Program-made: the position numbers and the translations under genes
Source: Patescibacteria group bacterium
GTDB lineage: Bacteria; Patescibacteriota; Microgenomatia; PFEM01; JAHIFH01
DNA: 64,000 nucleotides
NCBI GenBank assembly: GCA_035529375.1
Contig: DATKWU010000017.1
Location: forward strand, 2,579-66,578
Direction: 5' to 3'
Shown: one piece after another, positions 1 through 64,000 of the stretch
Position numbering within the stretch: position 1 is the first letter of the stretch
How the letters are laid out: each line of letters starts with the position of its first letter
The notes under the pieces: generated by a model
Database searches by the model: none
What the model saw: only the letters and a program-made list of their open reading frames with translations
What the model was told of the DNA's origin: nothing

Positions 1-61
1 CTTGGTTTACTTAGTTTGAGGAAGAAATATGTTTTACAAATTTATAATCGCAGAAAAGAAA

Positions 62-1366
62 ATGAAACAAAACAATAACCAGGCGGTCATTGGTCTTGAA
101 ATCCATGTTGAGCTAAAAACAAAATCAAAGATGTTTTGTCATTGTTCGGCTGACTATTTTGGTCATCAGCCCAACACTCATGCTTGTCCAGTCTGTCTTG
201 GTTTACCTGGAGCTTTACCAGTAGCTAATAAACAAGCGATTGAATGGACGATAATGGCTGGTTTAGCTTTTGGTTGTCAAATTTCTTTGTTTTCTAAGTT
301 TGACCGAAAGAATTACTTTTACCCTGATTTGCCTAAAGGTTACCAAATTAGTCAGTATGATCTGCCTTTTTGTCTTGACGGCAAAATGGGGCGGATAGGG
401 ATCAAGAGAGTTCACCTTGAAGAAGATACGGCCAAACTTATCCACACTAAGGATTCGACCTTAATTGACTTTAATCGCTCTGGCGTGCCTTTAATGGAGA
501 TTGTGACTGAACCAGACATAGAGAGTGCCCAAGAAGCTAAAGAGTTTCTTAAACGAGTCCAACAAATTCTTCGCTATTTGGATATTTCTGACTGTGATAT
601 GGAAAAGGGCTCAATGAGATTAGAAGTTAATATCAGCGTCAGAAAAAAAGGAGATAAATTACCAGATTATAAAGTAGAGATTAAAAATTTGAATTCTTTT
701 CGTTTTGTTGAAAAAGCCATTAATTACGAGATCAAAAGACAACTTCAATTAATTAAAAAAGGTGAAAAACCGATTCAGGAGACCCGAGGGTGGAACGAAG
801 CCAAACAAAAAACCTATACTCAGCGTTGGAAAGAAGAAGCCCAAGATTATCGCTACTTTCCCGAGCCAGATTTACCACCAATTCGCTGGAAAAAATCAGA
901 GATTGAAAGAATTAAAAAACTTCTTCCTGAATTACCTGAGGCAAGAAAAAGACGATTTATGGAACAATACGGATTGTCTGATTATCAGGCAACTATCTCG
1001 ACAGCGTCGATAGCACAATCTGATTATTTCGAAGAAGCAGTTAATCTCGGCAAAGAAATGGGGCTTGATCCTATTGGAACAGCAAACATAATTATTAATA
1101 AAAGAGTTGATGTTGATAAAACCCCTCCGGCTAAATTGGTCCGGATTTTAGTCGAGAAGAAAGCTATTTCTAAAATTTCTGATAAACAATTAGGAAAGAT
1201 TGTTAAAGACGTCATCAAGAAAAACAAACAAGTGGTGGCTGACTTCAAAAAAGGCAAAACTCAGGCAGTTGAAGCCTTGCTTGGTCAGGTGATGCGAGAA
1301 ACAAAGGGAGCAGCTAACCCTAACCAAACCCGAAAAATCCTTCTTGAAAAGTTGAAGCGGTTGTAA
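62..1366 (+). CDS. gatB: Asp-tRNA(Asn)/Glu-tRNA(Gln) amidotransferase subunit B
   Basis: The N-terminal motif AVIGLEIHVEL matches GatB, with the CHCSADYF/CPVCLGLPG zinc motif and a C-terminal YqeY-like tail. The ORF in the track starts at 29, but the likely start is the ATG at 62. Confidence 0.9.
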   Translation: MKQNNNQAVIGLEIHVELKTKSKMFCHCSADYFGHQPNTHACPVCLGLPGALPVANKQAIEWTIMAGLAFGCQISLFSKFDRKNYFYPDLPKGYQISQYDLPFCLDGKMGRIGIKRVHLEEDTAKLIHTKDSTLIDFNRSGVPLMEIVTEPDIESAQEAKEFLKRVQQILRYLDISDCDMEKGSMRLEVNISVRKKGDKLPDYKVEIKNLNSFRFVEKAINYEIKRQLQLIKKGEKPIQETRGWNEAKQKTYTQRWKEEAQDYRYFPEPDLPPIRWKKSEIERIKKLLPELPEARKRRFMEQYGLSDYQATISTASIAQSDYFEEAVNLGKEMGLDPIGTANIIINKRVDVDKTPPAKLVRILVEKKAISKISDKQLGKIVKDVIKKNKQVVADFKKGKTQAVEALLGQVMRETKGAANPNQTRKILLEKLKRL

Positions 1367-1383
1367 TATCGTATTGATTAATA

Positions 1384-2031
1384 ATGGAAGAACCAAGAAA
1401 AGAATTTTCTCCTGAAGAAATTGCCTCGATTGTTAGAGAAAACGAGGCTCTTCGTGAAGAAAATGCTGGTTTAAAAGAACGATTAACTTATGATTCAAAT
1501 ACGGGTCTTTTGCGAACTGAAGATGAGGGGCGACAAACAATCTTAAGAAAAATTGAAACGATTCATGGTCAAGGAAAGAAAGTTTGTCTTTTAAGGCTAG
1601 ATGTTAATGGCCTTAAAGATTTGAATGAGGCTTCTAGTCATGAAGAAGTCGATGAAATTTTTTTTCCTGACTTAGGTAAAAGACTTTTAGAATTGACTGG
1701 GGAGCAAGACGGAGTTGCCATGAGGTACCATGGAGATGAATTGGGTATTTTGGTACCTCTTGATGACGTTAGTGATATGACTAAAGCTGATTCTTTGGTC
1801 CATCGACTTGATAATTTTTATGTTAAAACACCAGGAGGTGAAAAGAGATTTACTTTTACGATTGGTATTGCTCATGAAGACGAGCCGGAAGTCAAGGAAA
1901 AGATAGGAAAATTAGACAATAAAGAAGGTGAGCTCTCTGAAGAGGGAAATCTTTTTACAGCTCTCTGTAAAGTAGCTGATCAAAGAGAAAGACAAGCCGA
2001 GAGAAAGAAAAAGAAAGAAAGAAATGGCTAA
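1384..2031 (+). CDS. Degenerate GGDEF-like domain protein with an N-terminal coiled coil (RYHGDEL in place of RxGGDEF)
   Basis: YDSNTGLLRTED resembles the DxLTGLxNRR motif. LLRLDVNGLKDLNE resembles the LLxxDLDxFKxxND motif. RYHGDELGILVP resembles RxGGDEFxxLLP. The 3' end overlaps the dnaE start by 8 nt. Confidence 0.5.
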   Translation: MEEPRKEFSPEEIASIVRENEALREENAGLKERLTYDSNTGLLRTEDEGRQTILRKIETIHGQGKKVCLLRLDVNGLKDLNEASSHEEVDEIFFPDLGKRLLELTGEQDGVAMRYHGDELGILVPLDDVSDMTKADSLVHRLDNFYVKTPGGEKRFTFTIGIAHEDEPEVKEKIGKLDNKEGELSEEGNLFTALCKVADQRERQAERKKKKERNG

Positions 2032-5000
2032 GTTTACCCATCTCCATGTTCACACTGAATATTCCTTGCTTGATGGTCTTTGCAAGATAGACGAACTGCT
2101 TCTCAAGGCGATTGAGTTGGGGATGGATTCAATTGCCCTAACTGACCATGGGGTGATGTATGGCGCGATCAAGTTTTATCTGAAAGCCAGGGATTTTGGG
2201 ATCAAGCCGATTATTGGCATGGAGGCTTATGTGGCCAATCGATCTCGCTTTGATAAACAAGCTAAACTAGGTTCTGATCAATTCCATCTCCTCCTTTTAG
2301 CCAAAAACGAGAAGGGTTATAAGAATTTAATTGAGTTAACCACCAAAGCTCATCTAGAAGGTTTTTATTATCGACCCAGGATTGATTTGGAACTGCTGAA
2401 GAAACATGCCGAAGGTTTAGTTGTCAGTACTGCCTGTCTCCAAGGTCAGATTCCCCAGTTACTAATGGAAGATAATGAAGAAGAAGCCAAGAAAAAAGCC
2501 AAAGATTTTTTAGAGATTTTTGATAAGAATTTTTATCTTGAACTAATGAGCAACAAGGAAAAAGTTCAGGATAAGGTTAATAAGGGTCTGGTCAAATTAT
2601 CTCGGAAATTAGGTATTCCCCTAATTGCCACCAATGACGTTCATTATGTTGAGAAGGATGATGCTGAGGCCCAAGACGCTCTCTTGGCGGTTCAGACTCA
2701 GAGGATGATTAACGATAAGAATCGATTAACGATGATTAACTCGCCAACTTTCTATCTGCGGTCTCAGGAAGAAATGATGCGTCTTTTTAAAGAAGTTCCG
2801 GATGCCATTGAGAACACGAGAAAGATTTCCCGGGTTTGTAACTTAGAAATTCCGATTGGCAACTGGATTTTGCCTAATTATCCTCTACCGGCCGGGGAAA
2901 GCGCCGAAGAGCATTTAAGAAGTTTGGTTAAAGAAAGAATGGCTAATCGCTATCCTAAAGAAATAAAGGAAGTTAAGGAGAGAGTTGAGTACGAGCTCGA
3001 CATTATTTGTAAAAAAGGTTTTGCCACCTATTTTCTGATCGTCCAAGACTTTGTTAACTGGTCAAAGCAGCAAGGTATTAGAGTTGGCCCAGGCCGAGGT
3101 TCAGTCGCTGGTTCAATTATTTCCTATATTTTAAGAATCACTTCAATTGATCCTTTGAGACATAACATACCCTTTGAACGTTTTATGAATCCTCAAAGGC
3201 CAACACCACCGGATATTGATATGGATTTTGCTGATGATCGGAGAGACGAAGTTTTGGATTACGTTATCAATAAATACGGCAAAGATCGAGTGGCCCAGAT
3301 TATTACCTTCAACGTTATGAAGGCTAAAGAATCGGTTCGAGATATTGGTCGGGTTTTAGGCATGCCTTATTCTGAACCCGATAAGGTTGCCAAATTAATC
3401 CCTGTTGGAATGAAAATTGATGAAGCGATTAAAACCATTCCCGAATTGGCGAGCTTGTATCGTCAGGAGAAATATAAAAAATTGCTTAATCTAGCCAAAA
3501 AAGTTGAAGGTGTTTCCCGACACGCCTCGACCCATGCCGCTGGCGTTGTCATTAGTGATAAGGAACTAATCGAATATGTACCTCTCCAAAAAGAAACTAA
3601 AGGTGAAAACATTATCACTCAATATGATATGTATGACTTGGATTTGAATGCGGCCGTTAATGAAGGTGAAGCTTTAGGCCTTCTGAAAATAGACTTCTTA
3701 GGTTTAAGAAATCTTACCACTTTAGAGAAAACCCTGGAGTATTTGAAGCAGACCAGGGGTGAAGAAGTTGATTTATCAGAAATAAATATTGAAGATAGCG
3801 AAGCTTTGAAAATGATTGCCTCAGGCGAAACGACCGGTATTTTCCAGTTAGAAAGTGCCGGCATGCGCCGTTTGGCCAAAAAATTAAAACCAAATAAATT
3901 TTCTGATATTGCCGCGATGGTGGCTCTTTATCGACCTGGGCCGATGCAGTGGATTGACGAATTTATTGAATCTAAAAAAGATCCCCAGAAAATTCGCTAT
4001 CCCCACCCTGATTTAAAAACAATTCTAGCTGAGACTTATGGAATTGCTGTTTATCAGGAGCAGTGTATGCAGATTGCCAATATTATGGCCGGTTACACCA
4101 TGGCCGAAGCCGATCGGTTGCGTTTAGCCATTGGCAAAAAGAAAAAAGCGGTGATGACTAGAGAGAAGAACAAATTTATTCAGGGGGCAATTAAAAACGG
4201 CTATAAAAAAGAAACGGCCGAGAAGATTTTTGCCCTGATTGAAAAATTTGCCGGTTATGGTTTCAACAAAGCCCATTCTACTTCCTACGCCATGATTGCC
4301 TATCAAACTGCTTATTTAAAGGCTCATTATCCGGTGGAGTTTATGGCGGCGTTGCTGACGGCTGAATCCGGTCGTTCTTCTGGTCCAGATAAGGATGAAA
4401 AAGTGACCCAAGCCGTTGAAGAAACCCGGCGAATGGGTATTAGAGTCCTTCGGCCAGACATTAACAAATCTAAAGTTGGTTTTACGATCGAGGATGATCC
4501 TCAATCGCCAGGCGGCAAAGCGATTAGGTTTGGTTTATCAGCTATCAAGAACGTTGGCGAAGCGGCCGTCGAGGTGATTATTCCGTCTCGGGAAGTTGGC
4601 GGATCATTCAATTCCTTAGTTGATTTTTGTCAGCGAGTTGATACCCAAAAGGTCAACCGGAAAGTTTTAGAGAGCTTGATTAAAGCTGGAGCGATGGACA
4701 GTTTTGGTAAAAGAGCGGCGATGCTCTCTGGTTTAGATAAGGTAAGGGTTCAAGGAGCCAAAATCCAAAAAGAAAAGATTAATGGTCAGACAAATCTTTT
4801 TGACGGTCAGGAGGTTGAGGGAAAAGTAAGTTTGAATCCAACCGATCAGCTGCCAGAGATGGAAGAGTTTACTCGCCAAGAGCTTTTATCTTTAGAAAGA
4901 GAATTGCTTGGATTTTATCTAACTGAACATCCTTTAGCGCCTATTCTCAACCAATTACGTCAGCAAAGAACCCATCAGCTTCAACAAATTAATCAGGAAA

Positions 5001-5500
5001 TTGGGGCCGGCCAGCGAGTCAAAATTGGCGGGATTATTACTGATTTAAGGATTGTTTTAACTAAGGCGACTTCAAGAGAGATGGCTTTTGTTAAAATCGA
5101 GGACGAGAGCGGCAAATTAGAAGTCGTCGTTTTTCCTAAAATATATGGTCAAACTAAAGGGATTTGGGCCAAAGACAGAATTGTTTCGATTCGAGGTAGG
5201 ACCGATCTTCGTGAAGGCAGTCAGAGCCTTATTGTCGAATCAGCTTCTTTATTGGAAGAAGAAAGTCAAGAAAAGGACGAAGAAAAACCTTTTGATTTTG
5301 AGATTGAAATCCCCAACAGAATTTCCTCTAGGAAATTAGTTGAGTTAAACAAAGTTTTTAAACAGAACCAAGGCAAGAGCAAGATCGCTCTTTACTTTGT
5401 TGACAACCTAGGTAGAAGTCGAAGAATGATTTTGCCTTATGGTGTTGATTATACTGAAAAAGTTAAGGAGAAGGTTAAAGAAATTGTTAGCCAAGATTAA
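2024..5500 (+). CDS. dnaE: DNA polymerase III alpha subunit
   Basis: PHP-domain N-terminus (HLHVHTEYSLLDG), the GRGSVAGS motif, and an OB-fold C-terminus in an 1158-aa product. Confidence 0.95.
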   Translation: MAKFTHLHVHTEYSLLDGLCKIDELLLKAIELGMDSIALTDHGVMYGAIKFYLKARDFGIKPIIGMEAYVANRSRFDKQAKLGSDQFHLLLLAKNEKGYKNLIELTTKAHLEGFYYRPRIDLELLKKHAEGLVVSTACLQGQIPQLLMEDNEEEAKKKAKDFLEIFDKNFYLELMSNKEKVQDKVNKGLVKLSRKLGIPLIATNDVHYVEKDDAEAQDALLAVQTQRMINDKNRLTMINSPTFYLRSQEEMMRLFKEVPDAIENTRKISRVCNLEIPIGNWILPNYPLPAGESAEEHLRSLVKERMANRYPKEIKEVKERVEYELDIICKKGFATYFLIVQDFVNWSKQQGIRVGPGRGSVAGSIISYILRITSIDPLRHNIPFERFMNPQRPTPPDIDMDFADDRRDEVLDYVINKYGKDRVAQIITFNVMKAKESVRDIGRVLGMPYSEPDKVAKLIPVGMKIDEAIKTIPELASLYRQEKYKKLLNLAKKVEGVSRHASTHAAGVVISDKELIEYVPLQKETKGENIITQYDMYDLDLNAAVNEGEALGLLKIDFLGLRNLTTLEKTLEYLKQTRGEEVDLSEINIEDSEALKMIASGETTGIFQLESAGMRRLAKKLKPNKFSDIAAMVALYRPGPMQWIDEFIESKKDPQKIRYPHPDLKTILAETYGIAVYQEQCMQIANIMAGYTMAEADRLRLAIGKKKKAVMTREKNKFIQGAIKNGYKKETAEKIFALIEKFAGYGFNKAHSTSYAMIAYQTAYLKAHYPVEFMAALLTAESGRSSGPDKDEKVTQAVEETRRMGIRVLRPDINKSKVGFTIEDDPQSPGGKAIRFGLSAIKNVGEAAVEVIIPSREVGGSFNSLVDFCQRVDTQKVNRKVLESLIKAGAMDSFGKRAAMLSGLDKVRVQGAKIQKEKINGQTNLFDGQEVEGKVSLNPTDQLPEMEEFTRQELLSLERELLGFYLTEHPLAPILNQLRQQRTHQLQQINQEIGAGQRVKIGGIITDLRIVLTKATSREMAFVKIEDESGKLEVVVFPKIYGQTKGIWAKDRIVSIRGRTDLREGSQSLIVESASLLEEESQEKDEEKPFDFEIEIPNRISSRKLVELNKVFKQNQGKSKIALYFVDNLGRSRRMILPYGVDYTEKVKEKVKEIVSQD

Positions 5501-5546
5501 AAGTTTTAAGACTTGACAAAATTTTTCACAGTTGTTAAGCTGAAAA

Positions 5547-5570
5547 CCCAGAGGCACCTCTGGTTTTTTG
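5547..5570 (+). terminator. Rho-independent terminator downstream of dnaE
   Basis: GC-rich hairpin ccagagg-ca-cctctgg followed by a TTTTTT tract. Confidence 0.5.
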
Positions 5571-5728
5571 TTGTCAGAGAACTTTACAGAACAATAGGGT
5601 GAGTGGAAAAGAATTAGATAATTGTTGCGAAGATAAAAAGGAAGAAAACGGAGTTCATTGAAGTGTCTTAATTGCGGCGAATTTATTCTATTTTAAAAGA
5701 GCAGGAAATTATTTTTTCAAATTAAAAG

Positions 5729-7399
5729 ATGAAATTTATTTTTGTTTCAGGTGGCGTTATCTCTGGTTTAGGTAAAGGGATTACCACCTCTTCAATCGCT
5801 CTTCTGCTTAAATCGCGTGGTTTTAGAGTGGCGCCGATTAAGTGTGATGCCTATGTCAATATTGACGCTGGCACGATTCGGCCTCAAGAACATGGCGAGG
5901 TTTTTGTTTGTAATGATGGAATTGAATGCGACCAAGATCTGGGTAATTATGAGCGTTTTCTCGGTGAAACTCTTTCTCGGGCCAATTATGTAACCACTGG
6001 CCAAGTCTATCAGGAAGTAATTCGGAAAGAACGAGCTTTTGAGTATGAGGGTGAAGATGTAGAAGTCGTTCCCCATATCCCTGAAGAAATGATCAGGCGT
6101 TTTAAAGAAGCCGGTAAGAAAATGAAGGCTGATTTTGTTTTGATTGAAATTGGCGGCACGGTAGGTGAATACCAGAATATTCTGTTTATTGAAGCTAATA
6201 GAATCATGAAAGTTAGAGATGGGGAAGAAGTTATCCATGTTCATGTCGGTTATCTTCCCACACCACCGAGTATTGGCGAGATGAAATCCAAACCAGTCCA
6301 AAATTCAGTCCGAACTTTAAACGAAACTGGTATCCAGCCAGATCTTTTAGTTGGTCGCGCTGGTAAGGATTTGGATAAGTGGCGAAAAGAACGACTGGCT
6401 TTGTTCTGCAACATTCCGGTTGAGAATATTATTTCCAATCCAGATGTAGAGTCAATTTATGAAGTACCTCTAATCTTGGATAGACAAAAAGTCGCTGAAA
6501 AAATTCTTAGGAAATTCAAGATGAAACCCAGAAAGAATAAAGATTTAAAAGAATGGCGGCAAATAGTTAAGAAGATAAAAAAGATAAGTAGGAATAATAA
6601 AAGAAAGGTGAGAATTGGGATGGTAAGCAAGTATCAACAAGTCGGTGCTTTTGAATTGGACGATGCTTATGTCAGCGTGGTTGAAGCGATTAAGCACGCT
6701 GCCTGGGCTAGTGATGTTAAACCAGAGATAATTTGGATTAACAGTGAAAAAATAGAAAAATTAGGTAAAAGTTATCTAGAGAATAAGATGAGTTTAGTGG
6801 ACGGAGTGATTGTCCCCCAAGGGTGGGGCAGTCGGGGAGTCGAAGGCAAAATCAAGGCGATTCAATATGCTCGGGAAAAGAAAACCCCCTATCTTGGTCT
6901 TTGTTTTGGGATGCAAATGGCGGTGATTGAGTTTGGCCGAAACGTTGTTAATCTAAAAAAAGCCAATACCATGGAGGCCGATCCCAAAACCCCCTATCCG
7001 GTCATTCATATTATGCCGGACCAAAAAGAATATTTAGCCAAAAGACAGTATGGAGGAACAATTAGATTAGGCGGTTGGAAGTGTCGAGTTTTGGCCGGTA
7101 CGAGACTAGCCAAAATCTATGGCAATTCAGGGATTATCTCTGAAAGACACCGTCATCGCTATGAATTTAATAACAAATATAGAGATAGATATGAAAAGGC
7201 GGGTATGAGGATTTCCGGGGTTTCACCAGACGGCAAATTAGTTGAGGCTATCGAAATCCCTGACCATCCTTTTTTCATTGGCACCCAATTTCATCCCGAA
7301 TATCAATCAAGCCTGCTCAAACCTCACCCTCTTTTTGTTGAGCTTGTTAAAACTTCTTTAAAGGAGCAGGTAAAAAATAATGATATCAGAGAAACCTAA
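5729..7399 (+). CDS. pyrG: CTP synthase
   Basis: N-terminus FVSGGVISGLGKG, a glutamine amidotransferase domain (GLCFGMQ), 556 aa. Confidence 0.95.
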   Translation: MKFIFVSGGVISGLGKGITTSSIALLLKSRGFRVAPIKCDAYVNIDAGTIRPQEHGEVFVCNDGIECDQDLGNYERFLGETLSRANYVTTGQVYQEVIRKERAFEYEGEDVEVVPHIPEEMIRRFKEAGKKMKADFVLIEIGGTVGEYQNILFIEANRIMKVRDGEEVIHVHVGYLPTPPSIGEMKSKPVQNSVRTLNETGIQPDLLVGRAGKDLDKWRKERLALFCNIPVENIISNPDVESIYEVPLILDRQKVAEKILRKFKMKPRKNKDLKEWRQIVKKIKKISRNNKRKVRIGMVSKYQQVGAFELDDAYVSVVEAIKHAAWASDVKPEIIWINSEKIEKLGKSYLENKMSLVDGVIVPQGWGSRGVEGKIKAIQYAREKKTPYLGLCFGMQMAVIEFGRNVVNLKKANTMEADPKTPYPVIHIMPDQKEYLAKRQYGGTIRLGGWKCRVLAGTRLAKIYGNSGIISERHRHRYEFNNKYRDRYEKAGMRISGVSPDGKLVEAIEIPDHPFFIGTQFHPEYQSSLLKPHPLFVELVKTSLKEQVKNNDIRET

Positions 7400-8009
7400 T
7401 TGGCAGACGCCAGAAGCAGAAGCAATCATTAATAGTCTAAAAGAGACTTTTCTTCAAGAAGCTTGGGTGGCTGACCAAAATTTGATTATTGCTCCCTCTT
7501 TAGATCGAAAGATAGATCCTAGAATTTTAGAAGCGGCTGCCCAAGTGGTTGATTTGAGGTTTAAGGGAATGGGAGTTAATAAGGTTTTAGGCATTCCTAA
7601 TTTAGGTCTTCCTTTTGCCACGGCCGTAGCTCTTACAATGCCTGGTGTAAGATTAGTTCCTGCTTGTAAAGAAACGGAAAAACCGCGGGCTTGGCTAGAT
7701 AATCTTTCGGCAGAAAGAAGGACTTTGGCTCTTAATGTTGTTTCCTCAATCAGATTTTCTCTGGTTGAAACAGACGATAGGATTTTGCTAGTTGATAATG
7801 TTTGTGCTTATGGTCAAACGGCCAGTGAGGTGATTCAAACTTTAAATCAGCAAACTGAAGCGGAAGTAGTGGGCTTAGCTGTTTTGATGAGTAAAGACTT
7901 TCAGGGAGGTTTAAGAAGAATTGAGGAAAGATTTAAGATTCCTACTTTAGGTGTCATTAGAATCCAAGAAATTGGTCCCAATCAGGAAATAATTCTAGGA
8001 CAGACATAG
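7380..8009 (+). CDS. Type I phosphoribosyltransferase family protein
   Basis: PRPP-binding motif ILLVDNVCAYGQTASE. Confidence 0.55.
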   Translation: MISEKPNWQTPEAEAIINSLKETFLQEAWVADQNLIIAPSLDRKIDPRILEAAAQVVDLRFKGMGVNKVLGIPNLGLPFATAVALTMPGVRLVPACKETEKPRAWLDNLSAERRTLALNVVSSIRFSLVETDDRILLVDNVCAYGQTASEVIQTLNQQTEAEVVGLAVLMSKDFQGGLRRIEERFKIPTLGVIRIQEIGPNQEIILGQT

Positions 8010-8032
8010 CTTCTTTGTGTTAGAATGTTTCA

Positions 8033-8563
8033 ATGAACTACTATACCCTTAAGATTTGTGGTTTGACCAGAAAACTACCAATTGTTTCCCTCGGACCAAA
8101 ATTAAAGATTGCTTCCTTTAATCTTTTAGGTGATGGTGAATTGGTTGAGGCGGTGGCAAAGGATTTGTCTAAAGAAGTTAAAAAATTTGATTTTGATTAT
8201 TTAGTCGGACCTGAGGTTAAAGTTGTTCCTTTACTCCAAGTTCTTTCTCAAAAACTTAAAAAACCCCGCTATATTATTCTTAGAAAAAATATCATGGGCT
8301 ATATGACTAAACCAATCACTAATAAATTTAAACCTAATCTTGTTCTTAATGGTCCGGATGCTGAGCTTTTAAAAGGTAAGAAAGTGATTATTGTTGATGA
8401 CGTTGTTTCCACGGGTAGAACAATCAGAGTGGTTAGAGATTTAATGAGAATGGCTGAAGCCGAAGTGGTCGCTGCAGTAGCAGTTCTTAAACAAGGCGAA
8501 AAAGAAGAAGAAATAGAAATCCCCTTTTTTCATCTTGGCAGTCTGCCCCTTTTTGGTACTTGA
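8033..8563 (+). CDS. Phosphoribosyltransferase (adenine/xanthine PRT-like)
   Basis: PRPP-binding motif KVIIVDDVVSTGRTI, product of about 176 aa. Confidence 0.6.
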   Translation: MNYYTLKICGLTRKLPIVSLGPKLKIASFNLLGDGELVEAVAKDLSKEVKKFDFDYLVGPEVKVVPLLQVLSQKLKKPRYIILRKNIMGYMTKPITNKFKPNLVLNGPDAELLKGKKVIIVDDVVSTGRTIRVVRDLMRMAEAEVVAAVAVLKQGEKEEEIEIPFFHLGSLPLFGT

Positions 8564-8710
8564 CACGATTTTCACAGATTGATACTCTGAATTCGTCAGA
8601 ACAATATTCACCTTAGCCGGGTGAAGAAAGGACAGATGAATAAAGCGGCTTTAGTTTTTTTATTTTACTTAGAGAAACAATCCTATTTTAGTTTCAAGTT
8701 TTCCCTACAT

Positions 8711-8740
8711 CAGAAAGCACCAAGATAAGCGGTGCTTTTT
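8711..8740 (+). terminator. Rho-independent terminator after the PRTase genes
   Basis: Hairpin aaagcacc-aagataagc-ggtgcttt followed by a T tract. Confidence 0.45.
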
Positions 8741-8834
8741 TTAGTGCTCGAAAAAGATGGTGTGGAGAAACCTGCACCTTAACATATTGTGAATAGATTT
8801 TGTCATCACTAAATCTTGAGAAAGGAGAGTGAGG

Positions 8835-9578
8835 ATGTCATACGACGATATTAGACGGGATGTGTGGGAGGCATTGCGGAAGGTAGCTGTCCCAGACTCG
8901 AGATTCCATTTCAACTTCGGGGAATTTATCCCCGATTTTCAAGGAAGTGAACGAGCTCTGGGAAGATTGCTATCTGAACATTCGTATCTGGAGGCAAAGT
9001 TTATCTTTATTGCTCCAGACAACTGCCTTGAGAGACTAAGAGCAATAGCTCTTAGTGAGGGAAAGGCTCTTATCGTTCCAACTTACTCGATAAAGCGGGG
9101 CTTTGTCTATCTGGATCCAAAGACAATACCATCGGGTAAAGAAGAATATGCAGCCCTTCTCGATGCAATGGAGGGGGTAGGGCAGCATGTCTCCTTGAAG
9201 GAGATCCAGGATCTAGGTCCGGTCGACCTCATGGTGAGCGGCGCTAGTGTTGTTAATCGAGAGGGTGTACGTCTCGGGAAGGGACATGGCTTCTTTGATT
9301 TGGAATGGGCTATGTTCTACGCTATTGGTGCGGCGAACCTTGAGACACCAGTGGTTGCCTTTGTTCATAGCTGCCAAGTGGTAGATATGCCAATCAACAG
9401 TTCTCCCTATGATACTGTCTGTGACATCATCGTGACCAATAAGGAGACAATTCGCGTTTCTTCTCCTCAAAAACCTACCTGCGGTGTCATTTGGGAAAGA
9501 CTTAATCCTGAACTCTTTCAGACGATTCCGCCACTTCAAGAGTTGAAGTCAATGCAAGAGAAAGGAGGTGAAGCATAA
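8835..9578 (+). CDS. 5-formyltetrahydrofolate cyclo-ligase family protein
   Basis: GKGHGFFD motif (cf. GKGGGYYD of the 5-FCL family). The ATG at 8835 is preceded by the RBS aaaggagag. GC content is higher than in the flanking sequence. Confidence 0.65.
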   Translation: MSYDDIRRDVWEALRKVAVPDSRFHFNFGEFIPDFQGSERALGRLLSEHSYLEAKFIFIAPDNCLERLRAIALSEGKALIVPTYSIKRGFVYLDPKTIPSGKEEYAALLDAMEGVGQHVSLKEIQDLGPVDLMVSGASVVNREGVRLGKGHGFFDLEWAMFYAIGAANLETPVVAFVHSCQVVDMPINSSPYDTVCDIIVTNKETIRVSSPQKPTCGVIWERLNPELFQTIPPLQELKSMQEKGGEA

Positions 9579-9676
9579 GGTCTGTTTGGCTTCCCTTGTT
9601 AGCCGTAAAAGGAAACAAGGGTTCACCTTTTAGCAAGGTGAAAAGGAGTGATCTTCGGTAAAGATGAAAGGAGAGG

Positions 9677-10525
9677 ATGATGGCGGTAAGCGCTGAAGTG
9701 TATACGAGACCAAGATCGCAGACTCGATTGATGGTTGCCTCTGCTGTTTGGGGGGCGATCATCATCCCCCTGGCAATACTCAGCAGTTCGTTTCTGAGCA
9801 TTCCAGGTGCATTTGGGGCAGGTTACTTCTGGTTGCCCCAGATCATGATGGTCTCGGGGGTCGTTTTCTTCGGCCCCTGGGGCATGTTGGCCGCGGCAGT
9901 CGGGACGTTCTTGGGTGGCATGTTCGCTGGGTCACCACTGGCCATCAACATAGGCCAGAACCCGATACCGGCTTTCCTAGGGAACACCTTTCTCTTCTAC
10001 ATTCTCTGGTTCGGCTACAAGTACAAGGTTCATATATGGGAGGGCTATTCCAATGGCCTTGCTATCAAAGTAGTCGGAGGAGAGAGGAGACCAACGGCTG
10101 AAGTCAACTGGTCAAGGGTGGCTGTCACAGGTATCGTTTTCGCTCTCACCATCGTCTTCGCGGTGGTGGTGGGTTTCAAGCTGGGGCCATACCTGGACGC
10201 AATGGGCCTGAAGGCGTGGGGCTATCCCCTCATCTTCTTGCTTACTCTACCGTGGTGGTGGGTTATCAAGCAGCTTGGTGGCCTTCGAGTTGATGGCTAT
10301 ATCGTCCTGGCCCTCATCGCCGTGATTGTCTCCAGCATAGCGAGTGCTGCCTTGGGCGCTTTCGCCTGGCAGACAGTTGGAGGAATGGGAGCCAGTGCTT
10401 GGGTTGTCGTTTTCCCCGGCTGGGCTCTCGGCGATATAGTAGCTGGCAGCTTAGGCATTCCTTTGATCTGGAGCTTTGCGGATGTTTTGGAGCGAAAGGG
10501 AATGCTCTGGCGGCCGCTTCGGTAG
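9677..10525 (+). CDS. Polytopic membrane protein, likely ECF-transporter substrate-specific (S) component
   Basis: About six hydrophobic helices, Gly/Trp-rich. It sits between a folate-metabolism gene and the EcfT/A genes. The GC content is high. Confidence 0.45.
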   Translation: MMAVSAEVYTRPRSQTRLMVASAVWGAIIIPLAILSSSFLSIPGAFGAGYFWLPQIMMVSGVVFFGPWGMLAAAVGTFLGGMFAGSPLAINIGQNPIPAFLGNTFLFYILWFGYKYKVHIWEGYSNGLAIKVVGGERRPTAEVNWSRVAVTGIVFALTIVFAVVVGFKLGPYLDAMGLKAWGYPLIFLLTLPWWWVIKQLGGLRVDGYIVLALIAVIVSSIASAALGAFAWQTVGGMGASAWVVVFPGWALGDIVAGSLGIPLIWSFADVLERKGMLWRPLR

Positions 10526-10595
10526 TCGAAGGTACAGCATGGAGGCTGGATAGTCTCGGGATTGTTCAGCCTCCATCAATCAAATCGAAAAGGAA

Positions 10596-12953
10596 ATGAA
10601 GATGATTAGGAAACATGGTTTAGGCAGGTTGAATCCTACGGCTCGGCTGGTCTTTTTCGTTGTAGTCAGCCTGGCAGCAACAATCGTCCATTCGTGGCCA
10701 GGGGTAATCTTTTTCCTGCTTCTTGGAATCGTTCTTCTCGCTGCAGGAAGAAAGTGCCCTAAGTCATCGATCATCACCCTTGTCAACGTTTTCATCCTTA
10801 CGGTGGCAGGTAATGCCCTTTTTGCTAAAGAAGGCAAGATTCTCTTTTCTTTTTTCGCCTTTCGTCTGTCACCTGAGAGTCTCGAAAAAGGCCTTTTGTT
10901 GGGTTGTCGAATTGTGGCGATGATTCTAAGTGCGGTCGCCTTTGCAGTGGCTACCCCAATGTATGAGTTTCTTCCTGCCGTTCGTGGCCTGCGGATTCGT
11001 AATTGGAGGATTCCCTTAGTAGCTGAACTCTATCTAATGGTCTTGCTTAGGTACGTCGAGGTCACTTGGTATGAGATCAAGCAGACCATGAAAGCGATGC
11101 TTATCAGGGGTGTCCAATTTGAGGGTTCGCCAATCAAAAAAATAATGGCTTTCAGGCAATTGATGATTCCGATGTTCTACAGAATTATCAATCATATCAG
11201 TGGTCAGGCGCTGGCAATCGACAGCCGTGGTAGTGTGAGGGCGGTTTCCGCTAAAGGGAAAATCGAAAAACAAGATCCGGCAGTTTCTATGGAGCAGGTT
11301 TCAGTGACCTATGATCTTAGCGATATAGAGGGAGAGAAGCTTCTAGCCCTAAGAGGGATAAACCTGACCATTCGGTCAGGCGAGACTTGTGCCCTCATGG
11401 GAGAAACAGGATCAGGTAGATCAACGGCCTCACTTCTTTGCTGTGGTCTGATTCCAATGAGTATCGGTCGAATGGCCGGAGAAGTGAAAATCTTTGGCTA
11501 CGATACTAAGCGGGCAGATCCATCGCTTTTGTCTAACCTGAGTCGGATTGTCTTTCCTTCGGCAATCCAAGGATTGGTCGGTTTGACTGTGGAGGATGAG
11601 CTTCTCCTTAGCCTACGACCAACATCAATTCCAAAAGAAGAATATGGTCGGGTAATGATTGAAGCGCTTGAGAGAGTTGGCTTGGATTCAGTTTTCTTGA
11701 ATCGCTTGACGTTGAGTTTATCAGGTGGCGAGATGCAACGGGTTGCTTTAGCATCCGCTATCATTGCCCAACCACCAATCTTGGTGCTTGATGACGTTTC
11801 GGCTCAACTTGATCCCAGAGCAAGACGAGAGGTAGCAACAACTCTTCTAGCTCTTAGGGAAACAATTGAAACGATTATTCTGACAGATCCATCGATCACC
11901 GTCTTACCGATAAACAAGTATGTTTTCCTTGAAGGTGGTCGAGTCAACCAGATCGTTTCTAAAGCAGGATCTGAATTGCTAGAAAGGGCACATGTGAGAA
12001 TTCCCCAATTACAAAAACTTGGGGATGTCCTAGGAGAGTCATTCGGGAGTATGGAAGAGGCAGTTGAGATGTTGAAAGGAGGAAAATCAGAAATCTGTTT
12101 CCGTAAAGAAGCGGGTAACTCTCCGAAAAACAGAGTGGTTCTAGAAGCAAAAGACATAACCTTCTCGTACGAGGCTAGTCTCGAACCGGCCATTCGGGGT
12201 TTGAGCACAGAGTTTCGAGGTGGCGAATTAACAGCCATTCTCGGCGCAAATGGTTCGGGTAAAACCACATTGGGGTTGATTCTAGCTCAAGCATACAAGC
12301 CCGAAATTGGCCAGATCCTAATCAACGGTGAACAAGTGAATTCGAAGATGCGGGGAGAGATTGGTTACGTTTTCCAGGAGCCAATGAGCCAGATGCTCAC
12401 ATTGACTGTTTTAGACGAACTAGCTTTCGGACCACATCAACTTGGATGGAGGAAAGAGGAGATTAAGGAATCTGTTGATGACGTAGCTCAAATCTTCAGT
12501 CTTCCTCTGAAAGAGAATCTGATGGATCTTAGTCCGGCCCAGTCGCGGCAGTTGGCCATAGGCTCAATCCTGACCATGAAACCTAAGGTGCTCATCTTAG
12601 ATGAGCCGACTAACAGTCTTGACGAGATGGAAGCTGTTAGATTAATGAGGATTTTGGAGGATCTACGAGCGAATGGGATGACGATCATCCTCATCACCCA
12701 CGATGTTGAATTAGCAGTTCAGTACGCTGATCGCATTATGGTCATGAAAGAGGGATCAATTCTCATTGATGGTTCGACTCGTCAGGTGATGTCAAAACCA
12801 GAGATTCTTATTAGAAGCGAGGTAACAGTACCTGATATCACTGACCTTTCTTTAAGGCTTTGGCCTCAAGAATTGCCAGCCCTCACTGTTGAGGAGATGG
12901 TCCAGATGTTATCTATTCACAATCATGTGTTTAGCCCCAGTAATTCTCGATGA
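10596..12953 (+). CDS. Fused ECF transporter T component plus two ABC ATPase domains (EcfT-EcfA-EcfA')
   Basis: The N-terminal roughly 220 aa are a membrane domain resembling CbiQ/EcfT. Two complete nucleotide-binding domains follow. The first has Walker [10 protein letters not shown], signature LSGGEMQRV and Walker B LVLDDV. The second has Walker [10 protein letters not shown], signature LSPAQSRQL and Walker B LILDEPT. Confidence 0.75.
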
Positions 12954-13017
12954 CGAGACTCTTACTGGGGCTTTTTGTTTCTTCCTTTTTGTCTCTATTT
13001 CTGTTAGAATTCGCTAT

Positions 13018-13422
13018 ATGGCCAATCAAATTAAAATTGATAAGACAACTTTAAATGTTGGTGATACGATTGTTGTCTATCAGAAAATTCAAGAAGAAAA
13101 AAAGATGCGAACCCAGCCGTTTGAAGGGATTGTCATTCGCATCAAAGGGCAGGGAGATAACAAAACTTTTACGGTCAGAAAGATAGCCGCCGCCAATATC
13201 GGTGTGGAAAGAATTTGGCCAGTTAACTCTCCTTGGATTGAGAAGATTGAAATTAAGCGAAGAGGCAAAGTCAGACGAGCCAAGCTTTACTACTTAAGAG
13301 ACAGGATCGGGAAAAAAGCCGTTAAGGTGAAAGAGAGAAAAGAAAAGAAAACTGGCGCTGAACAGAAGAAAGTTCGAAAAACAGCAAGAAAAACTAACAA
13401 ACAAACTCTTAAAAAGAAATAA
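13018..13422 (+). CDS. rplS: 50S ribosomal protein L19 with a Lys-rich C-terminal extension
   Basis: [45 protein letters not shown] matches the L19 consensus. The track ORF at 12889 is over-extended upstream. Confidence 0.85.
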
Positions 13423-13458
13423 ATTTTAAAACTGGTTGCAAAGTTAGTTAGAATTGTT

Positions 13459-14640
13459 ATGATTAATCTTGTGAAAAAACTAAAATTTCTTATTGCCTTT
13501 TTTATAATTATCTCTACTTTTTTCTTTTTTGCTAATCCTGTTTTGGCTCAAGAGACTCAAGAATTCAGTAATATCGTGGTTAAAAAAGGGGAGGTAATTG
13601 ATCACGATTTTTTTGCTGCCGGTAGCACTGTCACTATTTCTGGTGTTGTTAATGGTGATGTTTTTGCGGCTGGAGGTATTCTTGTTGTTGACGGCATTAT
13701 TAATGGTGATCTTTTAGCTGGTGCCGGGACAATAAATCTCTTAGGCAGGGTTAGTGATGATGTCAGGGTCGGTGGTGGAACACTTTTTGTTAATGGCGAG
13801 ATTGGTAAAAATTTAACTGTTGGTGGTGGCAATATTAATATTGCTGAAGGAGCCAGAATCGGCGGAAGCTTACTAGGTTTTGGTGGTGCTTTTGATATTC
13901 GAGGACCAATCGGAAAAGATGTCAATCTTTTCGCTGGACAAGCGACGGTTACCAGTCAGATTAACGGTAATCTCAAAGGATCAATAGAAAAACTGGTTTT
14001 GAGTTCTGAAGCTCAAATTTTAGGGGATTTAGAATATGAAAGTCCTCAAAAAGCCGACATTGATGAGAGGGCCTTGATTATTGGCAAAACAACTTTCAAA
14101 CCTTCTGAAACAAGAAAGCCAGAGAGTTTTAAGTCCTGGACATTCAAAGGTTGGAAGATTTTTAATCTTTTTTGGTTGGGTTTTTATATTAAGTTATCGG
14201 CTTTCATTATTGCTTTTCTTTTTGGTCTAGTCTTTCTTTATTTGTTTCCTAAAAGGATTGAGGCGATTACTAAAATTCTTAAAAATCGGCCTTGGCCAAG
14301 CCTTGGTGCTGGTTTTTTAGCCTTAATTTTGTTTGTTCCTTCAGTCATTCTCCTAGCCATAAGTTTGATTGGTATTCCCTTAATTCTTATATTTATTCCG
14401 GTTTTTCTCTTTTTAATTTATTTCAGCAAGATTTTTACGGCTCTTTGTTTGGGTAGAGAAGTTCTTTTTCGCTTTAATTCAAAGAAAAGTCAAGTTTGGG
14501 CGCTCTTAATTGGTTTATTGATTTACTATTTTCTGAGATTAATTCCTATTGTTAGTCCAATAATTGCTTTTGGCTTTATCAGTGCTGGTTTAGGCGCCTT
14601 TCTCCTTGATCAAAAATCACTCCGAACTTCAAAAAAATAA
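13459..14640 (+). CDS. Secreted beta-helix (bactofilin/polymer-forming-like repeat) protein with a C-terminal multi-TM anchor
   Basis: Signal peptide, a run of GxVNGDV/GGG repeats, and three to four C-terminal TM helices. Confidence 0.5.
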   Translation: MINLVKKLKFLIAFFIIISTFFFFANPVLAQETQEFSNIVVKKGEVIDHDFFAAGSTVTISGVVNGDVFAAGGILVVDGIINGDLLAGAGTINLLGRVSDDVRVGGGTLFVNGEIGKNLTVGGGNINIAEGARIGGSLLGFGGAFDIRGPIGKDVNLFAGQATVTSQINGNLKGSIEKLVLSSEAQILGDLEYESPQKADIDERALIIGKTTFKPSETRKPESFKSWTFKGWKIFNLFWLGFYIKLSAFIIAFLFGLVFLYLFPKRIEAITKILKNRPWPSLGAGFLALILFVPSVILLAISLIGIPLILIFIPVFLFLIYFSKIFTALCLGREVLFRFNSKKSQVWALLIGLLIYYFLRLIPIVSPIIAFGFISAGLGAFLLDQKSLRTSKK

Positions 14641-14685
14641 GACTTTCTGTCTTTTGTTTTTTTATTTCTGTTATAATGAATCAAG

Positions 14686-14853
14686 ATGCTGCCTATTTTA
14701 ATCAAAGTCGTTATTCTAGTTATCATTCTTCTGGTTGCTTTAAAGGCGCTGAAGATTGTCTTTATTCCTGTTAAAATTCTTAAATTAATTATCTTGGCGA
14801 TTGTTGTCATTGTCTTATTACTTCTTACTCAGGATTTTTTTGGTATTTTTTAG
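14686..14853 (+). CDS. Small hydrophobic membrane peptide of 55 aa (below the ORF-track cutoff)
   Basis: ATG at 14686 preceded by ttataat. It translates to MLPILIKVVILVIILLVALKALK..., which is entirely hydrophobic. It was not in the supplied track. Confidence 0.3.
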   Translation: MLPILIKVVILVIILLVALKALKIVFIPVKILKLIILAIVVIVLLLLTQDFFGIF

Positions 14854-14870
14854 AGAAGAAAGAATAGAGC

Positions 14871-14907
14871 TTGACAAGGAATAGTTTTTCCTTTTATAAA
14901 TATAAAT
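14871..14907 (+). promoter_or_regulatory. Sigma70-like promoter (TTGACA, about 18 nt, TATAAA/TATAAAT)
   Basis: ttgaca at 14871-14876 and tataaa at 14895-14900, upstream of the ATG at 14914. Confidence 0.35.
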
Positions 14908-14913
14908 AGAGTA

Positions 14914-15540
14914 ATGAAGAAAATTGGTTTCCTTTTAATTGCTTTCCTTTTGTTTTTCTTTTTAAGCCCCCGGGTTCTGGCTGAATGTACTACTTGCGCT
15001 CCTGCTCAAGTTCAACAAGAAACCCAGGAAGAAGTAGGGAATCAAGAGATAGAAAACAATCCGTCTTTGGGTGAGTTAAGAAGGAATGTTATTGAGAAAA
15101 GAGAAACGATTAGGGAACGGATTGAGGAGCGTCGGGCAACCATGGCAGCTCGGTTAGCTGAGCAGAAAAGAGAAAGAGTGAGAACCTTTTTTGGTCGTTT
15201 AACCCAGAGATTTCAAACTGCTATTAACCGTTTGGAAAGGCTGATTGCCCGAATGGAATCAAGGTTAGCCAAGATAGAAGAGAATGACGAAGAAATTGAG
15301 ACAGTCGAGATAAGGGAAAGTCTGGATAAGGCTAAAGATAAACTAGCTGAAGCCAGTGCTGCTTTATCAGAAGCCAAAACAAGCGTTGAAGACATTCTTA
15401 ATGGTGGTAATCCTCAAGAAATGTTTCAAGAAGTAAGAGATTTGCTTAAGGGGATTAAGGATGAGTTAATCGAAGTCCACCGTATTTTAGTTCAGGTTAT
15501 TGGCGATATGAGAGGCCTGCGGGTTGGCCAAGGAGAATAA
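14914..15540 (+). CDS. Secreted coiled-coil protein
   Basis: Signal peptide ending VLA, followed by a long Glu/Arg-rich helical region. Confidence 0.5.
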   Translation: MKKIGFLLIAFLLFFFLSPRVLAECTTCAPAQVQQETQEEVGNQEIENNPSLGELRRNVIEKRETIRERIEERRATMAARLAEQKRERVRTFFGRLTQRFQTAINRLERLIARMESRLAKIEENDEEIETVEIRESLDKAKDKLAEASAALSEAKTSVEDILNGGNPQEMFQEVRDLLKGIKDELIEVHRILVQVIGDMRGLRVGQGE

Positions 15541-15916
15541 AATGGAACCAGAAGAAATCACTCAACCAGTTCAAGAACCAACAGTACCACCAGAGCCAGT
15601 GGAGGTCCAGGAAAAGCCAGGCTTAATCAAAAGATTTTGGTTTATTCCCTTAACTTTTATTCTTCTTTTTATTCTCCTAATGGTTGGTTACCTCTTTACT
15701 AATCAGAACTTAGATATTTTTAATTTAGATTTTTTCAAGAAAACACCTCAAGTTAGTCCTACTCCTTCACCGGCAACCGAAAGTGAAACCGCTTCTTTAG
15801 AAAAGCAGGGGACGTCAGATGAGATTTCCGAGATAGAGGCAGATTTAAGTAAAACTGACTTAAGTGATTTAGACAAAGAATTGACTGATATTGAAGAAGA
15901 GCTAACTTCTCCCTAG
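15541..15916 (+). CDS. Single-pass membrane protein with an acidic Ser/Thr-rich C-terminus
   Basis: One TM helix (FWFIPLTFILLFILLMVGYLF). The start may be 15524 or 15541. Confidence 0.4.
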
Positions 15917-15944
15917 TCTTTTAAAATCTGCTACAATACTATTA

Positions 15945-16313
15945 ATGGAGAAAACAACCAAGGATTTTTTCAAAGCCTTTCCTTTTGCCTTCAATGGCAT
16001 TCTTAGTGTCATTAGAAAAGAAAGAAATATTAAGTTTCACCTTTTAGCTACCTTTTTAGTTGTTCTCCTAGGCTTGTTTTTAGGAATTAGCAAAACCGAA
16101 TGGCTGATTATCGTTCTGATTATTGCTGCCGTTCTAGCCGCAGAGGTTTTTAATTCATCTCTAGAGGGTATTTGCGATCTCTTAAAAGAAGAAAATCATC
16201 TTGATTACCAGAGAACTAAATTTATGAGGGATGCTTCGGCCGGAGCGGTTTTAATCTTAGCCATGGCTTCAGTTGTTATTGGTTTAATTATCTTCCTACC
16301 CTATTTTTTATGA
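15945..16313 (+). CDS. dgkA: Diacylglycerol kinase / undecaprenol kinase family
   Basis: 122 aa with three TM helices. The NIKFHLLAT...AAEVFNSSLEGICD pattern is typical of prokaryotic DgkA. Confidence 0.7.
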   Translation: MEKTTKDFFKAFPFAFNGILSVIRKERNIKFHLLATFLVVLLGLFLGISKTEWLIIVLIIAAVLAAEVFNSSLEGICDLLKEENHLDYQRTKFMRDASAGAVLILAMASVVIGLIIFLPYFL

Positions 16314-16945
16314 GAATTGAGTGTTTAGTTGTTGGTCAACTCCAAACTAACTGTTATCTTATTTGGGACGAAGAAAGTAATAAAGCGATTATCATTGACC
16401 CGGCTGATGACGGCGACTACATTATTCAAAAAATTCGAGATTTTCAACTTAACCCAATTCTGATAGCCAATACCCATGGTCATGTTGACCATGTCTTGGC
16501 GATTACTGAACTTAAATTAGCTTTTAAAATTCCTTTTTTTATGCACCAAAAAGATTTGTTTCTTTTAAAAAATATGAAATCATCAGCCATGTATTGGTTC
16601 GAGATGAATGAGGTTGATCCGCCACCAGAAGTTGACAAGTTTATTAGAGAAGGTGATGAGATTAAATTTGGCAAAGAAAAATTAGAAGTGATTGAAACCC
16701 CAGGTCACTCCCCTGGCGGGGTATCATTTTACAGTAGGGAAGAGGGCGTGCTTTTTTCAGGCGACACTCTTTTCAAACAAGGTATTGGCCGCTATGATTT
16801 CTCCTATGCCTCGAGAGAAGATTTGTTCAAATCAATTAAAAAACTCTTAAAACTCCCGAGTAAAACAATTGTTTATTCAGGCCATGGACCAGAAACAGTA
16901 ATTAACAAAGAAAAAAAAGTTTTAGATTTTTTTAAAGTGTTTTAA
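16310..16945 (+). CDS. MBL-fold metallo-hydrolase (glyoxalase II-like)
   Basis: HGHVDHV motif, plus ETPGHSPG and GDTLF. Confidence 0.8.
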   Translation: MRIECLVVGQLQTNCYLIWDEESNKAIIIDPADDGDYIIQKIRDFQLNPILIANTHGHVDHVLAITELKLAFKIPFFMHQKDLFLLKNMKSSAMYWFEMNEVDPPPEVDKFIREGDEIKFGKEKLEVIETPGHSPGGVSFYSREEGVLFSGDTLFKQGIGRYDFSYASREDLFKSIKKLLKLPSKTIVYSGHGPETVINKEKKVLDFFKVF

Positions 16946-17002
16946 AAATAAAGAATATTTGTTACACTTAAAAGGATTATTTAGGAAAGGAGGTGAAGAT
17001 TA

Positions 17003-17284
17003 ATGGCTGATAATGACAAACCAGTCGATGACGTTAAACCAGTAAAAGAACTAAAAAAAGACGAAGAAGTAAAAGATGAAGAACCAGAAGTAACTGAAGA
17101 GCCTGCCAGTAGTCCTGCTGCCCCGGCAGACAAAGGAGCTACACCAGCTGGAACAGACCAATCTGGTCGCCAGCTTTACAGCGTAACTTGTGCTACTTGT
17201 GGTAAGCAAACAGAAGTTCCTTTTAAACCATCTGGAGATAGACCTGTTTATTGTCGAGACTGCTATATGAAGCAAAAAGGATAG
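17003..17284 (+). CDS. Small acidic protein with a C-terminal CxxC...CxxC zinc ribbon
   Basis: CATCGKQTEVPFKPSGDRPVYCRDCY, preceded by a disordered Lys/Glu/Pro-rich N-terminus. Confidence 0.5.
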   Translation: MADNDKPVDDVKPVKELKKDEEVKDEEPEVTEEPASSPAAPADKGATPAGTDQSGRQLYSVTCATCGKQTEVPFKPSGDRPVYCRDCYMKQKG

Positions 17285-17353
17285 AGACAGGACAGAGAAC
17301 TAAAAAAGTCCCTCAATCAAACCTTAAAAGGCAAAGGATTAAAGTAAATTAAC

Positions 17354-17377
17354 CTCGCTGCGCGGGCGAGTTTGTTG
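17354..17377 (+). terminator. Putative terminator after the zinc-ribbon gene
   Basis: Hairpin ctcgc-tgcgcgg-gcgag followed by tttgttg. The T tract is weak. Confidence 0.3.
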
Positions 17378-17495
17378 CATCCAAAGTAAATAAGAATAAA
17401 AGAGTTTGGAATACGGTCTTTTCTTTGTTGTGCTCGTCGCTTTCCTTGAAGAGTTTTCCACCTTTTGACTAAAGCCTCCCTAGGACAGACAGGAG

Positions 17496-17873
17496 CTATT
17501 TAATAGCAATCATGCTTATTTCGACTTTAGCTCCAAGCGGAAGTTCTTTTACGCAAACCACTTCTCTTGCAGGATAGGGAGTGGAGAAATAGCTCCCATA
17601 TATCTCGTTTATCTTCCCATAAACTGACATGTCAGTAACATAAACTGTTGACTTGACGACATTCGAAAAGGAAACATCTGCTTCTTCAAGAACGGCTTGA
17701 AGGTTTTTCATTATTTGACGCACTTGTTCCTCTAGGGTACCTTCAAGCAGCTTTCCCTCAGGGGTAAGGTAAATTTGTCCTGAAGTAAAAACTAAATTCC
17801 CATCAATAACAGCTTGAGAAAATGGACCTGTTCCTGGAGAGGCAGCCTTAGAAGTTTCAACCTTTACTTTCAT
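17496..17873 (-). CDS. ridA: RidA/YjgF family reactive-intermediate deaminase
   Basis: 125 aa containing GPFSQAVIDGNLVFTSGQI...PAREVVCVKELPLGAKVEI. Confidence 0.85.
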   Translation of the reverse strand: MKVKVETSKAASPGTGPFSQAVIDGNLVFTSGQIYLTPEGKLLEGTLEEQVRQIMKNLQAVLEEADVSFSNVVKSTVYVTDMSVYGKINEIYGSYFSTPYPAREVVCVKELPLGAKVEISMIAIK

Positions 17874-17896
17874 ATGTCTATTGTATCACATTAAAT

Positions 17897-17995
17897 AAGC
17901 CCTCTATTTCGGGCTTTTTAGAATGTGTGACCCTAAGGGGAGTTCAATTAAACACTTTGGAGTATGTGGTGAAGCTAAGAGAGGTGTTTCAAACT
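17897..17995 (+). repeat. Copy 1 of the ~100-bp tRNA-Glu-3'-end-derived repeat
   Basis: Hairpin aagccctctatttcgggctt followed by tttt, then gtgaccctaaggggagttcaattaaacactttggagtatgt. It shares the last ~15 nt of tRNA-Glu (copy 1 has one mismatch). Confidence 0.8.
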
Positions 17996-18059
17996 GATTA
18001 CGATTACAGTTTTCGGTATGATAAAATAAAGGCTAAAGGTTGTTTGTTATAATAAACCA

Positions 18060-18392
18060 ATGAAGAAAACTAGCCATACTTTAAAAGATTTGACTAAATT
18101 GATAATGCATCAAGCTAAAGAAAAAGGGTTCGGAACAAAACCTGAGGAAATAAATGTCCCTGAAAAAATTGCTTTGATTCACAGTGAAATTTCCGAAGCC
18201 TACGAAGCATATAGGAACAAAAAAATTGAAGGCAGGAACGGTTTTAAAGAAGAAATGGGCGATGCAATTCAGAGAATTCTTCATTTAGCAGGAACATTGG
18301 GGATAGATATTGAAGAGGTAATTATTAAGAAGATTAAGAAAAATAAAGGAAGAAAATGGAATTGGGAAAAACTAAATGAAAAGCATGTATAA
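18060..18392 (+). CDS. MazG-like nucleotide pyrophosphohydrolase (small all-alpha NTP-PPase)
   Basis: EKIALIHSEISEAYEAYR...EEMGDAIQRILHLAG is the EExxE/D metal-binding pattern of the MazG family. Confidence 0.65.
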   Translation: MKKTSHTLKDLTKLIMHQAKEKGFGTKPEEINVPEKIALIHSEISEAYEAYRNKKIEGRNGFKEEMGDAIQRILHLAGTLGIDIEEVIIKKIKKNKGRKWNWEKLNEKHV

Positions 18393-18438
18393 GTAACTTC
18401 AAAGTTGTTCTAAGTCGTTTTATAAGTTCTATAAACAA

Positions 18439-18520
18439 AAAGCCCTCTATTTCGGGCTTTTATTTGTTTGGTGACCCCGAGGGGAGTTCAATTAAACACT
18501 TTGGAGTATGTTATGAGATT
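18439..18520 (+). repeat. Copy 2 of the tRNA-Glu-end repeat
   Basis: aagccctctatttcgggcttt...gtgaccccgaggggagttcaattaaacactttggagtatgt. Confidence 0.8.
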
Positions 18521-18600
18521 CAAGAAAATTTTTCAGTCTCGTTCAAATGATGTTGCTGCTTTTTATTCTGTTTGTTGAAGTGCTAGTGTAAAATATTACT

Positions 18601-18987
18601 GTGTCTAAAGAAACCTGCTTGTTCTGCGATAGGAATAACCCAGAAAAACATACCATAATAAGTGAAAATGATTTGTTCTATGGAAGATGGGATAACTTCC
18701 CCGTCTCAGATGGGCATGCAGAAATTGTTCCCAAAAGACACGTTGAATCACTTTTCGAACTAACAGATAATGAGTTAGTTCAATTGTTTGATTTACTTAA
18801 AAAAGTAAAAGATATTATTCAAGATAAATACAGTCCTGATGCTTTTAATATTGGAATAAATGAAGGAGAAGAAGCGGGGAGAACTATTCACCATCTTCAT
18901 GTGCATATTATTCCAAGATATAAAGGTGACGTAGAAAACCCAAGAGGCGGTATAAGACACGTGATTTCAGGGAAAGGAAACTACTAA
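18601..18987 (+). CDS. HIT (histidine triad) family protein
   Basis: HHLHVHIIPR histidine triad. The start codon is GTG. Confidence 0.85.
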   Translation: MSKETCLFCDRNNPEKHTIISENDLFYGRWDNFPVSDGHAEIVPKRHVESLFELTDNELVQLFDLLKKVKDIIQDKYSPDAFNIGINEGEEAGRTIHHLHVHIIPRYKGDVENPRGGIRHVISGKGNY

Positions 18988-19095
18988 AAAGCCCTTTATT
19001 TCGGAATATTTTGATAGTGTGACCCCGAGGGGAGTTCAATTAAACACCTTGGAGTATGTAGTGAGGTTGAGGGAGGTGTTTCAAGTGAGTTCTGG
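18987..19095 (+). repeat. Copy 3 of the tRNA-Glu-end repeat
   Basis: aaagccctttatttcgg...gtgaccccgaggggagttcaattaaacaccttggagtatgtagtgaggttgagggaggtgtttcaa. Confidence 0.8.
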
Positions 19096-19132
19096 AGCCG
19101 AAGCCTTCTTTTTAGGTTAACAATAAAAACCA

Positions 19133-19669
19133 CTACTTTTTCGTGTTAAACCTACTTAGGATAGTATTTAATTCGGGTCTTAATAGGGCTATTGTATAAG
19201 CTCCCGTATGACCAGGAGACTTTACAAAGTAAATAGTTCTAACCTCTGCCTCACTGAAAAAAGGCCAAGGGAAGTCTCTTCTATTCCTTGTTAATATTAA
19301 AGAATTCGTTAATATTGATGTTGTGGCAATAATTATATCTCCCATATCAATATTACTCTTAAGCATTTTATCATTTCTGAACAAAGTGTATAGTTGAGCT
19401 GATCCAATCAAAACTTGTTCGCTAATGAAATATCTGTTGAAATTTTTAAGGAATTTAAATATCTCGTTTTCTTGTTTTTTGGTGGTATTCCTAAGTATTT
19501 CATGAACAGAAACATCTGAAATTGCCATCCCAAAGCCTCTCCTCATCAATTCAGTAATATATGCAATAAAACTAGTAGCGGTTGGCATTCTTCCGGTGTA
19601 TTGGAGGATGTTTGTATCTAAAATGACGAACTGATCTGGAAGTTTTGGTTGAGATGGCTTTTCATTCAT
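19133..19669 (-). CDS. PIN-domain (VapC-like) toxin
   Basis: FVILDTNIL at the N-terminus, then DIIIATTS and LTRNRRDF (conserved acidic residues). Confidence 0.65.
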   Translation of the reverse strand: MNEKPSQPKLPDQFVILDTNILQYTGRMPTATSFIAYITELMRRGFGMAISDVSVHEILRNTTKKQENEIFKFLKNFNRYFISEQVLIGSAQLYTLFRNDKMLKSNIDMGDIIIATTSILTNSLILTRNRRDFPWPFFSEAEVRTIYFVKSPGHTGAYTIALLRPELNTILSRFNTKK

Positions 19670-19898
19670 TTTGTTCTTGGTCAGGATGCTTGGGCTCTTG
19701 GGGTAAAGGAATTATTTCGTCTTCTACCGCTTTTTCCATTTCGCTAATAATTTCTTTAGATGGTGTTACCGTTCCACTACTCGGAATAGAAGTGCTATTT
19801 ATGTCTGTTTTCCCTTTTGGCGGAATAGAAATTGATGCCTCAGGGGGCTTTTCTGGAAATACTTTTTCGCCTTTTGGTTTTGGTTGTGTGTCGTCCAT
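19662..19898 (-). CDS. Putative cognate antitoxin (78 aa, Pro/Glu-rich)
   Basis: It lies immediately upstream of the PIN gene and overlaps it by 8 nt. It has no recognisable fold. Confidence 0.3.
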   Translation of the reverse strand: MDDTQPKPKGEKVFPEKPPEASISIPPKGKTDINSTSIPSSGTVTPSKEIISEMEKAVEDEIIPLPQEPKHPDQEQNE

Positions 19899-20037
19899 AA
19901 GTTAATTCTATCATAAATTAGTATAATTAGCCTGTGAAGTTGACCTTTAAGCAAAGACTGTTTATTGCGAATTATCTGAAGACTGGCAATGCTACTAAGG
20001 CAGCAGCCAGGGCCTACAATGTTAAAAGCAGGAACGT

Positions 20038-20070
20038 AGCTGGCGAGTATAGACGCTATTCGAACCTATT
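20038..20070 (+). repeat. Copy 1 (divergent) of the 32-nt cassette-boundary repeat
   Basis: tggcgagtatagacgctattcgaacctatt. Compare the copies at 21781 and 22861. Confidence 0.6.
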
Positions 20071-20483
20071 TAGTCAGTAATATTAGTTATTAATTTATCT
20101 ACTTTCCTTTTTATCAGAATAAAAATATTTTCTGAGAGTTTTAGGTATTCTATCTCCCTTTTTATGTCTAAGGGCTTCCCATTAAGATTAGCGTCATCAA
20201 AGTCAGGTAAATCCCAGATTTTATACTTCTTAGGGGTGGAAAGTTTGCTTCGGCAATACTCATAATTCTTTTTACCAATAAAAACAACAAGGTCAGCTTT
20301 TAAAAGTTGGTTATTGCTTGTTTCTTTCCATTCATTACTCATATAGGGAATTAATTTATTTCTGTTTGTCAATCGTTGGGCGTACCATGTTATCGGTCCC
20401 TTATGTTGGGCCGATGCTTGTGTACCACTGGAGGATACAAAGATACTAGGGATTTTTTTTAGAACGCAAATATGCTTCGGCAA
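20070..20483 (-). CDS. Hypothetical protein
   Basis: 137-aa ORF. The gene layout in this array is compact and codon usage is typical. Confidence 0.4.
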   Translation of the reverse strand: MPKHICVLKKIPSIFVSSSGTQASAQHKGPITWYAQRLTNRNKLIPYMSNEWKETSNNQLLKADLVVFIGKKNYEYCRSKLSTPKKYKIWDLPDFDDANLNGKPLDIKREIEYLKLSENIFILIKRKVDKLITNITD

Positions 20484-20571
20484 GCCTACTTCGGAATATA
20501 TTTCCCGTACAAACGAAGTGAATATGAAATGCTTTATTTTTCATAGGTTAAGTTTATAAGCTGAGCTCCTC

Positions 20572-20583
20572 GGTCTGGACCCG
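20572..20583 (+). repeat. Short repeat ggtctggacccg (copy 1)
   Basis: The same 12-mer recurs at 21173-21184 in the equivalent inter-cassette position. Confidence 0.4.
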
Positions 20584-20703
20584 TTTTATCCCGTAGCTAT
20601 TTCTTCTTTTTCTGGCTAGCTTTCGTACCATCAGAAAAGGTTGCTTCTAGCTTGGTAAAAACATTCGTAGGGTGCAAATCTCTTTGATCAAAAGCTAGTC
20701 TCT

Positions 20704-21126
20704 TTATGCCTGGCTCAACGAATATTTGTGTTTTTTTCTTTTCCCTTTTTCTCCGGCATATACGACGAGTCGTAAACCTACTTTTGATTTAGTCAGTAAA
20801 GAGGTAACAAAATATTTATTGTCTTTTGAGGATATTTTTTCCTCTGCTATTGGCAAAGCTTCATCGTCGAGATTGATAAATTTCATATTTTTATAAATTC
20901 TGGAGTTTAATTTTCTCTTTACATATTTTTTCTCATCATGATATTCCCTTGGAAGAGAGTAAATTTTTTTACACTCCTCGCACTTGAGTTTGTGTGTATA
21001 TATTTCTCCTTCTTCATAATAGGGTTCGAGTTGAAGAAAATCTTTTGGGCACAACGGCACGGGGTTTCGCGAAACCTTTCCGATAACCCATTTTATTTTG
21101 TCAATTATTATTCCTTGATCTGCCAT
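20704..21126 (-). CDS. Hypothetical protein with a CxxD...CEEC zinc-ribbon-like motif
   Basis: 140-aa ORF containing LCPKDF...KCEECKK. Confidence 0.4.
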   Translation of the reverse strand: MADQGIIIDKIKWVIGKVSRNPVPLCPKDFLQLEPYYEEGEIYTHKLKCEECKKIYSLPREYHDEKKYVKRKLNSRIYKNMKFINLDDEALPIAEEKISSKDNKYFVTSLLTKSKVGLRLVVYAGEKGKRKKHKYSLSQA

Positions 21127-21172
21127 TTATTAGTAAATAATAATTAATCTACCCGATTTTGCTGAACAGACT

Positions 21173-21184
21173 GGTCTGGACCCG
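21173..21184 (+). repeat. Short repeat ggtctggacccg (copy 2)
   Basis: Identical 12-mer. Confidence 0.4.
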
Positions 21185-21228
21185 CTTGGTTCCATAAGTT
21201 ACTTTTATTTTAGATTAGAATTGCTTTT

Positions 21229-21768
21229 CTACCCAAATCTAATAGCACCTTTATAGATATACCCTGGTTCGTGTATTTCTATTGTATTTTTCAATCTACC
21301 TTGAACTGCTAAGTTAGCTGACATAGAGTCTAGCCAAACTTCTACAGCTTTGCACACGTCCTTGCAAAAAACTTGAACATTCAGCTGCAAAAATGATTTT
21401 TTCTCACCGTTAAAAATGCAGTCCTTAATAAGATTACGGTGTGCACCTTTAGTCAAAAATACAAAATGCTCTAGAACCTCCTGTTTTTTTTGGTCGGAAA
21501 TATCATCCTTCCCTTGATGTAGAAGTGCACACCTCAAAGCATAGCAATCCTTGCCCGACAGAAAACCATTATATTGGGGTAAATTTTTTTCAACCCAATC
21601 AGAATATTTTTCACCTGAAGTTTTTTCGTGTTCAAGTGCAGCACAGATGTCTGGAAGGGTCAAAGAGACAAACAAAGCAACGTACCAGTTTTGGTTATCT
21701 AATGCTTTATAAACTGAATCAATAATTTTTTGCATATTTTTTTCTGAATTATGAGGGTAGGGTTGCAA
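21229..21768 (-). CDS. Hypothetical protein with an Rx4H motif (HEPN-like); paralog of the 23005-23547 product
   Basis: ALRCALLHQG fits Rx4H. The C-terminal FLQLNVQVFCKDVCKAVEVWL aligns with TLQLDMNLFCQDVLDSIDKLYEV of the paralog. Confidence 0.4.
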   Translation of the reverse strand: MQPYPHNSEKNMQKIIDSVYKALDNQNWYVALFVSLTLPDICAALEHEKTSGEKYSDWVEKNLPQYNGFLSGKDCYALRCALLHQGKDDISDQKKQEVLEHFVFLTKGAHRNLIKDCIFNGEKKSFLQLNVQVFCKDVCKAVEVWLDSMSANLAVQGRLKNTIEIHEPGYIYKGAIRFG

Positions 21769-21780
21769 GCCTACCCAATT

Positions 21781-21814
21781 TGGCTGGCGAGTGTGGACAC
21801 TATTCGAACCTATT
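21781..21814 (+). repeat. Copy 2 of the 32-nt cassette-boundary repeat
   Basis: tggctggcgagtgtggacactattcgaacctatt, followed by a conserved aagagaacctgtttttgttcc-like tail. Confidence 0.65.
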
Positions 21815-21864
21815 TTATCACAACAAGAGAACCTGTTTTTGTTCCTAATTTTAATTCTTAATTA

Positions 21865-22758
21865 TTATTGCTTAATTTTCGCGGCTACTTCGTTTTTATA
21901 TTGGAACTCTGGACAAAATGGAGGTATCAGATTTCTGTTTCGCATTAAATCTCTCATTCTCTTCATTACTTCAAAATCCGTATCAGAAGAAATCCAACGC
22001 TTCATTACTTCTTCATCCACCCAGAGTGTTTTTAGTTGATAAATGGAAGAATAATATTTTCTAAAAAAGTCTATGCCATTTTGGGGACTATCGAAAAAGA
22101 CAGTACAATATGAAGCAAAATACTCTTTGAAACCGTCAATTGTAAAGATGTTTCTTGCATAATAATATAGTTTGACTGTGTCAATATCGCTAAAATCTCC
22201 TTCAATCGGCTCACCATATTCATTCAACATGTCTGGGCTAATTAAAGGAACATCTGCAATATCCAGAGGAACAGCATGACCATCATTCGAAGCTATTTGA
22301 TATACTGCGCAGTTTTTTTCAACACTATCTAACAAGGCAAAACTTCGCGAAGGTAAAGCGGAACAGTTTGCAAAAACATAATTTAGATTTCCAATTTCTA
22401 AATCTAACTGACCAGACTGTTGTTTAAGTTCCTCTACAGGCTTACCCTGAATTGAGGCAAGGCAGATTGGACTATCAGGAACTACCTCTTCCCCCAATGG
22501 CTGTCTGGTTTTATGAACAATGTCATCAAATAAAGCAGAGTCGTAGTAATCACGGAATTCTCGTGCTTTTTTCTGAAAGTCTTCCTCAGTCTGACCTTGA
22601 CCTCGTTGAATATAAGCTTCACGAAGAACATCTACAGCCCTAGTTAAATTTTCCTGTAGTAGTCTTTGGGGCCTCTCAGCAACTTGCCGGACACTATCAC
22701 TTCGGATAAGTCTAGCTTGTTCTAGAATAGCATTTGTTTTTATCTCTTTATCATCCAT
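21865..22758 (-). CDS. Hypothetical protein (297 aa)
   Basis: Long ORF in the cassette-like array with no recognisable motif. Confidence 0.4.
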   Translation of the reverse strand: MDDKEIKTNAILEQARLIRSDSVRQVAERPQRLLQENLTRAVDVLREAYIQRGQGQTEEDFQKKAREFRDYYDSALFDDIVHKTRQPLGEEVVPDSPICLASIQGKPVEELKQQSGQLDLEIGNLNYVFANCSALPSRSFALLDSVEKNCAVYQIASNDGHAVPLDIADVPLISPDMLNEYGEPIEGDFSDIDTVKLYYYARNIFTIDGFKEYFASYCTVFFDSPQNGIDFFRKYYSSIYQLKTLWVDEEVMKRWISSDTDFEVMKRMRDLMRNRNLIPPFCPEFQYKNEVAAKIKQ

Positions 22759-22860
22759 TTCTCATATTTTACTCAAGTTGAAGAATTTTTTAAAGATTTT
22801 GTGAGGTTTAAAAGCTTCGAACCGTCCTACTTCGGTGGTAATTTTCAAGGCTAAAATTTT

Positions 22861-22894
22861 GGGCTGGCGAGTGTGGACACTATTCGAACCTATT
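22861..22894 (+). repeat. Copy 3 of the 32-nt cassette-boundary repeat
   Basis: gggctggcgagtgtggacactattcgaacctatt, followed by aagagccttgttttattccc. Confidence 0.65.
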
Positions 22895-23004
22895 GGTTAG
22901 GCAAGAAAGAGCCTTGTTTTATTCCCATCTATGCCTAATCCGAAAGGACTACTTGGTTTTACTGACAAATCGGTCTAGAATGTTTTAATCCTTATAACTA
23001 ACGT

Positions 23005-23547
23005 CTATTTTAATTCTTTAAAGAAATCAAAATCCGAAGCTTTAATATATTTCTTGTTTCTGTTAAGGATACTTGTCTTGTTTAGTGGAGTAGATTGTTG
23101 AGAAATCGCCTTAGCAAATTGTTCTTTATAAGATTCTGTCAACACTTCATAGAGCTTATCTATTGAATCAAGCACGTCTTGGCAAAAGAGATTCATATCT
23201 AATTGAAGTGTGCTGTCCACAAAATACAAGTGAAACTTCCTTTGTATATCTAGCGGATTATTTGTATGGGAAATGTTAAATATCCATCCAATATCTTTTT
23301 TCTTATACTTAAAGTTCTTAGGGAAGTGCTGATGTAGTAGTCCGTGTCGATAAACAAGCGTTATAAATACAGCATATTTAGCGTAACGAGGGTCGATTTT
23401 TGACAGAACTAATTTTAAATAGGTTGTAATATTTTCTGTAGTTGCGCGAGATTCGCCAGTTATAAAAGAACCAAGTCCATCAATTTCTGGGAATAGTAGT
23501 CTTGGAATCGCAAAAAATCCTGTCATGTTAGCAGAATACACTGGCAA
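23005..23547 (-). CDS. Hypothetical Rx4H-motif (HEPN-like) protein; paralog of the 21229-21768 product
   Basis: YRHGLLHQ fits Rx4H. The C-terminal region is shared with the paralog. Confidence 0.4.
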   Translation of the reverse strand: MPVYSANMTGFFAIPRLLFPEIDGLGSFITGESRATTENITTYLKLVLSKIDPRYAKYAVFITLVYRHGLLHQHFPKNFKYKKKDIGWIFNISHTNNPLDIQRKFHLYFVDSTLQLDMNLFCQDVLDSIDKLYEVLTESYKEQFAKAISQQSTPLNKTSILNRNKKYIKASDFDFFKELK

Positions 23548-23592
23548 TACAATTCCAACATCTTTCTCTATAGATTTTTTAATATTATCGAG

Positions 23593-23865
23593 ATGCTCTA
23601 TCCTCGTCCGCTCTCCACGGCCATCCTGGAAGTTGGGTTACCTTGGGTTTTCAGAGCGATATATGAAGGGAAAATGTCGGGATTAGTCATTGGTGTAATT
23701 TTCACCTTGGCGTCTGGCATCCCGGCACTTGTTTTTCTCTTCATGCTCCATGAGATGCAGGCAGGGCTATCTATGGCTTTCTTGTCCATAGGTATGGCTA
23801 TTTCCTGCATTGTGGGGACCTTAATAGACAGATGGGAAATCAAACAAGTCCTTGGACATCTGTAG
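23593..23865 (+). CDS. Small two-TM membrane protein (higher local GC)
   Basis: 90-aa hydrophobic ORF. It may be spurious. Confidence 0.25.
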   Translation: MLYPRPLSTAILEVGLPWVFRAIYEGKMSGLVIGVIFTLASGIPALVFLFMLHEMQAGLSMAFLSIGMAISCIVGTLIDRWEIKQVLGHL

Positions 23866-24041
23866 CGGTTTCAGCTATCTGGCTATCTCTACGATGGCAT
23901 AATAGACTCGCCACTATTGAGCCATCAGAACGAAGGTCCTAGATTAAGGAGGGACAAAACTATGCCTATTGGGTAGCGTTTTGTTCCTCCTAAACTCACT
24001 TTTTCCTTTCCACAAACCATCTCTGGGAATTTTACACAGAA

Positions 24042-24150
24042 AAAGCTCTCTATCTCTGGCTTTTTAGAATGTGTGACCCAGATGGGAGTTGAAACAAACA
24101 CTTTGGAGTATATAGTGAGGCTTCAGGAGATATTTCAGCCTGTGGACTCT
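24042..24150 (+). repeat. Copy 4 of the tRNA-Glu-end repeat (diverged)
   Basis: aaagctctctatctctggcttttt...gtgacccagatgggagttgaaacaaacactttggagtatatagtgaggcttcaggagatatttca. Confidence 0.7.
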
Positions 24151-24167
24151 GTGGTATACTATGGTCA

Positions 24168-25112
24168 ATGAAAATTGTGATTTTCAAACCTAAGTCGGGT
24201 TTTTCTCCAAAACAGCAAAAACAAATTGCCTCACTCGGCAAAGTTGTTTACACCAAAACAAACCAAGAACTTCCAATGAAAAAACTCCTAAAAATTGCTA
24301 AGGGTGCAGAAATCATTGGCGTTGACCCTGATCCCCTTGGTGGTTTTGAAAAGGCTAAAGAGAAGCTAACCAAAATAATGGAGTCTTTGCCCAAACTTAA
24401 GGGTGTCTGTCTTTCCACAACTTCTTTTGGCTGGATCGATTTAGATTATTGTAGTAAGCGGGGCATTACGGTTAGTAACGTTCCAGGCTATTCAAGAGAG
24501 TCTGTTGCTGAACACGCCTTAGCCCTATTGCTTTGTTTGGCTAAAGGAATTATTACCAGCGATCGGAAAACCCAAAGGGGAAAATACAAGCTAGAAATGG
24601 GTTTTGAACTAAAAGGAAAAACGCTTGGCATTATTGGTCTGGGTAATATTGGTAGCAGAATGGCCGAACTTGGCCAGGGAATAGGCATGAAAGTCATTGC
24701 TTATAATCGAAGTCCAAAGAAAATGAAGGGAGTCCAGATGAAATCTTTAAATGAATTATTAAAAAGATCAGATACAATTTCTCTGCACACCACACATGAG
24801 GAAAGTAATGATGAAATGGTTAATGAAAAAATGTTATCTAAAATGAAAGACTGTGTAATTATTGTGAATACAGTTGATAGAGAGATAGTTGATGAAAGCG
24901 CTATGGCAGAAGCCTTAAAGTCTGGAAAAGTCCGTGCCTATGCCTATGAGGGCGAAGATTTGACTCGTACACCTTTAGCTAAAATAGAAAACGCTATAGG
25001 GGTAAAGGCGTTTGCTTACTACACTAAAGAAGCGCTAGATAATTTATATGAAATTTGGGTTGGTAATCTTGTAGCCTTGCGTAAAAGTAAGCCTCGAAAC
25101 CTCGTAAGTTAA
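24168..25112 (+). CDS. D-isomer-specific 2-hydroxyacid dehydrogenase family (NAD-binding)
   Basis: Rossmann motif GIIGLGNIGSRMAELG plus a catalytic His/Glu region, 314 aa. Confidence 0.85.
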   Translation: MKIVIFKPKSGFSPKQQKQIASLGKVVYTKTNQELPMKKLLKIAKGAEIIGVDPDPLGGFEKAKEKLTKIMESLPKLKGVCLSTTSFGWIDLDYCSKRGITVSNVPGYSRESVAEHALALLLCLAKGIITSDRKTQRGKYKLEMGFELKGKTLGIIGLGNIGSRMAELGQGIGMKVIAYNRSPKKMKGVQMKSLNELLKRSDTISLHTTHEESNDEMVNEKMLSKMKDCVIIVNTVDREIVDESAMAEALKSGKVRAYAYEGEDLTRTPLAKIENAIGVKAFAYYTKEALDNLYEIWVGNLVALRKSKPRNLVS

Positions 25113-25131
25113 TTGGATCAATATCAATTGA

Positions 25132-25235
25132 AAAAAGTCCTCTATTTCGGTTTTTTTAGAATGTGTGACCCCAAGGGGAGTTCAATTAAACACTTTGAAA
25201 TATGTAATAATGGTTCAGGAGATATTTGAACCTCT
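25132..25235 (+). repeat. Copy 5 of the tRNA-Glu-end repeat
   Basis: aaaagtcctctatttcgg...gtgaccccaaggggagttcaattaaacactttgaaatatgtaataatggttcaggagatatttgaa. Confidence 0.75.
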
Positions 25236-25308
25236 AACTATTTATCAGTCGGTTTGTGCTTTTAAATGAGCATCATAGTTCTTTTGTAGTTATGTTAATA
25301 TAAAGTCA

Positions 25309-26112
25309 ATGGAGATAACGTTTTTAGGCACTGGTGGTGGTACAAACGAAGAAAGATTTAAAACTTGTATTTTTTTACCTCTTAATGAGAAGAACAATTT
25401 AATTTTGGACGTAGGTGGCGGAACCGAAATAATTAACCAATTCGCCAAGGCCAAGATTAATCCTGCTTGTGTAAATCACATTTTTATTAGTCATACTCAT
25501 TTTGACCACTGTTTAGGTTTGCCCGCCTTTTTGTTTTATCTTGTGACCGAAAAGAAAGAAGAAATGCCAGGAAAAATGGGGATTTACTCTAACAAAAGAA
25601 TAATCAGTGATTTAAAAGAAGTTTTGAGAATTACTGGGGCTGGCGCACTTAAGCGTTGGGGAGATAGATTAATCTGGATTGATACAGGATTAGAAAAACC
25701 AGTTAGAATAACAAGAGATTGCAGTTTGCTTGCCTTCCCTGCCAAAGGAGGGCAAGAATTGAAAGAACAAGATTTAAGCTGTTTAATTAAACTTTCTCGC
25801 CTCCAAAAATCCATTCTTTTTACAGGTGATACTACCCCAAATGAGTATTTAGAAAAATATGCTCGAGGTGTTGATACATTGATTCACGAAGCAATTCTTA
25901 CCCATAAAAATGTCGAGCTTGCTCATAGGCATGGTCATTCTACATCTCAAGATGCAGGTAAACTTGCTCAACAAGCAGGAGTAAAACAGTTAGTGTTAAC
26001 CCATATCTATCGGGAAAGTATTGTTAAAGAAAAATCTCTTCTTGAGGAGACTATGAAATATTATTCAGGACCTGTTCAACTAGCTCATGACTTTGAAACA
26101 ATTAATATTTAA
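25309..26112 (+). CDS. MBL-fold metallo-hydrolase (RNase Z / beta-lactamase-like)
   Basis: ISHTHFDHCLGLP motif, 267 aa. Confidence 0.75.
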   Translation: MEITFLGTGGGTNEERFKTCIFLPLNEKNNLILDVGGGTEIINQFAKAKINPACVNHIFISHTHFDHCLGLPAFLFYLVTEKKEEMPGKMGIYSNKRIISDLKEVLRITGAGALKRWGDRLIWIDTGLEKPVRITRDCSLLAFPAKGGQELKEQDLSCLIKLSRLQKSILFTGDTTPNEYLEKYARGVDTLIHEAILTHKNVELAHRHGHSTSQDAGKLAQQAGVKQLVLTHIYRESIVKEKSLLEETMKYYSGPVQLAHDFETINI

Positions 26113-26145
26113 AAAAGCCCTTTATTTCGGGCTTTTTGGAATGTG
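26112..26145 (+). repeat. Copy 6 of the hairpin module, fused directly to the genuine tRNA-Glu gene
   Basis: aaagccctttatttcgggcttttt ggaatgtgt runs straight into the tRNA 3' end. Confidence 0.75.
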
Positions 26146-26218
26146 TGACCCCGAGGGGAATCGAACCCCTGTTTTCAGGATGAAAACCTGACGTCCTAGA
26201 CCGCTAGACGACGGGGCC
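26146..26218 (-). tRNA. tRNA-Glu (anticodon UUC); CCA not encoded
   Basis: The reverse complement GGCCCCGTCGTCTAGCGGTCTAGGACGTCAGGTTTTCATCCTGAAAACAGGGGTTCGATTCCCCTCGGGGTCA folds as a cloverleaf with acceptor, D, anticodon (loop TTTTCAT) and T (TTCGATT) arms. Confidence 0.85.
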
Positions 26219-26230
26219 TGGTGAGCCCAA
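26215..26230 (+). repeat. 16-bp direct repeat ggcctggtgagcccaa (left copy, includes the first 4 nt of tRNA-Glu)
   Basis: An identical 16-mer recurs at 28365-28380. Confidence 0.6.
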
Positions 26231-26485
26231 GAGGGACTCCTACGAACACTTTTACCCTTATCTTCTAACTCTTTATCGTGGCTTTAATTATATCACAAAG
26301 GTTTATTCTTATCATATTGTCTAAGAAACCAAAAAATAAGAGATAGTATGAATGGAATCATTACTACTAAAACTTTATTCAATTGATTCAGAAAAATTGC
26401 CATCATTGAACAATGATAGTAACTTTTTTTAGTTTAAGGCAAATTAAATTTTTGCTAGTTCGTGATAAAATAAGGACAAAGTAAG

Positions 26486-27121
26486 ATGCCAAATAAGAAA
26501 GCGCCTGATCTCACTAAACGAACTAAACCACTTTTTGCCTTCTTTGATGTAGAAAACGTTCGAAACAGTGTAGAGGAATATGGATATATTGACCTTAACT
26601 ATCCTAAAATTATTGGCTGGTTGAAAAATAAAAGAAGTGTTAGTCGGATTTATCTCTATGCATCTGCAGAACCAGGAGATACAATTAAAAAGAAAAAGTA
26701 TTTAGATTTGCAGAAGATTCCTGGTTGTTATGTGTCCATTAAAAGGATTATGGCCTACAAGCAAAAACCATGGCCCCTCGAGACAATTTGCCCAAGTTGT
26801 CAACATTCATTTGTAAGAAAAATTTACATAAAAGATCACAAAAAGGGAAACTGCGATGCGGAGATGACTTTAGATATTGTTAGGTTTGGAGTTAGGAAAA
26901 AATATAGTGGAATTATTGTCTTTTCTGGTGACGGTGATTTTGCAAGAGTTTACGAATATGTTGCGGAAGAATTAAAAAAGCCCGTTATTCTTTTTGCACC
27001 AGATAAGGTGCCAGGTAAAAAAAGAACATCGTCGAGACTAAAGAAACTAGCGAATAACGGGACAATCAAACTAGAAAGCTTAAAGGGGTTGATGTTTCAT
27101 TATGGACAGAAAGAAGAATAA
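26486..27121 (+). CDS. NYN-domain (LabA/PIN-like) RNase family protein with an inserted CxxC...HxxxxxC zinc motif
   Basis: FFDVENV...YASAEPGD...GNCDAEMTLDIV...IIVFSGDGDF are the acidic residues typical of the NYN family. Confidence 0.65.
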   Translation: MPNKKAPDLTKRTKPLFAFFDVENVRNSVEEYGYIDLNYPKIIGWLKNKRSVSRIYLYASAEPGDTIKKKKYLDLQKIPGCYVSIKRIMAYKQKPWPLETICPSCQHSFVRKIYIKDHKKGNCDAEMTLDIVRFGVRKKYSGIIVFSGDGDFARVYEYVAEELKKPVILFAPDKVPGKKRTSSRLKKLANNGTIKLESLKGLMFHYGQKEE

Positions 27122-27280
27122 AAAAAGCCCCCCGAAGGCGACTTTTTTGATTGAGTGGATATACTTTATCACATTAAACTATCTTTGTCAACCTTATACC
27201 ACCTTATATTATCTTATCATATTTTGTGTTAGTTTAAATTGTATTAATGTCGTAAAAGTGCTAGAATTGGTTTCAAACAT

Positions 27281-27856
27281 ATGCCTCGAGAAATCATTTT
27301 CAGGTTAATGCCAGCCAATCTGAAGAGAAAACTAGAAAACTACCTTAATAAACCCTCAACTTCACGTCTCGAAGCCAGAAATAAACTTATTGTCAGTCTT
27401 TTTTATTATTGCGGTTTTAGAACATGGATGCTAACAGATCTAAAAAAGAAAAACTACGACCCAAAAAATAAAATGCTTTATTTTCGTCTTCGAACAAATT
27501 CTCTCAAAGAGAATAGTATACTTCTAGACGAATCTGTTTTTAAACTGATAGATTTTTTAACTAGATCATTTTCGAATCCAGAGTGGCCATTAATTATGAG
27601 TTTTAAAATTGATAGCCCGATAAATAAGCCACTATCTCCTCGCCAGATCCAAAGGGTTACCAAAAATATTTTGTTATCACTTGGTTTTAAAAAAAATATT
27701 CCACCAAGAATGTTGAGGCATAATGTTGGTATTAACTTAACCAAGGAAAAACTAAGACATAAATCGTTAAATAAATTAATTGGCAGAGTTTCTCCTTGGG
27801 TTTTTACAGAATACAAAAAAAGAGCGGGTAACTTTAAGAAAGTTGGGAAAATTTAA
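27281..27856 (+). CDS. Short tyrosine recombinase-like protein (catalytic domain only; no N-terminal core-binding domain)
   Basis: EARNKLIVSLFYYCGFRTWML resembles the box I Arg region. PRMLRHNVG resembles HxLRH. IGRVSPWVFTEY resembles LGHxxxxxTxxYTH with the Tyr. The product is only 191 aa. Confidence 0.5.
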   Translation: MPREIIFRLMPANLKRKLENYLNKPSTSRLEARNKLIVSLFYYCGFRTWMLTDLKKKNYDPKNKMLYFRLRTNSLKENSILLDESVFKLIDFLTRSFSNPEWPLIMSFKIDSPINKPLSPRQIQRVTKNILLSLGFKKNIPPRMLRHNVGINLTKEKLRHKSLNKLIGRVSPWVFTEYKKRAGNFKKVGKI

Positions 27857-28093
27857 AATTTAGAATTATTGGCTTATTGCCAATATTATTCAAAAAAAAG
27901 AGTAACTGTGTTCGATATTTGACGAAAAATTACATTGGGTAGGTTTTCATTATCGAACACTTAAATTAAATGAAATTTTTGAAGCGTTTAGGGCTGTAGA
28001 TAGGACTATTCAGAAGAAACCTTTTTCACAATTATCCACAGAAATAGTAAGATGTAAACCTGTCAGTAATCAGTTCGCACCAATTATTAAGCT

Positions 28094-28324
28094 TTATTGC
28101 TTTATACCACTGTCTATTACAACATCGCCTGTGTCTTCGTCAATATGACCCATAACTATTTCATATTCGCTATGCTCTACTATCCATTTAGCTCCTGGTG
28201 CTAATTCAGATAATTCAGGTGGAATACCCATTTCTTCTAGTTCTCTAGCATTTTGTTCAGCGCTAATTCTAGCAATTTCTCCTGTTGATTCCTCCGATGA
28301 CGTTGGTTTTATTGTTTCTGACAA
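28094..28324 (-). CDS. Hypothetical acidic protein (76 aa)
   Basis: ORF with no recognisable motif. Confidence 0.3.
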   Translation of the reverse strand: MSETIKPTSSEESTGEIARISAEQNARELEEMGIPPELSELAPGAKWIVEHSEYEIVMGHIDEDTGDVVIDSGIKQ

Positions 28325-28364
28325 TTTTATTCACCCCCTGTCAATTTTTCTTAATTCGCTTTTA

Positions 28365-28380
28365 GGCCTGGTGAGCCCAA
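28365..28380 (+). repeat. 16-bp direct repeat ggcctggtgagcccaa (right copy)
   Basis: Identical to 26215-26230. Confidence 0.6.
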
Positions 28381-28478
28381 CGTCCCGTGGGTGGAACACC
28401 TCTTCTCCAGTATTTTCAACACCTACGAGAAACTAAAAGAATTGGGCTTTACTTATTATAACGGAAAAGTCTCCGTAA

Positions 28479-28955
28479 TTGAAGTCGGTAATGAGGAGGA
28501 GAATGATTAAGTCTTCCTTGTACGACGAAAAAACCTTTTATCAAAAATTCATTGAAGATCTTTCCACCTGTCAAAAAGAGGTCATCATTGAGAGCCCCTT
28601 CATTTCAACGGAGAGAGCGAAAAGACTCTACCCGACTTTTGAAAAGTTAGTAAAACAAGGAGTCAGGGTTTACGTTTTGACCAGAGACCCGAGAGAACAT
28701 AGCCAGAGTTTCGAAGTCCAATCCGAGTTTGAAATTCGCAGATTTGAGGTTTTGGGGGTTCAGGTTTTCATCTGTACCGGCAACCATCACCGCAAGTTGG
28801 CTATTTTGGACCGGAAAATACTTTGGGAAGGAAGCTTGAACATTTTATCTCAAATTAAAAGCCGGGAAATAATGAGACGAATAGAGGGTAAAAAGTCAGC
28901 GTTAGAGATGTTTCGCTTCTTGAAATTAGGCAGGTTTATCAAAGAAGGGGTATAA
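28479..28955 (+). CDS. Phospholipase D / Nuc-family (HKD motif) nuclease
   Basis: GNHHRKLAILDRKILWEGSLNI is an HxK(x)4D(x)6GSxN motif. Confidence 0.7.
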   Translation: MKSVMRRRMIKSSLYDEKTFYQKFIEDLSTCQKEVIIESPFISTERAKRLYPTFEKLVKQGVRVYVLTRDPREHSQSFEVQSEFEIRRFEVLGVQVFICTGNHHRKLAILDRKILWEGSLNILSQIKSREIMRRIEGKKSALEMFRFLKLGRFIKEGV

Positions 28956-28956
28956 T

Positions 28957-29172
28957 ATGGAGGCAATGGCTAAAAAGAAAAGTCAGTTCGAAAAAGATAT
29001 CGAGAGCGTAATTAGGTTTTTAAAACAAACCGACCCCGAAAAGGCTACCCGGGCCAATGCCATCGAAATGCTGGGAAGCATGCAGACTTTGGCCCACCTG
29101 ATTGCCCATAAGGTAGTTGATAAGGAAAGGGGCGAAAAGCTTCGGAAAGAAATTAAGAAAAGGAAAAAGTAA
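28957..29172 (+). CDS. Small hypothetical protein (71 aa, helical)
   Basis: Tightly coupled ORF after the HKD nuclease. Confidence 0.3.
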   Translation: MEAMAKKKSQFEKDIESVIRFLKQTDPEKATRANAIEMLGSMQTLAHLIAHKVVDKERGEKLRKEIKKRKK

Positions 29173-29175
29173 TTC

Positions 29176-29388
29176 TTAATAAGGCAGGATTTTTGAAGAT
29201 TTTACTTTCAGAGCTTTAGTTACTCCAAAAAGTTTCTCTTGGGAAGGGTTGGCTTCGCCGCGCTCAATTCGGGCATAGTAATTGGGATGAATACCGGCTT
29301 TGTCGGCTACCTCCACCTGAGTCATTCCCGCTTTTAGCCTAGCCTCTTTAAGATTTTTTCCTAATTGTTTACGGATGATTTTAGTCAT
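29176..29388 (-). CDS. XRE-family helix-turn-helix transcriptional regulator
   Basis: LKEARLKAGMTQVEVADKAGIHPNYYARIERGEANPS is a Cro/C1-type HTH. Confidence 0.75.
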   Translation of the reverse strand: MTKIIRKQLGKNLKEARLKAGMTQVEVADKAGIHPNYYARIERGEANPSQEKLFGVTKALKVKSSKILPY

Positions 29389-29467
29389 TCCTGTCCATAT
29401 ATTAACAATATCCTATTGGGTTGTACAAGGTTTTTCTGGGTGACCAGTAAGGGAAAATAATTTTTGG

Positions 29468-29740
29468 CTAATCTATTCCCGCTCGTTGCTTTGCCTCTTC
29501 ATGGGACATTCCTTTGTCTCGCCAAAAATCGTACAACTGATCCAATAGCTCCGCTTCTCCTCGCTCGTATGCCTCAAGGCTTTCACCAGACAACTCCATT
29601 GACCCTGGAGGGCCGCCAGCTTCACCGGCAAATTTAACTATTCCTTCGTCGTCGATACCAATGCCACGCAAGGGAATTCGACGGACTCTTTGAGGCCGAG
29701 GGCCATGCCCTAGAGCTTGCTCAAAGTCTGGATTACTCAT
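29468..29740 (-). CDS. Hypothetical protein (90 aa, high GC)
   Basis: ORF between the M23 peptidase and XRE genes. Confidence 0.3.
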   Translation of the reverse strand: MSNPDFEQALGHGPRPQRVRRIPLRGIGIDDEGIVKFAGEAGGPPGSMELSGESLEAYERGEAELLDQLYDFWRDKGMSHEEAKQRAGID

Positions 29741-29843
29741 AAAATCTCACCCCCAATCAAAACTGTAACTCTTAATTGTTTTAGAGAATGTTTACGCGAT
29801 TATTTTATCTTAACGTTAGTAAATAAGCAAAAGTCAATGTTCA

Positions 29844-30455
29844 TTAACTTCCTCCCAAAAACACCCTCGGATTGACTGGTATGCCAAAGACGTTGATTTG
29901 AAAGTGCAAATGCGGTCCGGTTGCCCAACCGGTGCTGTCCTCGGTGCCGATGACATCGCCTGGTTTGACTTCCTGGCCCACTTCGACCCAGATGGTCTCC
30001 AAATGGGCGTAGATGGAAGCGAGATTATCGCCGTGATCGATGATGATGTGCTTGCCAAAACCCCAAGAGATTTGACCCGCGTAAACAACGGTTCCGGGCA
30101 TGAACGGGGTGATGAGGTCGCCTTTTTTGCCTTCGGGATTGGCAATGTCAATGCCGGTATGGAAAAGCTGCCAGCGGCTCGATTCGCCGAACTCGAGGGT
30201 AATGATTCCCGTCACCGGCCAGACGAAGGGGCCTTTGATGGTTTTGTAGACGCTGCCGTCAAACGGGTTTAAGATTTGAACCTCATTGGTGACTTCATTA
30301 ATCGCCACCAATCGTTCGGAAACAAAATCCAAACCCGTCCGGGTGAGAATGATCACCCCGATAAGGGGCATCAAGATGACCAGAAGAAAAGCCAGGAGGA
30401 CATAGAAGAACTCCTTTTTAAAAGAAAAAAAGGTCATTATTAAAAAGGGATTCAT
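29844..30455 (-). CDS. M23 family (LytM-like) peptidoglycan endopeptidase with an N-terminal TM anchor
   Basis: HTGIDIA...GTVVYAG...HLHFQ are the M23 motifs. It is the last gene of the T4SS operon. Confidence 0.85.
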   Translation of the reverse strand: MNPFLIMTFFSFKKEFFYVLLAFLLVILMPLIGVIILTRTGLDFVSERLVAINEVTNEVQILNPFDGSVYKTIKGPFVWPVTGIITLEFGESSRWQLFHTGIDIANPEGKKGDLITPFMPGTVVYAGQISWGFGKHIIIDHGDNLASIYAHLETIWVEVGQEVKPGDVIGTEDSTGWATGPHLHFQINVFGIPVNPRVFLGGS

Positions 30456-32212
30456 CGCAGGGAGTATCTTTCGGCCGGATCGGTCGTAATCAGGGGATGT
30501 TCTTTTTCCGAGGCAACCACTTTCAGGGCCACATGGTTTTGGTCGGCAATGACAATCGCCTCGCCCTTATCGCAGGTGAGCAGGAATTTCTGCTCGTATT
30601 CGCTTAGCTTGAACTCTTCGACCACTTTTTTAATGGTGGTCGTGTCCTGGCGCATTAGAATCCGCAGCGAGGCCTGGGAGGCAATCGCCTGACCGTATTC
30701 GTTGCCCAGGAAGTCGTTGGCCGCCTGGGAGATGATGTTGACACCCAGGTAGTATTTGCGCGCCCTTCTGGTCAAGCCGGCAATAAAGCGGGCGCTTTCC
30801 TCATGCTCCAAAAGAATCCAGGCCTCATCAATCACCAAGAGCCGTTTCTGGGGATTGGATTTGACCTGGTTGTAGACATAATTGGAAATGATCAGAATCA
30901 TGATTTGGCGCAGGGATTCGGGCAGGTCTTTGATATCAAAGACGATCAAGCGGTTGTCGAGCTTGATATTGGTTTGCTGGTTGAAGACATGAGCCAGCGA
31001 TCCCTTGACGTATTTCTCCAGCCGGACGCAGAGTTTTCTCTGCCGGTCTTTTTTCAAGGTTTGGTATAGGTCTTTCATCAACGGGTATCTTTGACCTTTT
31101 TTCCGGCCGTGGATTGCCCAGCCAAGGTTTTTGTAAGTTTTGACAATCGCTTTGTCAACAATCGCTTTTTCTTCCGAAGTCAAGCCTTCCACCATTAAGG
31201 AAACGATTTCCGTCAAATCCTGGATGTGCTCGACCAGGTTGTTGCCCTGGCCAAAGGAGCTGACTGAGAAGTCGAAAGGGTTGATTTTTTCCTTGGATTT
31301 GGCCGAGAGTTTGATGTAGGTGCCCTCTAAAGAGCGGGCAAGCTGCTGGTATTCCCGCTCCGGGTCAATGACGATCACTTTCGTCTTTTGAATCAGCTGG
31401 CGCAGGATTTCCACTTTGGCCGCGTAGCTTTTGCCGCAGCCGGATTGGGCAAAGACGATACTGTTGGCGTTATTGAGGCTGAAGCGGTCAATCATCACCA
31501 AGGAATTGTTGGAAAGATTGACCCCATACAAAATGCCGGTTTCCTGGACCAGTTCGGAGGAAGTAAAAGGAAAGGTTAAGGCCGTTGAGGAGCTGTCCAA
31601 ATTCCTTTTTTGGTCAAGGAGATTTTCCGCCCGGGGCAGGATGGATTGGAGGCCTTCAAGCTGCTGGAAAACCGCTGTTTTGGTGTAGAACAATCTCGTC
31701 GCCAGAACCGTCTCCGCCAGGGTGGTCAGCTTTTCCAATTCAACCAAAGAGTCGGCCGTCAGGTGGATATAGATGGAGACTTGGAAGAGCTTTTCCTGGC
31801 CCCGCAGGATTCTGTTTTTTAAATCAACCGCCGATTTTAAGGGGTCAAGCACTTCCGGGCCGATGATTTTTCCCTGCTGTTGGAGGACCCTTCGGGTTGA
31901 CTCCAATTCGGTAATCTTTCGATTAAGCTTGGGCAGGGAGATTTTCGAATCGATCTGTTCCAGGTGGTAAGCAATGTCGATGTCGTGGTTGAAATTAACC
32001 AGATTGTTCAGCCAGCCGGTAGTCGCCACGTAAGGATAACCGGAGACGAAGAGGGTCCGCAGGTATTTGCCGCCCAGATTGAGATAGTTTTGGTATTCCT
32101 TGAGGCCGTCATACGAGATTAAATCCACCTGGTCCTGTTCGCCGAACGAGAGCTCGATCGTTTTGAGACCTCGCTTTTTGTTTTTCTTAAAGTTTGGGAG
32201 TTTGAATAACAT
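30452..32212 (-). CDS. VirB4/TrbE/CagE-family conjugal transfer ATPase (ATPase portion)
   Basis: Walker A FAQSGCGKSYAAK and Walker B LLVIDEAW. The N-terminal YLRTLFVSGYPYVATTGWLNNL is typical of Gram-positive VirB4-like proteins. Confidence 0.8.
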   Translation of the reverse strand: MLFKLPNFKKNKKRGLKTIELSFGEQDQVDLISYDGLKEYQNYLNLGGKYLRTLFVSGYPYVATTGWLNNLVNFNHDIDIAYHLEQIDSKISLPKLNRKITELESTRRVLQQQGKIIGPEVLDPLKSAVDLKNRILRGQEKLFQVSIYIHLTADSLVELEKLTTLAETVLATRLFYTKTAVFQQLEGLQSILPRAENLLDQKRNLDSSSTALTFPFTSSELVQETGILYGVNLSNNSLVMIDRFSLNNANSIVFAQSGCGKSYAAKVEILRQLIQKTKVIVIDPEREYQQLARSLEGTYIKLSAKSKEKINPFDFSVSSFGQGNNLVEHIQDLTEIVSLMVEGLTSEEKAIVDKAIVKTYKNLGWAIHGRKKGQRYPLMKDLYQTLKKDRQRKLCVRLEKYVKGSLAHVFNQQTNIKLDNRLIVFDIKDLPESLRQIMILIISNYVYNQVKSNPQKRLLVIDEAWILLEHEESARFIAGLTRRARKYYLGVNIISQAANDFLGNEYGQAIASQASLRILMRQDTTTIKKVVEEFKLSEYEQKFLLTCDKGEAIVIADQNHVALKVVASEKEHPLITTDPAERYSLR

Positions 32213-32747
32213 CTTTGTTTTTAGATAAAAGCTGATAGGTTTTTTCTTTGATGGGCTGGGTTTTACAGACCCCGGGATTGTAAAAACTGTAAAAAAGCTC
32301 GAGAATTTCCAGGGTGTTGAGGCTTCTGGTTTTCATCCCCAGCCGCTCCAAGCCTTTGCTGATAATGTCCAGGCTGAGATTGATTTGTTCTTTAACCAAA
32401 TTGAAGTCGTTTTTTTCCGGTTCCGGCTCGTAGGGAATCACCAGGTAGAAGCGCCGGGAAAGGATTTTACTGCCCTTGACTAATTGCTTGACAAACTGGC
32501 CATAGTGCTTGATCTGCTGGCGGTAAAGCTTGTTGGTTTCGTGATTGTTTTTGTTGTTGAAAACCTCAAGATAGTTGTCAATCTCCACTTCGCGGACCCG
32601 AATCAAAATCTGGATGGGGCAAGGCAGGGCGTTGATGAAATTTTGGAAATTGTCAATCAAGGCGTCTTGCTCGGCCTCGCTTTTGAGCTCAAAGTTAATC
32701 GCCGAGGTTTCGACCACCACCCGATATTTATTTTCCGGCAGAACCAA
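32187..32747 (-). CDS. Putative N-terminal segment of VirB4, overlapping the downstream VirB4 ORF by 26 nt
   Basis: 186 + 586 aa is about 770 aa, a normal VirB4 length. The two ORFs overlap in different frames. Confidence 0.45.
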   Translation of the reverse strand: MVLPENKYRVVVETSAINFELKSEAEQDALIDNFQNFINALPCPIQILIRVREVEIDNYLEVFNNKNNHETNKLYRQQIKHYGQFVKQLVKGSKILSRRFYLVIPYEPEPEKNDFNLVKEQINLSLDIISKGLERLGMKTRSLNTLEILELFYSFYNPGVCKTQPIKEKTYQLLSKNKDVIQTPKL

Positions 32748-32803
32748 AATCCCGTCTCGGACTTCCTTGATTTTAATCTGTCTCCGGGAAGAGACTTTAT
32801 TGT

Positions 32804-33304
32804 TTAAAAGCGGTTTAATCTGAGCCTCCTTTTTTGACCGAACTTAATTAACATTTCGGTATTCCTGGCGTTAATCAGGTTTTCCAATTGAATCAAATTC
32901 AAAACTGATAAATGATTCTTTTTTTCTTTTTTGGCTGGGATTTGTTTATTGTTGACGGCGTTTTTGACTTCATTGTCCGGCTGGGGTTCTTCCTCCCGCA
33001 GATAATCATCGTTCTTGTCGAAGACAAAGAGATGGGGTCTCAAATAGTAAGCGACCAGTAAAATCAGCCAGTTTAAGACAATTCGTTCCTTGACCCTGAT
33101 GGCCAGGGTGAGGAAGATAACCAGGGAAAGAGCGATAAGAATAATCTTGTAAGGATTAAAGTACATCCTCTCCGGCAGAACGGCAAAAACAAAGACGCTG
33201 ATAAAAAGTGGGGCCAAAAGCAGGATTAGCTGGGTCAGGCTCAGGTTGGCGGCGATTTTATCCTCAACCGTGGTCACTTGAGCCGGGATGGGGGTCGTTT
33301 TCAT
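32804..33304 (-). CDS. Small two-TM membrane protein, VirB3-like by position
   Basis: 166 aa with two adjacent hydrophobic helices, lying between the VirB6-like and VirB4 genes. Confidence 0.35.
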   Translation of the reverse strand: MKTTPIPAQVTTVEDKIAANLSLTQLILLLAPLFISVFVFAVLPERMYFNPYKIILIALSLVIFLTLAIRVKERIVLNWLILLVAYYLRPHLFVFDKNDDYLREEEPQPDNEVKNAVNNKQIPAKKEKKNHLSVLNLIQLENLINARNTEMLIKFGQKRRLRLNRF

Positions 33305-34587
33305 GCGTTGACCACCTTTCTGGGCGTTTTAACTTGGGCTTCGCCGAGGACGGTCTCTTCGGTTTGTTTGGCCTGGAGAACATTGACAATCTGGCCGCCG
33401 ACTTTTTTAAGGACCGCCCGGCCGGTGTTGTAAAAAACCAGCTGGTAAACGACGGATTGGGTTTTGATTAAGGTAAACATCAGGCCAATACCGATTAAGA
33501 CCGCCATCAGGCCCGAGCCTTCCGATTCGCCTGGCAGGGTCAAAAAAGAGGCTGCCAGTTGGATGATCACCACATGGATAAAAACGGAAAAGATGGTGGT
33601 GAGATAGCTTTTAATGGCGATTTCGGAAAAATCAGCCAGTCTGGGAATCGCCCAGAGCATAAAGATTAAAGGCGAAAGGACCGCCCCCAGGGCAATGATA
33701 ATTAGTCGACTGATGTAAAAAAGGAGCAAAACAACGGTGGTGATAATGAAAAGAACGCCGAAAACCAGGGTGATTACCAAGACGCTTTCTAGGGTCATTA
33801 CCGGTGGGTTAAAGGCGTTTTCAATCCAGGCCTGGTTCAAGCCGCCGGTGGCATTGAGAACGGCCGAGACCAGGGCGTTGTTGCAGCGCAGCACCCAGTC
33901 CACCATGAAGATGGAGACATTGGCCAAGAGGAAAGCTAGAAGAATTCGAGGGAGCAGTTTTTTCAGTTCCACCTCTTCAAAACCGAAAGTGGTGGCGCTC
34001 ATGAGCTGAAAGCCGAGCAGGATAATTACCAGGACAAAGAGCGAATCGGTGATCCCCAAAATTATCAGCCAAAAGTTAAAAATGGAATGATTGGTCGCCA
34101 CTAAAGGAGTGGTGGTTAAAAAAGAAATGACGCTGTCGGTCAAGGGCTTGGTGGCGCTCTGGATGATATTCTTCAAAAAGCCGGCAATCGCCTCGGTCAA
34201 AACCTGGGTCAGGCCGTCTTCGGGCTCGACCGTTTCCAGAGGCGCCAGTTCGATTTGACTGGTCTCGGTGCCCGGTGAAGGCGTGGTGAAGGAAGTCGTC
34301 AGGATTGAAGAAAAAGTACTGGCCGAGAGAATTAAAACCAAACCAATGAGGGCATTCCTAATGGTTATTTTAGCGTCTTCTAAGGCTTCCGGATTGCCGC
34401 TGGAGGTGAGATACAGATAAGCGCCGCGGATTAAGAAAAAAAGGACAAAAACCGAAGCCAGGATGGAAAGGTTGGCGATCAGGTCGCTGGTAAAAGACTG
34501 GATTTCAGGATACTGGTCAAGAGCCAAGGCCAAAGGAGGATTGAGAAGGAAGATTAAGGCAGTCAATAAAACTGCTAGGACAACCAT
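33301..34587 (-). CDS. Polytopic membrane protein with an N-terminal pilin-like (VirB2-like) domain fused to a VirB6/TrbL-like multi-TM region
   Basis: The N-terminal IRGAYLYLTSSGNPEALEDAKITIRNALIGLVLIL aligns with GGVGYITSTGNPENLEKSKKTIFYSAIGLAVTL of the upstream pilin. Six or more TM helices follow. Confidence 0.5.
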   Translation of the reverse strand: MVVLAVLLTALIFLLNPPLALALDQYPEIQSFTSDLIANLSILASVFVLFFLIRGAYLYLTSSGNPEALEDAKITIRNALIGLVLILSASTFSSILTTSFTTPSPGTETSQIELAPLETVEPEDGLTQVLTEAIAGFLKNIIQSATKPLTDSVISFLTTTPLVATNHSIFNFWLIILGITDSLFVLVIILLGFQLMSATTFGFEEVELKKLLPRILLAFLLANVSIFMVDWVLRCNNALVSAVLNATGGLNQAWIENAFNPPVMTLESVLVITLVFGVLFIITTVVLLLFYISRLIIIALGAVLSPLIFMLWAIPRLADFSEIAIKSYLTTIFSVFIHVVIIQLAASFLTLPGESEGSGLMAVLIGIGLMFTLIKTQSVVYQLVFYNTGRAVLKKVGGQIVNVLQAKQTEETVLGEAQVKTPRKVVNA

Positions 34588-34604
34588 TGTTTTTAACTGT
34601 TAAT

Positions 34605-34931
34605 TTATTGACCAAAGGCGCTTTGCGCCGTCTGGGTGACAATATTAACCAGAACATAAGCTCCCAAGGTAACGGCCAAGCCGATCGCCGAATAAAAAAT
34701 CGTCTTTTTTGATTTTTCCAAATTCTCAGGGTTACCGGTGCTGGTAATGTAACCGACCCCGCCCCAGACAAAGAAAAGAGCGGCCAGGATCCCGGCCAGA
34801 GTGACCAAGATTTCGATAATGTTGGTCATGAAATTTTGGACTTTGGAAACGTCGTCAGCTTGGGCCTGAACTTGGGAAGCAAAAATTAAAGCAGTTAAAA
34901 CGAAAGATTGCAGCGTCAACAAGATTCTCAT
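34605..34931 (-). CDS. T4SS pilin-like protein (VirB2/TrbC-like)
   Basis: Signal peptide, two TM helices and a conserved TSTGNPENLEKSKKT loop. RBS aaaggaggtg. The ORF in the track starts at GTG 34934. Confidence 0.5.
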   Translation of the reverse strand: MRILLTLQSFVLTALIFASQVQAQADDVSKVQNFMTNIIEILVTLAGILAALFFVWGGVGYITSTGNPENLEKSKKTIFYSAIGLAVTLGAYVLVNIVTQTAQSAFGQ

Positions 34932-35105
34932 CACTCACCTCCTTTACTAATAGGCAGGCGATAAATAAAAAAACTGCCCTCTCGGGCAGCCAAACGCTGA
35001 ACTCTAACTATTTAGCTTATAGCAAATTGTAAAGTAAAAGTCAAATTTCACTCCAATTGAGTAAAAAACTCTTTTGGGGTAAAATACGAAGTATGAGGGG
35101 CTTTT

Positions 35106-35936
35106 ATGCCAGCAAGTACTGATCTCGTTAGCCGGGCTTTTGACCTGAAAGTTCGCTATTTGGTTAAACCTCTTCCCGAATATTTGGCCGATTTAGAGTC
35201 GGTTTTAACTAAAATTAAGTCGATCTATCCGGCCACTTATCAACTACATTTTAAAAGAATCAATATTGGCGCCCAACAGACCGCTGACTACCTCAATGAG
35301 AAAATTATTCGAGAGAAAAAAGTAAAAACCGTAGATTATGTTGGCGAAATTAATAAAGGCGTTAATGATATTGACTTGGTTATCAATTTTATTAGCGGTA
35401 AGAGATTTGATGTTTCCTTAAAATTCTATAAAAAGAAAGGGCGTGTTAATTACTGGAATCCCACCCTGGATAGTTTATTAAAACATTTAACAGATAAAAA
35501 ATTTAGGGAATATTTGGACGATCGAAAATTAAAAAAGTACCTTCAGGAAATGGCTAATCTTAAGGATATTAGTTTAGCCTCAAAAAAAATTACCCCTTAT
35601 TGGGTAGCGGAAGCGGTTAATATTTTAACTGCTTTTTCCCAAAAAAACCAGAAAGTTTTTAGAAATAGATTGGCGGAAAAATTAGGCTATATCAATTTAA
35701 GCCTTACTTGTATCGTTGATGAGAACGGAGTTTTTAAAGAACTAATTGATGTGCATCCTCTACTAATTGAGAAGCTGATTAAAGGAAAGGGAAAGTTGAA
35801 AATCAAAGCTCACGGAATCGCAATAAGAATTTTCCTGGATGACCAACTCCTGACCGATTTGGCTGTTTACGCGCAATCTGCCTCTGGTGGGAGAACTGGA
35901 GGCCTGAGGATCGCCGCTTGGACGCCCCACTCCTAA
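35106..35936 (+). CDS. Hypothetical protein, a candidate restriction endonuclease partner of the convergent methyltransferase
   Basis: It is convergent with the MTase gene and overlaps its 3' end by 4 nt. It has no clear motif. Confidence 0.3.
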   Translation: MPASTDLVSRAFDLKVRYLVKPLPEYLADLESVLTKIKSIYPATYQLHFKRINIGAQQTADYLNEKIIREKKVKTVDYVGEINKGVNDIDLVINFISGKRFDVSLKFYKKKGRVNYWNPTLDSLLKHLTDKKFREYLDDRKLKKYLQEMANLKDISLASKKITPYWVAEAVNILTAFSQKNQKVFRNRLAEKLGYINLSLTCIVDENGVFKELIDVHPLLIEKLIKGKGKLKIKAHGIAIRIFLDDQLLTDLAVYAQSASGGRTGGLRIAAWTPHS

Positions 35937-37750
35937 CGAAGATCAATTGGAAATAAATTCTCAAGTTCAGTTTTGGAAATTTGAGTGTTACCTGTGATAT
36001 ATTGAATGACTTTTAATTTGTCTTTCGATCTTAGCTGCTTGACGAGATTTTCAGTGGAGATTTTAGTTTTGTTCGGGAGAAAGATTACGTTGACGTGATT
36101 TTCACCAATAAATTTCATATTTGGAGGAACAACTGCCACTTTTAGCTTAGCTGAATTAACTGCGCCAGTGATTCTGTTAACGACAATCGCAGGCCCGGTA
36201 TCATAATTCTTTGTTTTGATGTATTGGGGTTTTTTAGGATTGTTTGTTAACCTTAAGCCCTTTGAAGTAATGTTATGAGCCCAGATTAGGGGAATTCCCT
36301 TTTTAGAATCTTTAGTTAGTAAATTTTTATTTTGATTCCAAACCAATCTTCCTGTTTTAACTTGAAAACCTAAGTTAGACAATGTTGTTTTTCCTTGAAA
36401 AGATTTCTTAAGATAAGCCGGATTTTCTGTAAAAATTGTAATGCCGTTTTTTTTGAAAATGTAATTGCCTTTGTTTTCCCCCTTTTTTAACACAAGCAAC
36501 ATTGTTGTTTGAAGAGCTTGATGAAATAGTTTTGGGCTATTTAAGATTGAGAGATACTCTATGTTTGAATGTTTAATAATATATTTTCTTAGGTCAGCAA
36601 AATAAGCCCCATTATTCATTGAAGGTGGAAGCACGAAAGCTAAATAACCTCCAGGCCTTAATAAATCTAGGCTAAGTTTGATAAAAAAGGCAAATATATT
36701 GGGTCGGCCACTGACGACTTCCTGGTATTTCTTTTTAATCATATTTTCAGGTTTGAATTCAAAATAAGGAGGATTACCGATTATAAAGTCAAACTTTTCT
36801 TTTGTTGTGTGCTTTAAGCTATCAACAGTCTCAAGATTTGCCCGGGGAACAACGACGCGAGCTCTTTTAATTAATTCTTCTTCGATATCCCAACCAAATA
36901 AAGAAGGGTTTTTAAAATATTTACTGGCTGTTAATAAAAATTCTCCAGTACCGCAGGCTGGGTCCAAAATTTTAAGACCCTTTTTATTTTTGGGCAATTT
37001 TTTAAATAGTTTTTCCCTTATTGAGCGGGGAGTAAAATATTGTCCCTTAGTTTTCCTATATTCACGATTTGTATTTTGAATATACTGGATTGTCAGTTCA
37101 TGGAATTCTTCTCTTAACCTGGAAAGAGAAAAGCCATTTGTTACTGATAAGTCAGTGGATTTTCTTATTAGACCACAGAATTTTCCTCTAATCTCTAGCT
37201 TTTTAGGAGAATATTTTTTGAATTTTTTGCTCCGAGGCTCCAAGAAAATTTTACCACCGCTTTTTCTAAAAATTTTCAGCGTGGCGCCTTTTTCCGTAAT
37301 AGCAACTACAGTATCCCCGGATTCAGCGGTTATTTGATGCCTAATAAGCACGATGTCGTTATCAATTATACCCATGTCAAACATGCTGTCTCCAACGACC
37401 TTTAAGGCGTAGTGAGGAAAGCGAGTATCAAGTTTGATATTTTGAGGAATTTCTATGTCTTCTGGATTTTCGATAGGTTCTATTGGTTTACCAGCGGCGA
37501 TATTTCCCAACAAAGGAATTGTTTTGGTTTTATTAGTGGGTATGATGCCGCGGTTTTTATAAGGAGCTCTTTTCAAGTAATCTTTTTTCTCTAGTTCCTC
37601 GACAAAATACTGGGCAGTGCTGAGGTTAGTAGCGCCGAGGAATTTGGCGATTTCCTTTAGCGAGGGAGAATATCCGTTTTTAGCGATAAACGAGGTGATG
37701 AAGTCGAGCGTTTTCTTTTGCTTTTTGGTTAAAGGTTTTAGCTCTTGCAT
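35933..37750 (-). CDS. Fusion protein: full-length LexA repressor (wHTH plus S24 self-cleaving peptidase) joined to a gamma-class N6-adenine DNA methyltransferase (TaqI-like)
   Basis: The LexA part includes NIAAGKPIEP (an Ala-Gly cleavage site), VVGDSMFDMGIIDNDIVL (catalytic Ser) and GDTVVAITEKGATLKIF (catalytic Lys). After a linker at about residue 200 come MTase motif I ILDPACGTGEFL and motif IV IIGNPPYF, then a TRD-like C-terminus. It is one uninterrupted 605-aa ORF. Confidence 0.7.
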   Translation of the reverse strand: MQELKPLTKKQKKTLDFITSFIAKNGYSPSLKEIAKFLGATNLSTAQYFVEELEKKDYLKRAPYKNRGIIPTNKTKTIPLLGNIAAGKPIEPIENPEDIEIPQNIKLDTRFPHYALKVVGDSMFDMGIIDNDIVLIRHQITAESGDTVVAITEKGATLKIFRKSGGKIFLEPRSKKFKKYSPKKLEIRGKFCGLIRKSTDLSVTNGFSLSRLREEFHELTIQYIQNTNREYRKTKGQYFTPRSIREKLFKKLPKNKKGLKILDPACGTGEFLLTASKYFKNPSLFGWDIEEELIKRARVVVPRANLETVDSLKHTTKEKFDFIIGNPPYFEFKPENMIKKKYQEVVSGRPNIFAFFIKLSLDLLRPGGYLAFVLPPSMNNGAYFADLRKYIIKHSNIEYLSILNSPKLFHQALQTTMLLVLKKGENKGNYIFKKNGITIFTENPAYLKKSFQGKTTLSNLGFQVKTGRLVWNQNKNLLTKDSKKGIPLIWAHNITSKGLRLTNNPKKPQYIKTKNYDTGPAIVVNRITGAVNSAKLKVAVVPPNMKFIGENHVNVIFLPNKTKISTENLVKQLRSKDKLKVIQYITGNTQISKTELENLFPIDLR

Positions 37751-37798
37751 CTACAGTAAGTTTATGATAGATTTACAGTATTGTCAAGTAGGACATAA

Positions 37799-39604
37799 TT
37801 GAAGATAAAAATTAAAATGAAAGAGGCAGAATACGACAAACTAATTTCCCAGTTGGAAGCGGAAGCATCATCCGTTAAATACGATTTTCAGATTGCTGAC
37901 GCGATCAATAAGATTATTGAGGAGCAAAAAGGCAAGCTAACCCCCAGGCAGGAACAGCAACTAAAATGGGAATACTTGCTATTTAGGCTTATGACCAAGA
38001 ATAGTTTTGCGTCCGATGGACTGAAAACTGAGCGGTTCAAGCCAATGGCAACATTTACAGATGGCTCGATCTTTCCTGACCCAGACGGGTTTCCTGATAC
38101 AGCACTTGGTTATTTTGAATCAAGAACGGTTTCTTCTACTAACCCCATCCTCAAAGCTAGATATTTGGACTTTCTGTGGGAAAAATCCAAATCAAAAAAT
38201 AAACACCTTTTTGCCCGCGAGTCTATCGATCAATATCTGTTAACTGTTGATGAGTATGACAACGAAGATGCCATTATGGAAAGGCTGGACGGACTTCAGA
38301 GAGCAACTGAACTCTGTCTAATTTTTGAGTCTAAACTTCCCAAGAGGCCCCTCACTAAGAAGGTAGTAGCCAAACTTGTTGAGCAAATTGATAAAACTGC
38401 TCAGACAGGTAATTATCGCTGGTTGATAGAGATGTTTGAGTTAGTGCTAGCGTTGCCGTCTTTCTTTTCCCAGAAGCAAATAAAAGATTACATTGCTTTA
38501 TGCAAGGCTGCTGCCGCTCACTACCATTCTGACCAAAACTTTCATCTTCAGCGTAGCTTCCTCGATCTTAAAGCAGAGATGACCAAATTGCTTAAAATCT
38601 CAGTAGTTAAACAAAAAGCGATTCAAGAGGAAATTGGGCAGTCCTTTATCGACGAAGCAGAGGCAAAGTCTGCGAGCGGTTTGGTTAAAATACACTTCCT
38701 CCAGGAGGCAATCCAGCATTACTCTAAACTTGGAAACAAACAAAAAGTCAATGAACTAATTGCTGAAGTAAAGGCTGCTACTAAACAGGCAATCGATAAT
38801 AAGGAATTTAAGGAACTTTCTTCTACCATCAAAATTGACTCAAAGGTTATCGAAAAAATGAAAGCTAGTCTTGGTACGGGCGAAGAAGTGCCAGAAAGAA
38901 TGGGAACACTTCCTACTTTTTTTCCCAACTGGGATCACGCAGTTAAGCTAACAGCAAAGCTCAGTAAAAAATATGTTTTTCAGCATTTGGTTGGAACGGT
39001 TCATTATGGCAGCCGATATCCTATTAGCCGTCCGCAGACTCCAGAGGAGGTACAAGAAGACCATGTTATGCAGAATTTCAAAATAGAAGCAGAACTTGCT
39101 TTAAAATGGCTTACTGGATTTCTTGCGGAATTGATAAAAGAAGGCAAAGTCTCGTTAACAGACTTCCAGAAATTTTTTTCTAAACTTCAAGTCGTTGATA
39201 AAGATACCTACGAGACGGTGTTGGTGGGTCTCGATTCTTATTTTAAGGGCGACCACTTCCATGCTGCCTATGTTCTTACATTGCAACTAGAGGATTTTTT
39301 AAGATACTTATTGGCTGTTTTTGGAGGTCAAACAACAGTTCCCGAAGCGGGTGCATTTAGAGAGAAAACTCTCGGCTCTGTGCTTGTGGAGCTAAAGCCT
39401 TATTTTTCAGATCTAGTTTATCATTACATCTCTTGGGTGACGGAAGATTATCGGGGATTTAATTTGCGCAATAACATTGCCCACGGGTTCTTTAAGAAAA
39501 AACATGCTAATCCGATTTACTCAACGGCTATATTACACATTTTCTGTCTCCTGATAGCCAATACCAAAATCTCAGTTAAGGAGCAAAAAAAAGATGAAAA
39601 ATGA
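37799..39604 (+). CDS. Large alpha-helical protein with a C-terminal HEPN-like Rx4HG motif (Abi-like defense candidate)
   Basis: C-terminal NLRNNIAHGFF fits Rx4HG. The product is 601 aa. Confidence 0.4.
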   Translation: MKIKIKMKEAEYDKLISQLEAEASSVKYDFQIADAINKIIEEQKGKLTPRQEQQLKWEYLLFRLMTKNSFASDGLKTERFKPMATFTDGSIFPDPDGFPDTALGYFESRTVSSTNPILKARYLDFLWEKSKSKNKHLFARESIDQYLLTVDEYDNEDAIMERLDGLQRATELCLIFESKLPKRPLTKKVVAKLVEQIDKTAQTGNYRWLIEMFELVLALPSFFSQKQIKDYIALCKAAAAHYHSDQNFHLQRSFLDLKAEMTKLLKISVVKQKAIQEEIGQSFIDEAEAKSASGLVKIHFLQEAIQHYSKLGNKQKVNELIAEVKAATKQAIDNKEFKELSSTIKIDSKVIEKMKASLGTGEEVPERMGTLPTFFPNWDHAVKLTAKLSKKYVFQHLVGTVHYGSRYPISRPQTPEEVQEDHVMQNFKIEAELALKWLTGFLAELIKEGKVSLTDFQKFFSKLQVVDKDTYETVLVGLDSYFKGDHFHAAYVLTLQLEDFLRYLLAVFGGQTTVPEAGAFREKTLGSVLVELKPYFSDLVYHYISWVTEDYRGFNLRNNIAHGFFKKKHANPIYSTAILHIFCLLIANTKISVKEQKKDEK

Positions 39605-40373
39605 TGCTCTGATTGCCAAAAGGCTCATTGAACAAACTTTGACCAACTGGGTCAATCCTGAGATTGAAAAAAGGAAGAGCGAAGATAAACTTCCATCGGA
39701 TTTTAGGATTAAGGCTGCTCAGGTAATTTTTTCAGTAGGCGGGCCACCTTTAGTCAGAATCAATAGCGAAGTTAAAGTTATTATAGAAGCCAAGTTTAAT
39801 CGTCCTATTGAGAAAGGCGAGGCGGTTTTGAATAAGGATATTGAGGATATACGCTCTTTTCGCCTTATTGATGAAGAAAAAGATTTTGGACATATCACCA
39901 TCGTAAAACTCACAAAAGGTTGGTTTGTGGGCTTTAGCTTTATTTATGATGTCTCGAAATCCAAAGAAATTTATGATATAGCCATTGAATTTATGAAGTC
40001 TGCTCACGCTGAACTTGAGGCCAAGAGATATCGTCCTTTTGTAGAAAGCGCTTTTGTTGCTGCCGAGAACCTTGCTAAGGCAAGAATTTATCTCCTTCCC
40101 GATCAAGAAATTAGGAAGACAAAGACCCACGGCCTCGTGCATGGAAAGGTAAATAGATATGCTCGGACGAGCAGTATCATAAAGACTGATCAAAAAGATG
40201 TCTTCAATGAACTGAAAAAATTAAGAGAGAGGGCTCGTTATGACCCAAGGTTTAGTATGGAACACAAAACTGCAGAGGAAATGTTCGAAGCGCTCAGGGA
40301 ATTAAGCAAGGAGGTTTTTCGCTATCTTGTTAGATTTGGTGAATTATCTGATAAAGCAAGCAGCGTTAGTTAA
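39594..40373 (+). CDS. Hypothetical protein with a possible Rx4HG motif, translationally coupled to the upstream HEPN-like gene
   Basis: IRKTKTHGLVHG contains R-KTKT-H-G, fitting Rx4HG. There is an 11-nt overlap with the upstream gene. Confidence 0.35.
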   Translation: MKNDALIAKRLIEQTLTNWVNPEIEKRKSEDKLPSDFRIKAAQVIFSVGGPPLVRINSEVKVIIEAKFNRPIEKGEAVLNKDIEDIRSFRLIDEEKDFGHITIVKLTKGWFVGFSFIYDVSKSKEIYDIAIEFMKSAHAELEAKRYRPFVESAFVAAENLAKARIYLLPDQEIRKTKTHGLVHGKVNRYARTSSIIKTDQKDVFNELKKLRERARYDPRFSMEHKTAEEMFEALRELSKEVFRYLVRFGELSDKASSVS

Positions 40374-40505
40374 CAAATACCAGAAGTTGTTGAGTTTGTT
40401 TGGCCGTGAACTCTGGGTATTCTCGGTAGTTTGCCCAATCTATTCTTCCGAAATCATACCATCGTTCGAGTTAACAACAAAACAACTTTCTTTCTAATGG
40501 TATAA

Positions 40506-41351
40506 TTGGGACAGAGCAAGTTCATGGAATTAGGGCAGGTAATCAAAAGAGTCCCGGGCTTCAGAAGTGGAAGCAAAATAAAGGCGGGAATAGCCTCAGT
40601 CTTCTACTTGCTCGCAATTTTTTTCATCTTGCTGATTGTTGTCCCTCCTCCTGAAACTGAAAAATCCCAGATTGAAGAACAAGCGGCTACGCCCACTGAA
40701 GGTATTCTGGAATCTGAGACTGAAGAAGAGAGAGAAGAAGTTTTAGTTGCCAGGGTTATTGACGGCGACACCATTGAGATAGAAGGGGGACAAAAGGTCC
40801 GCTACATTGGGATAGACGCACCGGAATCGGTTGACCCGAATGAGCCGGTCGGTTGTTATGCCCAGGAAGCTTCTGAGAAGAACAAAGAGCTGGTTTTGAA
40901 TAAAAAAGTCAGGCTTGAAAAAGATGTTTCTGAAATGGACCGATACGGAAGACTGCTCCGTTATGTCTGGGTTGGAGATTTGCTGGTCAATGAATATTTG
41001 GTCAGGGAAGGTTACGCTCAGTCGAGCACCTATCCGCCTGACGTCAAATATCAAGACAAATTCATTGAGGCTCAGAAAAAAGCGAGGGAGGAAGAAAAGG
41101 GCCTTTGGAGCATTGACTGTGATACTTGGGGTCAATTCACACCTACTCCAAGGCCAACTCTTAAGGCTACCCCGACACCGACTCCAATTTCCAAAAGCAC
41201 AATTTATACATGTGATTGTTCAAAAACTTGCACACAAATATCATCCTGCGAGGAGGCCCAATACCAACTTAATGTTTGTGGATGTTCAGCTAGAGATGGG
41301 GATAAAGATGGGATAGCTTGTGATGGCCCCCCTCTTAATTGCCAGAAATGA
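40506..41351 (+). CDS. Membrane-anchored thermonuclease (SNase-like) with a C-terminal Excalibur calcium-binding domain
   Basis: VIDGDTIEI...RYIGIDAPE...DRYGRLLRYV is the SNase fold. DGDKDGIACDG is an Excalibur DxDxDGxxC motif. There is an N-terminal TM helix and a Thr/Pro-rich linker. Confidence 0.8.
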   Translation: MGQSKFMELGQVIKRVPGFRSGSKIKAGIASVFYLLAIFFILLIVVPPPETEKSQIEEQAATPTEGILESETEEEREEVLVARVIDGDTIEIEGGQKVRYIGIDAPESVDPNEPVGCYAQEASEKNKELVLNKKVRLEKDVSEMDRYGRLLRYVWVGDLLVNEYLVREGYAQSSTYPPDVKYQDKFIEAQKKAREEEKGLWSIDCDTWGQFTPTPRPTLKATPTPTPISKSTIYTCDCSKTCTQISSCEEAQYQLNVCGCSARDGDKDGIACDGPPLNCQK

Positions 41352-41517
41352 AAACTGTATTTTATTTCAAGAGACCTTGCTAATTGTGTCACGATTATCA
41401 ATAAAGCGAAACAAGGTTCCTCGCAAAGCGAGGGTTCTTATCAAAAATTGAAGTTGTTCGTAGCGCAGGGCATTAAGCGCTGAAATCTTGGTGGCTCGTT
41501 TAGCGGGATAAATACCA

Positions 41518-42672
41518 GTGACGATTCCCACCAGAAGCGAAAGGAAAACAATGGCTAATCGTGCTTCAAAAAAGAAGATAAAAAAACCTCGGAATTACAA
41601 GAGAAGACGCGATATGAATAAAATAATTGCCTTTAGTGAAGAAAACCTAAAATCGATATTTTATGTAAGAAGAGGAGAAACAAAATATATCGGGTCGAGA
41701 GAGTCAACGATCCTAGAGTTTAAAGAAAATTTTAACTTTGGAAGTTTAGGAAAATATGCAAAGATAATGGCATCTTTTGCCAATACGAAGGGCGGGTACA
41801 TTGTTTTTGGGATCAAAAATAGTCCCAGAGAAATTATCGGAATAAATTTAACAAAATTTGAAAACATTGATATAGCAAAATTGACAGGAAGCCTTAATGA
41901 CATCTTCTCACCCGCGATTGAGTGGGATATAAGGTCGCACAGATGGAAAAGTAAAGATTTTGGGATCATATACACACACGAAAGCGATGAGAAGCCGATT
42001 ATTGCTACAAAAAATTATAAAGACATTATTAAGGAAGCAGAAATCTATTTTAGATACTATGGGAGAACGGAAACAATTAAATTTTCTGAGTTAAAGCAGA
42101 TTATACTTGAAAGGTCAGATCAGGAAAAAAGGGCATGGATGGAAGTTTTCAAGGAAGCCCTAGAAATTGGCCCTAAAAATGTGGCCCTACTAGACACTTT
42201 TAAAGGAAAGATTCAGGGTTTGGGTAAAACAGTTTTAATTGATGAAAAACTACTCCCAAAGCTTAAATTTATTAAGAAGGGAGAGTTTACTGAAAAGAAA
42301 GGCGAGCTTACCCTAAAGCTTGTAGGAGACTTAAAAACTGTTCCAGTTGGATTACTAAAAGAACGAAAGGTTATTTTGGGAGAAGATATTTACAGATATC
42401 GTGCAAGTAATGTTTGTAAGGTAGTTGAAAAAGAGATTAAAAAACAATTCAGAGTCGGGTCAGAGCATTTAAAAGCCTGGAGAGTCCATAAAATAAGAGA
42501 ATCTGGAAAACCATCAAAATTACCCTTTAGAAATGAATATTGTGAATATAAAGAGGCAGAAAGAGATTATCGCTACTCGAAGGCCTGGATAGATTTTCTA
42601 GTTGAAAAGTATTCTGACCAAAAAAAGTACAATGAACTAAAGAGACTACCGCAAAATCCACGTGTCAAATGA
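41518..42672 (+). CDS. AlbA_2 (Schlafen-like divergent AAA) domain protein with a Lys-rich N-terminus
   Basis: ESTILEFKENFN...KIMASFANTKGGYIVFGIK is the AlbA_2 signature. Confidence 0.55.
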   Translation: MTIPTRSERKTMANRASKKKIKKPRNYKRRRDMNKIIAFSEENLKSIFYVRRGETKYIGSRESTILEFKENFNFGSLGKYAKIMASFANTKGGYIVFGIKNSPREIIGINLTKFENIDIAKLTGSLNDIFSPAIEWDIRSHRWKSKDFGIIYTHESDEKPIIATKNYKDIIKEAEIYFRYYGRTETIKFSELKQIILERSDQEKRAWMEVFKEALEIGPKNVALLDTFKGKIQGLGKTVLIDEKLLPKLKFIKKGEFTEKKGELTLKLVGDLKTVPVGLLKERKVILGEDIYRYRASNVCKVVEKEIKKQFRVGSEHLKAWRVHKIRESGKPSKLPFRNEYCEYKEAERDYRYSKAWIDFLVEKYSDQKKYNELKRLPQNPRVK

Positions 42673-42700
42673 GTATACCAAACCATTTTTATAGCGAAAT

Positions 42701-43270
42701 ATGATTGATAATAAAGTCGGAAGTGATTGGCAGAAAAAATTTAGAAATCTATTTGAAAGTAAAGACTTGATTGTCGTTCCGCTCGATAAAAAGAGCAAGA
42801 ACAGAAGATGTGTGGATTTTTGGGTACACAAAAAGATAGACTATCAGGAAGGTTTTCTATGTGAAGTCAAATCTGTTAACGTCGTTGGATTTGATGAAGA
42901 AATAAAAGCGCAAATAAGTTCTCGGGATAATAAGTTTTGGGGTTCAGTTGGGAAAAATGTGCGCGAACATAACTATGATCATTATGGTGTTGAGAGTAAA
43001 GTCAGAGAACGGCTGATTGATGCTTTAAGCCAATATGAAGATTCATACTTAAGTCGCTTTAAAATAGTAAAAGAAGGAAAGCCTTTTGTAGTGGCTATCG
43101 GATTTGACTTTACCGCATTTCCCAATCAAGTAAATTTTTCTCAACTTCTTCAAGAGTTCCCGCTTGTTAGTGCCGTGTTGACACTTGAAGGGAATGATAT
43201 GGAAACCTTCAAGGTTTACACAAACAAAATTTCGAAAATCTCTTTTAGATCAGCCTGTTTTTTAAACTAA
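42701..43270 (+). CDS. Hypothetical protein with a possible PD-(D/E)xK nuclease motif
   Basis: VDFWVHKK...FLCEVKS contains D...EVK. This is weak evidence. Confidence 0.3.
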   Translation: MIDNKVGSDWQKKFRNLFESKDLIVVPLDKKSKNRRCVDFWVHKKIDYQEGFLCEVKSVNVVGFDEEIKAQISSRDNKFWGSVGKNVREHNYDHYGVESKVRERLIDALSQYEDSYLSRFKIVKEGKPFVVAIGFDFTAFPNQVNFSQLLQEFPLVSAVLTLEGNDMETFKVYTNKISKISFRSACFLN

Positions 43271-43294
43271 TAATATCTATTATAATCCAGACAG

Positions 43295-43777
43295 ATGTTT
43301 CCAAGAAGAAAAATCCTTACTGTTTTCTCAATTATTGCCGTTTTTTTCTTGATAGCCTTGGGTTTAAACGAAAGAGCAAGAAATCACCGAAGATTCGTTT
43401 CCACTTTTTCTGAAATGGTTATTAGCACCGATGAGGCCCTTTTAGACTTCTCTGAGGTAGATGTTAAATACTTGAAGGGTGAAGAAACTGAAGAGAACTA
43501 TAAAACAGCCTGGCTTGACCTTAATTACAAACTAGAACAGGTTAAGCAACAGGATGATAGGCTTCAAAGCCCACCAAAGGAGCTAGAAGAGCTTGTTTCC
43601 ACCTATCGGGCGGGATTATATCGGGTGCTTTCGGTAACTAATGACGTGGTGGACTACCTTAGTGGAGAGACAGAAGACCCAGTTATCATCATCAAAAACA
43701 GAGAAACATTTGAAGAGGGACTGAAACTATTAAGGGAAGTGAAGGATAAACTACAGCCCCCAGGGAAGATAGTTTAA
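43295..43777 (+). CDS. N-terminally anchored hypothetical protein
   Basis: One TM helix followed by a helical or coiled region. Confidence 0.35.
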   Translation: MFPRRKILTVFSIIAVFFLIALGLNERARNHRRFVSTFSEMVISTDEALLDFSEVDVKYLKGEETEENYKTAWLDLNYKLEQVKQQDDRLQSPPKELEELVSTYRAGLYRVLSVTNDVVDYLSGETEDPVIIIKNRETFEEGLKLLREVKDKLQPPGKIV

Positions 43778-43853
43778 TTTCTTTAAACAAAACACCCCCT
43801 TCGCATAAATATTTCATTATGCTCCCAAGCTACCTGAAAAATTCCATCATTGC

Positions 43854-44453
43854 CTATGGTATGTAGTAACCAAATCCAGGACTAGCCGGACTCTTGTATA
43901 TCAGGCCATGTTCATCAAGTGCTGGGTCGTTGGATACCTGCTGGATGATAGCGAATGCGCCCCAAATTGCTGGTCCGATTTCGACTCCATCGGCCGTATA
44001 CCAAGTTCCACCTATGTTTTCTGCGTCGGCAGGAGCGGCTACAATCTTAACAAAGTATTCCCAGTGTGAACCGTCTTCGTTAACTCCCGTTTGATGGTTA
44101 GTAAGCCATGCCCCAGAGCCAATGTAGGATGTGTAACCATAGTAGCGATCCAACAAATAGTCATCATTACAGTCTGTATTTGACAGCCAAGCATCATTCC
44201 ACTTCATCACTAGATCGACGTCACAGTAGTCACCTCCAATAACTCGGTCGTAGTCACAGTAGCGGCCATTGAACATGTGGGCCTGATAGTTGTAACCATA
44301 TTCATCGTATCCTGTTGTTAATAGTTCTCCCGTCGAGGCATATAGTTCTCCACTTTGAATGGTTTTGCAAGCTGGATCTGGCTTAGCTCCAAACACTGGG
44401 ACTGCGGCTAAAAGCAGGGCGGCGCCAGCGGCTAAAATTGCCCATTTCTTCAT
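43854..44453 (-). CDS. Secreted Cys-rich protein (signal peptide; Tyr/Asp/Gly-rich)
   Basis: Signal peptide MKKWAILAAGAALLLAAVPVFGA. Strong RBS aaaggaggtg. Higher GC than the surroundings. Confidence 0.45.
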   Translation of the reverse strand: MKKWAILAAGAALLLAAVPVFGAKPDPACKTIQSGELYASTGELLTTGYDEYGYNYQAHMFNGRYCDYDRVIGGDYCDVDLVMKWNDAWLSNTDCNDDYLLDRYYGYTSYIGSGAWLTNHQTGVNEDGSHWEYFVKIVAAPADAENIGGTWYTADGVEIGPAIWGAFAIIQQVSNDPALDEHGLIYKSPASPGFGYYIP

Positions 44454-44646
44454 TCTTTTTCACCTCCTTTCTTTATAAAAAAACCAGCCCTAAAGCTGGT
44501 TGTTATTAATAATTGGGCAGGAAATAGAGAAGAATTTCCTTTTCACTTCCTCTACCATAACAAACGCTATAAGTCTTGTCAATAACTCAAAATACATGGC
44601 ACATCTGTCTTCGCTCGTCAAGGGTTTTCAATAAACTGCGCTTCGC

Positions 44647-44931
44647 TTGCCCTTGACTTCACTTCGCCAGCTGTGCGGTTGGACATCTATCGGAGGCAAG
44701 GCCTCCACAAAAAAAATTATTAAAATGACCATCACTCAAATCCAAACCGCTATTTTAGGCTCACCGGAGTTTGAAATAAAACCAGAAGCGAATTACAAGC
44801 CCAGGGTTTCCGCTGAGCACCTCTGCCTGCTTTGGCTTCTGAAGAGAAAGACCGGCAAGCCGATTACCAAGCTGGTGGCCGAGGCGATTGACCTTTATTT
44901 AGAAACGGTTGACTGGCCGGAAAGGAGGTGA
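44647..44931 (+). CDS. Small hypothetical protein upstream of the DUF2958 gene
   Basis: 94-aa ORF. The true start may lie internally. Confidence 0.3.
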   Translation: MPLTSLRQLCGWTSIGGKASTKKIIKMTITQIQTAILGSPEFEIKPEANYKPRVSAEHLCLLWLLKRKTGKPITKLVAEAIDLYLETVDWPERR

Positions 44932-44937
44932 GACTAG

Positions 44938-45270
44938 ATGGAGCTATTGACCAGAGAGCTTGAAAAAAGATTTGCCAAAGTTGGCCGCCAGGAAAACAAA
45001 GAGGACCCGTTGGTGATTGCCAAGTTTTTTAATCCGGCCGGAGCCGGCAGCTGGTACGCCACCGAATACGACCCGAGAAAGAAAATGTTTTTCGGGTATG
45101 TGTCACTCTATGGCGACGGGAACGACGATTGGGGCTATTTTTCCTTAAAAGAACTGGAAGATTTCGAAAGCCCGTATGGAACCGGCATTGAAAGGGATCT
45201 TGAATTTGGGGAATGCCGGTCAAGTAAGATTGTCACCAAAGTTTGGCCAAATATTGAAATCGCAGAATAA
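44938..45270 (+). CDS. DUF2958-family protein (plasmid/ICE-associated)
   Basis: MELLTRELEKRF...DPLVIAKFFNPAGAGSWYATEYDP...FGYVSL...GYFSLKELE is the DUF2958 consensus pattern. Confidence 0.6.
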   Translation: MELLTRELEKRFAKVGRQENKEDPLVIAKFFNPAGAGSWYATEYDPRKKMFFGYVSLYGDGNDDWGYFSLKELEDFESPYGTGIERDLEFGECRSSKIVTKVWPNIEIAE

Positions 45271-45290
45271 GAAAGACTTCTCTCGTTAAA

Positions 45291-45569
45291 TTACGGCATA
45301 AATGGTTTTTTCCAGGTTGAGGGTTCAAACATGAGGTCAACAATACGAGGATCAACGTCAAGGGTGTCAGCGAGTTGATTTCTGAACTTGGGATAATCCT
45401 CGTCAGTTGTCAGAATAACGTATAATTGTGTTATGAGAGAAAGGGTTAAACAGGCAATAGCAAAAAGGTTTTTGGATTTTTCCATGCGCGGCAGTCTCGA
45501 TGAATACCTTAATCCTACCCAAGAACTTAGCAACTTTGGAAAATGTTTGGTTAAAAAAGTAGTCCCCAT
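45291..45569 (-). pseudogene. Gene fragment duplicating the 3' end of the 46060-46806 gene
   Basis: Its C-terminal FRNQLADTLDVDPRIVDLMFEPST matches RDQLANALDVDPRIVDLMFEPST of the longer gene. About 75 nt are nearly identical (45305-45380 versus 46090-46165). Confidence 0.4.
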
Positions 45570-45921
45570 TGAGAATCTAGACCGAGAGCTAGTAATACTT
45601 GACTGGCCCTGGCTGGAGAAAGAGCATCAAGTCGACATGGCAATCTATTCAAAGAAAGGAAAATACCAAGAAGGCAGTCCTGTTCAAGTCATTGAGGCAA
45701 GAAGTGATTTTGATAAAGAAATAGAGGGATTCACCTCGACATTAAAAAATCCACTGACGGGAAACTACACTACTGTTACCCATATTTATTTAGCCCGGCC
45801 AATGGAAGGACAAAAGGATTTACTAACAGATATGCAATTAAAACCAGTAAATTCCCAACTAGTTTCTGGGTTAGACCCGGTAATAGTCGGAAGTCTTGAA
45901 GGCTTTCCTGGCTATACTTAA
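45433..45921 (+). CDS. Hypothetical protein (162 aa)
   Basis: This ORF overlaps the fragment on the opposite strand. It is uncertain which of the two is real. Confidence 0.3.
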   Translation: MRERVKQAIAKRFLDFSMRGSLDEYLNPTQELSNFGKCLVKKVVPIENLDRELVILDWPWLEKEHQVDMAIYSKKGKYQEGSPVQVIEARSDFDKEIEGFTSTLKNPLTGNYTTVTHIYLARPMEGQKDLLTDMQLKPVNSQLVSGLDPVIVGSLEGFPGYT

Positions 45922-46059
45922 TCCTCCGCAGAGACTGTGATTACCTCATTCAGGCCTTAAAATTATAATTCCCTCATCTCTCCTACCCTAGAATGTCGAA
46001 GTAAGACTAAGGCCTGTAACTTCATTCTCAGGTGTCAATAGGATCCCACCTAGAGGGTT

Positions 46060-46806
46060 TTAGCTAAAATTTGGATGCTGGAAAAGAAAATAGGTTGAGG
46101 GTTCAAACATGAGGTCGACAATACGTGGGTCAACATCAAGAGCGTTCGCTAGCTGATCCCTCTTTTTAGGGTAAATCTCATCAAGAGAAACGAGACCGTT
46201 TTCCAAAAAAGCGATGAAGCCGGGTTCAACATCAAGGTAGGCGGCGGCAACCTCTGGGGCTATCCCTTGACCCTGACGAAGAGCTTTAATAATCACACCT
46301 GCCTTACATACTAGTTCAGCTTCCTGCCGTTCCGCTTCGCTACCTTGCAACTTTTCGTACAGATTTCCAGAGCGTTCCACAAGCTCATCATTCCATTCGC
46401 GAGTGAAACCGTCTTCTTCACCGCCTGCTAAGAGAATTTCAAAAAGATCGGATCCTATGCCAAGTTCCAGAAGCTCCACTACTTCCTCTGGCTCATATAC
46501 CCTTTCTGAAATAGCAATTTCGCTTAATTCTAAAAGTTTCGTTTGGTCTAAAAAACTCGCTTCCTTAATTGAGTCCAGAAGTTGAATGGCTGTTTCTTGA
46601 TCGGAAGAAGCAATGATTCCTAAAAGGCTGGATTCTCCGCTAGACTGGGCTTCATCCATTTCACGCACCCTACTTTTTAGCTTCGATAATATTGGCTGCT
46701 TTTCGGCATTAATTTTTTGCTGCTCCAGGCGCCGCCCTTGCCAGACTTCGGCAATTTCTTTTGGCAGTTCGGCAGGAGGTCTCAATTCTTCGGGATTGAT
46801 AGCCAT
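46060..46806 (-). CDS. Acidic hypothetical protein (248 aa)
   Basis: Glu/Leu-rich helical ORF lying between the conjugation-module genes. Confidence 0.45.
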   Translation of the reverse strand: MAINPEELRPPAELPKEIAEVWQGRRLEQQKINAEKQPILSKLKSRVREMDEAQSSGESSLLGIIASSDQETAIQLLDSIKEASFLDQTKLLELSEIAISERVYEPEEVVELLELGIGSDLFEILLAGGEEDGFTREWNDELVERSGNLYEKLQGSEAERQEAELVCKAGVIIKALRQGQGIAPEVAAAYLDVEPGFIAFLENGLVSLDEIYPKKRDQLANALDVDPRIVDLMFEPSTYFLFQHPNFS

Positions 46807-46867
46807 GTAGCTTATTATATCAGATAGATCAATTTATCTTTATAAAAATTTAAATAATCCTCAATGG

Positions 46868-47647
46868 TTAAATAATTGCCTGCCAAACCTTCTTGCCTAC
46901 TCCCTCTTTTTTTATTTTCCCTGCCGTGGTTAAAAAGAACTGAATTTCGTAATTTTCTTCATCTTCCTGGGTTTCCCTGATGAATTTGTTTAAATATGCT
47001 TGCATGTATCTGTCCGAGCAGACTAGGAGAATGGTCGGGAAGGGGTGGCGGGTGGTTTTCTCCCAAAAATTGGATTGATAATAATTAAAAAATCTAAAAA
47101 GACGATGCCGCAAGGCATAACGGGGCGTTTTCCTGACAAACATTTCCAAAAAATATCTTTTGGTTTCACCCTGCGGCTCTTTGATGACGAAATACAAATC
47201 CGGCAGGGGTTCGGGGAGATAATCGTGTTTAGCCAAATCGGTCCGGTGGAAAAATTGGAGTTCGGCCTTGTCTTCCAAGCATAACTTGACCAGATGAAAA
47301 TAGATATCAGCTAGGAAAAGGCAGTGGTTGATGAATTTTCTTGAGCGTAAGTTTTCGCGATAGATTCGGTTAAGCAAGGCCTGGTTAATTTCTGGTTCTT
47401 TTCTCAAAACACCAGCCGCCTTTGACTTCAGGTAATAAATGGCTGGCTGGATGTTTTCTCCAAATTTTCGGGAGTAGATTCGACCAAGATACTTTTTCTC
47501 GGTTAATTCTTTCAGCCAGGCATTGATTCGCCCGGGGTTTTGGTGGTTGAGGAATTTTTGAAGATGATGACGATTGAGAAAGCGGAAGCGATATAAAAGA
47601 GTGAGGATTTCTATTTGCTTTGAGGTTGGTTTTTTTGTTTGATTCAT
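46868..47647 (-). CDS. Replication-relaxation family-like protein (putative plasmid/ICE replication or relaxase accessory factor)
   Basis: The N-terminal wHTH-like KQIEILTLLYRFRFLNRHHLQKFL is typical of the replication-relaxation family. 259 aa. Confidence 0.45.
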   Translation of the reverse strand: MNQTKKPTSKQIEILTLLYRFRFLNRHHLQKFLNHQNPGRINAWLKELTEKKYLGRIYSRKFGENIQPAIYYLKSKAAGVLRKEPEINQALLNRIYRENLRSRKFINHCLFLADIYFHLVKLCLEDKAELQFFHRTDLAKHDYLPEPLPDLYFVIKEPQGETKRYFLEMFVRKTPRYALRHRLFRFFNYYQSNFWEKTTRHPFPTILLVCSDRYMQAYLNKFIRETQEDEENYEIQFFLTTAGKIKKEGVGKKVWQAII

Positions 47648-47791
47648 AAGGTCGTTGGTGTTGGTTTATTTCCCCCAACTTTTGGCTGTTGACGTTTCTC
47701 CTCCTTATTTATAAGGGATAAGGGGTAGTGGTTATCGTCATTTTTAAGGCTAAATTCATTGATTTTTTGTGGTAGAGCGCTACGACAATTT

Positions 47792-50443
47792 TCAGGGCAG
47801 GATGTTCCCCGTTTGAGTCTCAGTGATTAATTTCGGTTGTAACTTTTTGTTTATCTCTTTGCTTTTCACTGCTTGTTTTTTATAAGGCAAGGTATAAAGT
47901 TTTCTTGACCGCTCGATGATTTGATTGGTTCTTTGATTGTCGAGGCTGGCAACCACGGGCGTGGTCACTCCAGAAAAAGGCTCTTCCGGATTAAGGGCGC
48001 TGATTTTGATATAGAAGTTAAACGAAGGCAGACTGGCAATTTCCCCTTTTTCGACGTAAGGCGAGAATTGGGGCAGAATCAATTTTTCGTCTTCTGGGTT
48101 GGCGGTTCGGAAGCAAATCACCGTCCCGGTGTTGGCCAGAGTAACGTTGACCAACGACCTGTCTTCAATCTGAGAAGTGGTCTGGTGAGCCATAATGGCA
48201 TTCAGGCGGTATTTTCTGGCTTCTGACAGGATTTCCGCAAAAGCGGTGGTGGCAAAATTCTGAAACTCATCAACGTAAAGATAAAAGTCCTTTCTCTCCT
48301 TGTCGGTTACTCTGGCTCTTTTTAAAGCCGCCAGCTGGATTTTGGTCATGATGAGGATCCCGAAAACCTCGGAAGAGTCTTCACCAATCCTGCCCTTGGA
48401 AACGTTGCAGAGCAGGATTTTTCCGGAAGATAAAATCTCGTCAAAGTTGATGCTGGATTTTTCCTGCTCTAGAATTCTTTTGGCGGTCGGCGAAAAGAGG
48501 AAGCGGCCGATCTTATTGGTAATCGGCGAAATCATTTTCACCTTCTGGTAATCACCGGCTTTGGCAAACTCATAGCGCCAAAAATCTTTCAAGTTTTCAT
48601 CATCCAAACTTCGGACAACCCTTTTGCGGTAAGGAGTGTTAATCAGCAGTTTGTAAACCGTAAACAGGGTTGGGTTTTCGGTGGCAAAAGCGGTGTGGAT
48701 GGTGTTTCTTAGGATATATTCCATTCTCGGTCCGGAATACTTTTCCGAATAGATTTTGTGAAACAGGGAAATAATGCTTTCCGTCAAAAATTCTTTTTCC
48801 CGGAGGGCATCATCTTCGTTCAAATCGGGTGTTAGCTCCAACAGGTTGAGACCAATCGGGTGGCTGACGTCATCCGGGTTAAAATAAATAACGTCGTTGA
48901 CCCTTTCCTGGGGAATGGCAGGTAAAATTTGGTCGATTAAATCTCCGTGAGGGTCAATCACGCATAATCCCTTTTTGTTTTTAATATCCTGCAAAATCAT
49001 CGACAAAAGCAAAGTCGATTTGCCGGTGCCGGTGGCCCCGAGGATATAAATATGCCTTCTTCTTTCGTCTGCGGTTAAACCGATTTTAGTGTCCGTCCCG
49101 CCATAAGTGTTTTTGGCAAAGACAACATCAAAGCCATCTGCCTTTTTTAAGGAAAGCGGCGCGGGCAGTTGCTTGCTGTGCTGTTTGACCAAATCTTCGG
49201 TTTTAGTCTTGATTGTAAAGGGCAAATGGTAAATATCGGCTACTTCTGAGGCTGACAGAACCGAGTTGCCCAATAAACCAAGTAATCTGTTTCTAAACAA
49301 ATAAGCTTTGGTTTGTTTAATTAAACCGTGTTTAAAGTTGAAAAAAGAGACCAACGACTGGTAATGGGAATTATTAAACGAAGAAAGGGCGGAAACAAAG
49401 CCCTTAATCCGTTTATTTTGCTTGGGGCGATTTTTACTGACAACCAGCAGACGCAAAGAAGTCTTAAAAAGCTGCTGGTCTAGCTTGTCTTTGATCATCT
49501 CTTCCAGTTCCTTTTGGTAAGCGTCGCCTGCTCTGCTGTCATGTTTTAATCCCTCAAGATGCAAAAGCGGCCCTTCCTTGCCGCCAGTGACTAAAAATAT
49601 CAAAAACCCAAAAGGAATAAGGAATAAATAAAGAATAAATCTCAGCAATAATTTAAATGAGCTGATTGCTTGCTGGTTTAATTTCAAGTTTTTTAAACCG
49701 GTTAGCAAGTCGCTTCTGGTGGAAATCAGACCGGTGATTGTTCTTGCCTGTTTTAAATCGCGTCTGTTGGCCGGAGAAGCAACGATTTGAAAAGAAATTA
49801 GTTCGTCTCTGTCCAGCTTGGTCATACTGCCGGTAATATAAGCAATGGGGTCGTGTTCTTGAAGCAGTCTTTGATTTTTTAAGGGATAAGCAAAGTGGTT
49901 TGATTGTTTAAAGCTAGCAATCTTAAATTGGTTGTTTTTAAATTTTTTTGGCAAATAGTCGCCAACCCGATTGATACTAATTCCCGGAAGGTAGGAAAGA
50001 AGACTTTTTTTAACCAATTCTGCGTCTTCATCGTTAATTCTCAGCAGATACCTGATACCCTCTTTTTTGGTGGAAACAATTTCAAAGGCATAGTTTTTGT
50101 AGCTATCCATCAGTTTGTAAAATAGGGATCGCTGTCTGGCCAAACCATGAATAAGATTAAAAAGCTGCTGGGTGGAAAGCGGGCTTTGCAGGGTTTCGGT
50201 TAATGGTCTAATCTCGAACAAGACAGACTTTTGCTTTAGCTCTAGTCTAATCAGCAGGAATCTTAATAAGGCATAGATAGTCAGAAGGAGGATGAAGGTT
50301 GAGGCTAAGATAATAAGTAAGTTGCCAAGGAAGGAAACTGGTAGGAGTCTTAGGATTTTATTAAAGGAAAAGTCGATTTGAAGAAAAGAACTAAAAACAA
50401 GGCTGTTCTTAAAAAAATCTACTGATTCACCAAAAATCCTCAT
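47792..50443 (-). CDS. Type IV coupling protein (VirD4/TraG/TraD/TcpA-like, FtsK-HerA superfamily ATPase) with an N-terminal membrane domain
   Basis: N-terminal TM helices, Walker A IYILGATGTGKSTLL and Walker B LYVDEFQNF, 883 aa. Confidence 0.7.
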   Translation of the reverse strand: MRIFGESVDFFKNSLVFSSFLQIDFSFNKILRLLPVSFLGNLLIILASTFILLLTIYALLRFLLIRLELKQKSVLFEIRPLTETLQSPLSTQQLFNLIHGLARQRSLFYKLMDSYKNYAFEIVSTKKEGIRYLLRINDEDAELVKKSLLSYLPGISINRVGDYLPKKFKNNQFKIASFKQSNHFAYPLKNQRLLQEHDPIAYITGSMTKLDRDELISFQIVASPANRRDLKQARTITGLISTRSDLLTGLKNLKLNQQAISSFKLLLRFILYLFLIPFGFLIFLVTGGKEGPLLHLEGLKHDSRAGDAYQKELEEMIKDKLDQQLFKTSLRLLVVSKNRPKQNKRIKGFVSALSSFNNSHYQSLVSFFNFKHGLIKQTKAYLFRNRLLGLLGNSVLSASEVADIYHLPFTIKTKTEDLVKQHSKQLPAPLSLKKADGFDVVFAKNTYGGTDTKIGLTADERRRHIYILGATGTGKSTLLLSMILQDIKNKKGLCVIDPHGDLIDQILPAIPQERVNDVIYFNPDDVSHPIGLNLLELTPDLNEDDALREKEFLTESIISLFHKIYSEKYSGPRMEYILRNTIHTAFATENPTLFTVYKLLINTPYRKRVVRSLDDENLKDFWRYEFAKAGDYQKVKMISPITNKIGRFLFSPTAKRILEQEKSSINFDEILSSGKILLCNVSKGRIGEDSSEVFGILIMTKIQLAALKRARVTDKERKDFYLYVDEFQNFATTAFAEILSEARKYRLNAIMAHQTTSQIEDRSLVNVTLANTGTVICFRTANPEDEKLILPQFSPYVEKGEIASLPSFNFYIKISALNPEEPFSGVTTPVVASLDNQRTNQIIERSRKLYTLPYKKQAVKSKEINKKLQPKLITETQTGNILP

Positions 50444-50535
50444 AATTTATCCCTCAGGCAGGATGATTATGAGGCAGGTTGCTTATTAGTATACTACATC
50501 TAACAAGGAATCTAAACCCCTTTTCTTTTTACTAC

Positions 50536-50580
50536 TTGACAAGCTGTTTTACCCTTGTTATACTATCCATATATGGATAG
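50536..50580 (+). promoter_or_regulatory. Promoter (TTGACA, 17 nt, TATACT) overlapped by a perfect 18-bp palindrome ctatccatatatggatag (likely operator)
   Basis: ttgaca at 50536-50541 and tatact at 50559-50564. The palindrome at 50563-50580 is perfectly self-complementary. Confidence 0.45.
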
Positions 50581-50629
50581 TTAATAAACTAAAGATATAA
50601 GATTCGAGGCTAGGTTAAGAGTAAAATCC

Positions 50630-50764
50630 ATGAGTAAAGAGCAATTTTCAAGAAATAACAAGAAGGAAAAGGGTAAAAAAGAGGACCGGATGAAGATATT
50701 TGCCAACTTCCTCGTCGACAGAATTATCGAAGAGCAGAATAAGGCTAAATTAATTGGGGAATAG
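50630..50764 (+). CDS. Small basic protein (44 aa) between the promoter/operator and the serine recombinase gene
   Basis: MSKEQFSRNNKKEKGKKEDRMKIFANFLVDRIIEEQNKAKLIGE. It is below the ORF-track cutoff. Confidence 0.3.
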   Translation: MSKEQFSRNNKKEKGKKEDRMKIFANFLVDRIIEEQNKAKLIGE

Positions 50765-50768
50765 TCAA

Positions 50769-52493
50769 ATGGGTAACCTGCCAAAACCTGAAAATGCCGT
50801 TGCCGCGATCAGAATCTCTTCTTTAAAACAAGGGCTTCAGGGCGATTCACCGGAAGACCAAAAAGAGCAAATCGAAAGGTTTGCGGAAAACCACAATATC
50901 AAGATTAAAAAGTTCTTCATCTTCATGGAGAGCGCTTCTAAAGAAGAGCAGCCGGTCCAGGAAGCGATTGATTACTGTAAAAAGCCAAAAAACGACATCC
51001 AGCTATTCATTGTCAAATCGATTGACCGCTTTACCAGAGGCGGGTCTTATCTCTATGACCATCTTAAAATGCAGCTGGTTAAATATGAGGTCAAACTGGT
51101 TGATATTTACGGGGTTATCAGCAGTCAGGAAGTAAACACTTTAGAGCATTTAAACATCAAATACGATTGGAGCGTCTACAACCCCACTAAAAAAACGGAA
51201 ATTTTGGAAGCAGAGCGGGCCAAAGACGAAATGAGAGATATCATGACCAGGATGATTGGCGCCGAGATTAGGTACGTGAGAATGGGCTACCGGGTGCGAC
51301 AAGCCCCCTTTGGCTATGTCAATGAGAAAGTGGAAACCGCTCATGGCAAGAGAGTCATCTTAAAACCCCATCCTAAAGAGTCAAAATGGATTATCAGAAT
51401 GTTTGAGCTTCGGGCCAACAGCAGCTTAAGCGATCAGGAAATTGTTGACAAGCTAAACAAGTTGGGCTTTAAAACCAGGAGGCGCTATCGCCGCGACCCT
51501 AAAGACAGAACCAAAATAATCGGCCAGACGGGAGAGTGCCCGCTGTCTTTAAAAGCTCTCTGGAAATATATTCGAAGTCCTATTTATGCCGGCGTCAACA
51601 TTGAAAAATGGACTAAGGACAAACCAGTAAAAGCCAAATTTAAGGGTTTAGTATCGGTTGAGACTTTTAATAAAGCTAATAAAGGCAAGGTTATCATTTC
51701 CGAAGAAAACGGCCAGATAGAATTCTGGAAGAAAAAGCCCCCCGACCATTTGCTTTACAAATCGGTTAGAAATCCCAAATTTCCCTACAAAAGATATGTT
51801 TTGTGCCCGATTTGCGAAAAACCTTTATATGGCAGCGCTTCCCGGGGAAGGCTTGGCAAATATTATCCTGCCTATCATTGTAATAAGCGGGGCCATTATT
51901 TCCGGGTGCCAAAGCAGGAATTTGAAGAAACGATTGCTGGTTTTGTCAGCAATTTGGGCATCAAACCAAAGTGCGTCAAAGACTTGAAAAAGTATGTCAT
52001 TGATTTATGGCAGAAAAAAATGGAAAACAGTCAAAAGGACAATAAGCAGATAGACCGGAAAATCAAAGAACTGAAATCTTTAGCCGAGATAACCGCTGAT
52101 AAGATTAAATACCTTGAGTCTGCTACCGCCATTAAGTACATGGAAGAAGAGCTGGTTAAAACCGAAAAAGAGATTAGAAACCTCCAAGCAGGCAAAATAG
52201 AAAACAAAGAAAAAGACGTCAATATGGAACGAGTAATGGAGTTTGTCGGTTACTTTCTGGAACACTTGGAAGAACTGATTCTCGGAGGCTCAAATCCTCT
52301 GAAAAGAGCTGATTATTTTGGGCTTATCTTTGAGAAACCGCCTACCTACGAAGAATTGGTTTCTGGAACACCAAAATTGGCTCCATTTATCGAACTAAAA
52401 GACGATTTTGGCTCCTCTTTAGTCCCAATGTGTGAGCCCGGAAGGAATCGAACCTTCGACACCCTGCTTAAAAGGCAGGTGCTCTACCGCTGA
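50769..52493 (+). CDS. Large serine recombinase (resolvase/invertase catalytic domain, recombinase domain, zinc ribbon, coiled coil)
   Basis: N-terminal AVAAIRISSLKQ...SIDRFTRG is the serine-recombinase catalytic region. A zinc ribbon CPICEKP...YHCNKRGHY and a C-terminal coiled coil follow. The ORF in the track starts at TTG 50754. The 3' end runs 61 nt into tRNA-Lys on the opposite strand. Confidence 0.8.
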   Translation: MGNLPKPENAVAAIRISSLKQGLQGDSPEDQKEQIERFAENHNIKIKKFFIFMESASKEEQPVQEAIDYCKKPKNDIQLFIVKSIDRFTRGGSYLYDHLKMQLVKYEVKLVDIYGVISSQEVNTLEHLNIKYDWSVYNPTKKTEILEAERAKDEMRDIMTRMIGAEIRYVRMGYRVRQAPFGYVNEKVETAHGKRVILKPHPKESKWIIRMFELRANSSLSDQEIVDKLNKLGFKTRRRYRRDPKDRTKIIGQTGECPLSLKALWKYIRSPIYAGVNIEKWTKDKPVKAKFKGLVSVETFNKANKGKVIISEENGQIEFWKKKPPDHLLYKSVRNPKFPYKRYVLCPICEKPLYGSASRGRLGKYYPAYHCNKRGHYFRVPKQEFEETIAGFVSNLGIKPKCVKDLKKYVIDLWQKKMENSQKDNKQIDRKIKELKSLAEITADKIKYLESATAIKYMEEELVKTEKEIRNLQAGKIENKEKDVNMERVMEFVGYFLEHLEELILGGSNPLKRADYFGLIFEKPPTYEELVSGTPKLAPFIELKDDFGSSLVPMCEPGRNRTFDTLLKRQVLYR

Positions 52494-52504
52494 GCTACGG
52501 GCCC
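52433..52504 (-). tRNA. tRNA-Lys (anticodon UUU)
   Basis: The reverse complement GGGCCCGTAGCTCAGCGGTAGAGCACCTGCCTTTTAAGCAGGGTGTCGAAGGTTCGATTCCTTCCGGGCTCA folds as a cloverleaf with T loop TTCGATT and anticodon loop CTTTTAA. Confidence 0.85.
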
Positions 52505-52560
52505 TCGTTGCTTATTTTAGCAAATTTGTGGGTCTCCTACAAGCGTGCTATACTGACTCT

Positions 52561-53037
52561 ATGCTCATTTTAGGAATTGATCCAGGTACAGCCGATACGG
52601 GTTTTGGGGTAATTAAATGTAGTCGAACCGAAATCAAATTGGTTGATTACGGTAAAATTCAAACTTCTAATAAAGATTCATCTTCTAAAAGACTTGATTT
52701 GATTTATGAACAAGCCACTACCATCATTCGAAAACATAAACCTCAAGTTTTAGCCATCGAAAGTCTTTTTTTTAATGCTAATGCTAAATCCGCTTCAGCT
52801 GTTGGCCAAGCTATCGGGGTGATTAAATTAGCGGCCGCCAAAAAGAAAATTGAAGTTTTTGAGTATGCCCCCTTAAAAGTAAAAATGTCTCTAACTAAAA
52901 ATGGTCGGGCTGAAAAAAGACAGGTTCAGTCTGAAGTCAGAAAAGCCTTGCGAGTCAGAAAAATTCCTCGACCAACTCATGCGGCTGACGCTCTAGCCGT
53001 TGCTATTTGTCACTGGCAAGAAACTAGGAAAAAATGA
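52561..53037 (+). CDS. ruvC: Holliday junction resolvase RuvC
   Basis: MLILGIDPGTADTGFGV...LAIESLFF...THAADALAVAICH are the RuvC catalytic motifs. The track ORF at 52432 is over-extended. Confidence 0.85.
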   Translation: MLILGIDPGTADTGFGVIKCSRTEIKLVDYGKIQTSNKDSSSKRLDLIYEQATTIIRKHKPQVLAIESLFFNANAKSASAVGQAIGVIKLAAAKKKIEVFEYAPLKVKMSLTKNGRAEKRQVQSEVRKALRVRKIPRPTHAADALAVAICHWQETRKK

Positions 53038-53076
53038 TAGAATATTATTTAGGAAGGGGGTGAATCATAAAACAGA

Positions 53077-53325
53077 ATGGCTAATACTAAATTAGGTACC
53101 ATTACCCACTATTACGATAAAATTGGCGTGGGCGTAGTTGATGTCCTAGCCTCAATTAAGGTGGGTGACAAAGTTAAAATCACTGGTAGTAATGAATTTG
53201 AACAGGAAATTACTTCAATGCAAATAGAACACGAGAATATTGATAGCGCCAAAAAGGGTGATCAGATTGGTCTTAAAATTGACCAGTCAGTCAAAGAGGG
53301 AGACGAACTTTATAAAGTAGGTTAA
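53077..53325 (+). CDS. Small hypothetical beta-rich protein (82 aa)
   Basis: ORF with an RBS gaaggggg. Confidence 0.35.
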   Translation: MANTKLGTITHYYDKIGVGVVDVLASIKVGDKVKITGSNEFEQEITSMQIEHENIDSAKKGDQIGLKIDQSVKEGDELYKVG

Positions 53326-53326
53326 G

Positions 53327-53710
53327 ATGGATTGGCAACTAGCCCCCGAACTTCATCGAAGGGTTAAAAAATTAGTCAAAGCCCTTCAGTTTTCTCATAT
53401 TGATTCGAAGAAAATCGTGGTTTTTCGAAGTTATGGTTCTAAATCAAGAGCCAGGGCCAGAATTTGGAGTTTACCCAGGATCTGGCAAAAAGCCCTCAAA
53501 GTTAAACCCCATTACTGCTTAGAAGTTCTTTCTGAAAAGTTTGATAATCTTTCTATTAAAGACCAAGATAAAATTTTGATTCACGAGCTCCTTCATATCC
53601 CCAAAACCTTTTCTGGCGCCCTCCTTTCTCACCGCGGCCGAAAAAGAAGAATTGACAATCGAACCGTAGATAAGTTATATAAGGCTATCAATGCTCATTA
53701 TTCACGGTGA
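53327..53710 (+). CDS. HExxH-motif putative zinc metallopeptidase-like protein
   Basis: ILIHELLHIP carries the HExxH motif. 127 aa. Confidence 0.4.
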   Translation: MDWQLAPELHRRVKKLVKALQFSHIDSKKIVVFRSYGSKSRARARIWSLPRIWQKALKVKPHYCLEVLSEKFDNLSIKDQDKILIHELLHIPKTFSGALLSHRGRKRRIDNRTVDKLYKAINAHYSR

Positions 53711-54365
53711 CAATCAGGTTGAAAGTCGGCAATTTTTAAGCTCTCAAATAGAAAGTGCCAAATCCAGGGATAAAGAAATCATTCATTTTGAGGGCAAGAA
53801 CGTAGATTTGGAAGCAATTCAAACAGTTTTGGAAACAAAGTCACTTCTAGGTAGGGAAAATTTGATCGTGATTGAGAATTTACTGGCCGAAACACCTTCA
53901 AAACTAATAATTGATTATTTAAACAAAAATAATCCCCAAAACTTGATTATTTGGGAAGAAAAAGAACTTAGCCAGGCAAAATTAAAACAAATCAAGGCTA
54001 AAGTCCAGGTTTTTAAACTACCAACAATTATTTTTAAATTCCTTGATTCTTTTCTTCCAGGCAACAGTCGTTTTTCTCTTCAGCTTTTAAGACAAGCCGT
54101 CAATCAATCTTCAGCCGAAGGTGTTTTTTACATGCTTGCTAGGCAAGTCCGTTATCTGATTATCGCTAACCAACTAGATAAGGAAGGCTTAACTGGTCTT
54201 CATCCTTTTCAAGTCCAAAAAATAGCAAATCAGACCAAAAAATTTAAATTAGGCGAGCTTTTAACCATTCACCGAAAACTGCTTTACATTGATTGGCAAC
54301 AGAAAACTGGTCAGGCACCCATGGATTTAGCTGGTCAGCTTGACCTTTTAATAGCTTCTCTCTAG
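53691..54365 (+). CDS. holA: DNA polymerase III delta subunit-like (short HolA)
   Basis: N-terminal MLIIHGDNQVESRQFL...LLGRENLIVIENLL resembles the delta N-terminal domain. At 224 aa it is a short form. Confidence 0.5.
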   Translation: MLIIHGDNQVESRQFLSSQIESAKSRDKEIIHFEGKNVDLEAIQTVLETKSLLGRENLIVIENLLAETPSKLIIDYLNKNNPQNLIIWEEKELSQAKLKQIKAKVQVFKLPTIIFKFLDSFLPGNSRFSLQLLRQAVNQSSAEGVFYMLARQVRYLIIANQLDKEGLTGLHPFQVQKIANQTKKFKLGELLTIHRKLLYIDWQQKTGQAPMDLAGQLDLLIASL

Positions 54366-54374
54366 AATGAAAGT

Positions 54375-55712
54375 ATGGCTGTCCAAAGCTTATTTGGTAC
54401 AAGTGGTATTAGAGGCGAAGGCGAGAAGCTTTTTACCAATCAATTTTGTTTTGATATCGGCCGAGCCTTTGCTCAATTTCTTGATAAATATAGTCAGAGA
54501 GGTCCGGTGGCCGTGGGCATGGATCCCCGTGGTTCCAGCCCAAGAATCTTAGAGGCTCTTGAAGTTGGTCTGAATCACGCTGGTCATCAAATAGTTGACC
54601 AGGGAACAGTCCCGGTCCCGGCGATGAATTGGGTTCTAAAAATTGCTCCTTATGCCGGTAGTGTGATGGTTACCGGCAGTCATATTGCCGCTGATCTTAA
54701 TGGTCTCAAATTTTTTGCCTTCAAAGAGGAAATCTCCAAAAAACACGAAAAGGAAATCAGCGAAATTTACCATCAAATCAAGAATAAAGTTAGGTATCAA
54801 AGAAAAAAACCCGTGGTTGAGGAAGAAGAAAGAGCCGATGAGTCCTACCAGGAAATGCTTATTAATTTAGCTGATGTTCCTTACCCTAAATGGAAAATGG
54901 TGGTTGTTGACCCGGGCAATGGCGGTCAGTCTGACACTATGCCTCAAGTATTAACCAGACTGGGTATTACGGTTAAGGAAATAAACGCTTCAATTCAGGG
55001 TGATTTCATCTCAAGAGATACGGAAACAGAGGGTGTTTTAAAAGACTTGCAAACATTAGTAAAAAGAGAAAAAGCGGATTTGGCGATTGCCTTTGATTAC
55101 GACGGCGACAGGGTAATTTTTATTGATGAAAAAGGTAGATTTATTCCTGGTGATTATGCTGGCTCTCTAATAGCTCAAGATTCTGAAACGCCAGTGATTG
55201 TTACCCCAATAAACACTTCCCAAGTAGTTGATTGTTTAAAAAAACCAGTTATTCGGACTCGGGTTGGTTCGCCTTTTGTCGTTGAAGCTATGAAAAAAAA
55301 TAAGGCCACTTTTGGGTTTGAGGCCAATGGAGGTGGTATTTCCGCCGAAATCATGATGAGCCGCGATGGTGGTTCAACCGCTGTCAAAATGCTTAATTTA
55401 CTTAAGAAACACCAGGGAACTTTAGGCAGTTTGGTTGATACTTTACCTAGGTTTTATGTTCACAGATTGAAGGTTGATTGCCCTCGCAGATTTAATCAGG
55501 TTATAATTAAAAAAGCAAAAGCAGAATTTAAGGGTATCAAGACGGAGGAAATTGACGGACTAAAGATTTGGCTTGATAAGAATGCCTGGATTCTTTTCCG
55601 TCCTTCAAGCAACGCACCCGAATTTCGAGTTTTTGCTGAGGCTAAAGACAAGAATCAAGTGAAAAAACTAGCAAAAAAAGGGATTGAATTTGTTAAAAAA
55701 GAGATTAAATAA
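54375..55712 (+). CDS. Phosphohexomutase (phosphoglucosamine/phosphomanno/phosphoglucomutase family)
   Basis: GTSGIRG, an active-site loop VTGSHIAADLNG, and the FDYDGDR metal-binding motif. Confidence 0.8.
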   Translation: MAVQSLFGTSGIRGEGEKLFTNQFCFDIGRAFAQFLDKYSQRGPVAVGMDPRGSSPRILEALEVGLNHAGHQIVDQGTVPVPAMNWVLKIAPYAGSVMVTGSHIAADLNGLKFFAFKEEISKKHEKEISEIYHQIKNKVRYQRKKPVVEEEERADESYQEMLINLADVPYPKWKMVVVDPGNGGQSDTMPQVLTRLGITVKEINASIQGDFISRDTETEGVLKDLQTLVKREKADLAIAFDYDGDRVIFIDEKGRFIPGDYAGSLIAQDSETPVIVTPINTSQVVDCLKKPVIRTRVGSPFVVEAMKKNKATFGFEANGGGISAEIMMSRDGGSTAVKMLNLLKKHQGTLGSLVDTLPRFYVHRLKVDCPRRFNQVIIKKAKAEFKGIKTEEIDGLKIWLDKNAWILFRPSSNAPEFRVFAEAKDKNQVKKLAKKGIEFVKKEIK

Positions 55713-55729
55713 AGAGATTAAATAAGAAA

Positions 55730-56806
55730 ATGAAAACTTTGGATAATCCAAAAGAAATCAGAAAACTAGATAAAAGCTCAGTTTTTAATTCCATTATTCT
55801 TTTTCCTGATCAGATGGAACAAGCCTGGCAGGAAGTCAGCAAAATAAAAATCCCTTTAGAAAAGTTTAAAGAGGTTAAAAATATTATTGTTACCGGCATG
55901 GGTGGTTCGGCTTTAGGAGCAAGAATCATTGACTCTTTAAATTTTGAAGTTTTAGACGTACCCATGGAAATAATCAACGGTTACCATCTGCCTGCCTACG
56001 CTAACCAGGAAACCTTAGCGATTATCTCAAGTTATTCTGGCAATACTGAAGAGACTTTGTCTTGTCTTGACGAAGCTATCAGGCAAAAATGTCAACTTTT
56101 CGCGATTACCAACGGTGGTCGATTAGCTGAACTAGCCAAAGACAAAGAAATCCCGGCCTATATCTTTAAATCCAGATACAATCCTTCTGGCCAGCCTCGA
56201 TTAGGACTAGGTTATTCGATCACGGCTCAACTAGCCTTGCTTTCAAGGTTAAAATTTCTTCGCCTAACCGAAGCCCAGATAACCGAAGTAATTCATTATC
56301 TTAATCAGATCAGAGATAATTTATTAATTGACTCACCAACAGCGAAAAATGAGGCTAAAAAGATAGCCGTTGACTTTAAAGAAAAAATTATTATTGTCGT
56401 TTCCGGTGAGCATTTGATTGGCGCCGCCCATACCTTCAAAAACATGCTTAATGAGAACAGTAAAACTTTTGCTGTTAGATTCAGTTTACCGGAATTAAAC
56501 CACCATTTACTAGAAGGATTAGCTTTCCCAAAAGAAAACAGCGAAGTCGTCAAAGTCATGTTTTTGGAATCGAAAATCTATGATGAAGAAATTAAGAAAA
56601 GAATTAGAGTAACTAAAGAGGTTCTCAAGGAAAACAAAATTCCTTATGATTCCCTTGTCTTAAAAGGAAGGACAAGAGTAATTCAAGCTTTTGAAACCGT
56701 TTATCTCGGCAGTCTTATTAGCTATTATTTAGCAATTTTGAATAAAGTTGATCCAGCCACGATTCCCTGGGTTGATTTTTTTAAAAAAGAATTAGAAAAA
56801 GCCTGA
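55730..56806 (+). CDS. Bifunctional phosphoglucose/phosphomannose isomerase (SIS domain, archaeal type)
   Basis: SIS motifs IIVTGMGGSALGARI and IISSYSGNTEET. 358 aa. Confidence 0.7.
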   Translation: MKTLDNPKEIRKLDKSSVFNSIILFPDQMEQAWQEVSKIKIPLEKFKEVKNIIVTGMGGSALGARIIDSLNFEVLDVPMEIINGYHLPAYANQETLAIISSYSGNTEETLSCLDEAIRQKCQLFAITNGGRLAELAKDKEIPAYIFKSRYNPSGQPRLGLGYSITAQLALLSRLKFLRLTEAQITEVIHYLNQIRDNLLIDSPTAKNEAKKIAVDFKEKIIIVVSGEHLIGAAHTFKNMLNENSKTFAVRFSLPELNHHLLEGLAFPKENSEVVKVMFLESKIYDEEIKKRIRVTKEVLKENKIPYDSLVLKGRTRVIQAFETVYLGSLISYYLAILNKVDPATIPWVDFFKKELEKA

Positions 56807-56819
56807 ATAAAACCTGCCC

Positions 56820-59111
56820 ATGAAGAAAAAAGACAAAAATCTGCTTTGGTTTAATGAAGTTGACAAAGATGATATAAATTTGGTTGGTGGCAAGGGCGCT
56901 AACCTTGGTGAAATGGCTTCAACTGATCTGCCAGTGCCTAATGGTTTTATTGTTACCGCAGGTGCCTACTTCCAATTTATTAAAGAAAATAATTTAGAAA
57001 AAGAATTAGAAAAAGCCTATCAATTAGTCGATTTAGAAAGACCGGAAACAGTTGATCAAGTCTCCAAAATAATTAAACCTAAGATTGAAAAAGCAAGAAT
57101 TTCTGAGGAACTAGCCAAAGAAATAGTCTTTGCTTACGCTAAATTAGGCGGTCTTTTTAAAGACAGTTATGTGGCAATTCGTTCTTCAGCCACGGCTGAA
57201 GATTTACCAACCGCTTCTTTTGCTGGTCAGCAAGAAACTTTTTTGAATGTTAAAGGCGAAACCAACGTCGTTCATCGAGTTAGGGATTGTTGGGCCTCTT
57301 TGTTTGAACCAAGATCAATTTTCTACAGGGAGCAAAATAAATTCGATCACCTTAAAGTCGGTATCGCGGTTGTGGTTCAAAAAATGATTGGTTGTGATAT
57401 TTCTGGGGTAATGTTTACCATTAATCCTGTTACCAATGAAAAAAATCGAATTGTAATCGAAGCCATCTATGGCCTAGGTGAATTAATTGTCCAAGGAAAA
57501 GTAATTCCTGATAACTATGTTGTTAACAGAAATAATCTAGATATTATTAGTCGAGATATTAATAAACAAACAGTTCAATTAACTAAAGTAGGCACTTTAA
57601 ATAAACAAACTAAAGTTCCCAGTAAATTACAGGCTAAAAGAAAACTCAATGATAAGCAAATAGTTGAGTTAGCTAAATTGGGTAAAAAAATCCATCAACA
57701 TTATTTCTTCCCTCAAGATATCGAATGGGTTTTAATCAAAAATAAATTCTTTATTGTTCAAACAAGACCAGTAACCACCATTAAAGAAGAAAAGAAAAAA
57801 GAAAAAATTGAAGAAGAAGTAAAAAGAAAACCAATTCTCAAAGGTATTGCCGCTAGTCCAGGCATAGCTTCAGGTCCAGCTAAAATTATCAAATCGTCTA
57901 AAGAGATTAACAAAATCGCTTCAGGTGAAATTTTGGTGACAGCCATGACTACGCCTGATTTTGTCCCCGCCATGAAAAAAGCGGTGGCCATTGTTACTGA
58001 TAAAGGTGGTCAAACTTCCCACGCCGCCATTGTCAGTCGTGAGTTAGGTGTTCCTTGCGTTGTTGGTGCCAAAGAAGCCACCAAAAAATTAAAAACTGGT
58101 CAAGTCTTTACGGTTAATGGTAGTAATGGTGAAATCTATCAAGGCGGTTATCTTAACCAAACTCAATCTTCGCTTGAACCTAAAAAAGAACCAAAAAAAG
58201 CTTACCAACCAGCCTTAAAAACAGCTACTAAAATTTACGTTAATCTAGGCGAACCCCAATTAGCCGGAAAGATGGCGACAAGAAATGTTGATGGGGTTGG
58301 CCTTTTAAGAGCCGAATTTATGATGGCCCAGCTTGGCACTCACCCTAAAAAGATCATCAAAGATAAAAAGCAAAAAGATTTTATCAATAAAGTAAGCGAT
58401 GACATCAGTCAGATTTGCCACGCCTTTTATCCTCGACCAGTGGTTTACCGAGCAACTGACTTTAAAACCAATGAATACCGCAATTTAACTGGAGGTAAAG
58501 CCTACGAACCAGAAGAAGAAAACCCTTTACTAGGCTATCGGGGTGCCTTTCGTTATATCAGCGATGAAACTGTTTTTGAAATGGAATTAGAGGCTATTAA
58601 ACAAGTCAGAAAAAAACGAAGCCTTGATAACCTTTGGCTAATGATTCCTTTTGTTCGAACACCAGATGAACTCCAAAAAGTAAAAAAGATTATTGTTGCC
58701 AACGATTTATCTAGAAGTCCAAGCTTTCAACTTTGGCTAATGGTCGAAATTCCCTCAAACGTGATTCTCCTTGAGGAGTTTATCAAAGTGGGCATTGACG
58801 GCATTTCCATTGGCTCAAATGACCTGACGATGCTTCTTTTAGGTGTCGACCGAGACAGCGCCGAACTGGCTCAAGCTTTTAATGAACAAGATCCGGCTGT
58901 CAGTTGGGCTTTGGAAAAAACGATTAAAACCTGCCAAAAAAACAAAATAACGAGCTCAATTTGTGGTCAAGCCCCATCAGTCTATCCTGATTTGGTAGAA
59001 AACCTGATTAAGTGGGGAATTACCAGTATTTCCGTTAATCCAGACGCGATTGAAAGAACCAGGGAATTAGTTTACGAAGCGGAAAAAAGATTAGTAAAAA
59101 AAGATGGCTAA
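56820..59111 (+). CDS. ppsA: Phosphoenolpyruvate synthase / pyruvate, water dikinase
   Basis: N-terminal GGKGANLGEM, phospho-His domain GGQTSHAAIVSRELGVPCVVG, and a C-terminal PEP-utilising TIM barrel. Confidence 0.8.
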   Translation: MKKKDKNLLWFNEVDKDDINLVGGKGANLGEMASTDLPVPNGFIVTAGAYFQFIKENNLEKELEKAYQLVDLERPETVDQVSKIIKPKIEKARISEELAKEIVFAYAKLGGLFKDSYVAIRSSATAEDLPTASFAGQQETFLNVKGETNVVHRVRDCWASLFEPRSIFYREQNKFDHLKVGIAVVVQKMIGCDISGVMFTINPVTNEKNRIVIEAIYGLGELIVQGKVIPDNYVVNRNNLDIISRDINKQTVQLTKVGTLNKQTKVPSKLQAKRKLNDKQIVELAKLGKKIHQHYFFPQDIEWVLIKNKFFIVQTRPVTTIKEEKKKEKIEEEVKRKPILKGIAASPGIASGPAKIIKSSKEINKIASGEILVTAMTTPDFVPAMKKAVAIVTDKGGQTSHAAIVSRELGVPCVVGAKEATKKLKTGQVFTVNGSNGEIYQGGYLNQTQSSLEPKKEPKKAYQPALKTATKIYVNLGEPQLAGKMATRNVDGVGLLRAEFMMAQLGTHPKKIIKDKKQKDFINKVSDDISQICHAFYPRPVVYRATDFKTNEYRNLTGGKAYEPEEENPLLGYRGAFRYISDETVFEMELEAIKQVRKKRSLDNLWLMIPFVRTPDELQKVKKIIVANDLSRSPSFQLWLMVEIPSNVILLEEFIKVGIDGISIGSNDLTMLLLGVDRDSAELAQAFNEQDPAVSWALEKTIKTCQKNKITSSICGQAPSVYPDLVENLIKWGITSISVNPDAIERTRELVYEAEKRLVKKDG

Positions 59112-60357
59112 GATAAAAACAATCCAAGCCAGAGAAATTCTTGATTCCCGAGGCAATCCTACTGTCGAAACAACCGTCATCCTCGATGACGATTCTCAGG
59201 CTGTTAATTCGGTGCCTTCAGGTGCTTCTCTAGGTAAATATGAGGCACTTGAACTCAGAGATGGTGATTCTAAACGGTATCAGGGTATGGGTGTTCTAAC
59301 CGCTGTTAATAATGTTAATACGATTATTGCTCCCAAACTCAAGGGAAAGGAAGCAACCGAGCAAATCAAAATAGACAAGTTCTTAATTGAACTCGATGGT
59401 ACTCCCAATAAATCTAAGTTAGGCGCCAATGCCATTCTTAGCGTTTCCCAAGGAATTGTCGAAGCCGCGGCTGTTAGTAAAAAGATACCCACCTACCAGT
59501 ATATTAATTCTCTCTATGGCTTTAAAAAAACCCAAAAATTGCCTGGTCCAACCTTTAACTTAATTAATGGTGGCAAACATGGGGCTGGTAATCTTGAGTT
59601 TCAGGAATTTCACATCATCCCTTCAACCTCTAAAACCTACAGTGAGGCTTTAAGAACGGCCGAAGAAATTTACCAAACGCTAGAGGATGTTTTAGTCAGT
59701 CATGGTGCGATTCACAGTGTTGGCGATGAGGGTGGTTATGCGCCTAATCTCTTCACCAATGCCGACGCTTTAGAACTTTTGGTTAGTGCCATTAAACAAG
59801 CTGATTATGTTCTTAATCGTGACGTTTTTCTGGGCTTAGATGTAGCGGCTGGCTCCTTTTACAAAGACGACAAATATCAAATAAAAGACCGCACGATGCC
59901 GATGCAAGTTGACGATTTGGTTGTCTTTTACGAAGAACTTAATCAACAATATCCTTTGTTTTCTCTAGAGGATGGTTTTTATGAAGATGATTGGGAAGGT
60001 TGGATTAAAATCACCCAATCCCTTACTAAAACAATCATTGTGGGCGATGATCTTTTAGCTACTAACAAAGAACGAGTGAGAGAAGCGATTAAAAAGAAAG
60101 CTTGTAATGGTATTTTGGTTAAACCTAATCAAATTGGGACGATATCAGAAACAATCTACGTTATTATGGAAGCCCGTGAAGCTGGATGGAAAATTATTGT
60201 TTCTCATCGAAGCGGTGAAACCAACGAAGATTTTATTGCCGATTTTGCGGTTGGGGTTAACGCTGATTTTACTAAATTTGGTTCACCGGCCCGAGGCGAA
60301 AGAGTGGCTAAATATAATCGTTTATTAGCAATTGAAAGTGAGATTAAAGAAAAATGA
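59104..60357 (+). CDS. eno: Enolase
   Basis: AREILDSRGNPTVE and SHRSGETED-type motifs. Confidence 0.95.
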   Translation: MAKIKTIQAREILDSRGNPTVETTVILDDDSQAVNSVPSGASLGKYEALELRDGDSKRYQGMGVLTAVNNVNTIIAPKLKGKEATEQIKIDKFLIELDGTPNKSKLGANAILSVSQGIVEAAAVSKKIPTYQYINSLYGFKKTQKLPGPTFNLINGGKHGAGNLEFQEFHIIPSTSKTYSEALRTAEEIYQTLEDVLVSHGAIHSVGDEGGYAPNLFTNADALELLVSAIKQADYVLNRDVFLGLDVAAGSFYKDDKYQIKDRTMPMQVDDLVVFYEELNQQYPLFSLEDGFYEDDWEGWIKITQSLTKTIIVGDDLLATNKERVREAIKKKACNGILVKPNQIGTISETIYVIMEAREAGWKIIVSHRSGETNEDFIADFAVGVNADFTKFGSPARGERVAKYNRLLAIESEIKEK

Positions 60358-62003
60358 ATGGTTTTAAATCAACCAGACCAAAGTCAGTCGTTTTAATTAT
60401 TATGGATGGTTGGGGAATGACTGCTGAAACTAGAGGTAACGCGATCGCCTTGGCCAAGACGCCTAACTTTGATCGTTTTTGGGCGGTCTATCCCCGAACT
60501 TTATTAGATGCTTCCGGAGAAATGGTTGGTCTGCCTAAAGATGATGATGGTAATTCAGAAACAGGCCATTTAAATATTGGTGCTGGTGGGATTGTTTTTC
60601 AGGAATTACCTGTAATTAATCTTTCCATTACTGATGGTTCCTTTTTTACTAACCCTGCTTTTTTCGAGACAGTCGATCATGTCAAAAAACAAAGTTCTCA
60701 ACTCCACTTGATGGGTTTGCTGGGAGCAGGTGGTGTCCATTCCAGTATGGCTCATATCTTCGCCCTTCTTAAATTAGCTAAAAATCAGAATCTTAATCAA
60801 GTTTATCTTCATCTTTTCACTGATGGTCGTGATTCACCACCAACCGCTGCCCCAATTTATATTAACCAGCTTCAGGCAGAAATAGAAAAAATTGGCATCG
60901 GTAAAATTGCTTCAATCATGGGCCGCTATTTTGCCATGGATCGTGATCAACGTTGGCAAAGAACGGAAAAAGCCTACAACGCTCTTGTTCTGGGAGAAGG
61001 AGCCAAATTCAAATCAGCCATTGAAGGCATTAATGCTTCCTACCAAGCTGATAAAACTGATGAATTCATTGAACCGTTTCTGGTTTTAGATGAAAACAAA
61101 ACTAATTTTATTAAAGACAACGATAGCGTTATCTTCTTTAATTTTCGAATTGATCGACCTCGTCAATTAACTAGAGCTTTTGTTCTGCCTGATTTTGAAA
61201 GATTGGTAATCGAAAAAACTGCTTTTGACCCTTATGCAGAAAGATATGGTATTAAGCAATATCATCCGTCTCAAACAAAAACAACCACTTTTCAAAGAAA
61301 AAAAATCCTCCAGAATCTTTTTTTTGTGACCATGACTGAATATGAACCCGATATGCCGGTTAAAGTTGCTTTTATTCCTGAAAAGGTCAAAATGCCGCTT
61401 GGTCGAGTCTTAGCCGAAAAAAACTTAAGACAATTTCATCTGGCTGAGACAGAAAAGGAACGCCACGTTACTTATTTCTTTAACGGCCGACGCGAAAGAC
61501 CATTTTTAGGTGAAGATCGAGCAGAGATTCCTTCGCCTAAAGTCAAAACCTATGATCTTCAACCAGAAATGTCTGCCTATGGAGTCACCGAAGAACTACT
61601 GAAGAGAATTAAAACTGGCTTTTATGATTTTATTATCGTCAATTACGCCAATCCTGATATGGTTGGTCATACTGGTGTTTTAGAGGCCGGGATTAAAGCC
61701 TGTGAAGTAGTTGATGATTGCATTGGCAAAGTTGCCCAAACAGTCTTCAATCTTGATGGTGTTTGTTTAATCACTGCCGACCATGGTAACGTAGAAGAAA
61801 TGATTGATTTGGAAACAAACAAACCGGACACAAAACACTCCACCAACCCGGTCCCTTTCATTGTTCTCCATAAGAAGTTTAATCAAGGCGGTCGAGTTTT
61901 ACCCAGAGGTATTTTAGCTGATATCGCTCCCACCATTCTCGAACTTTTGCAAATTGAAAAACCTGGCTTGATGACTGGCAGGAATTTGCTCAAAATATTA
62001 TGA
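60354..62003 (+). CDS. gpmI: 2,3-bisphosphoglycerate-independent phosphoglycerate mutase
   Basis: VVLIIMDGWG at the N-terminus and ADHGN near the C-terminus. Confidence 0.9.
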   Translation: MNGFKSTRPKSVVLIIMDGWGMTAETRGNAIALAKTPNFDRFWAVYPRTLLDASGEMVGLPKDDDGNSETGHLNIGAGGIVFQELPVINLSITDGSFFTNPAFFETVDHVKKQSSQLHLMGLLGAGGVHSSMAHIFALLKLAKNQNLNQVYLHLFTDGRDSPPTAAPIYINQLQAEIEKIGIGKIASIMGRYFAMDRDQRWQRTEKAYNALVLGEGAKFKSAIEGINASYQADKTDEFIEPFLVLDENKTNFIKDNDSVIFFNFRIDRPRQLTRAFVLPDFERLVIEKTAFDPYAERYGIKQYHPSQTKTTTFQRKKILQNLFFVTMTEYEPDMPVKVAFIPEKVKMPLGRVLAEKNLRQFHLAETEKERHVTYFFNGRRERPFLGEDRAEIPSPKVKTYDLQPEMSAYGVTEELLKRIKTGFYDFIIVNYANPDMVGHTGVLEAGIKACEVVDDCIGKVAQTVFNLDGVCLITADHGNVEEMIDLETNKPDTKHSTNPVPFIVLHKKFNQGGRVLPRGILADIAPTILELLQIEKPGLMTGRNLLKIL

Positions 62004-63733
62004 AACAAAAAATCATTAGCGTTAAACAAAAGAAACTGAAAGTCAAACCTAATTTGGTTGATTACCAAAAAACCTATAATCATTTTGGTTGGCAAGAAGC
62101 CGAAAAAGAACTTGAATGGTTCCCTCAAAAGAAATTAAATGCCGCCTACAATGCGGTTGATCGTCATCTGGAAGGACCGAGAAAAAATAAAGTCGCTCTT
62201 TATTGGCAAGGAGAAAACGGTCAAAAACAAAAATATACTTTTAGAGAATTAAGCCAATTGTCAAACCAGTTTGGTAATGTTCTCAAGAAACTAGGAGTTA
62301 AAAAAGGCGAACGAGTTTTTTTCTTTCTGCCCCGCGTTCCCGAACTTTACTTTGGTTTTTTAGGCACCTTGAAAATTGGCGCCATTGCTGGTACTCTTTT
62401 CTCGGCTTTTGGACCCCAAGCCCTACTTGATCGTCTTCAAAACTCTGACGCCAAAGTTTTGGTCACCAACAAAGAACTTTACCAACGGGTGGCGAAAATC
62501 GAAAAGCAAACCAGTCTTAAAAAAATTCTTCTGATCGATACCGAGACTAAACAAAAAAAAGGCAAATATCCTCTCTCCGAATTAATCAAAAAGGCTTCCA
62601 ATAAATTAAGATGTGCTCGTATGGACCCAAGTGAACCGGCTTTCATGCTTTACACTTCAGGCACAACCGGCAAGCCTAAGGGTGTCGTTCACCGCCATCT
62701 TGCCATTCTTCAGGAACACCTGACCGCCAAATGGGTTTTAGATTTAAAAGAGAATGACGTTTATTGGTGCACGGCTGACCCTGGCTGGGTCACTGGTATT
62801 GCCTATGAAATCTTAGGTTCGTGGTCAAATGGAGCTTCGACTCTGGTTTATGAAGGTCGTTTTGATCCAGCTCAATGGTATCAACTTATTCAAGATTATA
62901 AAGTGACTGTTTGGTACACTGCCCCCACTGCCATTCGAATGTTAGCGGCTAAAGATACAAAAATTGTTAAAAAATATGATTTATCTTCTCTTCGTCATTT
63001 AGCTTCAGTAGGCGAGCCTCTAAACCCAGAAGCGGTCTACTGGGGTTTAAAAGCCTTTGGTTTGCCCTTTCATGATAATTGGTGGCAAACCGAAACCGGA
63101 GGTATTCTGATTGCTAATTATCCTAGTCTCCCAATTAAACCAGGCTCAATGGGCAAGCCCGTCCCTGGAATAAAAGCCGCTATTGTCAACGACCAAGGCA
63201 AGAAAATAGATACTAAGAAAATCGGCAATTTAGCTATCAAACCACCTTGGCCTTCAATGATGGCCAAGGTTTGGCACCGACCCAAGAAATATAAGAGCTA
63301 TTTTATCAATGGTTGGTACCTTAGTGGTGATTTAGCCTATAAAGATAAAGATGACTATTTCTGGTTTGTCGGTCGAGCTGATGATGTTATTAAAACCTCA
63401 GGTGAAAGAGTCGGTCCTTTTGAGGTTGAATCAGCTTTAGTCGCTCATCCAGCTGTAGCTGAAGCTGGTGTCATTGGTAAACCTGATCCTCTTCGGGGCG
63501 AGATAATCAAGGCCTTTATTAGTCTAAAACCCGGCCACAGGGGCTCTGAGAGCCTTAAAAAGGCTATCCAGAGCTTTGTTAGGAAAGAATTGGCTGGTCA
63601 CGCCTATCCAAGAGAAATTGAGTTCATGGACAGACTTCCCAAAACTAGGTCAGGTAAGATTGTTAGACGCTTACTCAAAGCCAAAGAATTAGATTTACCA
63701 ACAGGTGATGTTTCTACTTTGGAGGAATTTTAA
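62000..63733 (+). CDS. acs: AMP-forming acyl-CoA synthetase (acetyl-CoA synthetase-like)
   Basis: MLYTSGTTGKPKGV AMP-binding motif, YWCTADPGWVTG, and a C-terminal SGKIVRR. Confidence 0.8.
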   Translation: MKQKIISVKQKKLKVKPNLVDYQKTYNHFGWQEAEKELEWFPQKKLNAAYNAVDRHLEGPRKNKVALYWQGENGQKQKYTFRELSQLSNQFGNVLKKLGVKKGERVFFFLPRVPELYFGFLGTLKIGAIAGTLFSAFGPQALLDRLQNSDAKVLVTNKELYQRVAKIEKQTSLKKILLIDTETKQKKGKYPLSELIKKASNKLRCARMDPSEPAFMLYTSGTTGKPKGVVHRHLAILQEHLTAKWVLDLKENDVYWCTADPGWVTGIAYEILGSWSNGASTLVYEGRFDPAQWYQLIQDYKVTVWYTAPTAIRMLAAKDTKIVKKYDLSSLRHLASVGEPLNPEAVYWGLKAFGLPFHDNWWQTETGGILIANYPSLPIKPGSMGKPVPGIKAAIVNDQGKKIDTKKIGNLAIKPPWPSMMAKVWHRPKKYKSYFINGWYLSGDLAYKDKDDYFWFVGRADDVIKTSGERVGPFEVESALVAHPAVAEAGVIGKPDPLRGEIIKAFISLKPGHRGSESLKKAIQSFVRKELAGHAYPREIEFMDRLPKTRSGKIVRRLLKAKELDLPTGDVSTLEEF

Positions 63734-63734
63734 A

Positions 63735-64000
63735 ATGAAACAATTCCTAATGGGTAATTATGTTTTAGCTCAAGCAGCTAAAGAAGCTGGGGCTAAAGTG
63801 ATGTTTGGTTATCCAATTACACCAGCTTCTGAAATCTTGGAAAAATGGACTGATTTTTGTTCTGAAAATAAAAATCTTTCCTATCTTCAAGCTGAAGATG
63901 AAATGGCCGCTGGTTTTGGCACCATTGGCGCTTGTTTGGCCGGTATACCAGCCTTTACGGCCACGGCTGGTCCAGGTAATGTTTTAATGCAAGATGCTTT
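63735..64000 (+). CDS. 2-oxoacid (pyruvate):ferredoxin oxidoreductase alpha subunit-like, 5' partial (runs off the window)
   Basis: MKQFLMGNYVLAQAAKEAGAKVMFGYPITPASEI...ATAGPGNVLMQDA resembles the PFOR/KOR alpha N-terminal domain. Confidence 0.65.
   Translation, partial: MKQFLMGNYVLAQAAKEAGAKVMFGYPITPASEILEKWTDFCSENKNLSYLQAEDEMAAGFGTIGACLAGIPAFTATAGPGNVLMQDA

Follow-up and report, generated by a model that had tools for sequence, protein, structure and literature searches.

A 2150-bp segment on the 5′ side of a tRNA-Glu gene may be an integrated mini-element with its own tyrosine recombinase, i.e. a self-encoding cassette whose site belongs to the same family as those of the neighbouring single-gene cassettes; we put the probability of this reading at about 50%. 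The case for an integrated unit has three parts: the sequences flanking the two copies of its bounding repeat are unrelated, the site obtained by joining its ends resembles the repeats of the cassette array, and two relatives of its recombinase are found in repeat-flanked or comparable settings. Judged from its sequence, the unit is probably a small integrative element and a variant of the tRNA-anchored island builders. The features of the locus, which lies in the 64-kb stretch of DNA that was analysed (the window), are given in Table 1.

Table 1. Features of the tRNA-Glu locus and sequences of the existing and reconstructed junctions (positions in the window)
Feature	Position	Strand	Basis or remark
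Cassette array, 3′ side of tRNA-Glu	17877-26165	+	Five ~120-nt direct repeats and a partial tRNA copy
Array repeats	17877-17998, 18417-18543, 18966-19090, 24019-24141, 25112-25233	+	E 1e-33 to 1e-36
Partial array-repeat copy at tRNA 3′ end	26103-26165
tRNA-Glu (anticodon UUC)	26145-26218	-	ARAGORN; Rfam RF00005, 63.5 bits
Direct repeat copy 1	26215-26230	+	GGCCTGGTGAGCCCAA; proposed attL-type junction, tRNA left, unit right
Unit-side arm beside copy 1	26231-26253	+	GAGGGACTCCTACGAACACTTTT; colinear with conserved array-repeat arm (ungapped alignment to array consensus)
Sigma-70-like consensus promoter	26287-26315	-	ATGATA-17-TATAAT with TG extension; pattern scan, consensus match only
NYN-domain protein, 211 aa	26486-27121	+	PF01936, E=3.2e-15; identical call in public assemblies
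G+C-rich hairpin between A and T runs	27127-27139		3′ of NYN gene; terminator-like in both directions
Tyrosine recombinase, 191 aa, catalytic domain only	27281-27856	+	PF00589; Foldseek; family alignments
10-bp perfect inverted repeat, 33-nt loop	27908-27960		GTGTTCGATA / TATCGAACAC; between recombinase and acidic ORF
Strongly acidic ORF, 76 aa	28094-28324	-	18 acidic and 5 basic residues; called in public assemblies
Direct repeat copy 2	28365-28380	+	Proposed attR-type junction, unit left, chromosome right
Chromosome-side arm beside copy 2	28381-28399	+	CGTCCCGTGGGTGGAACAC
attL 32-mer			GACGACGGGGCCTGGTGAGCCCAAGAGGGACT
attR 32-mer			CGCTTTTAGGCCTGGTGAGCCCAACGTCCCGT
attB junction 32-mer			GACGACGGGGCCTGGTGAGCCCAACGTCCCGT; reconstructed
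attP junction 32-mer			CGCTTTTAGGCCTGGTGAGCCCAAGAGGGACT; reconstructed

The bounding 16-bp direct repeat is perfect (0 mismatches) and stands at both places where an earlier note on this DNA had put it; the start-to-start distance of the copies is 2150 bp, which gives a unit of ~2.15 kb. Given the position of the tRNA gene, copy 1 consists of the first four tRNA-Glu bases (GGCC), an overlap already pointed out in the earlier note and borne out by ARAGORN and the Rfam tRNA family, and 12 nt of the 5′ leader. The repeat might have proved too common to be specific to an element, but the window holds these two copies only: there is no third one on either strand when up to two mismatches are allowed, and 100 dinucleotide-preserving shuffles produced none by chance. 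Homology does not extend beyond the two 16-mers into their flanks (local alignment against shuffles, p=0.06 on the right and 0.78 on the left), which fits the P and B arms of an integrated element and not a segmental duplication. The arms listed in Table 1 are likewise unrelated, apart from GAACAC at a shared offset of +13. The longer motif CGAACAC occurs four times in the window, three of them within the unit, and both the 10-bp inverted repeat and the arm beside copy 1 contain it. Alignment of the flanks had been proposed as a means of defining the recombinase-binding arms; canonical inverted arms were found neither around the 16-mer (the best candidate, 8/11, is ordinary for random windows) nor around the core of the array repeats. 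The lowest G+C content of the window, 31.5%, is that of the 27-28 kb bin.

The 3′ end of tRNA-Glu anchors the cassette array to its left. The array repeats, each a ~120-nt module in which a hairpin and the tRNA 3′ end are combined with a conserved arm of 65 nt, separate mostly single genes (units of 0.5-1.1 kb), and the cargo consists of MazG, HIT, a dehydrogenase and an Apyc1-like MBL hydrolase. RNAalifold, applied to the five repeats on either strand, found no conserved RNA structure, only weak helices with no compensatory pairs. Inside the unit there are no extra copies of the array repeat, save a weak and terminator-driven match at 27120-27157 (E=0.87). Joining the two ends of the unit, on the other hand, yields a putative attP that is identical to the array-repeat consensus at 27 of 43 positions in an ungapped alignment, versus 18/43 for the reconstructed empty site (attB) and 22/43 and 23/43 for the existing junctions. 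In block-shuffled controls, 2 positions out of 2.56 million scored 27 or more. In the arm on the unit side of copy 1, AACACTTT has the same offset as in the array repeats, and a PWM built from the five repeats ranks copy 1 eighth among 127,904 window positions, behind the five repeats themselves, the tRNA and one other site. We counted against an integrated element that nhmmer gave only 4.3 bits (E=2.5) on the reconstructed attP. The array has the canonical form of a tRNA island, in that its bounding repeats include the tRNA 3′ segment, whereas the repeat of the unit shares only nucleotides 1-4 of the tRNA 5′ end. Since the 3′ end is the target of tRNA-targeting elements, including this array and the L008 cassette described below, the 4-nt overlap at the 5′ end speaks against integration. 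The integrase gene does lie inside the repeat-bounded unit, as is expected of a tRNA element.

The gene content attributed earlier to the unit, i.e. an NYN-domain protein, a 191-aa tyrosine recombinase devoid of the N-terminal core-binding domain and a small acidic ORF, held up in the searches with PF01936 and PF00589 and in the translations; profile searches returned no family match for the acidic ORF. The HMM search suggested for the 191-aa protein gave 41.6 bits with PF00589, well above the gathering cut-off of 27.1 (E=1.5e-10, residues 18-169). Because this match begins at profile position 8 and residue 18, there is no space for the core-binding domain required of simple (Xer-like) tyrosine recombinases; the stop-to-stop frame adds just 11 codons upstream of the ORF, and members of the clade align from residue 1. 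An AF2 model (pLDDT 71, pTM 0.71, with low confidence in the C-terminal part) has the fold of a tyrosine-recombinase catalytic domain: the best Foldseek match is XerA (5hxy, E=6e-7, TM 0.63), followed by XerH, XerD, IntI and Cre. The catalytic residues are not the R-K-H-R-H-Y anticipated in the earlier note, as those aligned are R47, K76 (probable), R143, R146, R169 and Y178, a non-canonical R-K-R-R-R-Y set in which R143 replaces the first His and R169 the His/Trp. The nucleophile, whose absence would have spoken against a recombinase, is present as Y178, and this Tyr is conserved in the family alignments. Arg-I is Lys in 10 of the 14 clusters of the clade and Gln in one; the clade is very rare, with ~14 clusters among 1.84 billion representative proteins. 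This unusual catalytic set counts against an integrative element, and recombinase activity is to be regarded as putative. Two other points were counted the same way: the unit holds no excisionase-like gene, and the predicted tRNA-Glu promoter sits within it, facing tRNA-Glu. Searches for a phage origin gave no phage match, and the plasmid matches were weak and only of the Xer/FimB level.

Two relatives of the recombinase are informative. A 28%-identical homologue (locus L013) lies within a unit of 3.08 kb that has the same 48 nt, without a mismatch, as a direct repeat at both ends; the identity of the two copies breaks off in the 6-nt spacer of a palindromic core of 13-6-13 layout. A 45%-identical one (locus L008) lies beside a one-gene cassette, in which a GIY-YIG gene stands between perfect 15-nt copies of the tRNA-Glu(CUC) 3′ end. 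There, the recombinase gene is on the 3′ side and reads toward the tRNA, whereas here it is on the 5′ side and reads away from it. No accessory genes are common to the homologue loci, the neighbours being different in every one, and almost all homologues are on contigs of 1-6 kb, which fits variable regions.

Genomes lacking the segment, which the earlier note had recommended looking for, did not turn up: every public contig with the exact NYN, recombinase, MBL or PLD protein has the same arrangement, and neither an empty site nor the junction of a circle nor a second insertion came to light. A degenerate attL/attR/attB/attP pattern had no match in metagenome or viral collections, but this is weak evidence since the source lineage is absent from the collections scanned. 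Locus searches based on the recombinase turned up no relatives in the genome, metagenome or viral collections, and the 29-mer of the array repeat had no match in viral contigs. A pattern for the tRNA-Glu anticodon arm hit 15 loci in species genomes, 14 of which are annotated to other groups (mostly Planctomycetota); the leader of the sole Patescibacteria locus, from Uhrbacteria, is unrelated. Logan contigs end at 28378 (after ...CGCTTTTAGGCCTGGTGAGCCC) and at 26145 (before GTGACCCCGAGGGGAATCGAACC). A conceivable junction with tRNA-Lys would read ...GTGAGCCCGGAAGGAATCG.

Another possibility, to which we give distinctly less credit, is that the enzyme is a resident platform recombinase, a fixed servant of the array comparable to an integron integrase. 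The 2.15-kb block would then be ordinary chromosome, and the 16-bp repeat the scar of an old recombination between secondary sites, with no present role. The recombinase is indeed the sole tyrosine recombinase in the window and its gene is 1.06 kb from the array-anchoring tRNA-Glu; the invariant arrangement in public contigs, the predicted tRNA promoter inside the block and the L008 homologue, which likewise adjoins a tRNA-Glu cassette, all agree with such a role. But its position relative to the tRNA is not conserved between this locus and L008, the L013 homologue is itself within a repeat-flanked unit, and a mere scar does not predict that the joined ends of the block should be the best array-like site.

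It was also considered that the 16-mers could be the conserved cores of two diverged tRNA-Glu upstream regions (promoter plus ~75-nt leader), kept because the sequence just 5′ of a processing or start site has a function. In the orientation of the tRNA, a TATAAT box followed by AAAGCC lies ~70-80 nt upstream of both copies, GTGTTC is found 13 nt upstream of both, and copy 2 now precedes the acidic ORF as copy 1 precedes the tRNA. We consider this duplication improbable: the similarity of the flanks is not significant even on the better side, the putative leaders upstream of the 16-mers fold no better than shuffles (z=-1.7 and +0.9), and no Rfam family matches there at E≤10. No tRNA or tRNA-like gene ending in ...TGGGCTCACCA was found upstream of either copy (ARAGORN, applied to the window, the reconstructed empty site and the circle junction, recovered tRNA-Glu only). 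Moreover, to keep a perfect 16-mer within flanks of random-level similarity would take strong selection, extending to 4 nt of mature tRNA, and copy 2 precedes no tRNA. A phase switch of the FimB/FimE kind, in which a recombinase reduced to its catalytic domain inverts a nearby promoter segment without integrating any DNA, is still harder to credit. The architecture agrees (~200 aa, no N-terminal domain), there are weak matches to the tyrosine-type DNA invertase model NF007370 (E=1.5e-7) and to fimB (26% identity), and a perfect inverted repeat follows the recombinase gene. But the NCBIfam score is far under the cut-off (31.3 versus 221 bits), the inverted repeat encloses 33 nt only, too short for an inversion, no other notable inverted-repeat pair encloses a promoter-sized segment, and the significant repeats here, in L008 and in L013 are all direct. 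Finally, a direct repeat flanking a gene-carrying segment might be a transposon target-site duplication or a chance repeat, but both origins are effectively refuted by the gene content and the 16-mer shuffles, no transposase domain having been found, nor terminal inverted repeats around the unit, while 16 bp far exceeds usual target duplications.

The integrated mini-element would work as follows. Its circular form would carry an attP reading ...CGCTTTTA-GGCCTGGTGAGCCCAA-GAGGGACTCCTACGAACACTTT..., and the recombinase would carry out strand exchange, inside the 16 identical bp, with an attB in the chromosome, ...GACGACGG-GGCCTGGTGAGCCCAA-CGTCCCGTGGGTGGAACAC.... This attB would span the junction between leader and +1 of tRNA-Glu and resembles the 3′ end of a tRNA acceptor (TGGGCTC-A-CCA, tRNA strand). 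Integration would leave the tRNA intact with a new upstream region, the former one now reading into the acidic ORF. The same enzyme would, most likely, act in trans, inserting and excising those cassettes at the tRNA-Glu 3′ end that have no recombinase; being the sole tyrosine recombinase of the window, it probably also services the array. The repeat, the genes that it encloses, the recombinase fold, the likeness of the sites and the settings of the relatives are observed directly. Since no genome without the segment was found, integration at the 16-mer is something that we infer, as are the activity of the enzyme and its action on the array. Both interpretations offered in the earlier note are thus partly and indirectly supported, and they are compatible: an integrative element (or what is left of one) next to the tRNA 5′ end is backed by the three results named at the outset, less the missing empty site, and a recombinase servicing the array by its being alone in the window and by the cassette beside its L008 homologue.

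Among known systems, the locus is close to additive genomic islands that are anchored at a tRNA and built by elements with a tyrosine recombinase, such as the tycheposons of Prochlorococcus (bioRxiv 10.1101/2020.12.28.424599). As in these, each unit is set off from the next by a partial copy of the tRNA 3′ end, units with and without a recombinase occur side by side, and the cargo consists of small accessory genes. Unlike in tycheposons, most units here are single genes, the repeat is a composite hairpin/tRNA/arm module, the recombinase has no core-binding domain and its unit adjoins the tRNA 5′ end, with a repeat that shares only 4 nt with the tRNA, and replication and packaging genes are absent. 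The likeness to integrons lies in the array, whose single-ORF cassettes mostly look promoter-less, share one orientation and are each followed by a recombination-site-like repeat of ~60-140 nt, and in the one tyrosine recombinase that adjoins it. In contrast to integrons, the anchor is a tRNA gene and not attI, the recombinase is not divergent at the head of the array, no attC-like conserved hairpin was recovered from the five repeats, and the protein, lacking the N-terminal domain, scores 47.4 bits on the XerA/integron integrase model NF040815, far from the cut-off of 220. In architecture, the protein comes closest to the FimB/FimE invertases, which have ~190-200 aa and likewise consist of the catalytic domain, but the identity is only ~26% and the score far below the family cut-off, and the local repeats here are direct, with no invertible promoter segment. 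Simple tyrosine recombinases consist of a core-binding and a catalytic domain (PMC8138268). The catalytic domain of our protein is closest in sequence and fold to the Xer-type ones (XerA, XerH, XerC/D), and the site of the L013 relative is a dif-like palindrome; unlike them, it stands alone, has Arg for the catalytic His and is not at a chromosome-dimer resolution locus.

The genomes of Patescibacteria (CPR) are tiny, and the ways in which these bacteria acquire accessory genes are little understood. The present locus offers a compact, repeat-delimited layout around one tRNA, with a stack of one-gene cassettes and a unit that carries a very rare minimal tyrosine recombinase. More tentatively, we may speculate that Patescibacteria have an integron-like gene capture anchored at tRNA-Glu, in which an undescribed clade of catalytic-domain-only recombinases, mostly with Lys for Arg-I, stacks single-gene cassettes at the tRNA, each with a ~120-nt module that includes a copy of its 3′ end, and in which the recombinase gene, too, would be a mobile cassette, able to sit on either side of the tRNA. 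If the enzyme does not move cassettes, the locus would be an ordinary decayed island remnant. If it does, the locus would be among the smallest self-contained gene-capture systems known, and a biochemical test case for the working of a recombinase whose catalytic set is altered and whose core-binding domain is missing.

The segment beside tRNA-Glu is, with a probability that we put at about one half, an integrated mini-element carrying its own recombinase. It would share its family with the cassettes arrayed at the 3' end of that tRNA and would have entered a secondary site, resembling an acceptor end, on the tRNA 5' boundary; its enzyme probably serves the array as well. The earlier note had described a pair of perfect 16-mers (GGCCTGGTGAGCCCAA), one of them overlapping the tRNA, that enclose three genes, and coordinates, a repeat scan and Pfam searches all bear this out (see the table). 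The copies are spaced by 2150 bp and, given the position and strand of the tRNA gene, copy 1 consists of its first four bases and 12 nt of 5' leader. No further copy was found on either strand of the window with up to two mismatches allowed. G+C reaches its window minimum in the 27-28 kb bin. Between the recombinase gene and the acidic ORF, a perfect 10-bp inverted repeat (GTGTTCGATA ... TATCGAACAC, 33-nt loop, 27908-27960) contains a CGAACAC motif, also present 13 nt from copy 1; it may bind a protein or act as a terminator.

Coordinates of the features, in window positions unless a locus carrying a homologue of the recombinase (L008, L013) is named
Feature	Position	Strand	Remarks
16-mer, copy 1	26215-26230		exact repeat
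16-mer, copy 2	28365-28380		exact repeat
tRNA-Glu(UUC)	26145-26218	minus	
NYN-domain gene	26486-27121		PF01936, E=3.2e-15
191-aa Phage_integrase-family protein	27281-27856		PF00589, 41.6 bits (cut-off 27.1)
76-aa acidic ORF	28094-28324	opposite to the other two unit genes	no family match
Array repeat 1, ~120 nt	17877-17998		nhmmer
Array repeat 2, ~120 nt	18417-18543		nhmmer
Array repeat 3, ~120 nt	18966-19090		nhmmer
Array repeat 4, ~120 nt	24019-24141		nhmmer
Array repeat 5, ~120 nt	25112-25233		nhmmer
Sixth array copy, partial (tRNA-Glu 3' end and its terminator)	26103-26165		E=1.4e-15
L008, perfect 15-nt repeat of the tRNA-Glu(CUC) 3' end	910-924 and 1283-1297		flanks GIY-YIG nuclease gene
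L013, perfect 48-nt direct repeat	820-867 and 3900-3947		

The five full repeats of the array (nhmmer E 1e-33 to 1e-36) read, on the plus strand, as a hairpin terminator, then AGAATGT-GTGACCCCGAGGGGA, complementary to the 3' strand of the tRNA-Glu T-stem/acceptor plus trailer, then a conserved arm of about 65 nt (GTTCAATTAAACACTTTGGAGTATG...). Mostly single genes lie between them (MazG, HIT, 2-hydroxyacid dehydrogenase, Apyc1-like MBL hydrolase), together with a 5-kb block of minus-strand genes that has its own repeat. This second repeat family (core GCTGGCGAGTGTGGACACTATTCGAACCTATT; 19979-20114, 21724-21857 and 22811-22938) separates genes to which no function was assigned, and the block interrupts the array. 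Site-specific integrations following one another at the 3' end of a tRNA are expected to leave such a layout, as has been described for tRNA-anchored islands, tycheposons among them (10.1101/2020.12.28.424599). Elsewhere, the trailer ACACATT is identical after tRNA-Glu (26140-26146) and tRNA-Lys (52427-52433), both on the minus strand and neither encoding CCA.

The unit resembles this array at its ends. When a position weight matrix made from the five repeats was scored over 127,904 window positions, copy 1 with its unit-side arm ranked 8th, outranked only by the tRNA, a single other site and the five repeats themselves, and copy 2 ranked 88th. Joining the two ends of the unit gives a reconstructed attP whose ungapped alignment covers positions 48-90 of the array-repeat model, with an HMM score that is by itself non-significant (nhmmer E=2.5). 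Counted over 43 positions against the array consensus TTTTAGAATGTGTGACCCCGAGGGGAGTTCAATTAAACACTTT, its identity is 27/43, as compared to 22/43 and 23/43 for the junctions as they stand (attL and attR, respectively) and 18/43 for the reconstructed empty site, attB; in block-shuffled controls, at least 27/43 was reached at 2 of 2.56 million positions. In this alignment the 16-mer falls on the trailer and acceptor-3'-strand portion of the array site. GAACAC stands at +13 in both arms right of the 16-mers, and the rare CGAACAC has three of its four window copies inside the unit. The attP match, the placement of the 16-mer and the shared GAACAC therefore give the unit the site grammar and layout of the array cassettes (site arm, genes, short T-rich stretch, site), from which it differs in encoding a recombinase. 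Canonical inverted binding arms were not found around the 16-mer. Directly past the NYN terminator, the array-repeat model matches weakly at 27120-27157 (E=0.87), followed by ATTAAAC; if this is the decayed border of a cassette, as it may be, the unit would derive from two cassettes, one with the NYN gene and one with the recombinase.

Since its Pfam match starts at residue 18 (profile position 8) and only 11 in-frame codons precede its ATG, the 191-aa protein is a bare catalytic domain. Its AlphaFold2 model (pLDDT 71, pTM 0.71) resembles the catalytic domains of XerA, XerH, XerD, IntI and Cre (top match E=6e-7, TM 0.63). The catalytic set differs from the R-K-H-R-H-Y anticipated in the earlier note and is not canonical: R47, R146 and the nucleophile Y178 are retained, K76 probably so, and R143 takes the place of the first His and R169 that of the His/Trp residue. 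Among 5.8 billion proteins a word-indexed search detected 4 matches, and a profile run exhaustively against 1.84 billion cluster representatives detected about 14 clusters of short proteins (182-291 aa) devoid of the N-domain, the clade being delimited where ordinary Xer-like proteins of about 300 aa begin in the ranking; the family is thus very small. In an alignment of 14 clusters, R146, H147 and the Tyr are conserved, and Arg-I is replaced by Lys in 10 and by Gln in one. Several members carry a Cys-rich C-terminal extension of 50-100 aa.

Nearly all homologues lie on contigs of 1-6 kb, with gene neighbours that vary between loci. In L008 (45% identity) the order is recombinase, hairpin, a perfect 15-nt copy of the tRNA-Glu(CUC) 3' end, a single GIY-YIG gene and tRNA-Glu(CUC), which reads as a tRNA-Glu with a one-gene cassette and the recombinase as the next unit. 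In L013, the homologue (P0158, 249 aa, 28% identity) lies inside a 3.08-kb unit bounded by the direct repeat, whose identity stops within the spacer (6 nt) of a 13-6-13 palindrome (CTGTCTTAAGAAT-GCGGGG-ATTCTTAGGTCAG), the signature of a strand-exchange point. Past the left repeat stands a second copy with 74% similarity. The unit also carries a HATPase/DUF4325 protein and a 194-aa ORF. From these two contexts, the clade is therefore linked to cassettes at tRNA-Glu as well as to small units that carry the recombinase between repeats; its placement relative to the tRNA is not fixed.

Several observations speak against integration. The altered catalytic residues are one, and recombinase activity is putative; others are the missing inverted binding arms and the non-significant HMM score of the attP. 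The 16-mer meets tRNA-Glu at its 5' end, while the array and L008 use the 3' end. The sole predicted consensus promoter upstream of the tRNA sits inside the unit, so that an inserted element would have to supply it; this would be possible, since a TATAAT box on the tRNA strand lies about 70-80 nt upstream of both copies. The source is a Patescibacteria MAG, and the same contig is present in JGI, ENA, NCBI and Logan assemblies. Public contigs and scannable DNA collections yielded neither an empty site nor a circle junction, a second location or a genome without the 2.2-kb segment, the last being what the earlier note had suggested looking for; the test is weak because the source lineage is absent from the scannable collections and the public contigs may come from few samples.

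The main alternative, less likely than the mini-element, is that the recombinase is the resident enzyme of the array and the 16-bp repeat an old scar. A six-frame translation of the 64 kb shows no tyrosine recombinase besides it, and its L008 homologue neighbours a tRNA-Glu cassette, which agrees with the other proposal of the earlier note, that it services the array, an action that is putative. The array-like attP and the L013 unit favour the mini-element instead. Duplication of the tRNA leader, part of which lies in copy 1, is unlikely: the sequences adjoining the two 16-mers show no relationship (p=0.06 for the right side and 0.78 for the left, by local alignment compared with shuffles), which fits attL/attR junctions better. 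So is an invertase switch; the protein, a tyrosine recombinase by family, falls far under the cut-offs of the curated FimB/E-type invertase, XerC/D and XerA/integron-integrase models. A transposon is unlikely too, and so is a chance repeat, the 16-mer being absent from 100 dinucleotide-preserving shuffles.

The locus may vary within its population. One Logan contig of 2234 bp is identical to window 26145-28378, and its ends fall on the 3' boundary of tRNA-Glu and, 2 nt short of the end of copy 2, directly past GTGAGCCC; another stops at 26174, a k-1 overlap with 26145. These ends are compatible with branching of a k=31 graph in a population that varies in the tRNA-proximal cassette and at the unit's right end, but a SNP or a drop in coverage would give the same ends. 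At 52434-52443 the 3' end of the window's tRNA-Lys reads GTGAGCCC, then GG. The unit is followed on its right by a PLD-like nuclease, an HTH protein and an M23 peptidase, the last in a type IV secretion-like block (29800-35000; also VirB4-like ATPase, TraC-like and pilin/TrbL-like proteins). G+C of this block is 45-50%, against 35-40% in the surroundings, and it may be a separate acquired element adjoining the unit. Further on, a 92-nt direct repeat (77% identity) occurs at 45314-45405 and 46092-46183, 778 bp apart.

Systems of this type, tRNA-anchored additive islands made by tyrosine recombinases, are already known. What look new are the minimal recombinase clade, the one-gene cassette module, the location at the tRNA 5' side and the Patescibacteria host. 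Literature searches on a system of this sort in Patescibacteria brought up nothing relevant. The array at 17877-26165 may be a weightier feature of this locus than the 2.15-kb unit itself.

Follow-up and report, generated by a model that had tools for sequence, protein, structure and literature searches.

The region at positions 26219-52431 of the window (the whole 64,000-nucleotide stretch of DNA that was analysed) is best read as two mobile elements inserted in tandem at the 3' end of a tRNA-Lys gene, the main one being an integrated conjugative element (ICE); we give this reading a probability of about three in four. The ICE covers 24,053 bp (28379-52431), and the small tandem element lies at 26229-28370 with a period of 2,150 bp (2.15 kb). 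The original prediction had proposed a single ICE or integrated plasmid: the mobile insertion is supported by our data, the single element is not, since the region holds two in tandem. The ICE is a member of a large and apparently undescribed family of such elements in the ultra-small Patescibacteria/CPR, bacteria whose secretion systems are, in the current view, mostly non-mobile.

Integration site and junction repeats

The two tRNA genes predicted to bound these ca. 26 kb were both recovered with ARAGORN and Rfam, tRNA-Glu(UUC) at 26145-26218 and an intact tRNA-Lys(UUU), which forms attR, at 52432-52504 (74 bits), both on the reverse strand. The search recommended earlier for direct repeats of the tRNA-Lys 3' end was successful, as the 8-mer core GTGAGCCC, which is the 3' acceptor end of tRNA-Lys, marks all three junctions (26221-26228, 28371-28378 and, within tRNA-Lys, 52432-52439) and has no other occurrence in the 64 kb. 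At the left and middle junctions the core is part of an exact 16-nt repeat, GGCCTGGTGAGCCCAA, on the forward strand (26215-26230 and 28365-28380, the second copy being attL of the ICE), made up of the GGCC of the tRNA-Glu 5' end and the displaced tRNA-Lys 3' end with its CCA; this 16-mer occurs twice, for 0 expected from 100 shuffles. Between its two copies the small element occupies the same site as the ICE, and encodes an NYN-domain protein (26486-27121, Pfam), a 68-aa ORF (27102-27308), a short tyrosine recombinase of 191 aa (27281-27856, Pfam, with an NCBIfam XerA/integron-integrase-like match below cutoff) and a 76-aa ORF on the reverse strand (28094-28324). A serine recombinase needs a shorter shared core than 8 bp, and we infer which recombinase would have acted at each junction.

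The relatives suggested for the search of an empty site were informative. In locus L008, whose RuvC is 82% identical to that of the window, tRNA-Glu (9796-9869) and tRNA-Lys (9870-9944) are contiguous directly upstream of ruvC, for a spacing of 26.2 kb in the window. In this empty site the 5' end of tRNA-Glu touches tRNA-Lys and constitutes the left part of attB, which corresponds to the left half of attL joined to the right half of attR (alignment A1); the encoded CCA of the empty-site tRNA-Lys is replaced by element sequence in the window. In L006 and L007, homologues of g16310/g17003 are directly followed by tRNA-Glu, tRNA-Lys and ruvC, and the whole 17-52 kb stretch is absent. The closest relative, L005 (flank proteins 91-98% identical), has no ICE, and the other DNA that fills this site amounts to only ~0.9 kb; it also has a 91% identical copy of the first 75 nt of the small element (26221-26295), beside different cargo. 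The synteny of the block is not conserved among these relatives, its presence varies, and att repeats are found at its ends.

Core genes had been predicted on both flanks, which holds for the right (ruvC, holA, PGM, PGI, PPDK) and, farther out, for the left (rplS, RidA), whereas directly to the left (17.3-26.1 kb) lies a variable cassette array and not conserved core. As for the patches of elevated GC, the values are 0.44-0.50 over 29-35 kb (the T4SS block) and 0.41-0.45 over 44-50 kb, compared with 0.32-0.39 for the small element and the neighbouring 25-28 kb and 0.35-0.41 in the right flank; since the latter overlaps the lower range of the element, only the T4SS block is clearly distinct.

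Islands and ICEs of the tyrosine-integrase type at tRNA 3' ends (e.g., streptococcal tRNA-Lys elements) likewise reconstitute the tRNA, have a displaced piece of its 3' end at the distant junction and accrete in tandem at one tRNA, whereas the main element of the window uses a serine recombinase, shares an identity segment of only 8 bp with its target and has a recombinase ORF that itself crosses the site.

A recombinase gene split by integration

In its integrated form the large serine recombinase (LSR; 50754-52493, forward strand, Pfam, likely start ATG at 50769) has 579 aa, with a catalytic IRISS motif, a Recombinase domain, a CxxC...HC zinc ribbon and a coiled coil. As stated in the original prediction, its ORF runs into tRNA-Lys on the opposite strand; the antisense overlap is 62 nt, with the stop inside the tRNA at 52491-52493, and the last 17 residues (GRNRTFDTLLKRQVLYR) are encoded by the tRNA-Lys antisense. 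This overlap is not incidental: the recombinase gene contains the attachment site. At the opposite end of the ICE, the P' arm (28379-28510, forward strand) encodes the detached C-terminal tail of the LSR: 43 residues (NVPWVEHLFSS...NEEEND) that follow the core-encoded CEP, and a stop that overlaps the start of the PLD gene. Excision alone would put this tail in frame with 50754-52439, for a reconstructed LSR of 605 aa. Since the LSR gene spans attP, its 43 terminal codons give way on integration to 17 codons of tRNA antisense.

The same organization is found in relatives. L090 and L049 have an LSR contiguous with such a tail and no tRNA (attP-form contigs), the PLD and HTH genes directly following the tail in L090, and L038 and L116 have the same arm after the core as the middle junction of the window. 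When the tails of the window, L038 and L116 are compared with one another, the first/second/third codon positions show 4/2/23, 5/5/21 and 5/3/15 differences, and this third-position excess (binomial p = 5e-7 to 2e-3) indicates that the detached tail is, to judge by its codon positions, under purifying selection.

We propose that the LSR would have joined attP, a site within the 3' end of the LSR gene, to the acceptor end of tRNA-Lys by recombination at their shared core. Integration would leave tRNA-Lys intact and place the 43 post-core codons with their stop 24 kb away, at the other element end, and excision would rebuild the 605-aa LSR, whose translation would then be coupled with that of the PLD nuclease. 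A recombination directionality factor was not found.

A comparable exchange is known in the Firmicutes ICEs inserted in rumA (Tn1549/Tn5252/vanG-type conjugation modules; e.g., ICE_Spy2096_rumA, C. difficile CTn5), which have a single large serine integrase, likewise at the element end. Their short direct repeats lie one in the target and one within the integrase gene, and integration exchanges the 3' ends, so the integrase C-terminus changes (PMC4701971), as in the window ICE. In both, the T4SS is of the monoderm type and includes VirB4 and a coupling protein, and the window VirB4 passes the NCBIfam 'CD1110 family' model. Unlike them, the window family targets tRNA 3' ends (seven tRNA species), in antisense and with the tRNA intact, and not a protein gene; the window ICE also differs by a relaxase candidate of the PF13814/MOBC type, by VirB2-like pilins, by a CPR host and by an LSR whose sequence matches none of the solved recombinases significantly.

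Transfer and cargo genes

The recombinase, HKD, XRE, T4SS, DUF2958, replication-relaxation and coupling genes named in the original prediction were all recovered with Pfam, NCBIfam and PADLOC. The mating-pair-formation module (29844-34934, all on the reverse strand) comprises an M23 wall hydrolase (29844-30455, Pfam), the C part of VirB4 (30452-32212; NCBIfam CD1110 equivalog, 350.7 bits for a cutoff of 325) and, by Pfam/NCBIfam, a separate VirB4 N-domain/TrsD-like ORF (32187-32747), PrgI/VirB3 (32804-33304), a TrbL/VirB6-like protein with a pilin domain (33301-34587) and a VirB2-like pilin (34605-34934), in a gene order common to L052, L116, L117 and L118. The type IV coupling protein (T4CP; 47792-50443, reverse strand) is a VirD4/TraD-like ATPase of 883 aa matching TrwB_AAD_bind, TraG-D_C and T4SS-DNA_transf of Pfam, its NCBIfam matches (TraD and CD1115) being all below cutoff.

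The relaxase that was not clearly identified earlier has a candidate in the Replic_Relax protein (PF13814) at 46868-47647 on the reverse strand. Its predicted structure has an N-terminal winged helix and a C-terminal PD-(D/E)XK-like (restriction-endonuclease-fold) nuclease domain; the expected fold, and a Pfam family that is equated with MOBC, make it a putative MOBC-class relaxase. Known MOBC relaxases (pAD1 TraX, CloDF13 MobC) share with it the family PF13814, a restriction-endonuclease-like catalytic domain and an adjacent coupling-protein gene, but the candidate has no tblastn match to plasmid-borne members among 72,556 plasmids and lacks the canonical K of (D/E)xK. Transfer could start with the nicking of the element by this nuclease; the VirD4-like protein would then pass the DNA on for export through a monoderm-type T4SS formed by the VirB2-like pilin, VirB6, VirB3, the split VirB4 and the M23 wall hydrolase. 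No oriT was identified in the element.

The left-end accessory block (28479-29740) contains a PLDc_2/HKD nuclease (28479-28955 or 28503-28955, forward strand, Pfam), a 71-aa ORF, an XRE HTH protein (29176-29388, Pfam) and a 90-aa ORF (29468-29740), the last two on the reverse strand; in L116, L118 and L038 the T4SS cluster closes with the same block. The defence-like mid-element cargo of ~9 kb (35106-44453; Pfam and PADLOC) comprises a 276-aa ORF, a LexA/S24-N6-methyltransferase fusion (35933-37750, reverse strand), PDC-S39 (DUF7380/DUF4209; 37799-39604), HEPN (39594-40373), SNase+Excalibur (40506-41351), Schlafen AlbA_2/PDC-S19 (41518-42672) and three hypothetical ORFs (42701-44453). Of the restriction-modification/defence cluster predicted here, candidate defence genes are present (PDC-S39, HEPN, SNase, Schlafen/PDC-S19), but no restriction endonuclease was found in the cargo with Pfam, NCBIfam or PADLOC, and the supposed restriction-modification gene is the LexA/S24 fusion. 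This cargo is missing from the compact relative L052, where the T4SS, MOB and recombinase genes lie within 11.7 kb. The conserved accessory genes on the MOB side (44647-46806) are a weak RHH-like ORF (44647-44931), DUF2958 (44938-45270, Pfam), found upstream of this candidate relaxase gene in 17 of the 32 related loci, and two hypothetical paralogues on the reverse strand (45291-45569 and 46060-46806) joined by a 92-nt repeat of 77% identity.

Related elements and alternative readings

In all, 259 metagenomic relatives of the LSR were found. Of their informative loci (73), 67 have an LSR ORF that ends within a tRNA gene of the opposite strand (Glu 29, Lys 19, Arg 6, Gln 6, Asp 3, Ser 3, Ile 1). 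When the 32 related loci with at least 6 kb upstream of the LSR are considered, the T4CP is upstream in 29 and the MOBC candidate in 28.

The T4SS could, as a distinctly less probable reading, serve the bacterium (in host-cell attachment/exchange or DNA uptake) in an island that is mobile via the LSR and spreads otherwise, and the earlier caution about T4SS function in CPR holds for self-transfer by conjugation. The T4SS loci described in Patescibacteria (Quinonero-Coronel et al. 2025, PMC12102498) have the same VirB2-like pilins, VirB6, VirB3, TrsD-like ORF and VirB4; they are related to MPF-FATA, their T4CP is often far from virB4, and they are treated as chromosomal and mostly relaxase-less. 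The words 'integrase', 'recombinase' and 'tRNA' were not found in a text search of that paper. Since such systems are reported to be widespread, to have mostly no detectable relaxase and, in Saccharibacteria, to be essential for growth as epibionts (PMC12102498, PMC12857230), a service to the host is conceivable, and the VirB2-like pilins, unusual for monoderm conjugation systems, the failure to find an oriT and the missing catalytic lysine go in the same direction. In contrast with the published loci, the T4SS of the window is part of an insertion whose att junctions are defined and which also carries an LSR, a T4CP and a MOBC candidate, the cargo putting ~16 kb between virB4 and t4cp. The reading as an ICE is further strengthened by the T4CP and the PF13814 nuclease lying both beside the recombinase in 26 of the 32 loci, and by the compact versions L052 and L117, in which the T4SS is linked with them in one block (L052 shows the LSR too; in L117 its position would be beyond the locus edge). 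LSR genes that are 96.9% and 95.8% identical in nucleotides lie at tRNA-Lys in one contig and at tRNA-Glu in another, which points to recent mobility; the downstream flanks of L080 and L084, the one comparable pair, with only ~260 nt of L084, had no similarity by BLAST. Contigs annotated to several CPR groups (Levybacteria, Microgenomates) have a VirB4 of 71-78% identity, compared with ~46% for RuvC in related loci that also carry core genes. Element proteins are also more alike between genomes than core proteins in L070, with 66% identity to the window for the LSR and 57% for the T4CP, against 46% for RuvC and 34% for holA.

It is improbable that the region is a decayed ICE or integrated-plasmid remnant, now immobile and fixed in the lineage. 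In the source population the element is always in the same place (five contigs with identical RuvC, and those with an identical left-flank protein, all have the same arrangement), and neither a circular junction nor an empty site was seen for it there; deletion derivatives also exist, such as the 5.8-kb element L038 with M23 fused next to the LSR, and VirB4 is in two ORFs. Against such decay, the module genes are all intact, the VirB4 split is common to L052, L116 and L117 and matches the TrsD-like ORF described for Patescibacteria, purifying selection acts on the detached tail, and L005 is without the element. An ordinary conserved chromosomal region with coincidental tRNA genes and repeats, to which the housekeeping genes on the right and farther away on the left could point, is very improbable in view of the empty site in L008, the absence from L005, L006 and L007, the restriction of the core 8-mer to the junctions and the family-wide antisense-tRNA arrangement.

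The insertion site and its junctions

Exactly two tRNA genes were found in the window by ARAGORN and Rfam, tRNA-Glu(UUC) at 26145-26218 (-) and tRNA-Lys(UUU) at 52432-52504 (-), the latter being intact (Rfam 74 bits). A RuvC scan retaining one genome per species returned four close relatives. In the relative contig L008 (RuvC 82% identical), no nucleotide separates tRNA-Glu (9796-9869) from tRNA-Lys (9870-9944); both keep the strand that they have in the window and lie 56 nt upstream of ruvC, and this arrangement is the empty site. In two other relatives, L006 and L007, homologues of window 16310-16945 and 17003-17284 are directly followed by tRNA-Glu, tRNA-Lys and ruvC, the whole window stretch of 17.3-52.5 kb being absent. 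The contig of the closest relative, L005 (flank proteins 91-98% identical), starts with a 75-nt homologue of window 26221-26295, followed by approximately 830 bp of unrelated DNA and then tRNA-Lys. From these comparisons, the site is empty in L008 and, with a differently oriented tRNA pair, in L006/L007, whereas it holds approximately 0.9 kb in L005 and 26.2 kb in the window. The original prediction of an integrated element at 26219-52504 is thus borne out as regards a discrete chromosomal insertion, by the contiguous tRNAs of L008, the junction alignment and the confinement of an 8-mer core to the junctions.

In the alignment of the empty site, the three window junctions and L005, GTGAGCCC is the sole invariant block. 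The empty site reads ...GGGGCC TG GTGAGCCC GGGAGGGATCGAACC..., that is, the tRNA-Glu 5' end followed by the tRNA-Lys 3' end with an encoded CCA. At the left junction of the window (26221), the native left side is followed by the core and AAGAGGGACTCC...; at the middle junction (28371), the core stands between ...TAGGCCTG and AACGTCCCGTGG...; at the right junction (52432), ...CCCAATGT is followed by the core and the native tRNA body. The prediction had looked to repeats of the tRNA-Lys 3' end for the limits of the element, and the core 8-mer does mark these three junctions: it occurs three times in the 64-kb window, always on the + strand, and nowhere outside them. An exact 16-mer, GGCCTGGTGAGCCCAA, is common to the left and middle junctions at a spacing of 2,150 bp (0 expected from shuffles). 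The possibility that the junctions and repeats hold additional or degenerate tRNA genes was also considered; only tRNA-Glu was matched (Rfam E <= 5, 23.9-28.6 kb), so the repeats are tRNA fragments and not genes.

The simplest reading of these junctions is that two elements lie in tandem at one attB, one of 2.15 kb with a tyrosine recombinase (26229-28370) and one of 24,053 bp with a serine recombinase (28379-52431). Their order of arrival is left undecided because either order yields the observed junctions. We give a probability of about 0.75 to the proposal that the larger one is an integrative and conjugative element (ICE), integrated by its own serine recombinase at tRNA-Lys, with the second, small element in tandem.

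The element occupies the identical place in all contigs of the source population. Polymorphism among the exact-match contigs was rejected, since all carry the element and the break of the short contig L004 falls within tRNA-Glu. The tRNA pair itself varies among relatives: in L006 (9830-9978) and L007 (9185-9336) Glu precedes Lys on the strand of ruvC, and in L008 (9796-9944) and the window Lys precedes Glu on the strand opposite to ruvC. A simple inversion fails to account for this order and strand, and the pair may therefore have been rearranged or replaced through element activity. The right flank consists of ruvC, a small EF-Tu-domain ORF, a metallopeptidase-like ORF, holA, PGM, PGI and PPDK; the PF18894 "putative phage metallopeptidase" gene (53327-53710) lies between ruvC and holA in L005-L008 as well, and hence belongs to the core flank, outside the element.

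The recombinase gene and its attachment site

The large serine recombinase (LSR) gene (50754-52493, +) stands at the element end, where it adjoins and overlaps attR. As anticipated, its ORF reads into the antisense strand of tRNA-Lys, with a 62-nt overlap and a stop codon inside the tRNA gene. The catalytic domain (PF00239, 36 bits, cutoff 23.3), with the motif AIRISSLKQ near the N-terminus, and the Recombinase domain (PF07508, 31.2 bits, cutoff 21.1) were both recognised; a zinc ribbon and coiled coil were assigned by inspection (CPICEKPLYGSASRGRLGKYYPAYHC followed by a K/E-rich heptad-like stretch), the Pfam zinc-ribbon model giving no match. Among solved structures, no sequence match was obtained. 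The segment shared by the att sites is the 8-bp core, and the overlap between ORF and tRNA is the attachment site, placed within the recombinase gene.

When the right end of the element (to 52439) was joined in silico with its left end (from 28379), an ORF of 605 aa resulted, whose tail past the core-encoded CEP consists of 43 residues, NVPWVEHLFSSIFNTYEKLKELGFTYYNGKVSVIEVGNEEEND, with a stop at 28508-28510 that overlaps the PLD gene start. The protein has 579 aa when the element is integrated, and its final 17 residues, GRNRTFDTLLKRQVLYR, come from the tRNA antisense strand. Contigs in the attP form come from relatives only, L090 and L049: the recombinase is contiguous with the tail and no tRNA is present, which is the arrangement expected of attP. 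The order in L090 is recombinase, GGTGACCCC (tRNA-Glu end), tail with the same FEH motif, PLD and HTH.

The detached frame was compared over 45 codons (core Glu-Pro plus the 43 tail codons) in three integrated copies, those of the window and of the related loci L038 and L116. The differences at codon positions 1/2/3 amounted to 5/3/15, 4/2/23 and 5/5/21 (binomial p = 2e-3, 5e-7 and 9e-5, respectively), and the other two frames are interrupted by stops. By this pattern the tail frame, joined to a start codon only after excision, is conserved as protein and under purifying selection, an argument that the excised form is produced and is of consequence. The exchange of tails might govern the direction or activity of recombination; no recombination directionality factor was identified. 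A phage origin was rejected, as neither LSR relatives nor the reconstructed attP were found in IMG/VR. The phage mv4 integrase paper offered no usable precedent for the overlap of int and attP. In contrast to the serine-integrase ICEs inserted in rumA of Firmicutes, the target here is a tRNA acceptor end and the tRNA is left intact.

Predicted transfer genes, cargo and a candidate relaxase

Profile searches recovered nearly every gene that had been named from the sequence. The small element encodes a NYN-domain protein (26486-27121) and a 191-aa tyrosine recombinase (27281-27856). The ICE opens with a PLD/HKD nuclease (28479-28955) and an XRE regulator (29176-29388, -), followed on the minus strand by an M23 hydrolase (29844-30455), VirB4 (30452-32212; NCBIfam "CD1110 family" NF045971, 350.7 bits, cutoff 325), the VirB4 N-terminal domain as a separate TrsD-like ORF (32187-32747; TrsD-family match E = 1.3e-4), PrgI/VirB3 (32804-33304; PrgI 26.5 bits, slightly below the cutoff of 27), a pilin plus TrbL/VirB6-like protein (33301-34587; TrbL_4 and T4SS_pilin matches) and a VirB2-like pilin (34605-34934). 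Further to the right stands the VirD4/TraD-like coupling protein (T4CP) of 883 aa (47792-50443, -), identified by the Pfam models TrwB_AAD_bind (35.3 bits, cutoff 20.5), TraG-D_C (23.7, cutoff 22) and T4SS-DNA_transf (23.7, cutoff 20.1), every NCBIfam equivalog match being under its cutoff. In all, beside its integrase the large element encodes VirB4, the products of four more mating-pair-formation genes, a wall hydrolase and a coupling protein, the parts of an ICE. The accessory genes of MPF-FATA (Patescibacteria clade), PrgI/TrsC (VirB3), TrsD and PrgH/VirB6, are all represented, with PrgI just below cutoff. The family models matching VirB4 were CD1110 and the Mycoplasma ICE VirB4; its relatives number more than 7,900, the best 120 of which are 71-98% identical and mostly from Patescibacteria. 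VirB4 is divided over two ORFs (30452-32747, -) with a 26-nt overlap, a 186-aa TrsD-like N-domain and a 586-aa ATPase; as VirB4 is divided likewise in three related loci (L052, L116 and L117), the split is a family trait, not a frameshift.

Between the two transfer modules lie a LexA/S24-N6-methyltransferase fusion (35933-37750, -) and genes for PDC-S39 (37799-39604), HEPN (39594-40373), SNase (40506-41351), Schlafen/PDC-S19 (41518-42672) and DUF2958 (44938-45270) proteins. The original prediction spoke of an RM/defense cluster; the methyltransferase and candidate defence genes stand, but profile searches of the element genes detected no restriction endonuclease partner, so that "methyltransferase plus candidate defence genes" is the better name. 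The fusion is one 605-aa protein combining a LexA DNA-binding domain, an S24 self-cleaving peptidase and an Eco57I/MmeI-like N6 adenine methyltransferase, possibly an SOS-like, damage-responsive methyltransferase carried as ICE cargo. Two minus-strand ORFs adjoining the relaxase candidate (45291-45569 and 46060-46806) are similar at their 3' ends over a 92-nt stretch at 77% identity (45314-45405 and 46092-46183) and are paralogues encoding hypothetical proteins.

No relaxase had been seen at first. None is certain; a candidate exists all the same in the PF13814 (Replic_Relax) protein at 46868-47647 (-). This family is listed as Rel_PF13814/MobC by Coluzzi et al. (PMC5357655), and the MOBC relaxases form a restriction-endonuclease-like class with pAD1 TraX as type member (PMC12857230). 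The window protein matches PF13814 at E = 5.8e-12 (46.5 bits, cutoff 25.3) over 177 of 191 profile positions, and the domain is present in nearly all of the 120 homologues listed for it, which by this measure places it in the MOBC family. The model of the protein has the PD-(D/E)XK restriction-endonuclease-like fold expected of a MOBC catalytic domain. Across 32 sequences, D113, D136, P148-D149 and E/D167 are conserved where they would be expected, and the K of (D/E)xK, two residues past E167, is unconserved; with conserved acidic residues but no conserved lysine, we call the protein a candidate MOBC relaxase and not a proven one. No oriT was found, the hairpin fold between the relaxase and T4CP genes being no better than shuffles (z = -1.3), and tblastn against 72,556 plasmids returned no plasmid relatives of the candidate.

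Relatives of the element and cassettes at tRNA genes

The metagenome scan yielded 259 relatives of the LSR, of which the best 80 (60-95% identical) were analysed. The ORF end lies inside the contig at 73 loci, and at 67 of these the LSR 3' end overlaps an opposite-strand tRNA by 14-189 nt, this tRNA being Glu (29), Lys (19), Arg (6), Gln (6), Asp (3), Ser (3) or Ile (1). The neighbourhood keeps the order DUF2958, PF13814 protein, coupling protein, recombinase, tRNA; among the 32 loci with at least 6 kb upstream, the coupling protein is found in 29, the PF13814 protein in 28 and both in 26. In L052, M23, VirB4, VirB4-N, VirB3, VirB6, pilin, PF13814, T4CP and recombinase are gathered within 11.7 kb adjoining tRNA-Glu, from which it follows that window 35-44 kb is added cargo. 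Among the contexts of VirB4 homologues, L117 has the order T4CP-PF13814-DUF2958-Fic-Fic-T4SS, and in L116 and L118 the T4SS block is closed by HTH, PLD and the same element arm.

Near-identical recombinase genes were found at different tRNAs: those of L065 at tRNA-Lys(UUU) and L072 at tRNA-Glu(UUC) share 96.9% of their nucleotides, and those of L080 at tRNA-Lys and L084 at tRNA-Glu(CUC) share 95.8%. Downstream of the tRNA, L080 and L084, the sole comparable pair, show no BLAST similarity, over only approximately 260 nt of L084. Element proteins are closer between genomes than core proteins, as in the related contig L070 (recombinase 66% and T4CP 57% identical, versus RuvC 46% and holA 34%). 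These data point to recent movement of the element family. The contigs L036 (2813-4783) and L037 (367-2337) are 93% identical in nucleotides to window 50535-52505, and the similarity is limited to that stretch. It takes in the recombinase gene, the 219 nt upstream of this gene and the tRNA; the neighbours differ on both sides, with other genes upstream and tRNA-Lys(CUU) followed by tRNA-Arg, His and Arg. The integration module is swapped between elements as one unit. A derivative of 5.8 kb occupies L038 (118-6012). It shares the left arm, PLD and HTH, after which come 2.7 kb of different DNA and then M23, directly followed by the recombinase and tRNA-Lys(CUU); it is a non-conjugative or decayed relative, since VirB4 through T4CP have been lost. 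A family 60-97% identical and yet found at seven tRNA species represents a natural retargeting series and, with attP inside its own gene, may help the study of how serine integrases choose target and direction.

Quinonero-Coronel et al. (2025) described Patescibacteria with VirB2-like pilins, VirB6, VirB3, a TrsD-like ORF and VirB4, the T4CP lying mostly far from virB4 (PMC12102498); the component set is the same as that of the window. Only 109 relaxases were found (58 MOBC; 39 close to t4cp), and because relaxases and nearby coupling proteins are seldom detected, these T4SS are currently read as chromosomal machines co-opted for an epibiotic lifestyle (PMC12102498). Most of the probability left beside our main reading goes to a mobile island whose T4SS does not serve its own transfer and might serve the cell. 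The near-identical LSR genes at different tRNAs offer indirect evidence for conjugative self-transfer, and the element joins its T4SS with a coupling protein and a MOBC-type nuclease. As approximately 9 kb of cargo sets the two modules approximately 16 kb apart, searches in fixed windows may overlook this link. The words "integrase", "recombinase" and "tRNA" do not occur in the text of PMC12102498, and the literature searched, to which this negative applies, holds no description of the LSR family or of CPR ICEs at tRNA genes. With its empty site, exact junctions and hundreds of relatives, the window is a clear case of such a T4SS inside an integrating element, and it provides a defined element on which the question whether CPR bacteria conjugate can be tested directly.

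The 9 kb (17300-26218) that precede the tRNA pair on the left consist of stacked units, most with a single gene (RidA, MazG-like, HIT, a block of hypothetical ORFs, 2-hydroxyacid dehydrogenase and an MBL-fold/Apyc1-like gene), each followed by a repeat of approximately 100 nt (17877-18013, 18431-18539, 18973-19086, 24016-24141 and 25131-25233). The repeat is built of a terminator hairpin, the 3' end of tRNA-Glu (GTGACCCCGAGGGGA) and a stretch similar to the tRNA-Glu/tRNA-Lys junction; its last copy is the real tRNA-Glu (26145-26218). Six units, with other genes, are present in L008 (3800-9870), and none in L006/L007. The array resembles an integron-like capture of genes at the 3' end of a tRNA. 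By inspection, core-N15-(G/A)AACAC(C/T)T recurs in the element-side arms of the ICE (28379-28410), the small element (26229-26260), L090 (1590-1640) and the tRNA-Glu cassettes. This common pattern suggests that one type of recombinase recognises all arms, so that the small units may hitch on the serine recombinase.

A joint reading, which we hold to be rather unlikely, is that many "chromosomal, relaxase-less" T4SS sit on this family of ICEs at tRNA 3' ends, together with a tail-swap switch and hitcher cassettes. Under it, (i) the mobility of these systems would have been masked by inserted cargo and by divergent relaxases of MOBC type; (ii) the integrated enzyme with its tRNA-antisense tail and the excised one with its native 43-residue tail would constitute a built-in switch of direction or activity; and (iii) the att architecture core-N15-(G/A)AACAC would make the 2-kb element and the tRNA-Glu single-gene cassettes hitchers that depend on the recombinase, and together they would form an array for integron-like gene capture at tRNA genes.

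The short tyrosine recombinase has only 4 homologues (E <= 1e-5, 5.8 billion proteins), on contigs of less than 2 kb or in the source population; one of them, on L120, adjoins the 3' end of tRNA-Glu, and several canonical catalytic positions of the 191-aa protein look substituted (RMLRH, GR...Y). Within the block of hypothetical minus-strand ORFs (19133-23865), a 30-nt sequence is present three times (20041-20070, 21785-21814 and 22865-22894), and the Logan contig L004 breaks at one copy. Finally, a second GC-rich patch (0.45-0.52, versus approximately 0.38 in the surrounding window) lies at 9000-13000, with a 282-aa ORF lacking Pfam matches and a 785-aa fusion of CbiQ with a double ABC ATPase; the protein at the corresponding position in L006 shares only 27% identity with this fusion, which may therefore be a further replaced or acquired segment.

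Follow-up and report, generated by a model that had tools for sequence, protein, structure and literature searches.

A six-gene type IV secretion operon

The window, a 64,000-nt stretch of DNA from a Patescibacteria group bacterium, carries a minus-strand operon of six genes in the order pilin, pilin-VirB6, PrgI/VirB3, TrsD-like, VirB4, and M23 hydrolase. Eighty loci spanning 46–95% identity were fetched, and this order is identical in every sampled locus long enough to show gene order. The first two genes, encoding a free VirB2-like pilin (34605–34931) and a 428-aa fusion protein (33301–34587), lie where the first-pass annotation placed them, and both loop sequences that it quoted, TSTGNPENLEKSKKTIFYSAIGL and TSSGNPEALEDAKITIRNALIGL, are found in the encoded proteins.

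The free pilin is composed of a signal peptide, TM1, a charged loop, and TM2, with hydrophobic spans at residues 1–22, 34–65, and 78–101 and the loop at TSTGNPENLEKSKK, as judged by hydropathy. It exceeds the Pfam thresholds of PF18895 T4SS_pilin (45.5 bits vs. 26.6) and PF04956 TrbC/VirB2 (34.7 bits vs. 27.9) and lies under the cutoff of the NCBIfam Mbov_0395 pilin-like model (36.9 bits vs. 40). The gene is on the minus strand, and its location agrees with the initial description; the length given there, 109 aa, applies only from a GTG at 34934. The ATG at 34931 is the likelier start, giving 108 aa, and a strong Shine-Dalgarno sequence (AAGGAGGTGA) lies 6 nt before it. Profile matches, layout, and T4SS neighbours mark the 108-aa protein as a putative T4SS pilin of the VirB2/TrbC type, with a signal peptide that is predicted to be cleaved.

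Upstream of the pilin gene, a terminator scan detects a leader stem-loop (34972–34991, minus strand) with the arms GGCTGCCC and GGGCAGTT around GAGA, followed by T7. It is flanked by a promoter-like site and the Shine-Dalgarno sequence of the pilin gene, and a related CTGCC/GGCAG stem with a T-run recurs in 25 of 74 loci (background, 0.01 per 250 nt). The free pilin ortholog is first in the operon and immediately upstream of the fusion gene in 79 of 80 loci. Shine-Dalgarno-like motifs precede it more often (55/78 loci) than they precede the fusion gene (11/79), a bias that fits a major subunit and a stoichiometric platform.

The third gene (32804–33304, minus strand) encodes a 166-aa, PrgI/VirB3-like two-TM protein. 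Its start overlaps the fusion stop codon (ATGA), placing a polytopic protein in direct continuity with VirB3/VirB4 genes. The PrgI-like protein scores 26.5 bits against PF12666, 0.5 under the threshold of 27, aligns with positions 4–135 of NF045975 (Mycoplasma VirB3-VirB4 fusion), and is conserved in 77 of 80 loci. Next is a 186-aa TrsD-like protein (32187–32747, minus strand), the VirB4 N-terminal domain encoded as its own gene, which matches the NCBIfam models VirB4_plasma (positions 127–292), conju_CD1110 (positions 18–191), and TrsD NF041427 and is a separate ORF in 72 loci. The 586-aa VirB4 ATPase (30452–32212, minus strand) contains the Pfam domains TraG P-loop, AAA_10, and DUF87 and scores 350.7 bits against NF045971, the CD1110-family VirB4-like conjugal transfer ATPase (cutoff 325). 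A 203-aa M23 peptidoglycan hydrolase (29844–30455, minus strand; PF01551, 96.1 bits), with a VirB1-like function, closes the operon, as it does in 66 loci. No VirB7/9/10-like gene is found within the six-gene operon. VirB5 is also missing from the six-gene system. By profile matches and gene content, the operon is classed as a putative compact, monoderm conjugative T4SS of the MPF_FATA type.

The N-terminal pilin module of the fusion protein

The fusion protein opens with a signal peptide (residues 1–23; 34519–34587, minus strand), coinciding with an N-terminal hydrophobic span of residues 1–24 in the hydropathy profile. Cleavage is predicted after ALA, between ALA and LD; A22 is invariant over 84 fusion homologs, with a consensus of VFAA. 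The pilin module follows (residues ~24–101; 34285–34518, minus strand) as a two-helix hairpin with the loop TSSGNPEALEDAK, the helices spanning residues 27–61 and 66–101 in the AlphaFold2 model. BLASTP with composition adjustment aligns pilin residues 12–102 with fusion residues 7–99 at 34 of 93 identical positions (37%; 55% positives; E=2e-14), bearing out the proposed repeat of the pilin.

The fusion N-terminus matches PF18895 at 31.7 bits (gathering threshold 26.6), and the same profile is above threshold in all 84 fusion family members tested, 15 of which also match TrbC. Against the NCBIfam Mbov_0395 pilin-like model it scores 25.4 bits, under the cutoff of 40. The fused class keeps the pilin loop motif, Y-x-TS-x-G-x-P-x-x-L-x-x-[AS]-K-x-T-I...IGL, almost without variation, an indication that pilin-type contacts are retained. 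A generic signal-anchor devoid of pilin homology is ruled out by the PF18895 matches together with the loop motif, so the pilin homology claimed at the outset stands. The module is not a free, releasable subunit: in 133 genomes, a single ORF encodes it and VirB6 as one covalent chain. "Pilin-derived domain" is therefore the proper name for it, rather than "pilin", unless it proves to be cleaved.

An acidic, S/T/P-rich flexible linker (residues ~102–124; 34216–34284, minus strand; FTTPSPGTETSQIELAPLETVEPED) connects the module to the C-terminal domain. Residues 102–124 are predicted to be disordered, with pLDDT below 50 in the AlphaFold2 model. P103, L114, P116, P122, and G125 are nearly invariant, and the linker is otherwise variable in length and sequence across the family. 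Some VirB2-family pilins, including RP4 TrbC and F TraA, are proteolytically matured. The fusion could thus be a polyprotein whose linker is cut after insertion, yielding a second, minor or tip pilin in a 1:1 ratio with VirB6. This precedent, the few fixed positions in a disordered linker that would be exposed outside the cell, and the frequency of pilin paralog arrays in Patescibacteria are all compatible with such processing. It is nonetheless highly improbable: no recognisable cleavage motif is found in the linker, the linker itself varies across the family, the M23 peptidoglycan hydrolase is the sole protease in the operon, and two separate genes could simply be kept, as in an unfused high-GC relative.

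The VirB6/TrbL domain

Residues ~125–428 (33304–34215, minus strand; stop codon 33301–33303) form a polytopic domain that resembles VirB6/TrbL in profile and fold. The domain itself scores 18.5 bits against TrbL_4 (PF19597), under the Pfam threshold of 27; across the family, TrbL_4 matches 62 of 84 members (best E=2e-12), and many fusion homologs carry precomputed TrbL_3 (PF19590) or TrbL_4 matches. A relative, P0217 (phmmer E=3.7e-14), matches PF04610 TrbL/VirB6 at 32.4 bits (threshold 25.9), and a fused relative, P0171, carries a precomputed PF04610 match.

Searching PDB sequences with a family profile (A2) returns R388 TrwI/VirB6 (7o3v_F) as the top match at E=5.9e-4, with a shared LGxxxSPL...W.P motif, and hhalign gives E=0.004. 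The AlphaFold2 model of the domain (pLDDT 88.1, pTM 0.81) has TrwI chains, their identity confirmed, as its top five Foldseek matches, with probabilities of 0.96–1.00 over ~255–278 alignment columns. TM-scores of these matches are modest (0.31–0.44), with E=0.011–0.11 and 14–16% identity. The profile and fold matches to TrwI rule out a C-terminal part unrelated to VirB6 and, as first proposed, point to residues 125–428 as a true VirB6/TrbL homologue. The count of six or more TM helices in the first-pass annotation agrees approximately with six hydropathy peaks and six long model helices; the most charge-consistent topology would have five membrane spans and one amphipathic external helix.

Distribution and age of the fusion

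As an uninterrupted ORF of 400–440 aa from many assemblies, the fusion recurs in no fewer than 133 independent species genomes and, with proteins clustered at 90% identity, in over 1,300 clusters; some MAGs contain two copies per contig or genome. Relatives at 25–35% identity also keep the order free pilin, fusion, VirB3/VirB4. The survey suggested by the first-pass annotation thus shows the fusion to be widespread, and the architecture, described there as unusual, is unusual relative to model T4SSs and is the rule within this large clade of at least 133 species genomes. Unfused pilin–VirB6 pairs with overlapping stop and start codons exist in related systems, and a single-base sequencing or assembly error, through a missed stop or a frameshift, could join a second pilin gene to the VirB6 gene and mimic a fusion. 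Recurrence of the ORF across 133 species genomes, more than 1,300 clusters, and relatives down to 25% identity effectively refutes such an artefact. Literature searches found no published description of a pilin-VirB6 fusion; it seems to be newly described, a new variant in which all parts come from known families.

Modules share 60% identity within the free class, 46% within the fused class, and 32% between classes, the last figure applying whether or not the two come from the same locus. Each of the 159 modules has its nearest neighbour in its own class. This partition, with the low free-fused identity, indicates an ancient duplication and two old, separate classes. Class-specific residues include TIRNA in the fused modules vs. 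TIxYS in the free pilins.

Two high-GC relatives (L087 and L088; GC 0.67–0.74) have one pilin gene and no fusion, with VirB6 domains 21–28% identical. In L087, a 109-aa T4SS_pilin lies directly upstream of an unfused, 285-aa TrbL_3 VirB6, with overlapping stop and start at the junction, and is followed by genes for a VirB3-like protein, VirB4, a cell-wall hydrolase, a coupling protein, Replic_Relax, and an integrase. In L088, the pilin is just downstream of VirB6. A pilin beside an unfused VirB6 looks like the ancestral arrangement.

The VirB6 N-terminal extensions of unfused high-GC relatives consist of a signal peptide or anchor and a Pro-rich linker of ~100 aa, indicating that the VirB6 N-terminus tolerates different leader modules. 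The pilin-derived module might likewise be an exapted membrane anchor, now just adding two TM helices and a signal peptide that insert or stabilise VirB6, with no pilin-like interaction. The lower conservation of the fused class (46% vs. 60%) would suit this account. It is unlikely, given a cytoplasmic loop motif that stays nearly invariant across lineages of 46–95% identity, which is unexpected for a mere anchor, the PF18895 threshold still passed throughout the family, and a free pilin gene that is retained beside the fusion.

Mobile-element context

The window also encodes an 883-aa type IV coupling protein (47792–50443, minus strand), probably partnering the operon, with the Pfam domains TrwB_AAD_bind, T4SS-DNA_transf, and TraG-D_C, and a 259-aa Replic_Relax protein (46868–47647, minus strand; PF13814, 46.5 bits), a candidate relaxase of the MOB_C type. 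PF13814 has been equated with CONJScan MobC (PMC5357655). A 579-aa large serine recombinase with Resolvase and Recombinase domains (Pfam), a candidate integrase, lies at 50754–52493 on the plus strand and abuts tRNA-Lys (52432–52504, minus strand). The gene set of an integrative and conjugative element (ICE), namely MPF, coupling protein, relaxase, and integrase, thus appears to be present in the window, as judged from annotation of its genes.

GC content is 0.44–0.50 in the operon vs. 0.32–0.39 in the flanks, a shift suggestive of a mobile element. No convincing direct repeats flank the ~24-kb region; serine recombinases need only ~2 bp.

Coupling protein, MOB_C, and recombinase genes directly flank the operon in ~22 of 80 loci, and in such loci the Replic_Relax gene adjoins the coupling protein gene. 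In 18 of the 80, a coupling protein homolog is no more than 6 kb away from the fusion gene. In locus L082, it comes after the M23 gene. In 11 loci, a serine recombinase homolog is just downstream of the M23 gene. These companions point to an ICE-like conjugation module rather than clearly to an episymbiont pilus, the framing adopted in the first-pass annotation, which is not established. Conjugative DNA transfer between Patescibacteria is the most likely job of such an element. In the window, the coupling protein and relaxase genes lie 12–13 kb from the operon, and they are within 6 kb in about a quarter of loci, so conjugation is not proven family-wide.

Proposed role of the fused module

The homologies, the fusion with its conservation and age, and its operon and element context are established by the data; topology, stoichiometry, docking, and even the formation of a pilus are matters of inference. 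Pili have not been observed on Patescibacteria T4SSs, and published reviews treat a pilus as a mere possibility. It is reasonable to read the fusion, as first suggested, as reflecting pilus anchoring or assembly. With a probability of roughly 0.55, we favour a VirB6/TrbL platform subunit that carries an ancient pilin duplicate and serves ICE-like conjugation, its tethered hairpins priming or anchoring polymerisation of the free pilin.

After Sec insertion and signal-peptide cleavage, the pilin hairpin would remain membrane-embedded, its charged loop cytoplasmic and both ends outside, and a flexible external linker of ~25 residues would tie it to VirB6. On VirB6, VirB2 is recruited at an intramembrane site on α1/α2, an assembly site lies at the top, and VirB3 and VirB6 TMs bind VirB2 jointly (PMC11294453; PMC12624023). 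Every VirB6 protomer would carry a single pilin-like hairpin, placed in or close to the intramembrane site at which R388 VirB6 and VirB3 recruit VirB2. The tethered hairpins may then supply an integral first or base layer on which polymerisation of the abundantly translated free pilin starts and to which it stays anchored, replacing functions of VirB5 or VirB10 of diderm systems, both absent here.

A specific and rather doubtful form of this proposal makes the fused module a functional, non-releasable pilin: five copies, one in each VirB6 protomer, would form the membrane-proximal ring of a T4SS filament or conduit, with the VirB6 pentamer supplying the first pilus turn. T4SS pili grow from the base. 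A tethered layer could for this reason obstruct, not prime, subunit insertion; a short structure or a cleaved linker would avoid the obstruction. The weaker conservation of the fused class is compatible with a relaxed or changed function.

The tethered hairpin could instead be an autoinhibitory plug, blocking the VirB6 recruitment site in cis until a signal displaces it, with cell contact or VirB4 ATPase action as suggested triggers. The analogue is the R388 VirB10 inner-membrane TM helix, which covers the whole VirB2 site on VirB6 α1/α2 and has been proposed as a checkpoint (PMC11294453). VirB10 is missing from the six-gene operon of Patescibacteria-type systems, the 25-residue flexible linker would permit docking and undocking, and the fused class has conserved residues of its own, such as TIRNA. 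The full pilin loop motif is not needed for a plug, yet it is kept, and at this level of analysis the predictions of a plug would coincide with those of priming or anchoring; we consider the plug distinctly unlikely.

Implications

Patescibacteria (CPR) T4SSs have been described in Southlakia epibionticum (Wang et al. 2023, PMC10633639) and in a survey (Quinonero-Coronel et al. 2025, PMC12102498). The survey reports VirB6 as "scarce" and "VirB2 arrays" (at least two genes) as abundant in Microgenomatia and leaves the fusion unmentioned (PMC12102498). A pilin-VirB6 fusion named "pilin" in databases would give exactly this pattern, and the fusion probably accounts for the apparent absence of VirB6 in the Patescibacteria group. 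If the module is a non-releasable pilin, the VirB6 that seems missing from Microgenomatia, and perhaps from further CPR classes, would lie hidden in genes annotated as "pilin". Component censuses and "minimal" CPR T4SS models consequently need scoring by domain rather than by best hit.

The R388 VirB2-VirB6(-VirB3) recruitment complex has so far been inferred only from co-evolution and mutagenesis. With a non-releasable pilin, the family would be a natural covalent "snapshot" of this complex, and a monoderm, ICE-borne conjugation machine would build a VirB2-type pilus without VirB5 or VirB10. The tethered partners lend themselves directly to structural work, and the family supplies thousands of paired sequences in which co-evolution can be analysed. 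Judged by its gene content, at least this Patescibacteria T4SS subfamily is likely to be a genuine, ICE-borne conjugation machine, which bears on whether CPR T4SSs transfer DNA or support an epibiotic lifestyle. The finding is incremental, with known families throughout and an inferred mechanism.

Comparison with known systems

The system resembles the S. epibionticum-type Patescibacteria T4SS in its MPF_FATA-related core (PrgI/VirB3, TrsD, VirB4, VirB6) and its T4SS_pilin genes; other Gram-positive systems are said to be without VirB2-like T4SS_pilin genes. In S. epibionticum, the VirB6-like SEML1_0013 is large and separate, beside six stand-alone pilins, whereas here one pilin copy is fused and VirB6 is compact. 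Published Patescibacteria systems mostly have no nearby relaxase or coupling protein; the system in the window has both, together with a serine recombinase.

With R388 TrwI/VirB6 and TrwL/VirB2, the likeness lies in the C-terminal domain, homologous to TrwI (PDB 7O3V, 8RT9; Mace et al. 2022; Mace and Waksman 2024). Here, adjacent genes encode pilin, VirB6, and VirB3, and one polypeptide contains both a pilin module and VirB6, whereas R388 makes VirB2 and VirB6 as two proteins. The R388 machinery is of the diderm MPF_T type and includes VirB5, VirB7–11, and an outer-membrane complex; the operon in the window is without the outer-membrane core (VirB7/9/10). VirB3-VirB4 fusions, the extended VirB6 of Rickettsiales, and F-plasmid TraG provide precedents for the fusion of neighbouring subunits that interact physically and for extra domains on VirB6. 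What is added in these cases is a hydrophilic domain or an ATPase, and literature searches found no pilin module among known T4SS fusions or extended VirB6 proteins.

The VirB4 score above the NF045971 equivalog cutoff links the window to Firmicutes ICEs with CD1110-family VirB4. The Mycoplasma ICE is similar in two respects: both free and fused pilin modules resemble the Mbov_0395 pilin-like protein, below the NCBIfam cutoff, and the Mycoplasma VirB4 model (Mbov_0397 VirB3-VirB4) is tiled by the PrgI, TrsD, and VirB4 proteins of the window together. The fusions differ: Mycoplasma joins VirB3 with VirB4, whereas the window divides VirB3, the VirB4 N-domain, and the ATPase among three genes and joins pilin to VirB6. 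The high-GC relatives L087 and L088 share the gene families and neighbourhood of the window and differ by their unfused single pilin.

Pilin module shared by two adjacent genes

The free pilin gene (34934/34931..34605, minus strand) encodes 109 aa from a GTG start or 108 aa from an ATG, the latter located 6 nt after the Shine-Dalgarno sequence AAGGAGGTGA. The pilin-VirB6 fusion ORF (34587..33301, minus strand; 428 aa) lies 17 nt downstream. In BLASTP with composition-based statistics, residues 12-102 of the pilin match residues 7-99 of the fusion at 37% identity and 55% positives (E=2e-14), a similarity far beyond chance. The free pilin exceeds the curated Pfam thresholds of both T4SS_pilin (PF18895, 45.5 bits) and TrbC/VirB2 (PF04956, 34.7 bits), and fusion residues 41-96 exceed that of T4SS_pilin (31.7 bits), a model matched by all 84 homologs searched. 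The pilin architecture that the first-pass annotation had described for the small protein, and its repetition at the N-terminus of the next, are thereby borne out. A pilin-module HMM search detects no further pilin genes in the window.

Hydropathy and a first AlphaFold2 model predict a signal peptide (fusion residues 1-23), a two-helix hairpin (27-61 and 66-101), and an acidic, S/T/P-rich, disordered linker (102-124), followed by a polytopic, all-helical remainder. The linker would be the cleavage site if the fusion were a polyprotein, an alternative to a permanently tethered pilin module.

The C-terminal domain belongs to the VirB6/TrbL family

The fusion protein alone scores 18.5 bits against Pfam TrbL_4, below the threshold of 27, and the model is matched by 62 of the 84 homologs (best E=2e-12). 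Most homologs carry precomputed PF18895 together with PF19590 (TrbL_3) or PF19597 (TrbL_4). Residues 121-428 alone, searched against 1.84 billion cluster representatives, retrieve 618 relatives at E<=1e-3; one relative, P0217 (E=3.7e-14), passes the canonical TrbL/VirB6 model PF04610 at 32.4 bits (threshold 25.9). A broad family profile (A2), combining fused and unfused relatives, ranks TrwI (the R388 plasmid VirB6) first among PDB sequences (E=5.9e-4; hhalign E=0.004), pairing a conserved R-L..LGAVLSPL..LLW.LP...F block with TrwI KIALALLAGLGPLFILALIWQPTHRFF. The narrow profile (A1) has no match among PDB sequences and gives no significant hhalign result against single TrwI or TrwL (R388 VirB2) sequences.

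The first model of the full-length fusion drew on close homologs alone; it reached a pLDDT of 64.7 with weak TrwI matches (E 0.1-0.4) and was replaced by a domain-only AlphaFold2 model built on a more diverse alignment (pLDDT 88.1, pTM 0.81). The top five Foldseek matches of this domain model in the PDB are all TrwI/VirB6 chains (probability 0.96-1.00, E 0.011-0.11), covering ~255-278 aligned columns with TM-scores of 0.31-0.44; the identity of chain 7o3v_F as TrwI was confirmed. The domain model has six long helices, roughly in line with the six or more TM helices expected at first pass, and the family evidence for VirB6/TrbL identity is solid. By the positive-inside rule, the loop charges are best matched by an external amphipathic helix (123-158) that precedes five spans and a K/R-rich cytoplasmic tail. 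Agrobacterium VirB6 has a reported N-out/C-in topology, as predicted here, and such an orientation would accommodate a pilin hairpin that ends outside.

Operon organization and leader

Four genes follow the fusion gene: a PrgI/VirB3-like gene (33304..32804, minus strand), whose start overlaps the fusion gene's stop; a TrsD-like gene (186 aa), matching TrsD and positions 127-292 of the Mycoplasma VirB3-VirB4 model; VirB4 (586 aa), passing the NCBIfam CD1110-family equivalog cutoff (350.7 vs 325 bits); and, last, an M23 peptidoglycan hydrolase. By these assignments VirB3, the VirB4 N-domain, and the VirB4 ATPase occupy three genes, and the pilin and VirB6 occupy one. The two VirB4 parts (30452-32747, minus strand) overlap by 26 nt. 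Reading them as a frameshifted VirB4 was rejected because the split is conserved in 72 independent loci; three more distant relatives (L084, L085, and L087) possess an unsplit VirB4 of 723-744 aa.

A Shine-Dalgarno-like motif precedes the free pilin in 55 of 78 loci vs 11 of 79 for the fusion gene, with noisy start-codon calls. Between a promoter-like TTGACT-N17-TATAAG and the pilin start (34931) lies a stem-loop, GGCTGCCC-GAGA-GGGCAGTT followed by T7 (34972-34991, minus strand). A related (A/G)CTGCC-loop-GGCAG(T/C) stem with a T-run is found ahead of the pilin start codon in 25 of 74 loci, mostly 20-57 nt upstream, against a background of 0.01 per 250 nt, and compensatory variants exist, such as GCCACCAC...GGTGGT in locus L011. 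This element could be a terminator/attenuator or an operator, or conceivably an oriT-type inverted repeat; an Rfam search of the window returns two tRNAs only, leaving the stem-loop without a match.

The fusion is widespread and old

A word-indexed search recovers >1,300 homologs of the fusion. Among the best 120, nearly all measure 405-438 aa; they originate from Patescibacteria (Levy-, Woese-, and Daviesbacteria), and any name they bear is 'pilin'. When one genome per GTDB species is scanned, the fusion is found in 133 genomes; the 80 loci fetched (46-95% identity) include Gottesman-, Shapiro-, Woyke-, and Berkelbacteria, with two copies on some contigs. Combined ORF and phmmer mapping reveals a constant order of pilin (~108 aa), fusion (~420-440 aa), PrgI, TrsD-like, VirB4, and M23 in every sufficiently long locus. 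Relatives only 25-35% identical in the VirB6 domain still encode a free pilin, a pilin-VirB6 fusion, and then VirB3/VirB4. A missed stop codon was rejected as the origin of the fusion, since the same layout is found in 72-80 independent loci, and the fusion is not an artefact of assembly or gene calling.

The observation made in the first-pass annotation is thus confirmed and its interpretation supported, with two corrections. First, the architecture it called unusual is real but is the norm in a large clade.

The pilin module is present in 53 of the top 150 cluster representatives, and these carriers have a low-GC-type amino-acid composition with the sole exception of P0171; unfused full-length relatives look high-GC. 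CPR-specificity of the fusion is read from composition and genome size only, and because the fused locus L085 has a GC of 0.595, strict restriction to CPR is not claimed.

Mean identity across loci is 60% for free-free, 46% for fused-fused, and 32% for free-fused comparisons, and the nearest neighbour of each module belongs to its own class in 159 of 159 cases. Recent local duplication was rejected, as free and fused modules of the same locus share 33% identity vs 32% across loci and the classes never intermix. The own-class neighbours and flat within-locus identity indicate that duplication and fusion predate the divergence of these lineages. Both classes retain the loop motif Y-x-TS-x-G-x-P-x-x-L-x-x-[AS]-K-x-T-I...IGL; its retention in the fused class argues against the alternative that the fused module is a pilin-derived membrane anchor, now inert.

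Two high-GC outgroup loci (GC 0.67 and 0.74), both with VirB4, place a T4SS_pilin-type gene beside an unfused TrbL-type VirB6. In L087 (1493-2679), the stop of the single T4SS_pilin gene overlaps the start of a 285-aa TrbL_3 VirB6, followed by a VirB3-like gene, VirB4, a CHAP hydrolase, a coupling protein, Replic_Relax, and an integrase; in L088 (8001-9599), the pilin lies immediately 3' of VirB6. This unfused arrangement likely represents the ancestral state. Other high-GC relatives carry a signal peptide and a Pro-rich linker in place of the pilin. Patescibacteria have been considered the sole monoderm case with VirB2-like pilins (2025 FEMS review); the L087 and L088 pairs suggest that VirB2-like proteins may extend beyond them among monoderm-type T4SSs.

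A putative conjugative element around the operon

The second correction concerns the 'episymbiont-type' framing of the T4SS, which here appears to be ICE-borne and conjugative. The window encodes an 883-aa coupling protein (47792-50443; TrwB_AAD_bind, TraG-D_C), a Replic_Relax protein (PF13814; 46868-47647) that is a MOB_C-type candidate relaxase, and a 579-aa large serine recombinase (50754-52493) that overlaps tRNA-Lys (52432-52504, minus strand) at its 3' end. The PF13814 family has been equated with CONJScan MobC (PMC5357655), and MOB_C is the most frequent Patescibacteria relaxase in a survey of 3,035 genomes (Quinonero-Coronel et al. 2025, PMC12102498); in the published view, relaxases are absent from most Patescibacteria T4SS loci. 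The same trio directly flanks the six-gene operon in ~22 of the 80 loci, and in L082 the coupling protein immediately follows the M23 gene. Together with the trio at 46868-52504, this suggests an ICE of ~24 kb. The operon has a GC of 0.44-0.50 vs 0.32-0.39 in its flanks. Overall, a conjugative element appears to suit this context better than an 'epibiosis' apparatus of the chromosome would, and the fusion-bearing operon points to a conjugative subfamily of Patescibacteria T4SS.

Within the window, ~11 kb of defence-like genes separate the operon from the trio. They include a 605-aa LexA-methyltransferase fusion (35933-37750, minus strand), joining a complete LexA (residues 5-198, HTH and S24 self-cleaving peptidase; TIGR00498 144 bits, cutoff 111) to an Eco57I/N6_Mtase-type N6-adenine DNA methyltransferase, with homologs near the T4SS operon in 5 of 80 loci. 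Such a protein, putatively SOS-cleavable and acting as a methyltransferase or regulator, is unusual for a mobile element. The adjoining run (37799-42672) comprises DUF7380/DUF4209 (601 aa), HEPN, a secreted SNase-Excalibur nuclease, and a Schlafen-like AlbA_2 protein; none has homologs in the other 80 loci, and the run has the look of cargo, or of a defence islet, carried within the element. A 92-nt direct repeat (77% identity; 45314-45405 and 46092-46183, 778 nt apart) has its second copy in the 3' part of an unannotated 248-aa ORF (46060-46806, minus strand).

A gene of the PLD-like (PLDc_2) nuclease family (28479-28955, plus strand) is found just past the operon's M23 gene. Homologs lie close to the operon in 13 loci, and L082 has one at its edge. 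The gene may be accessory to the element, much like the Nuc-type nucleases that conjugative plasmids carry. A direct-repeat search for the ends of the putative ICE returned only an exact 16-bp repeat, GGCCTGGTGAGCCCAA (26215-26230 and 28365-28380), beside tRNA-Glu (26145-26218). The repeats bracket an NYN-domain gene and a short (191-aa) tyrosine-integrase fragment, and this ~2-kb region (26215-28380) is probably what is left of a small integrated element distinct from the one carrying the T4SS.

Proposed role and comparison with known systems

The 3,035-genome survey reports widespread VirB2-like genes, with 'VirB2 arrays' notably in Microgenomatia, where VirB6 is 'scarce', 'suggesting extreme sequence divergence'; the only fusion it discusses is VirB3-VirB4, looked for and absent (Quinonero-Coronel et al. 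2025, PMC12102498). The pilin-VirB6 fusion probably explains this 'missing' VirB6 of Microgenomatia. VirB6 has also been reported absent from Gracilibacteria. No description of the architecture was found in the literature open to full-text search, and it appears undescribed, though the domain annotations of databases do show it.

The pentameric stalk base of R388 consists of VirB6, which bears an in-membrane VirB2 recruitment site on helices alpha1/alpha2, shared with the VirB3 TMs, with the pilus assembly site atop VirB6; in the resting state, a VirB10 membrane helix plugs the recruitment site (PMC11294453, PMC12624023). In the fusion, a flexible external linker of ~25 residues is predicted to connect the pilin-like hairpin with the VirB6 domain at its first helix. 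On the simplest reading, each VirB6 protomer would carry one pilin-like subunit at or near the recruitment site, and the tethered hairpins would form a layer that nucleates or anchors the free pilin, whose gene is the first in the operon. Alternatively, the fused hairpin could act in cis as a plug, by analogy with VirB10 and its membrane helix. The data fit both readings. The natural tethered VirB2-VirB6 pair offers a test of the current pilus-biogenesis model.

Unlike R388, the operon described here contains neither VirB5 nor VirB10, and its VirB3 gene directly follows the fusion gene. The T4SS of Southlakia, pilin array included, is essential; its large VirB6-like protein is not joined to the pilins (Wang et al. 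2023, PMC10633639), whereas the VirB6 of the window has one pilin copy fused to it.
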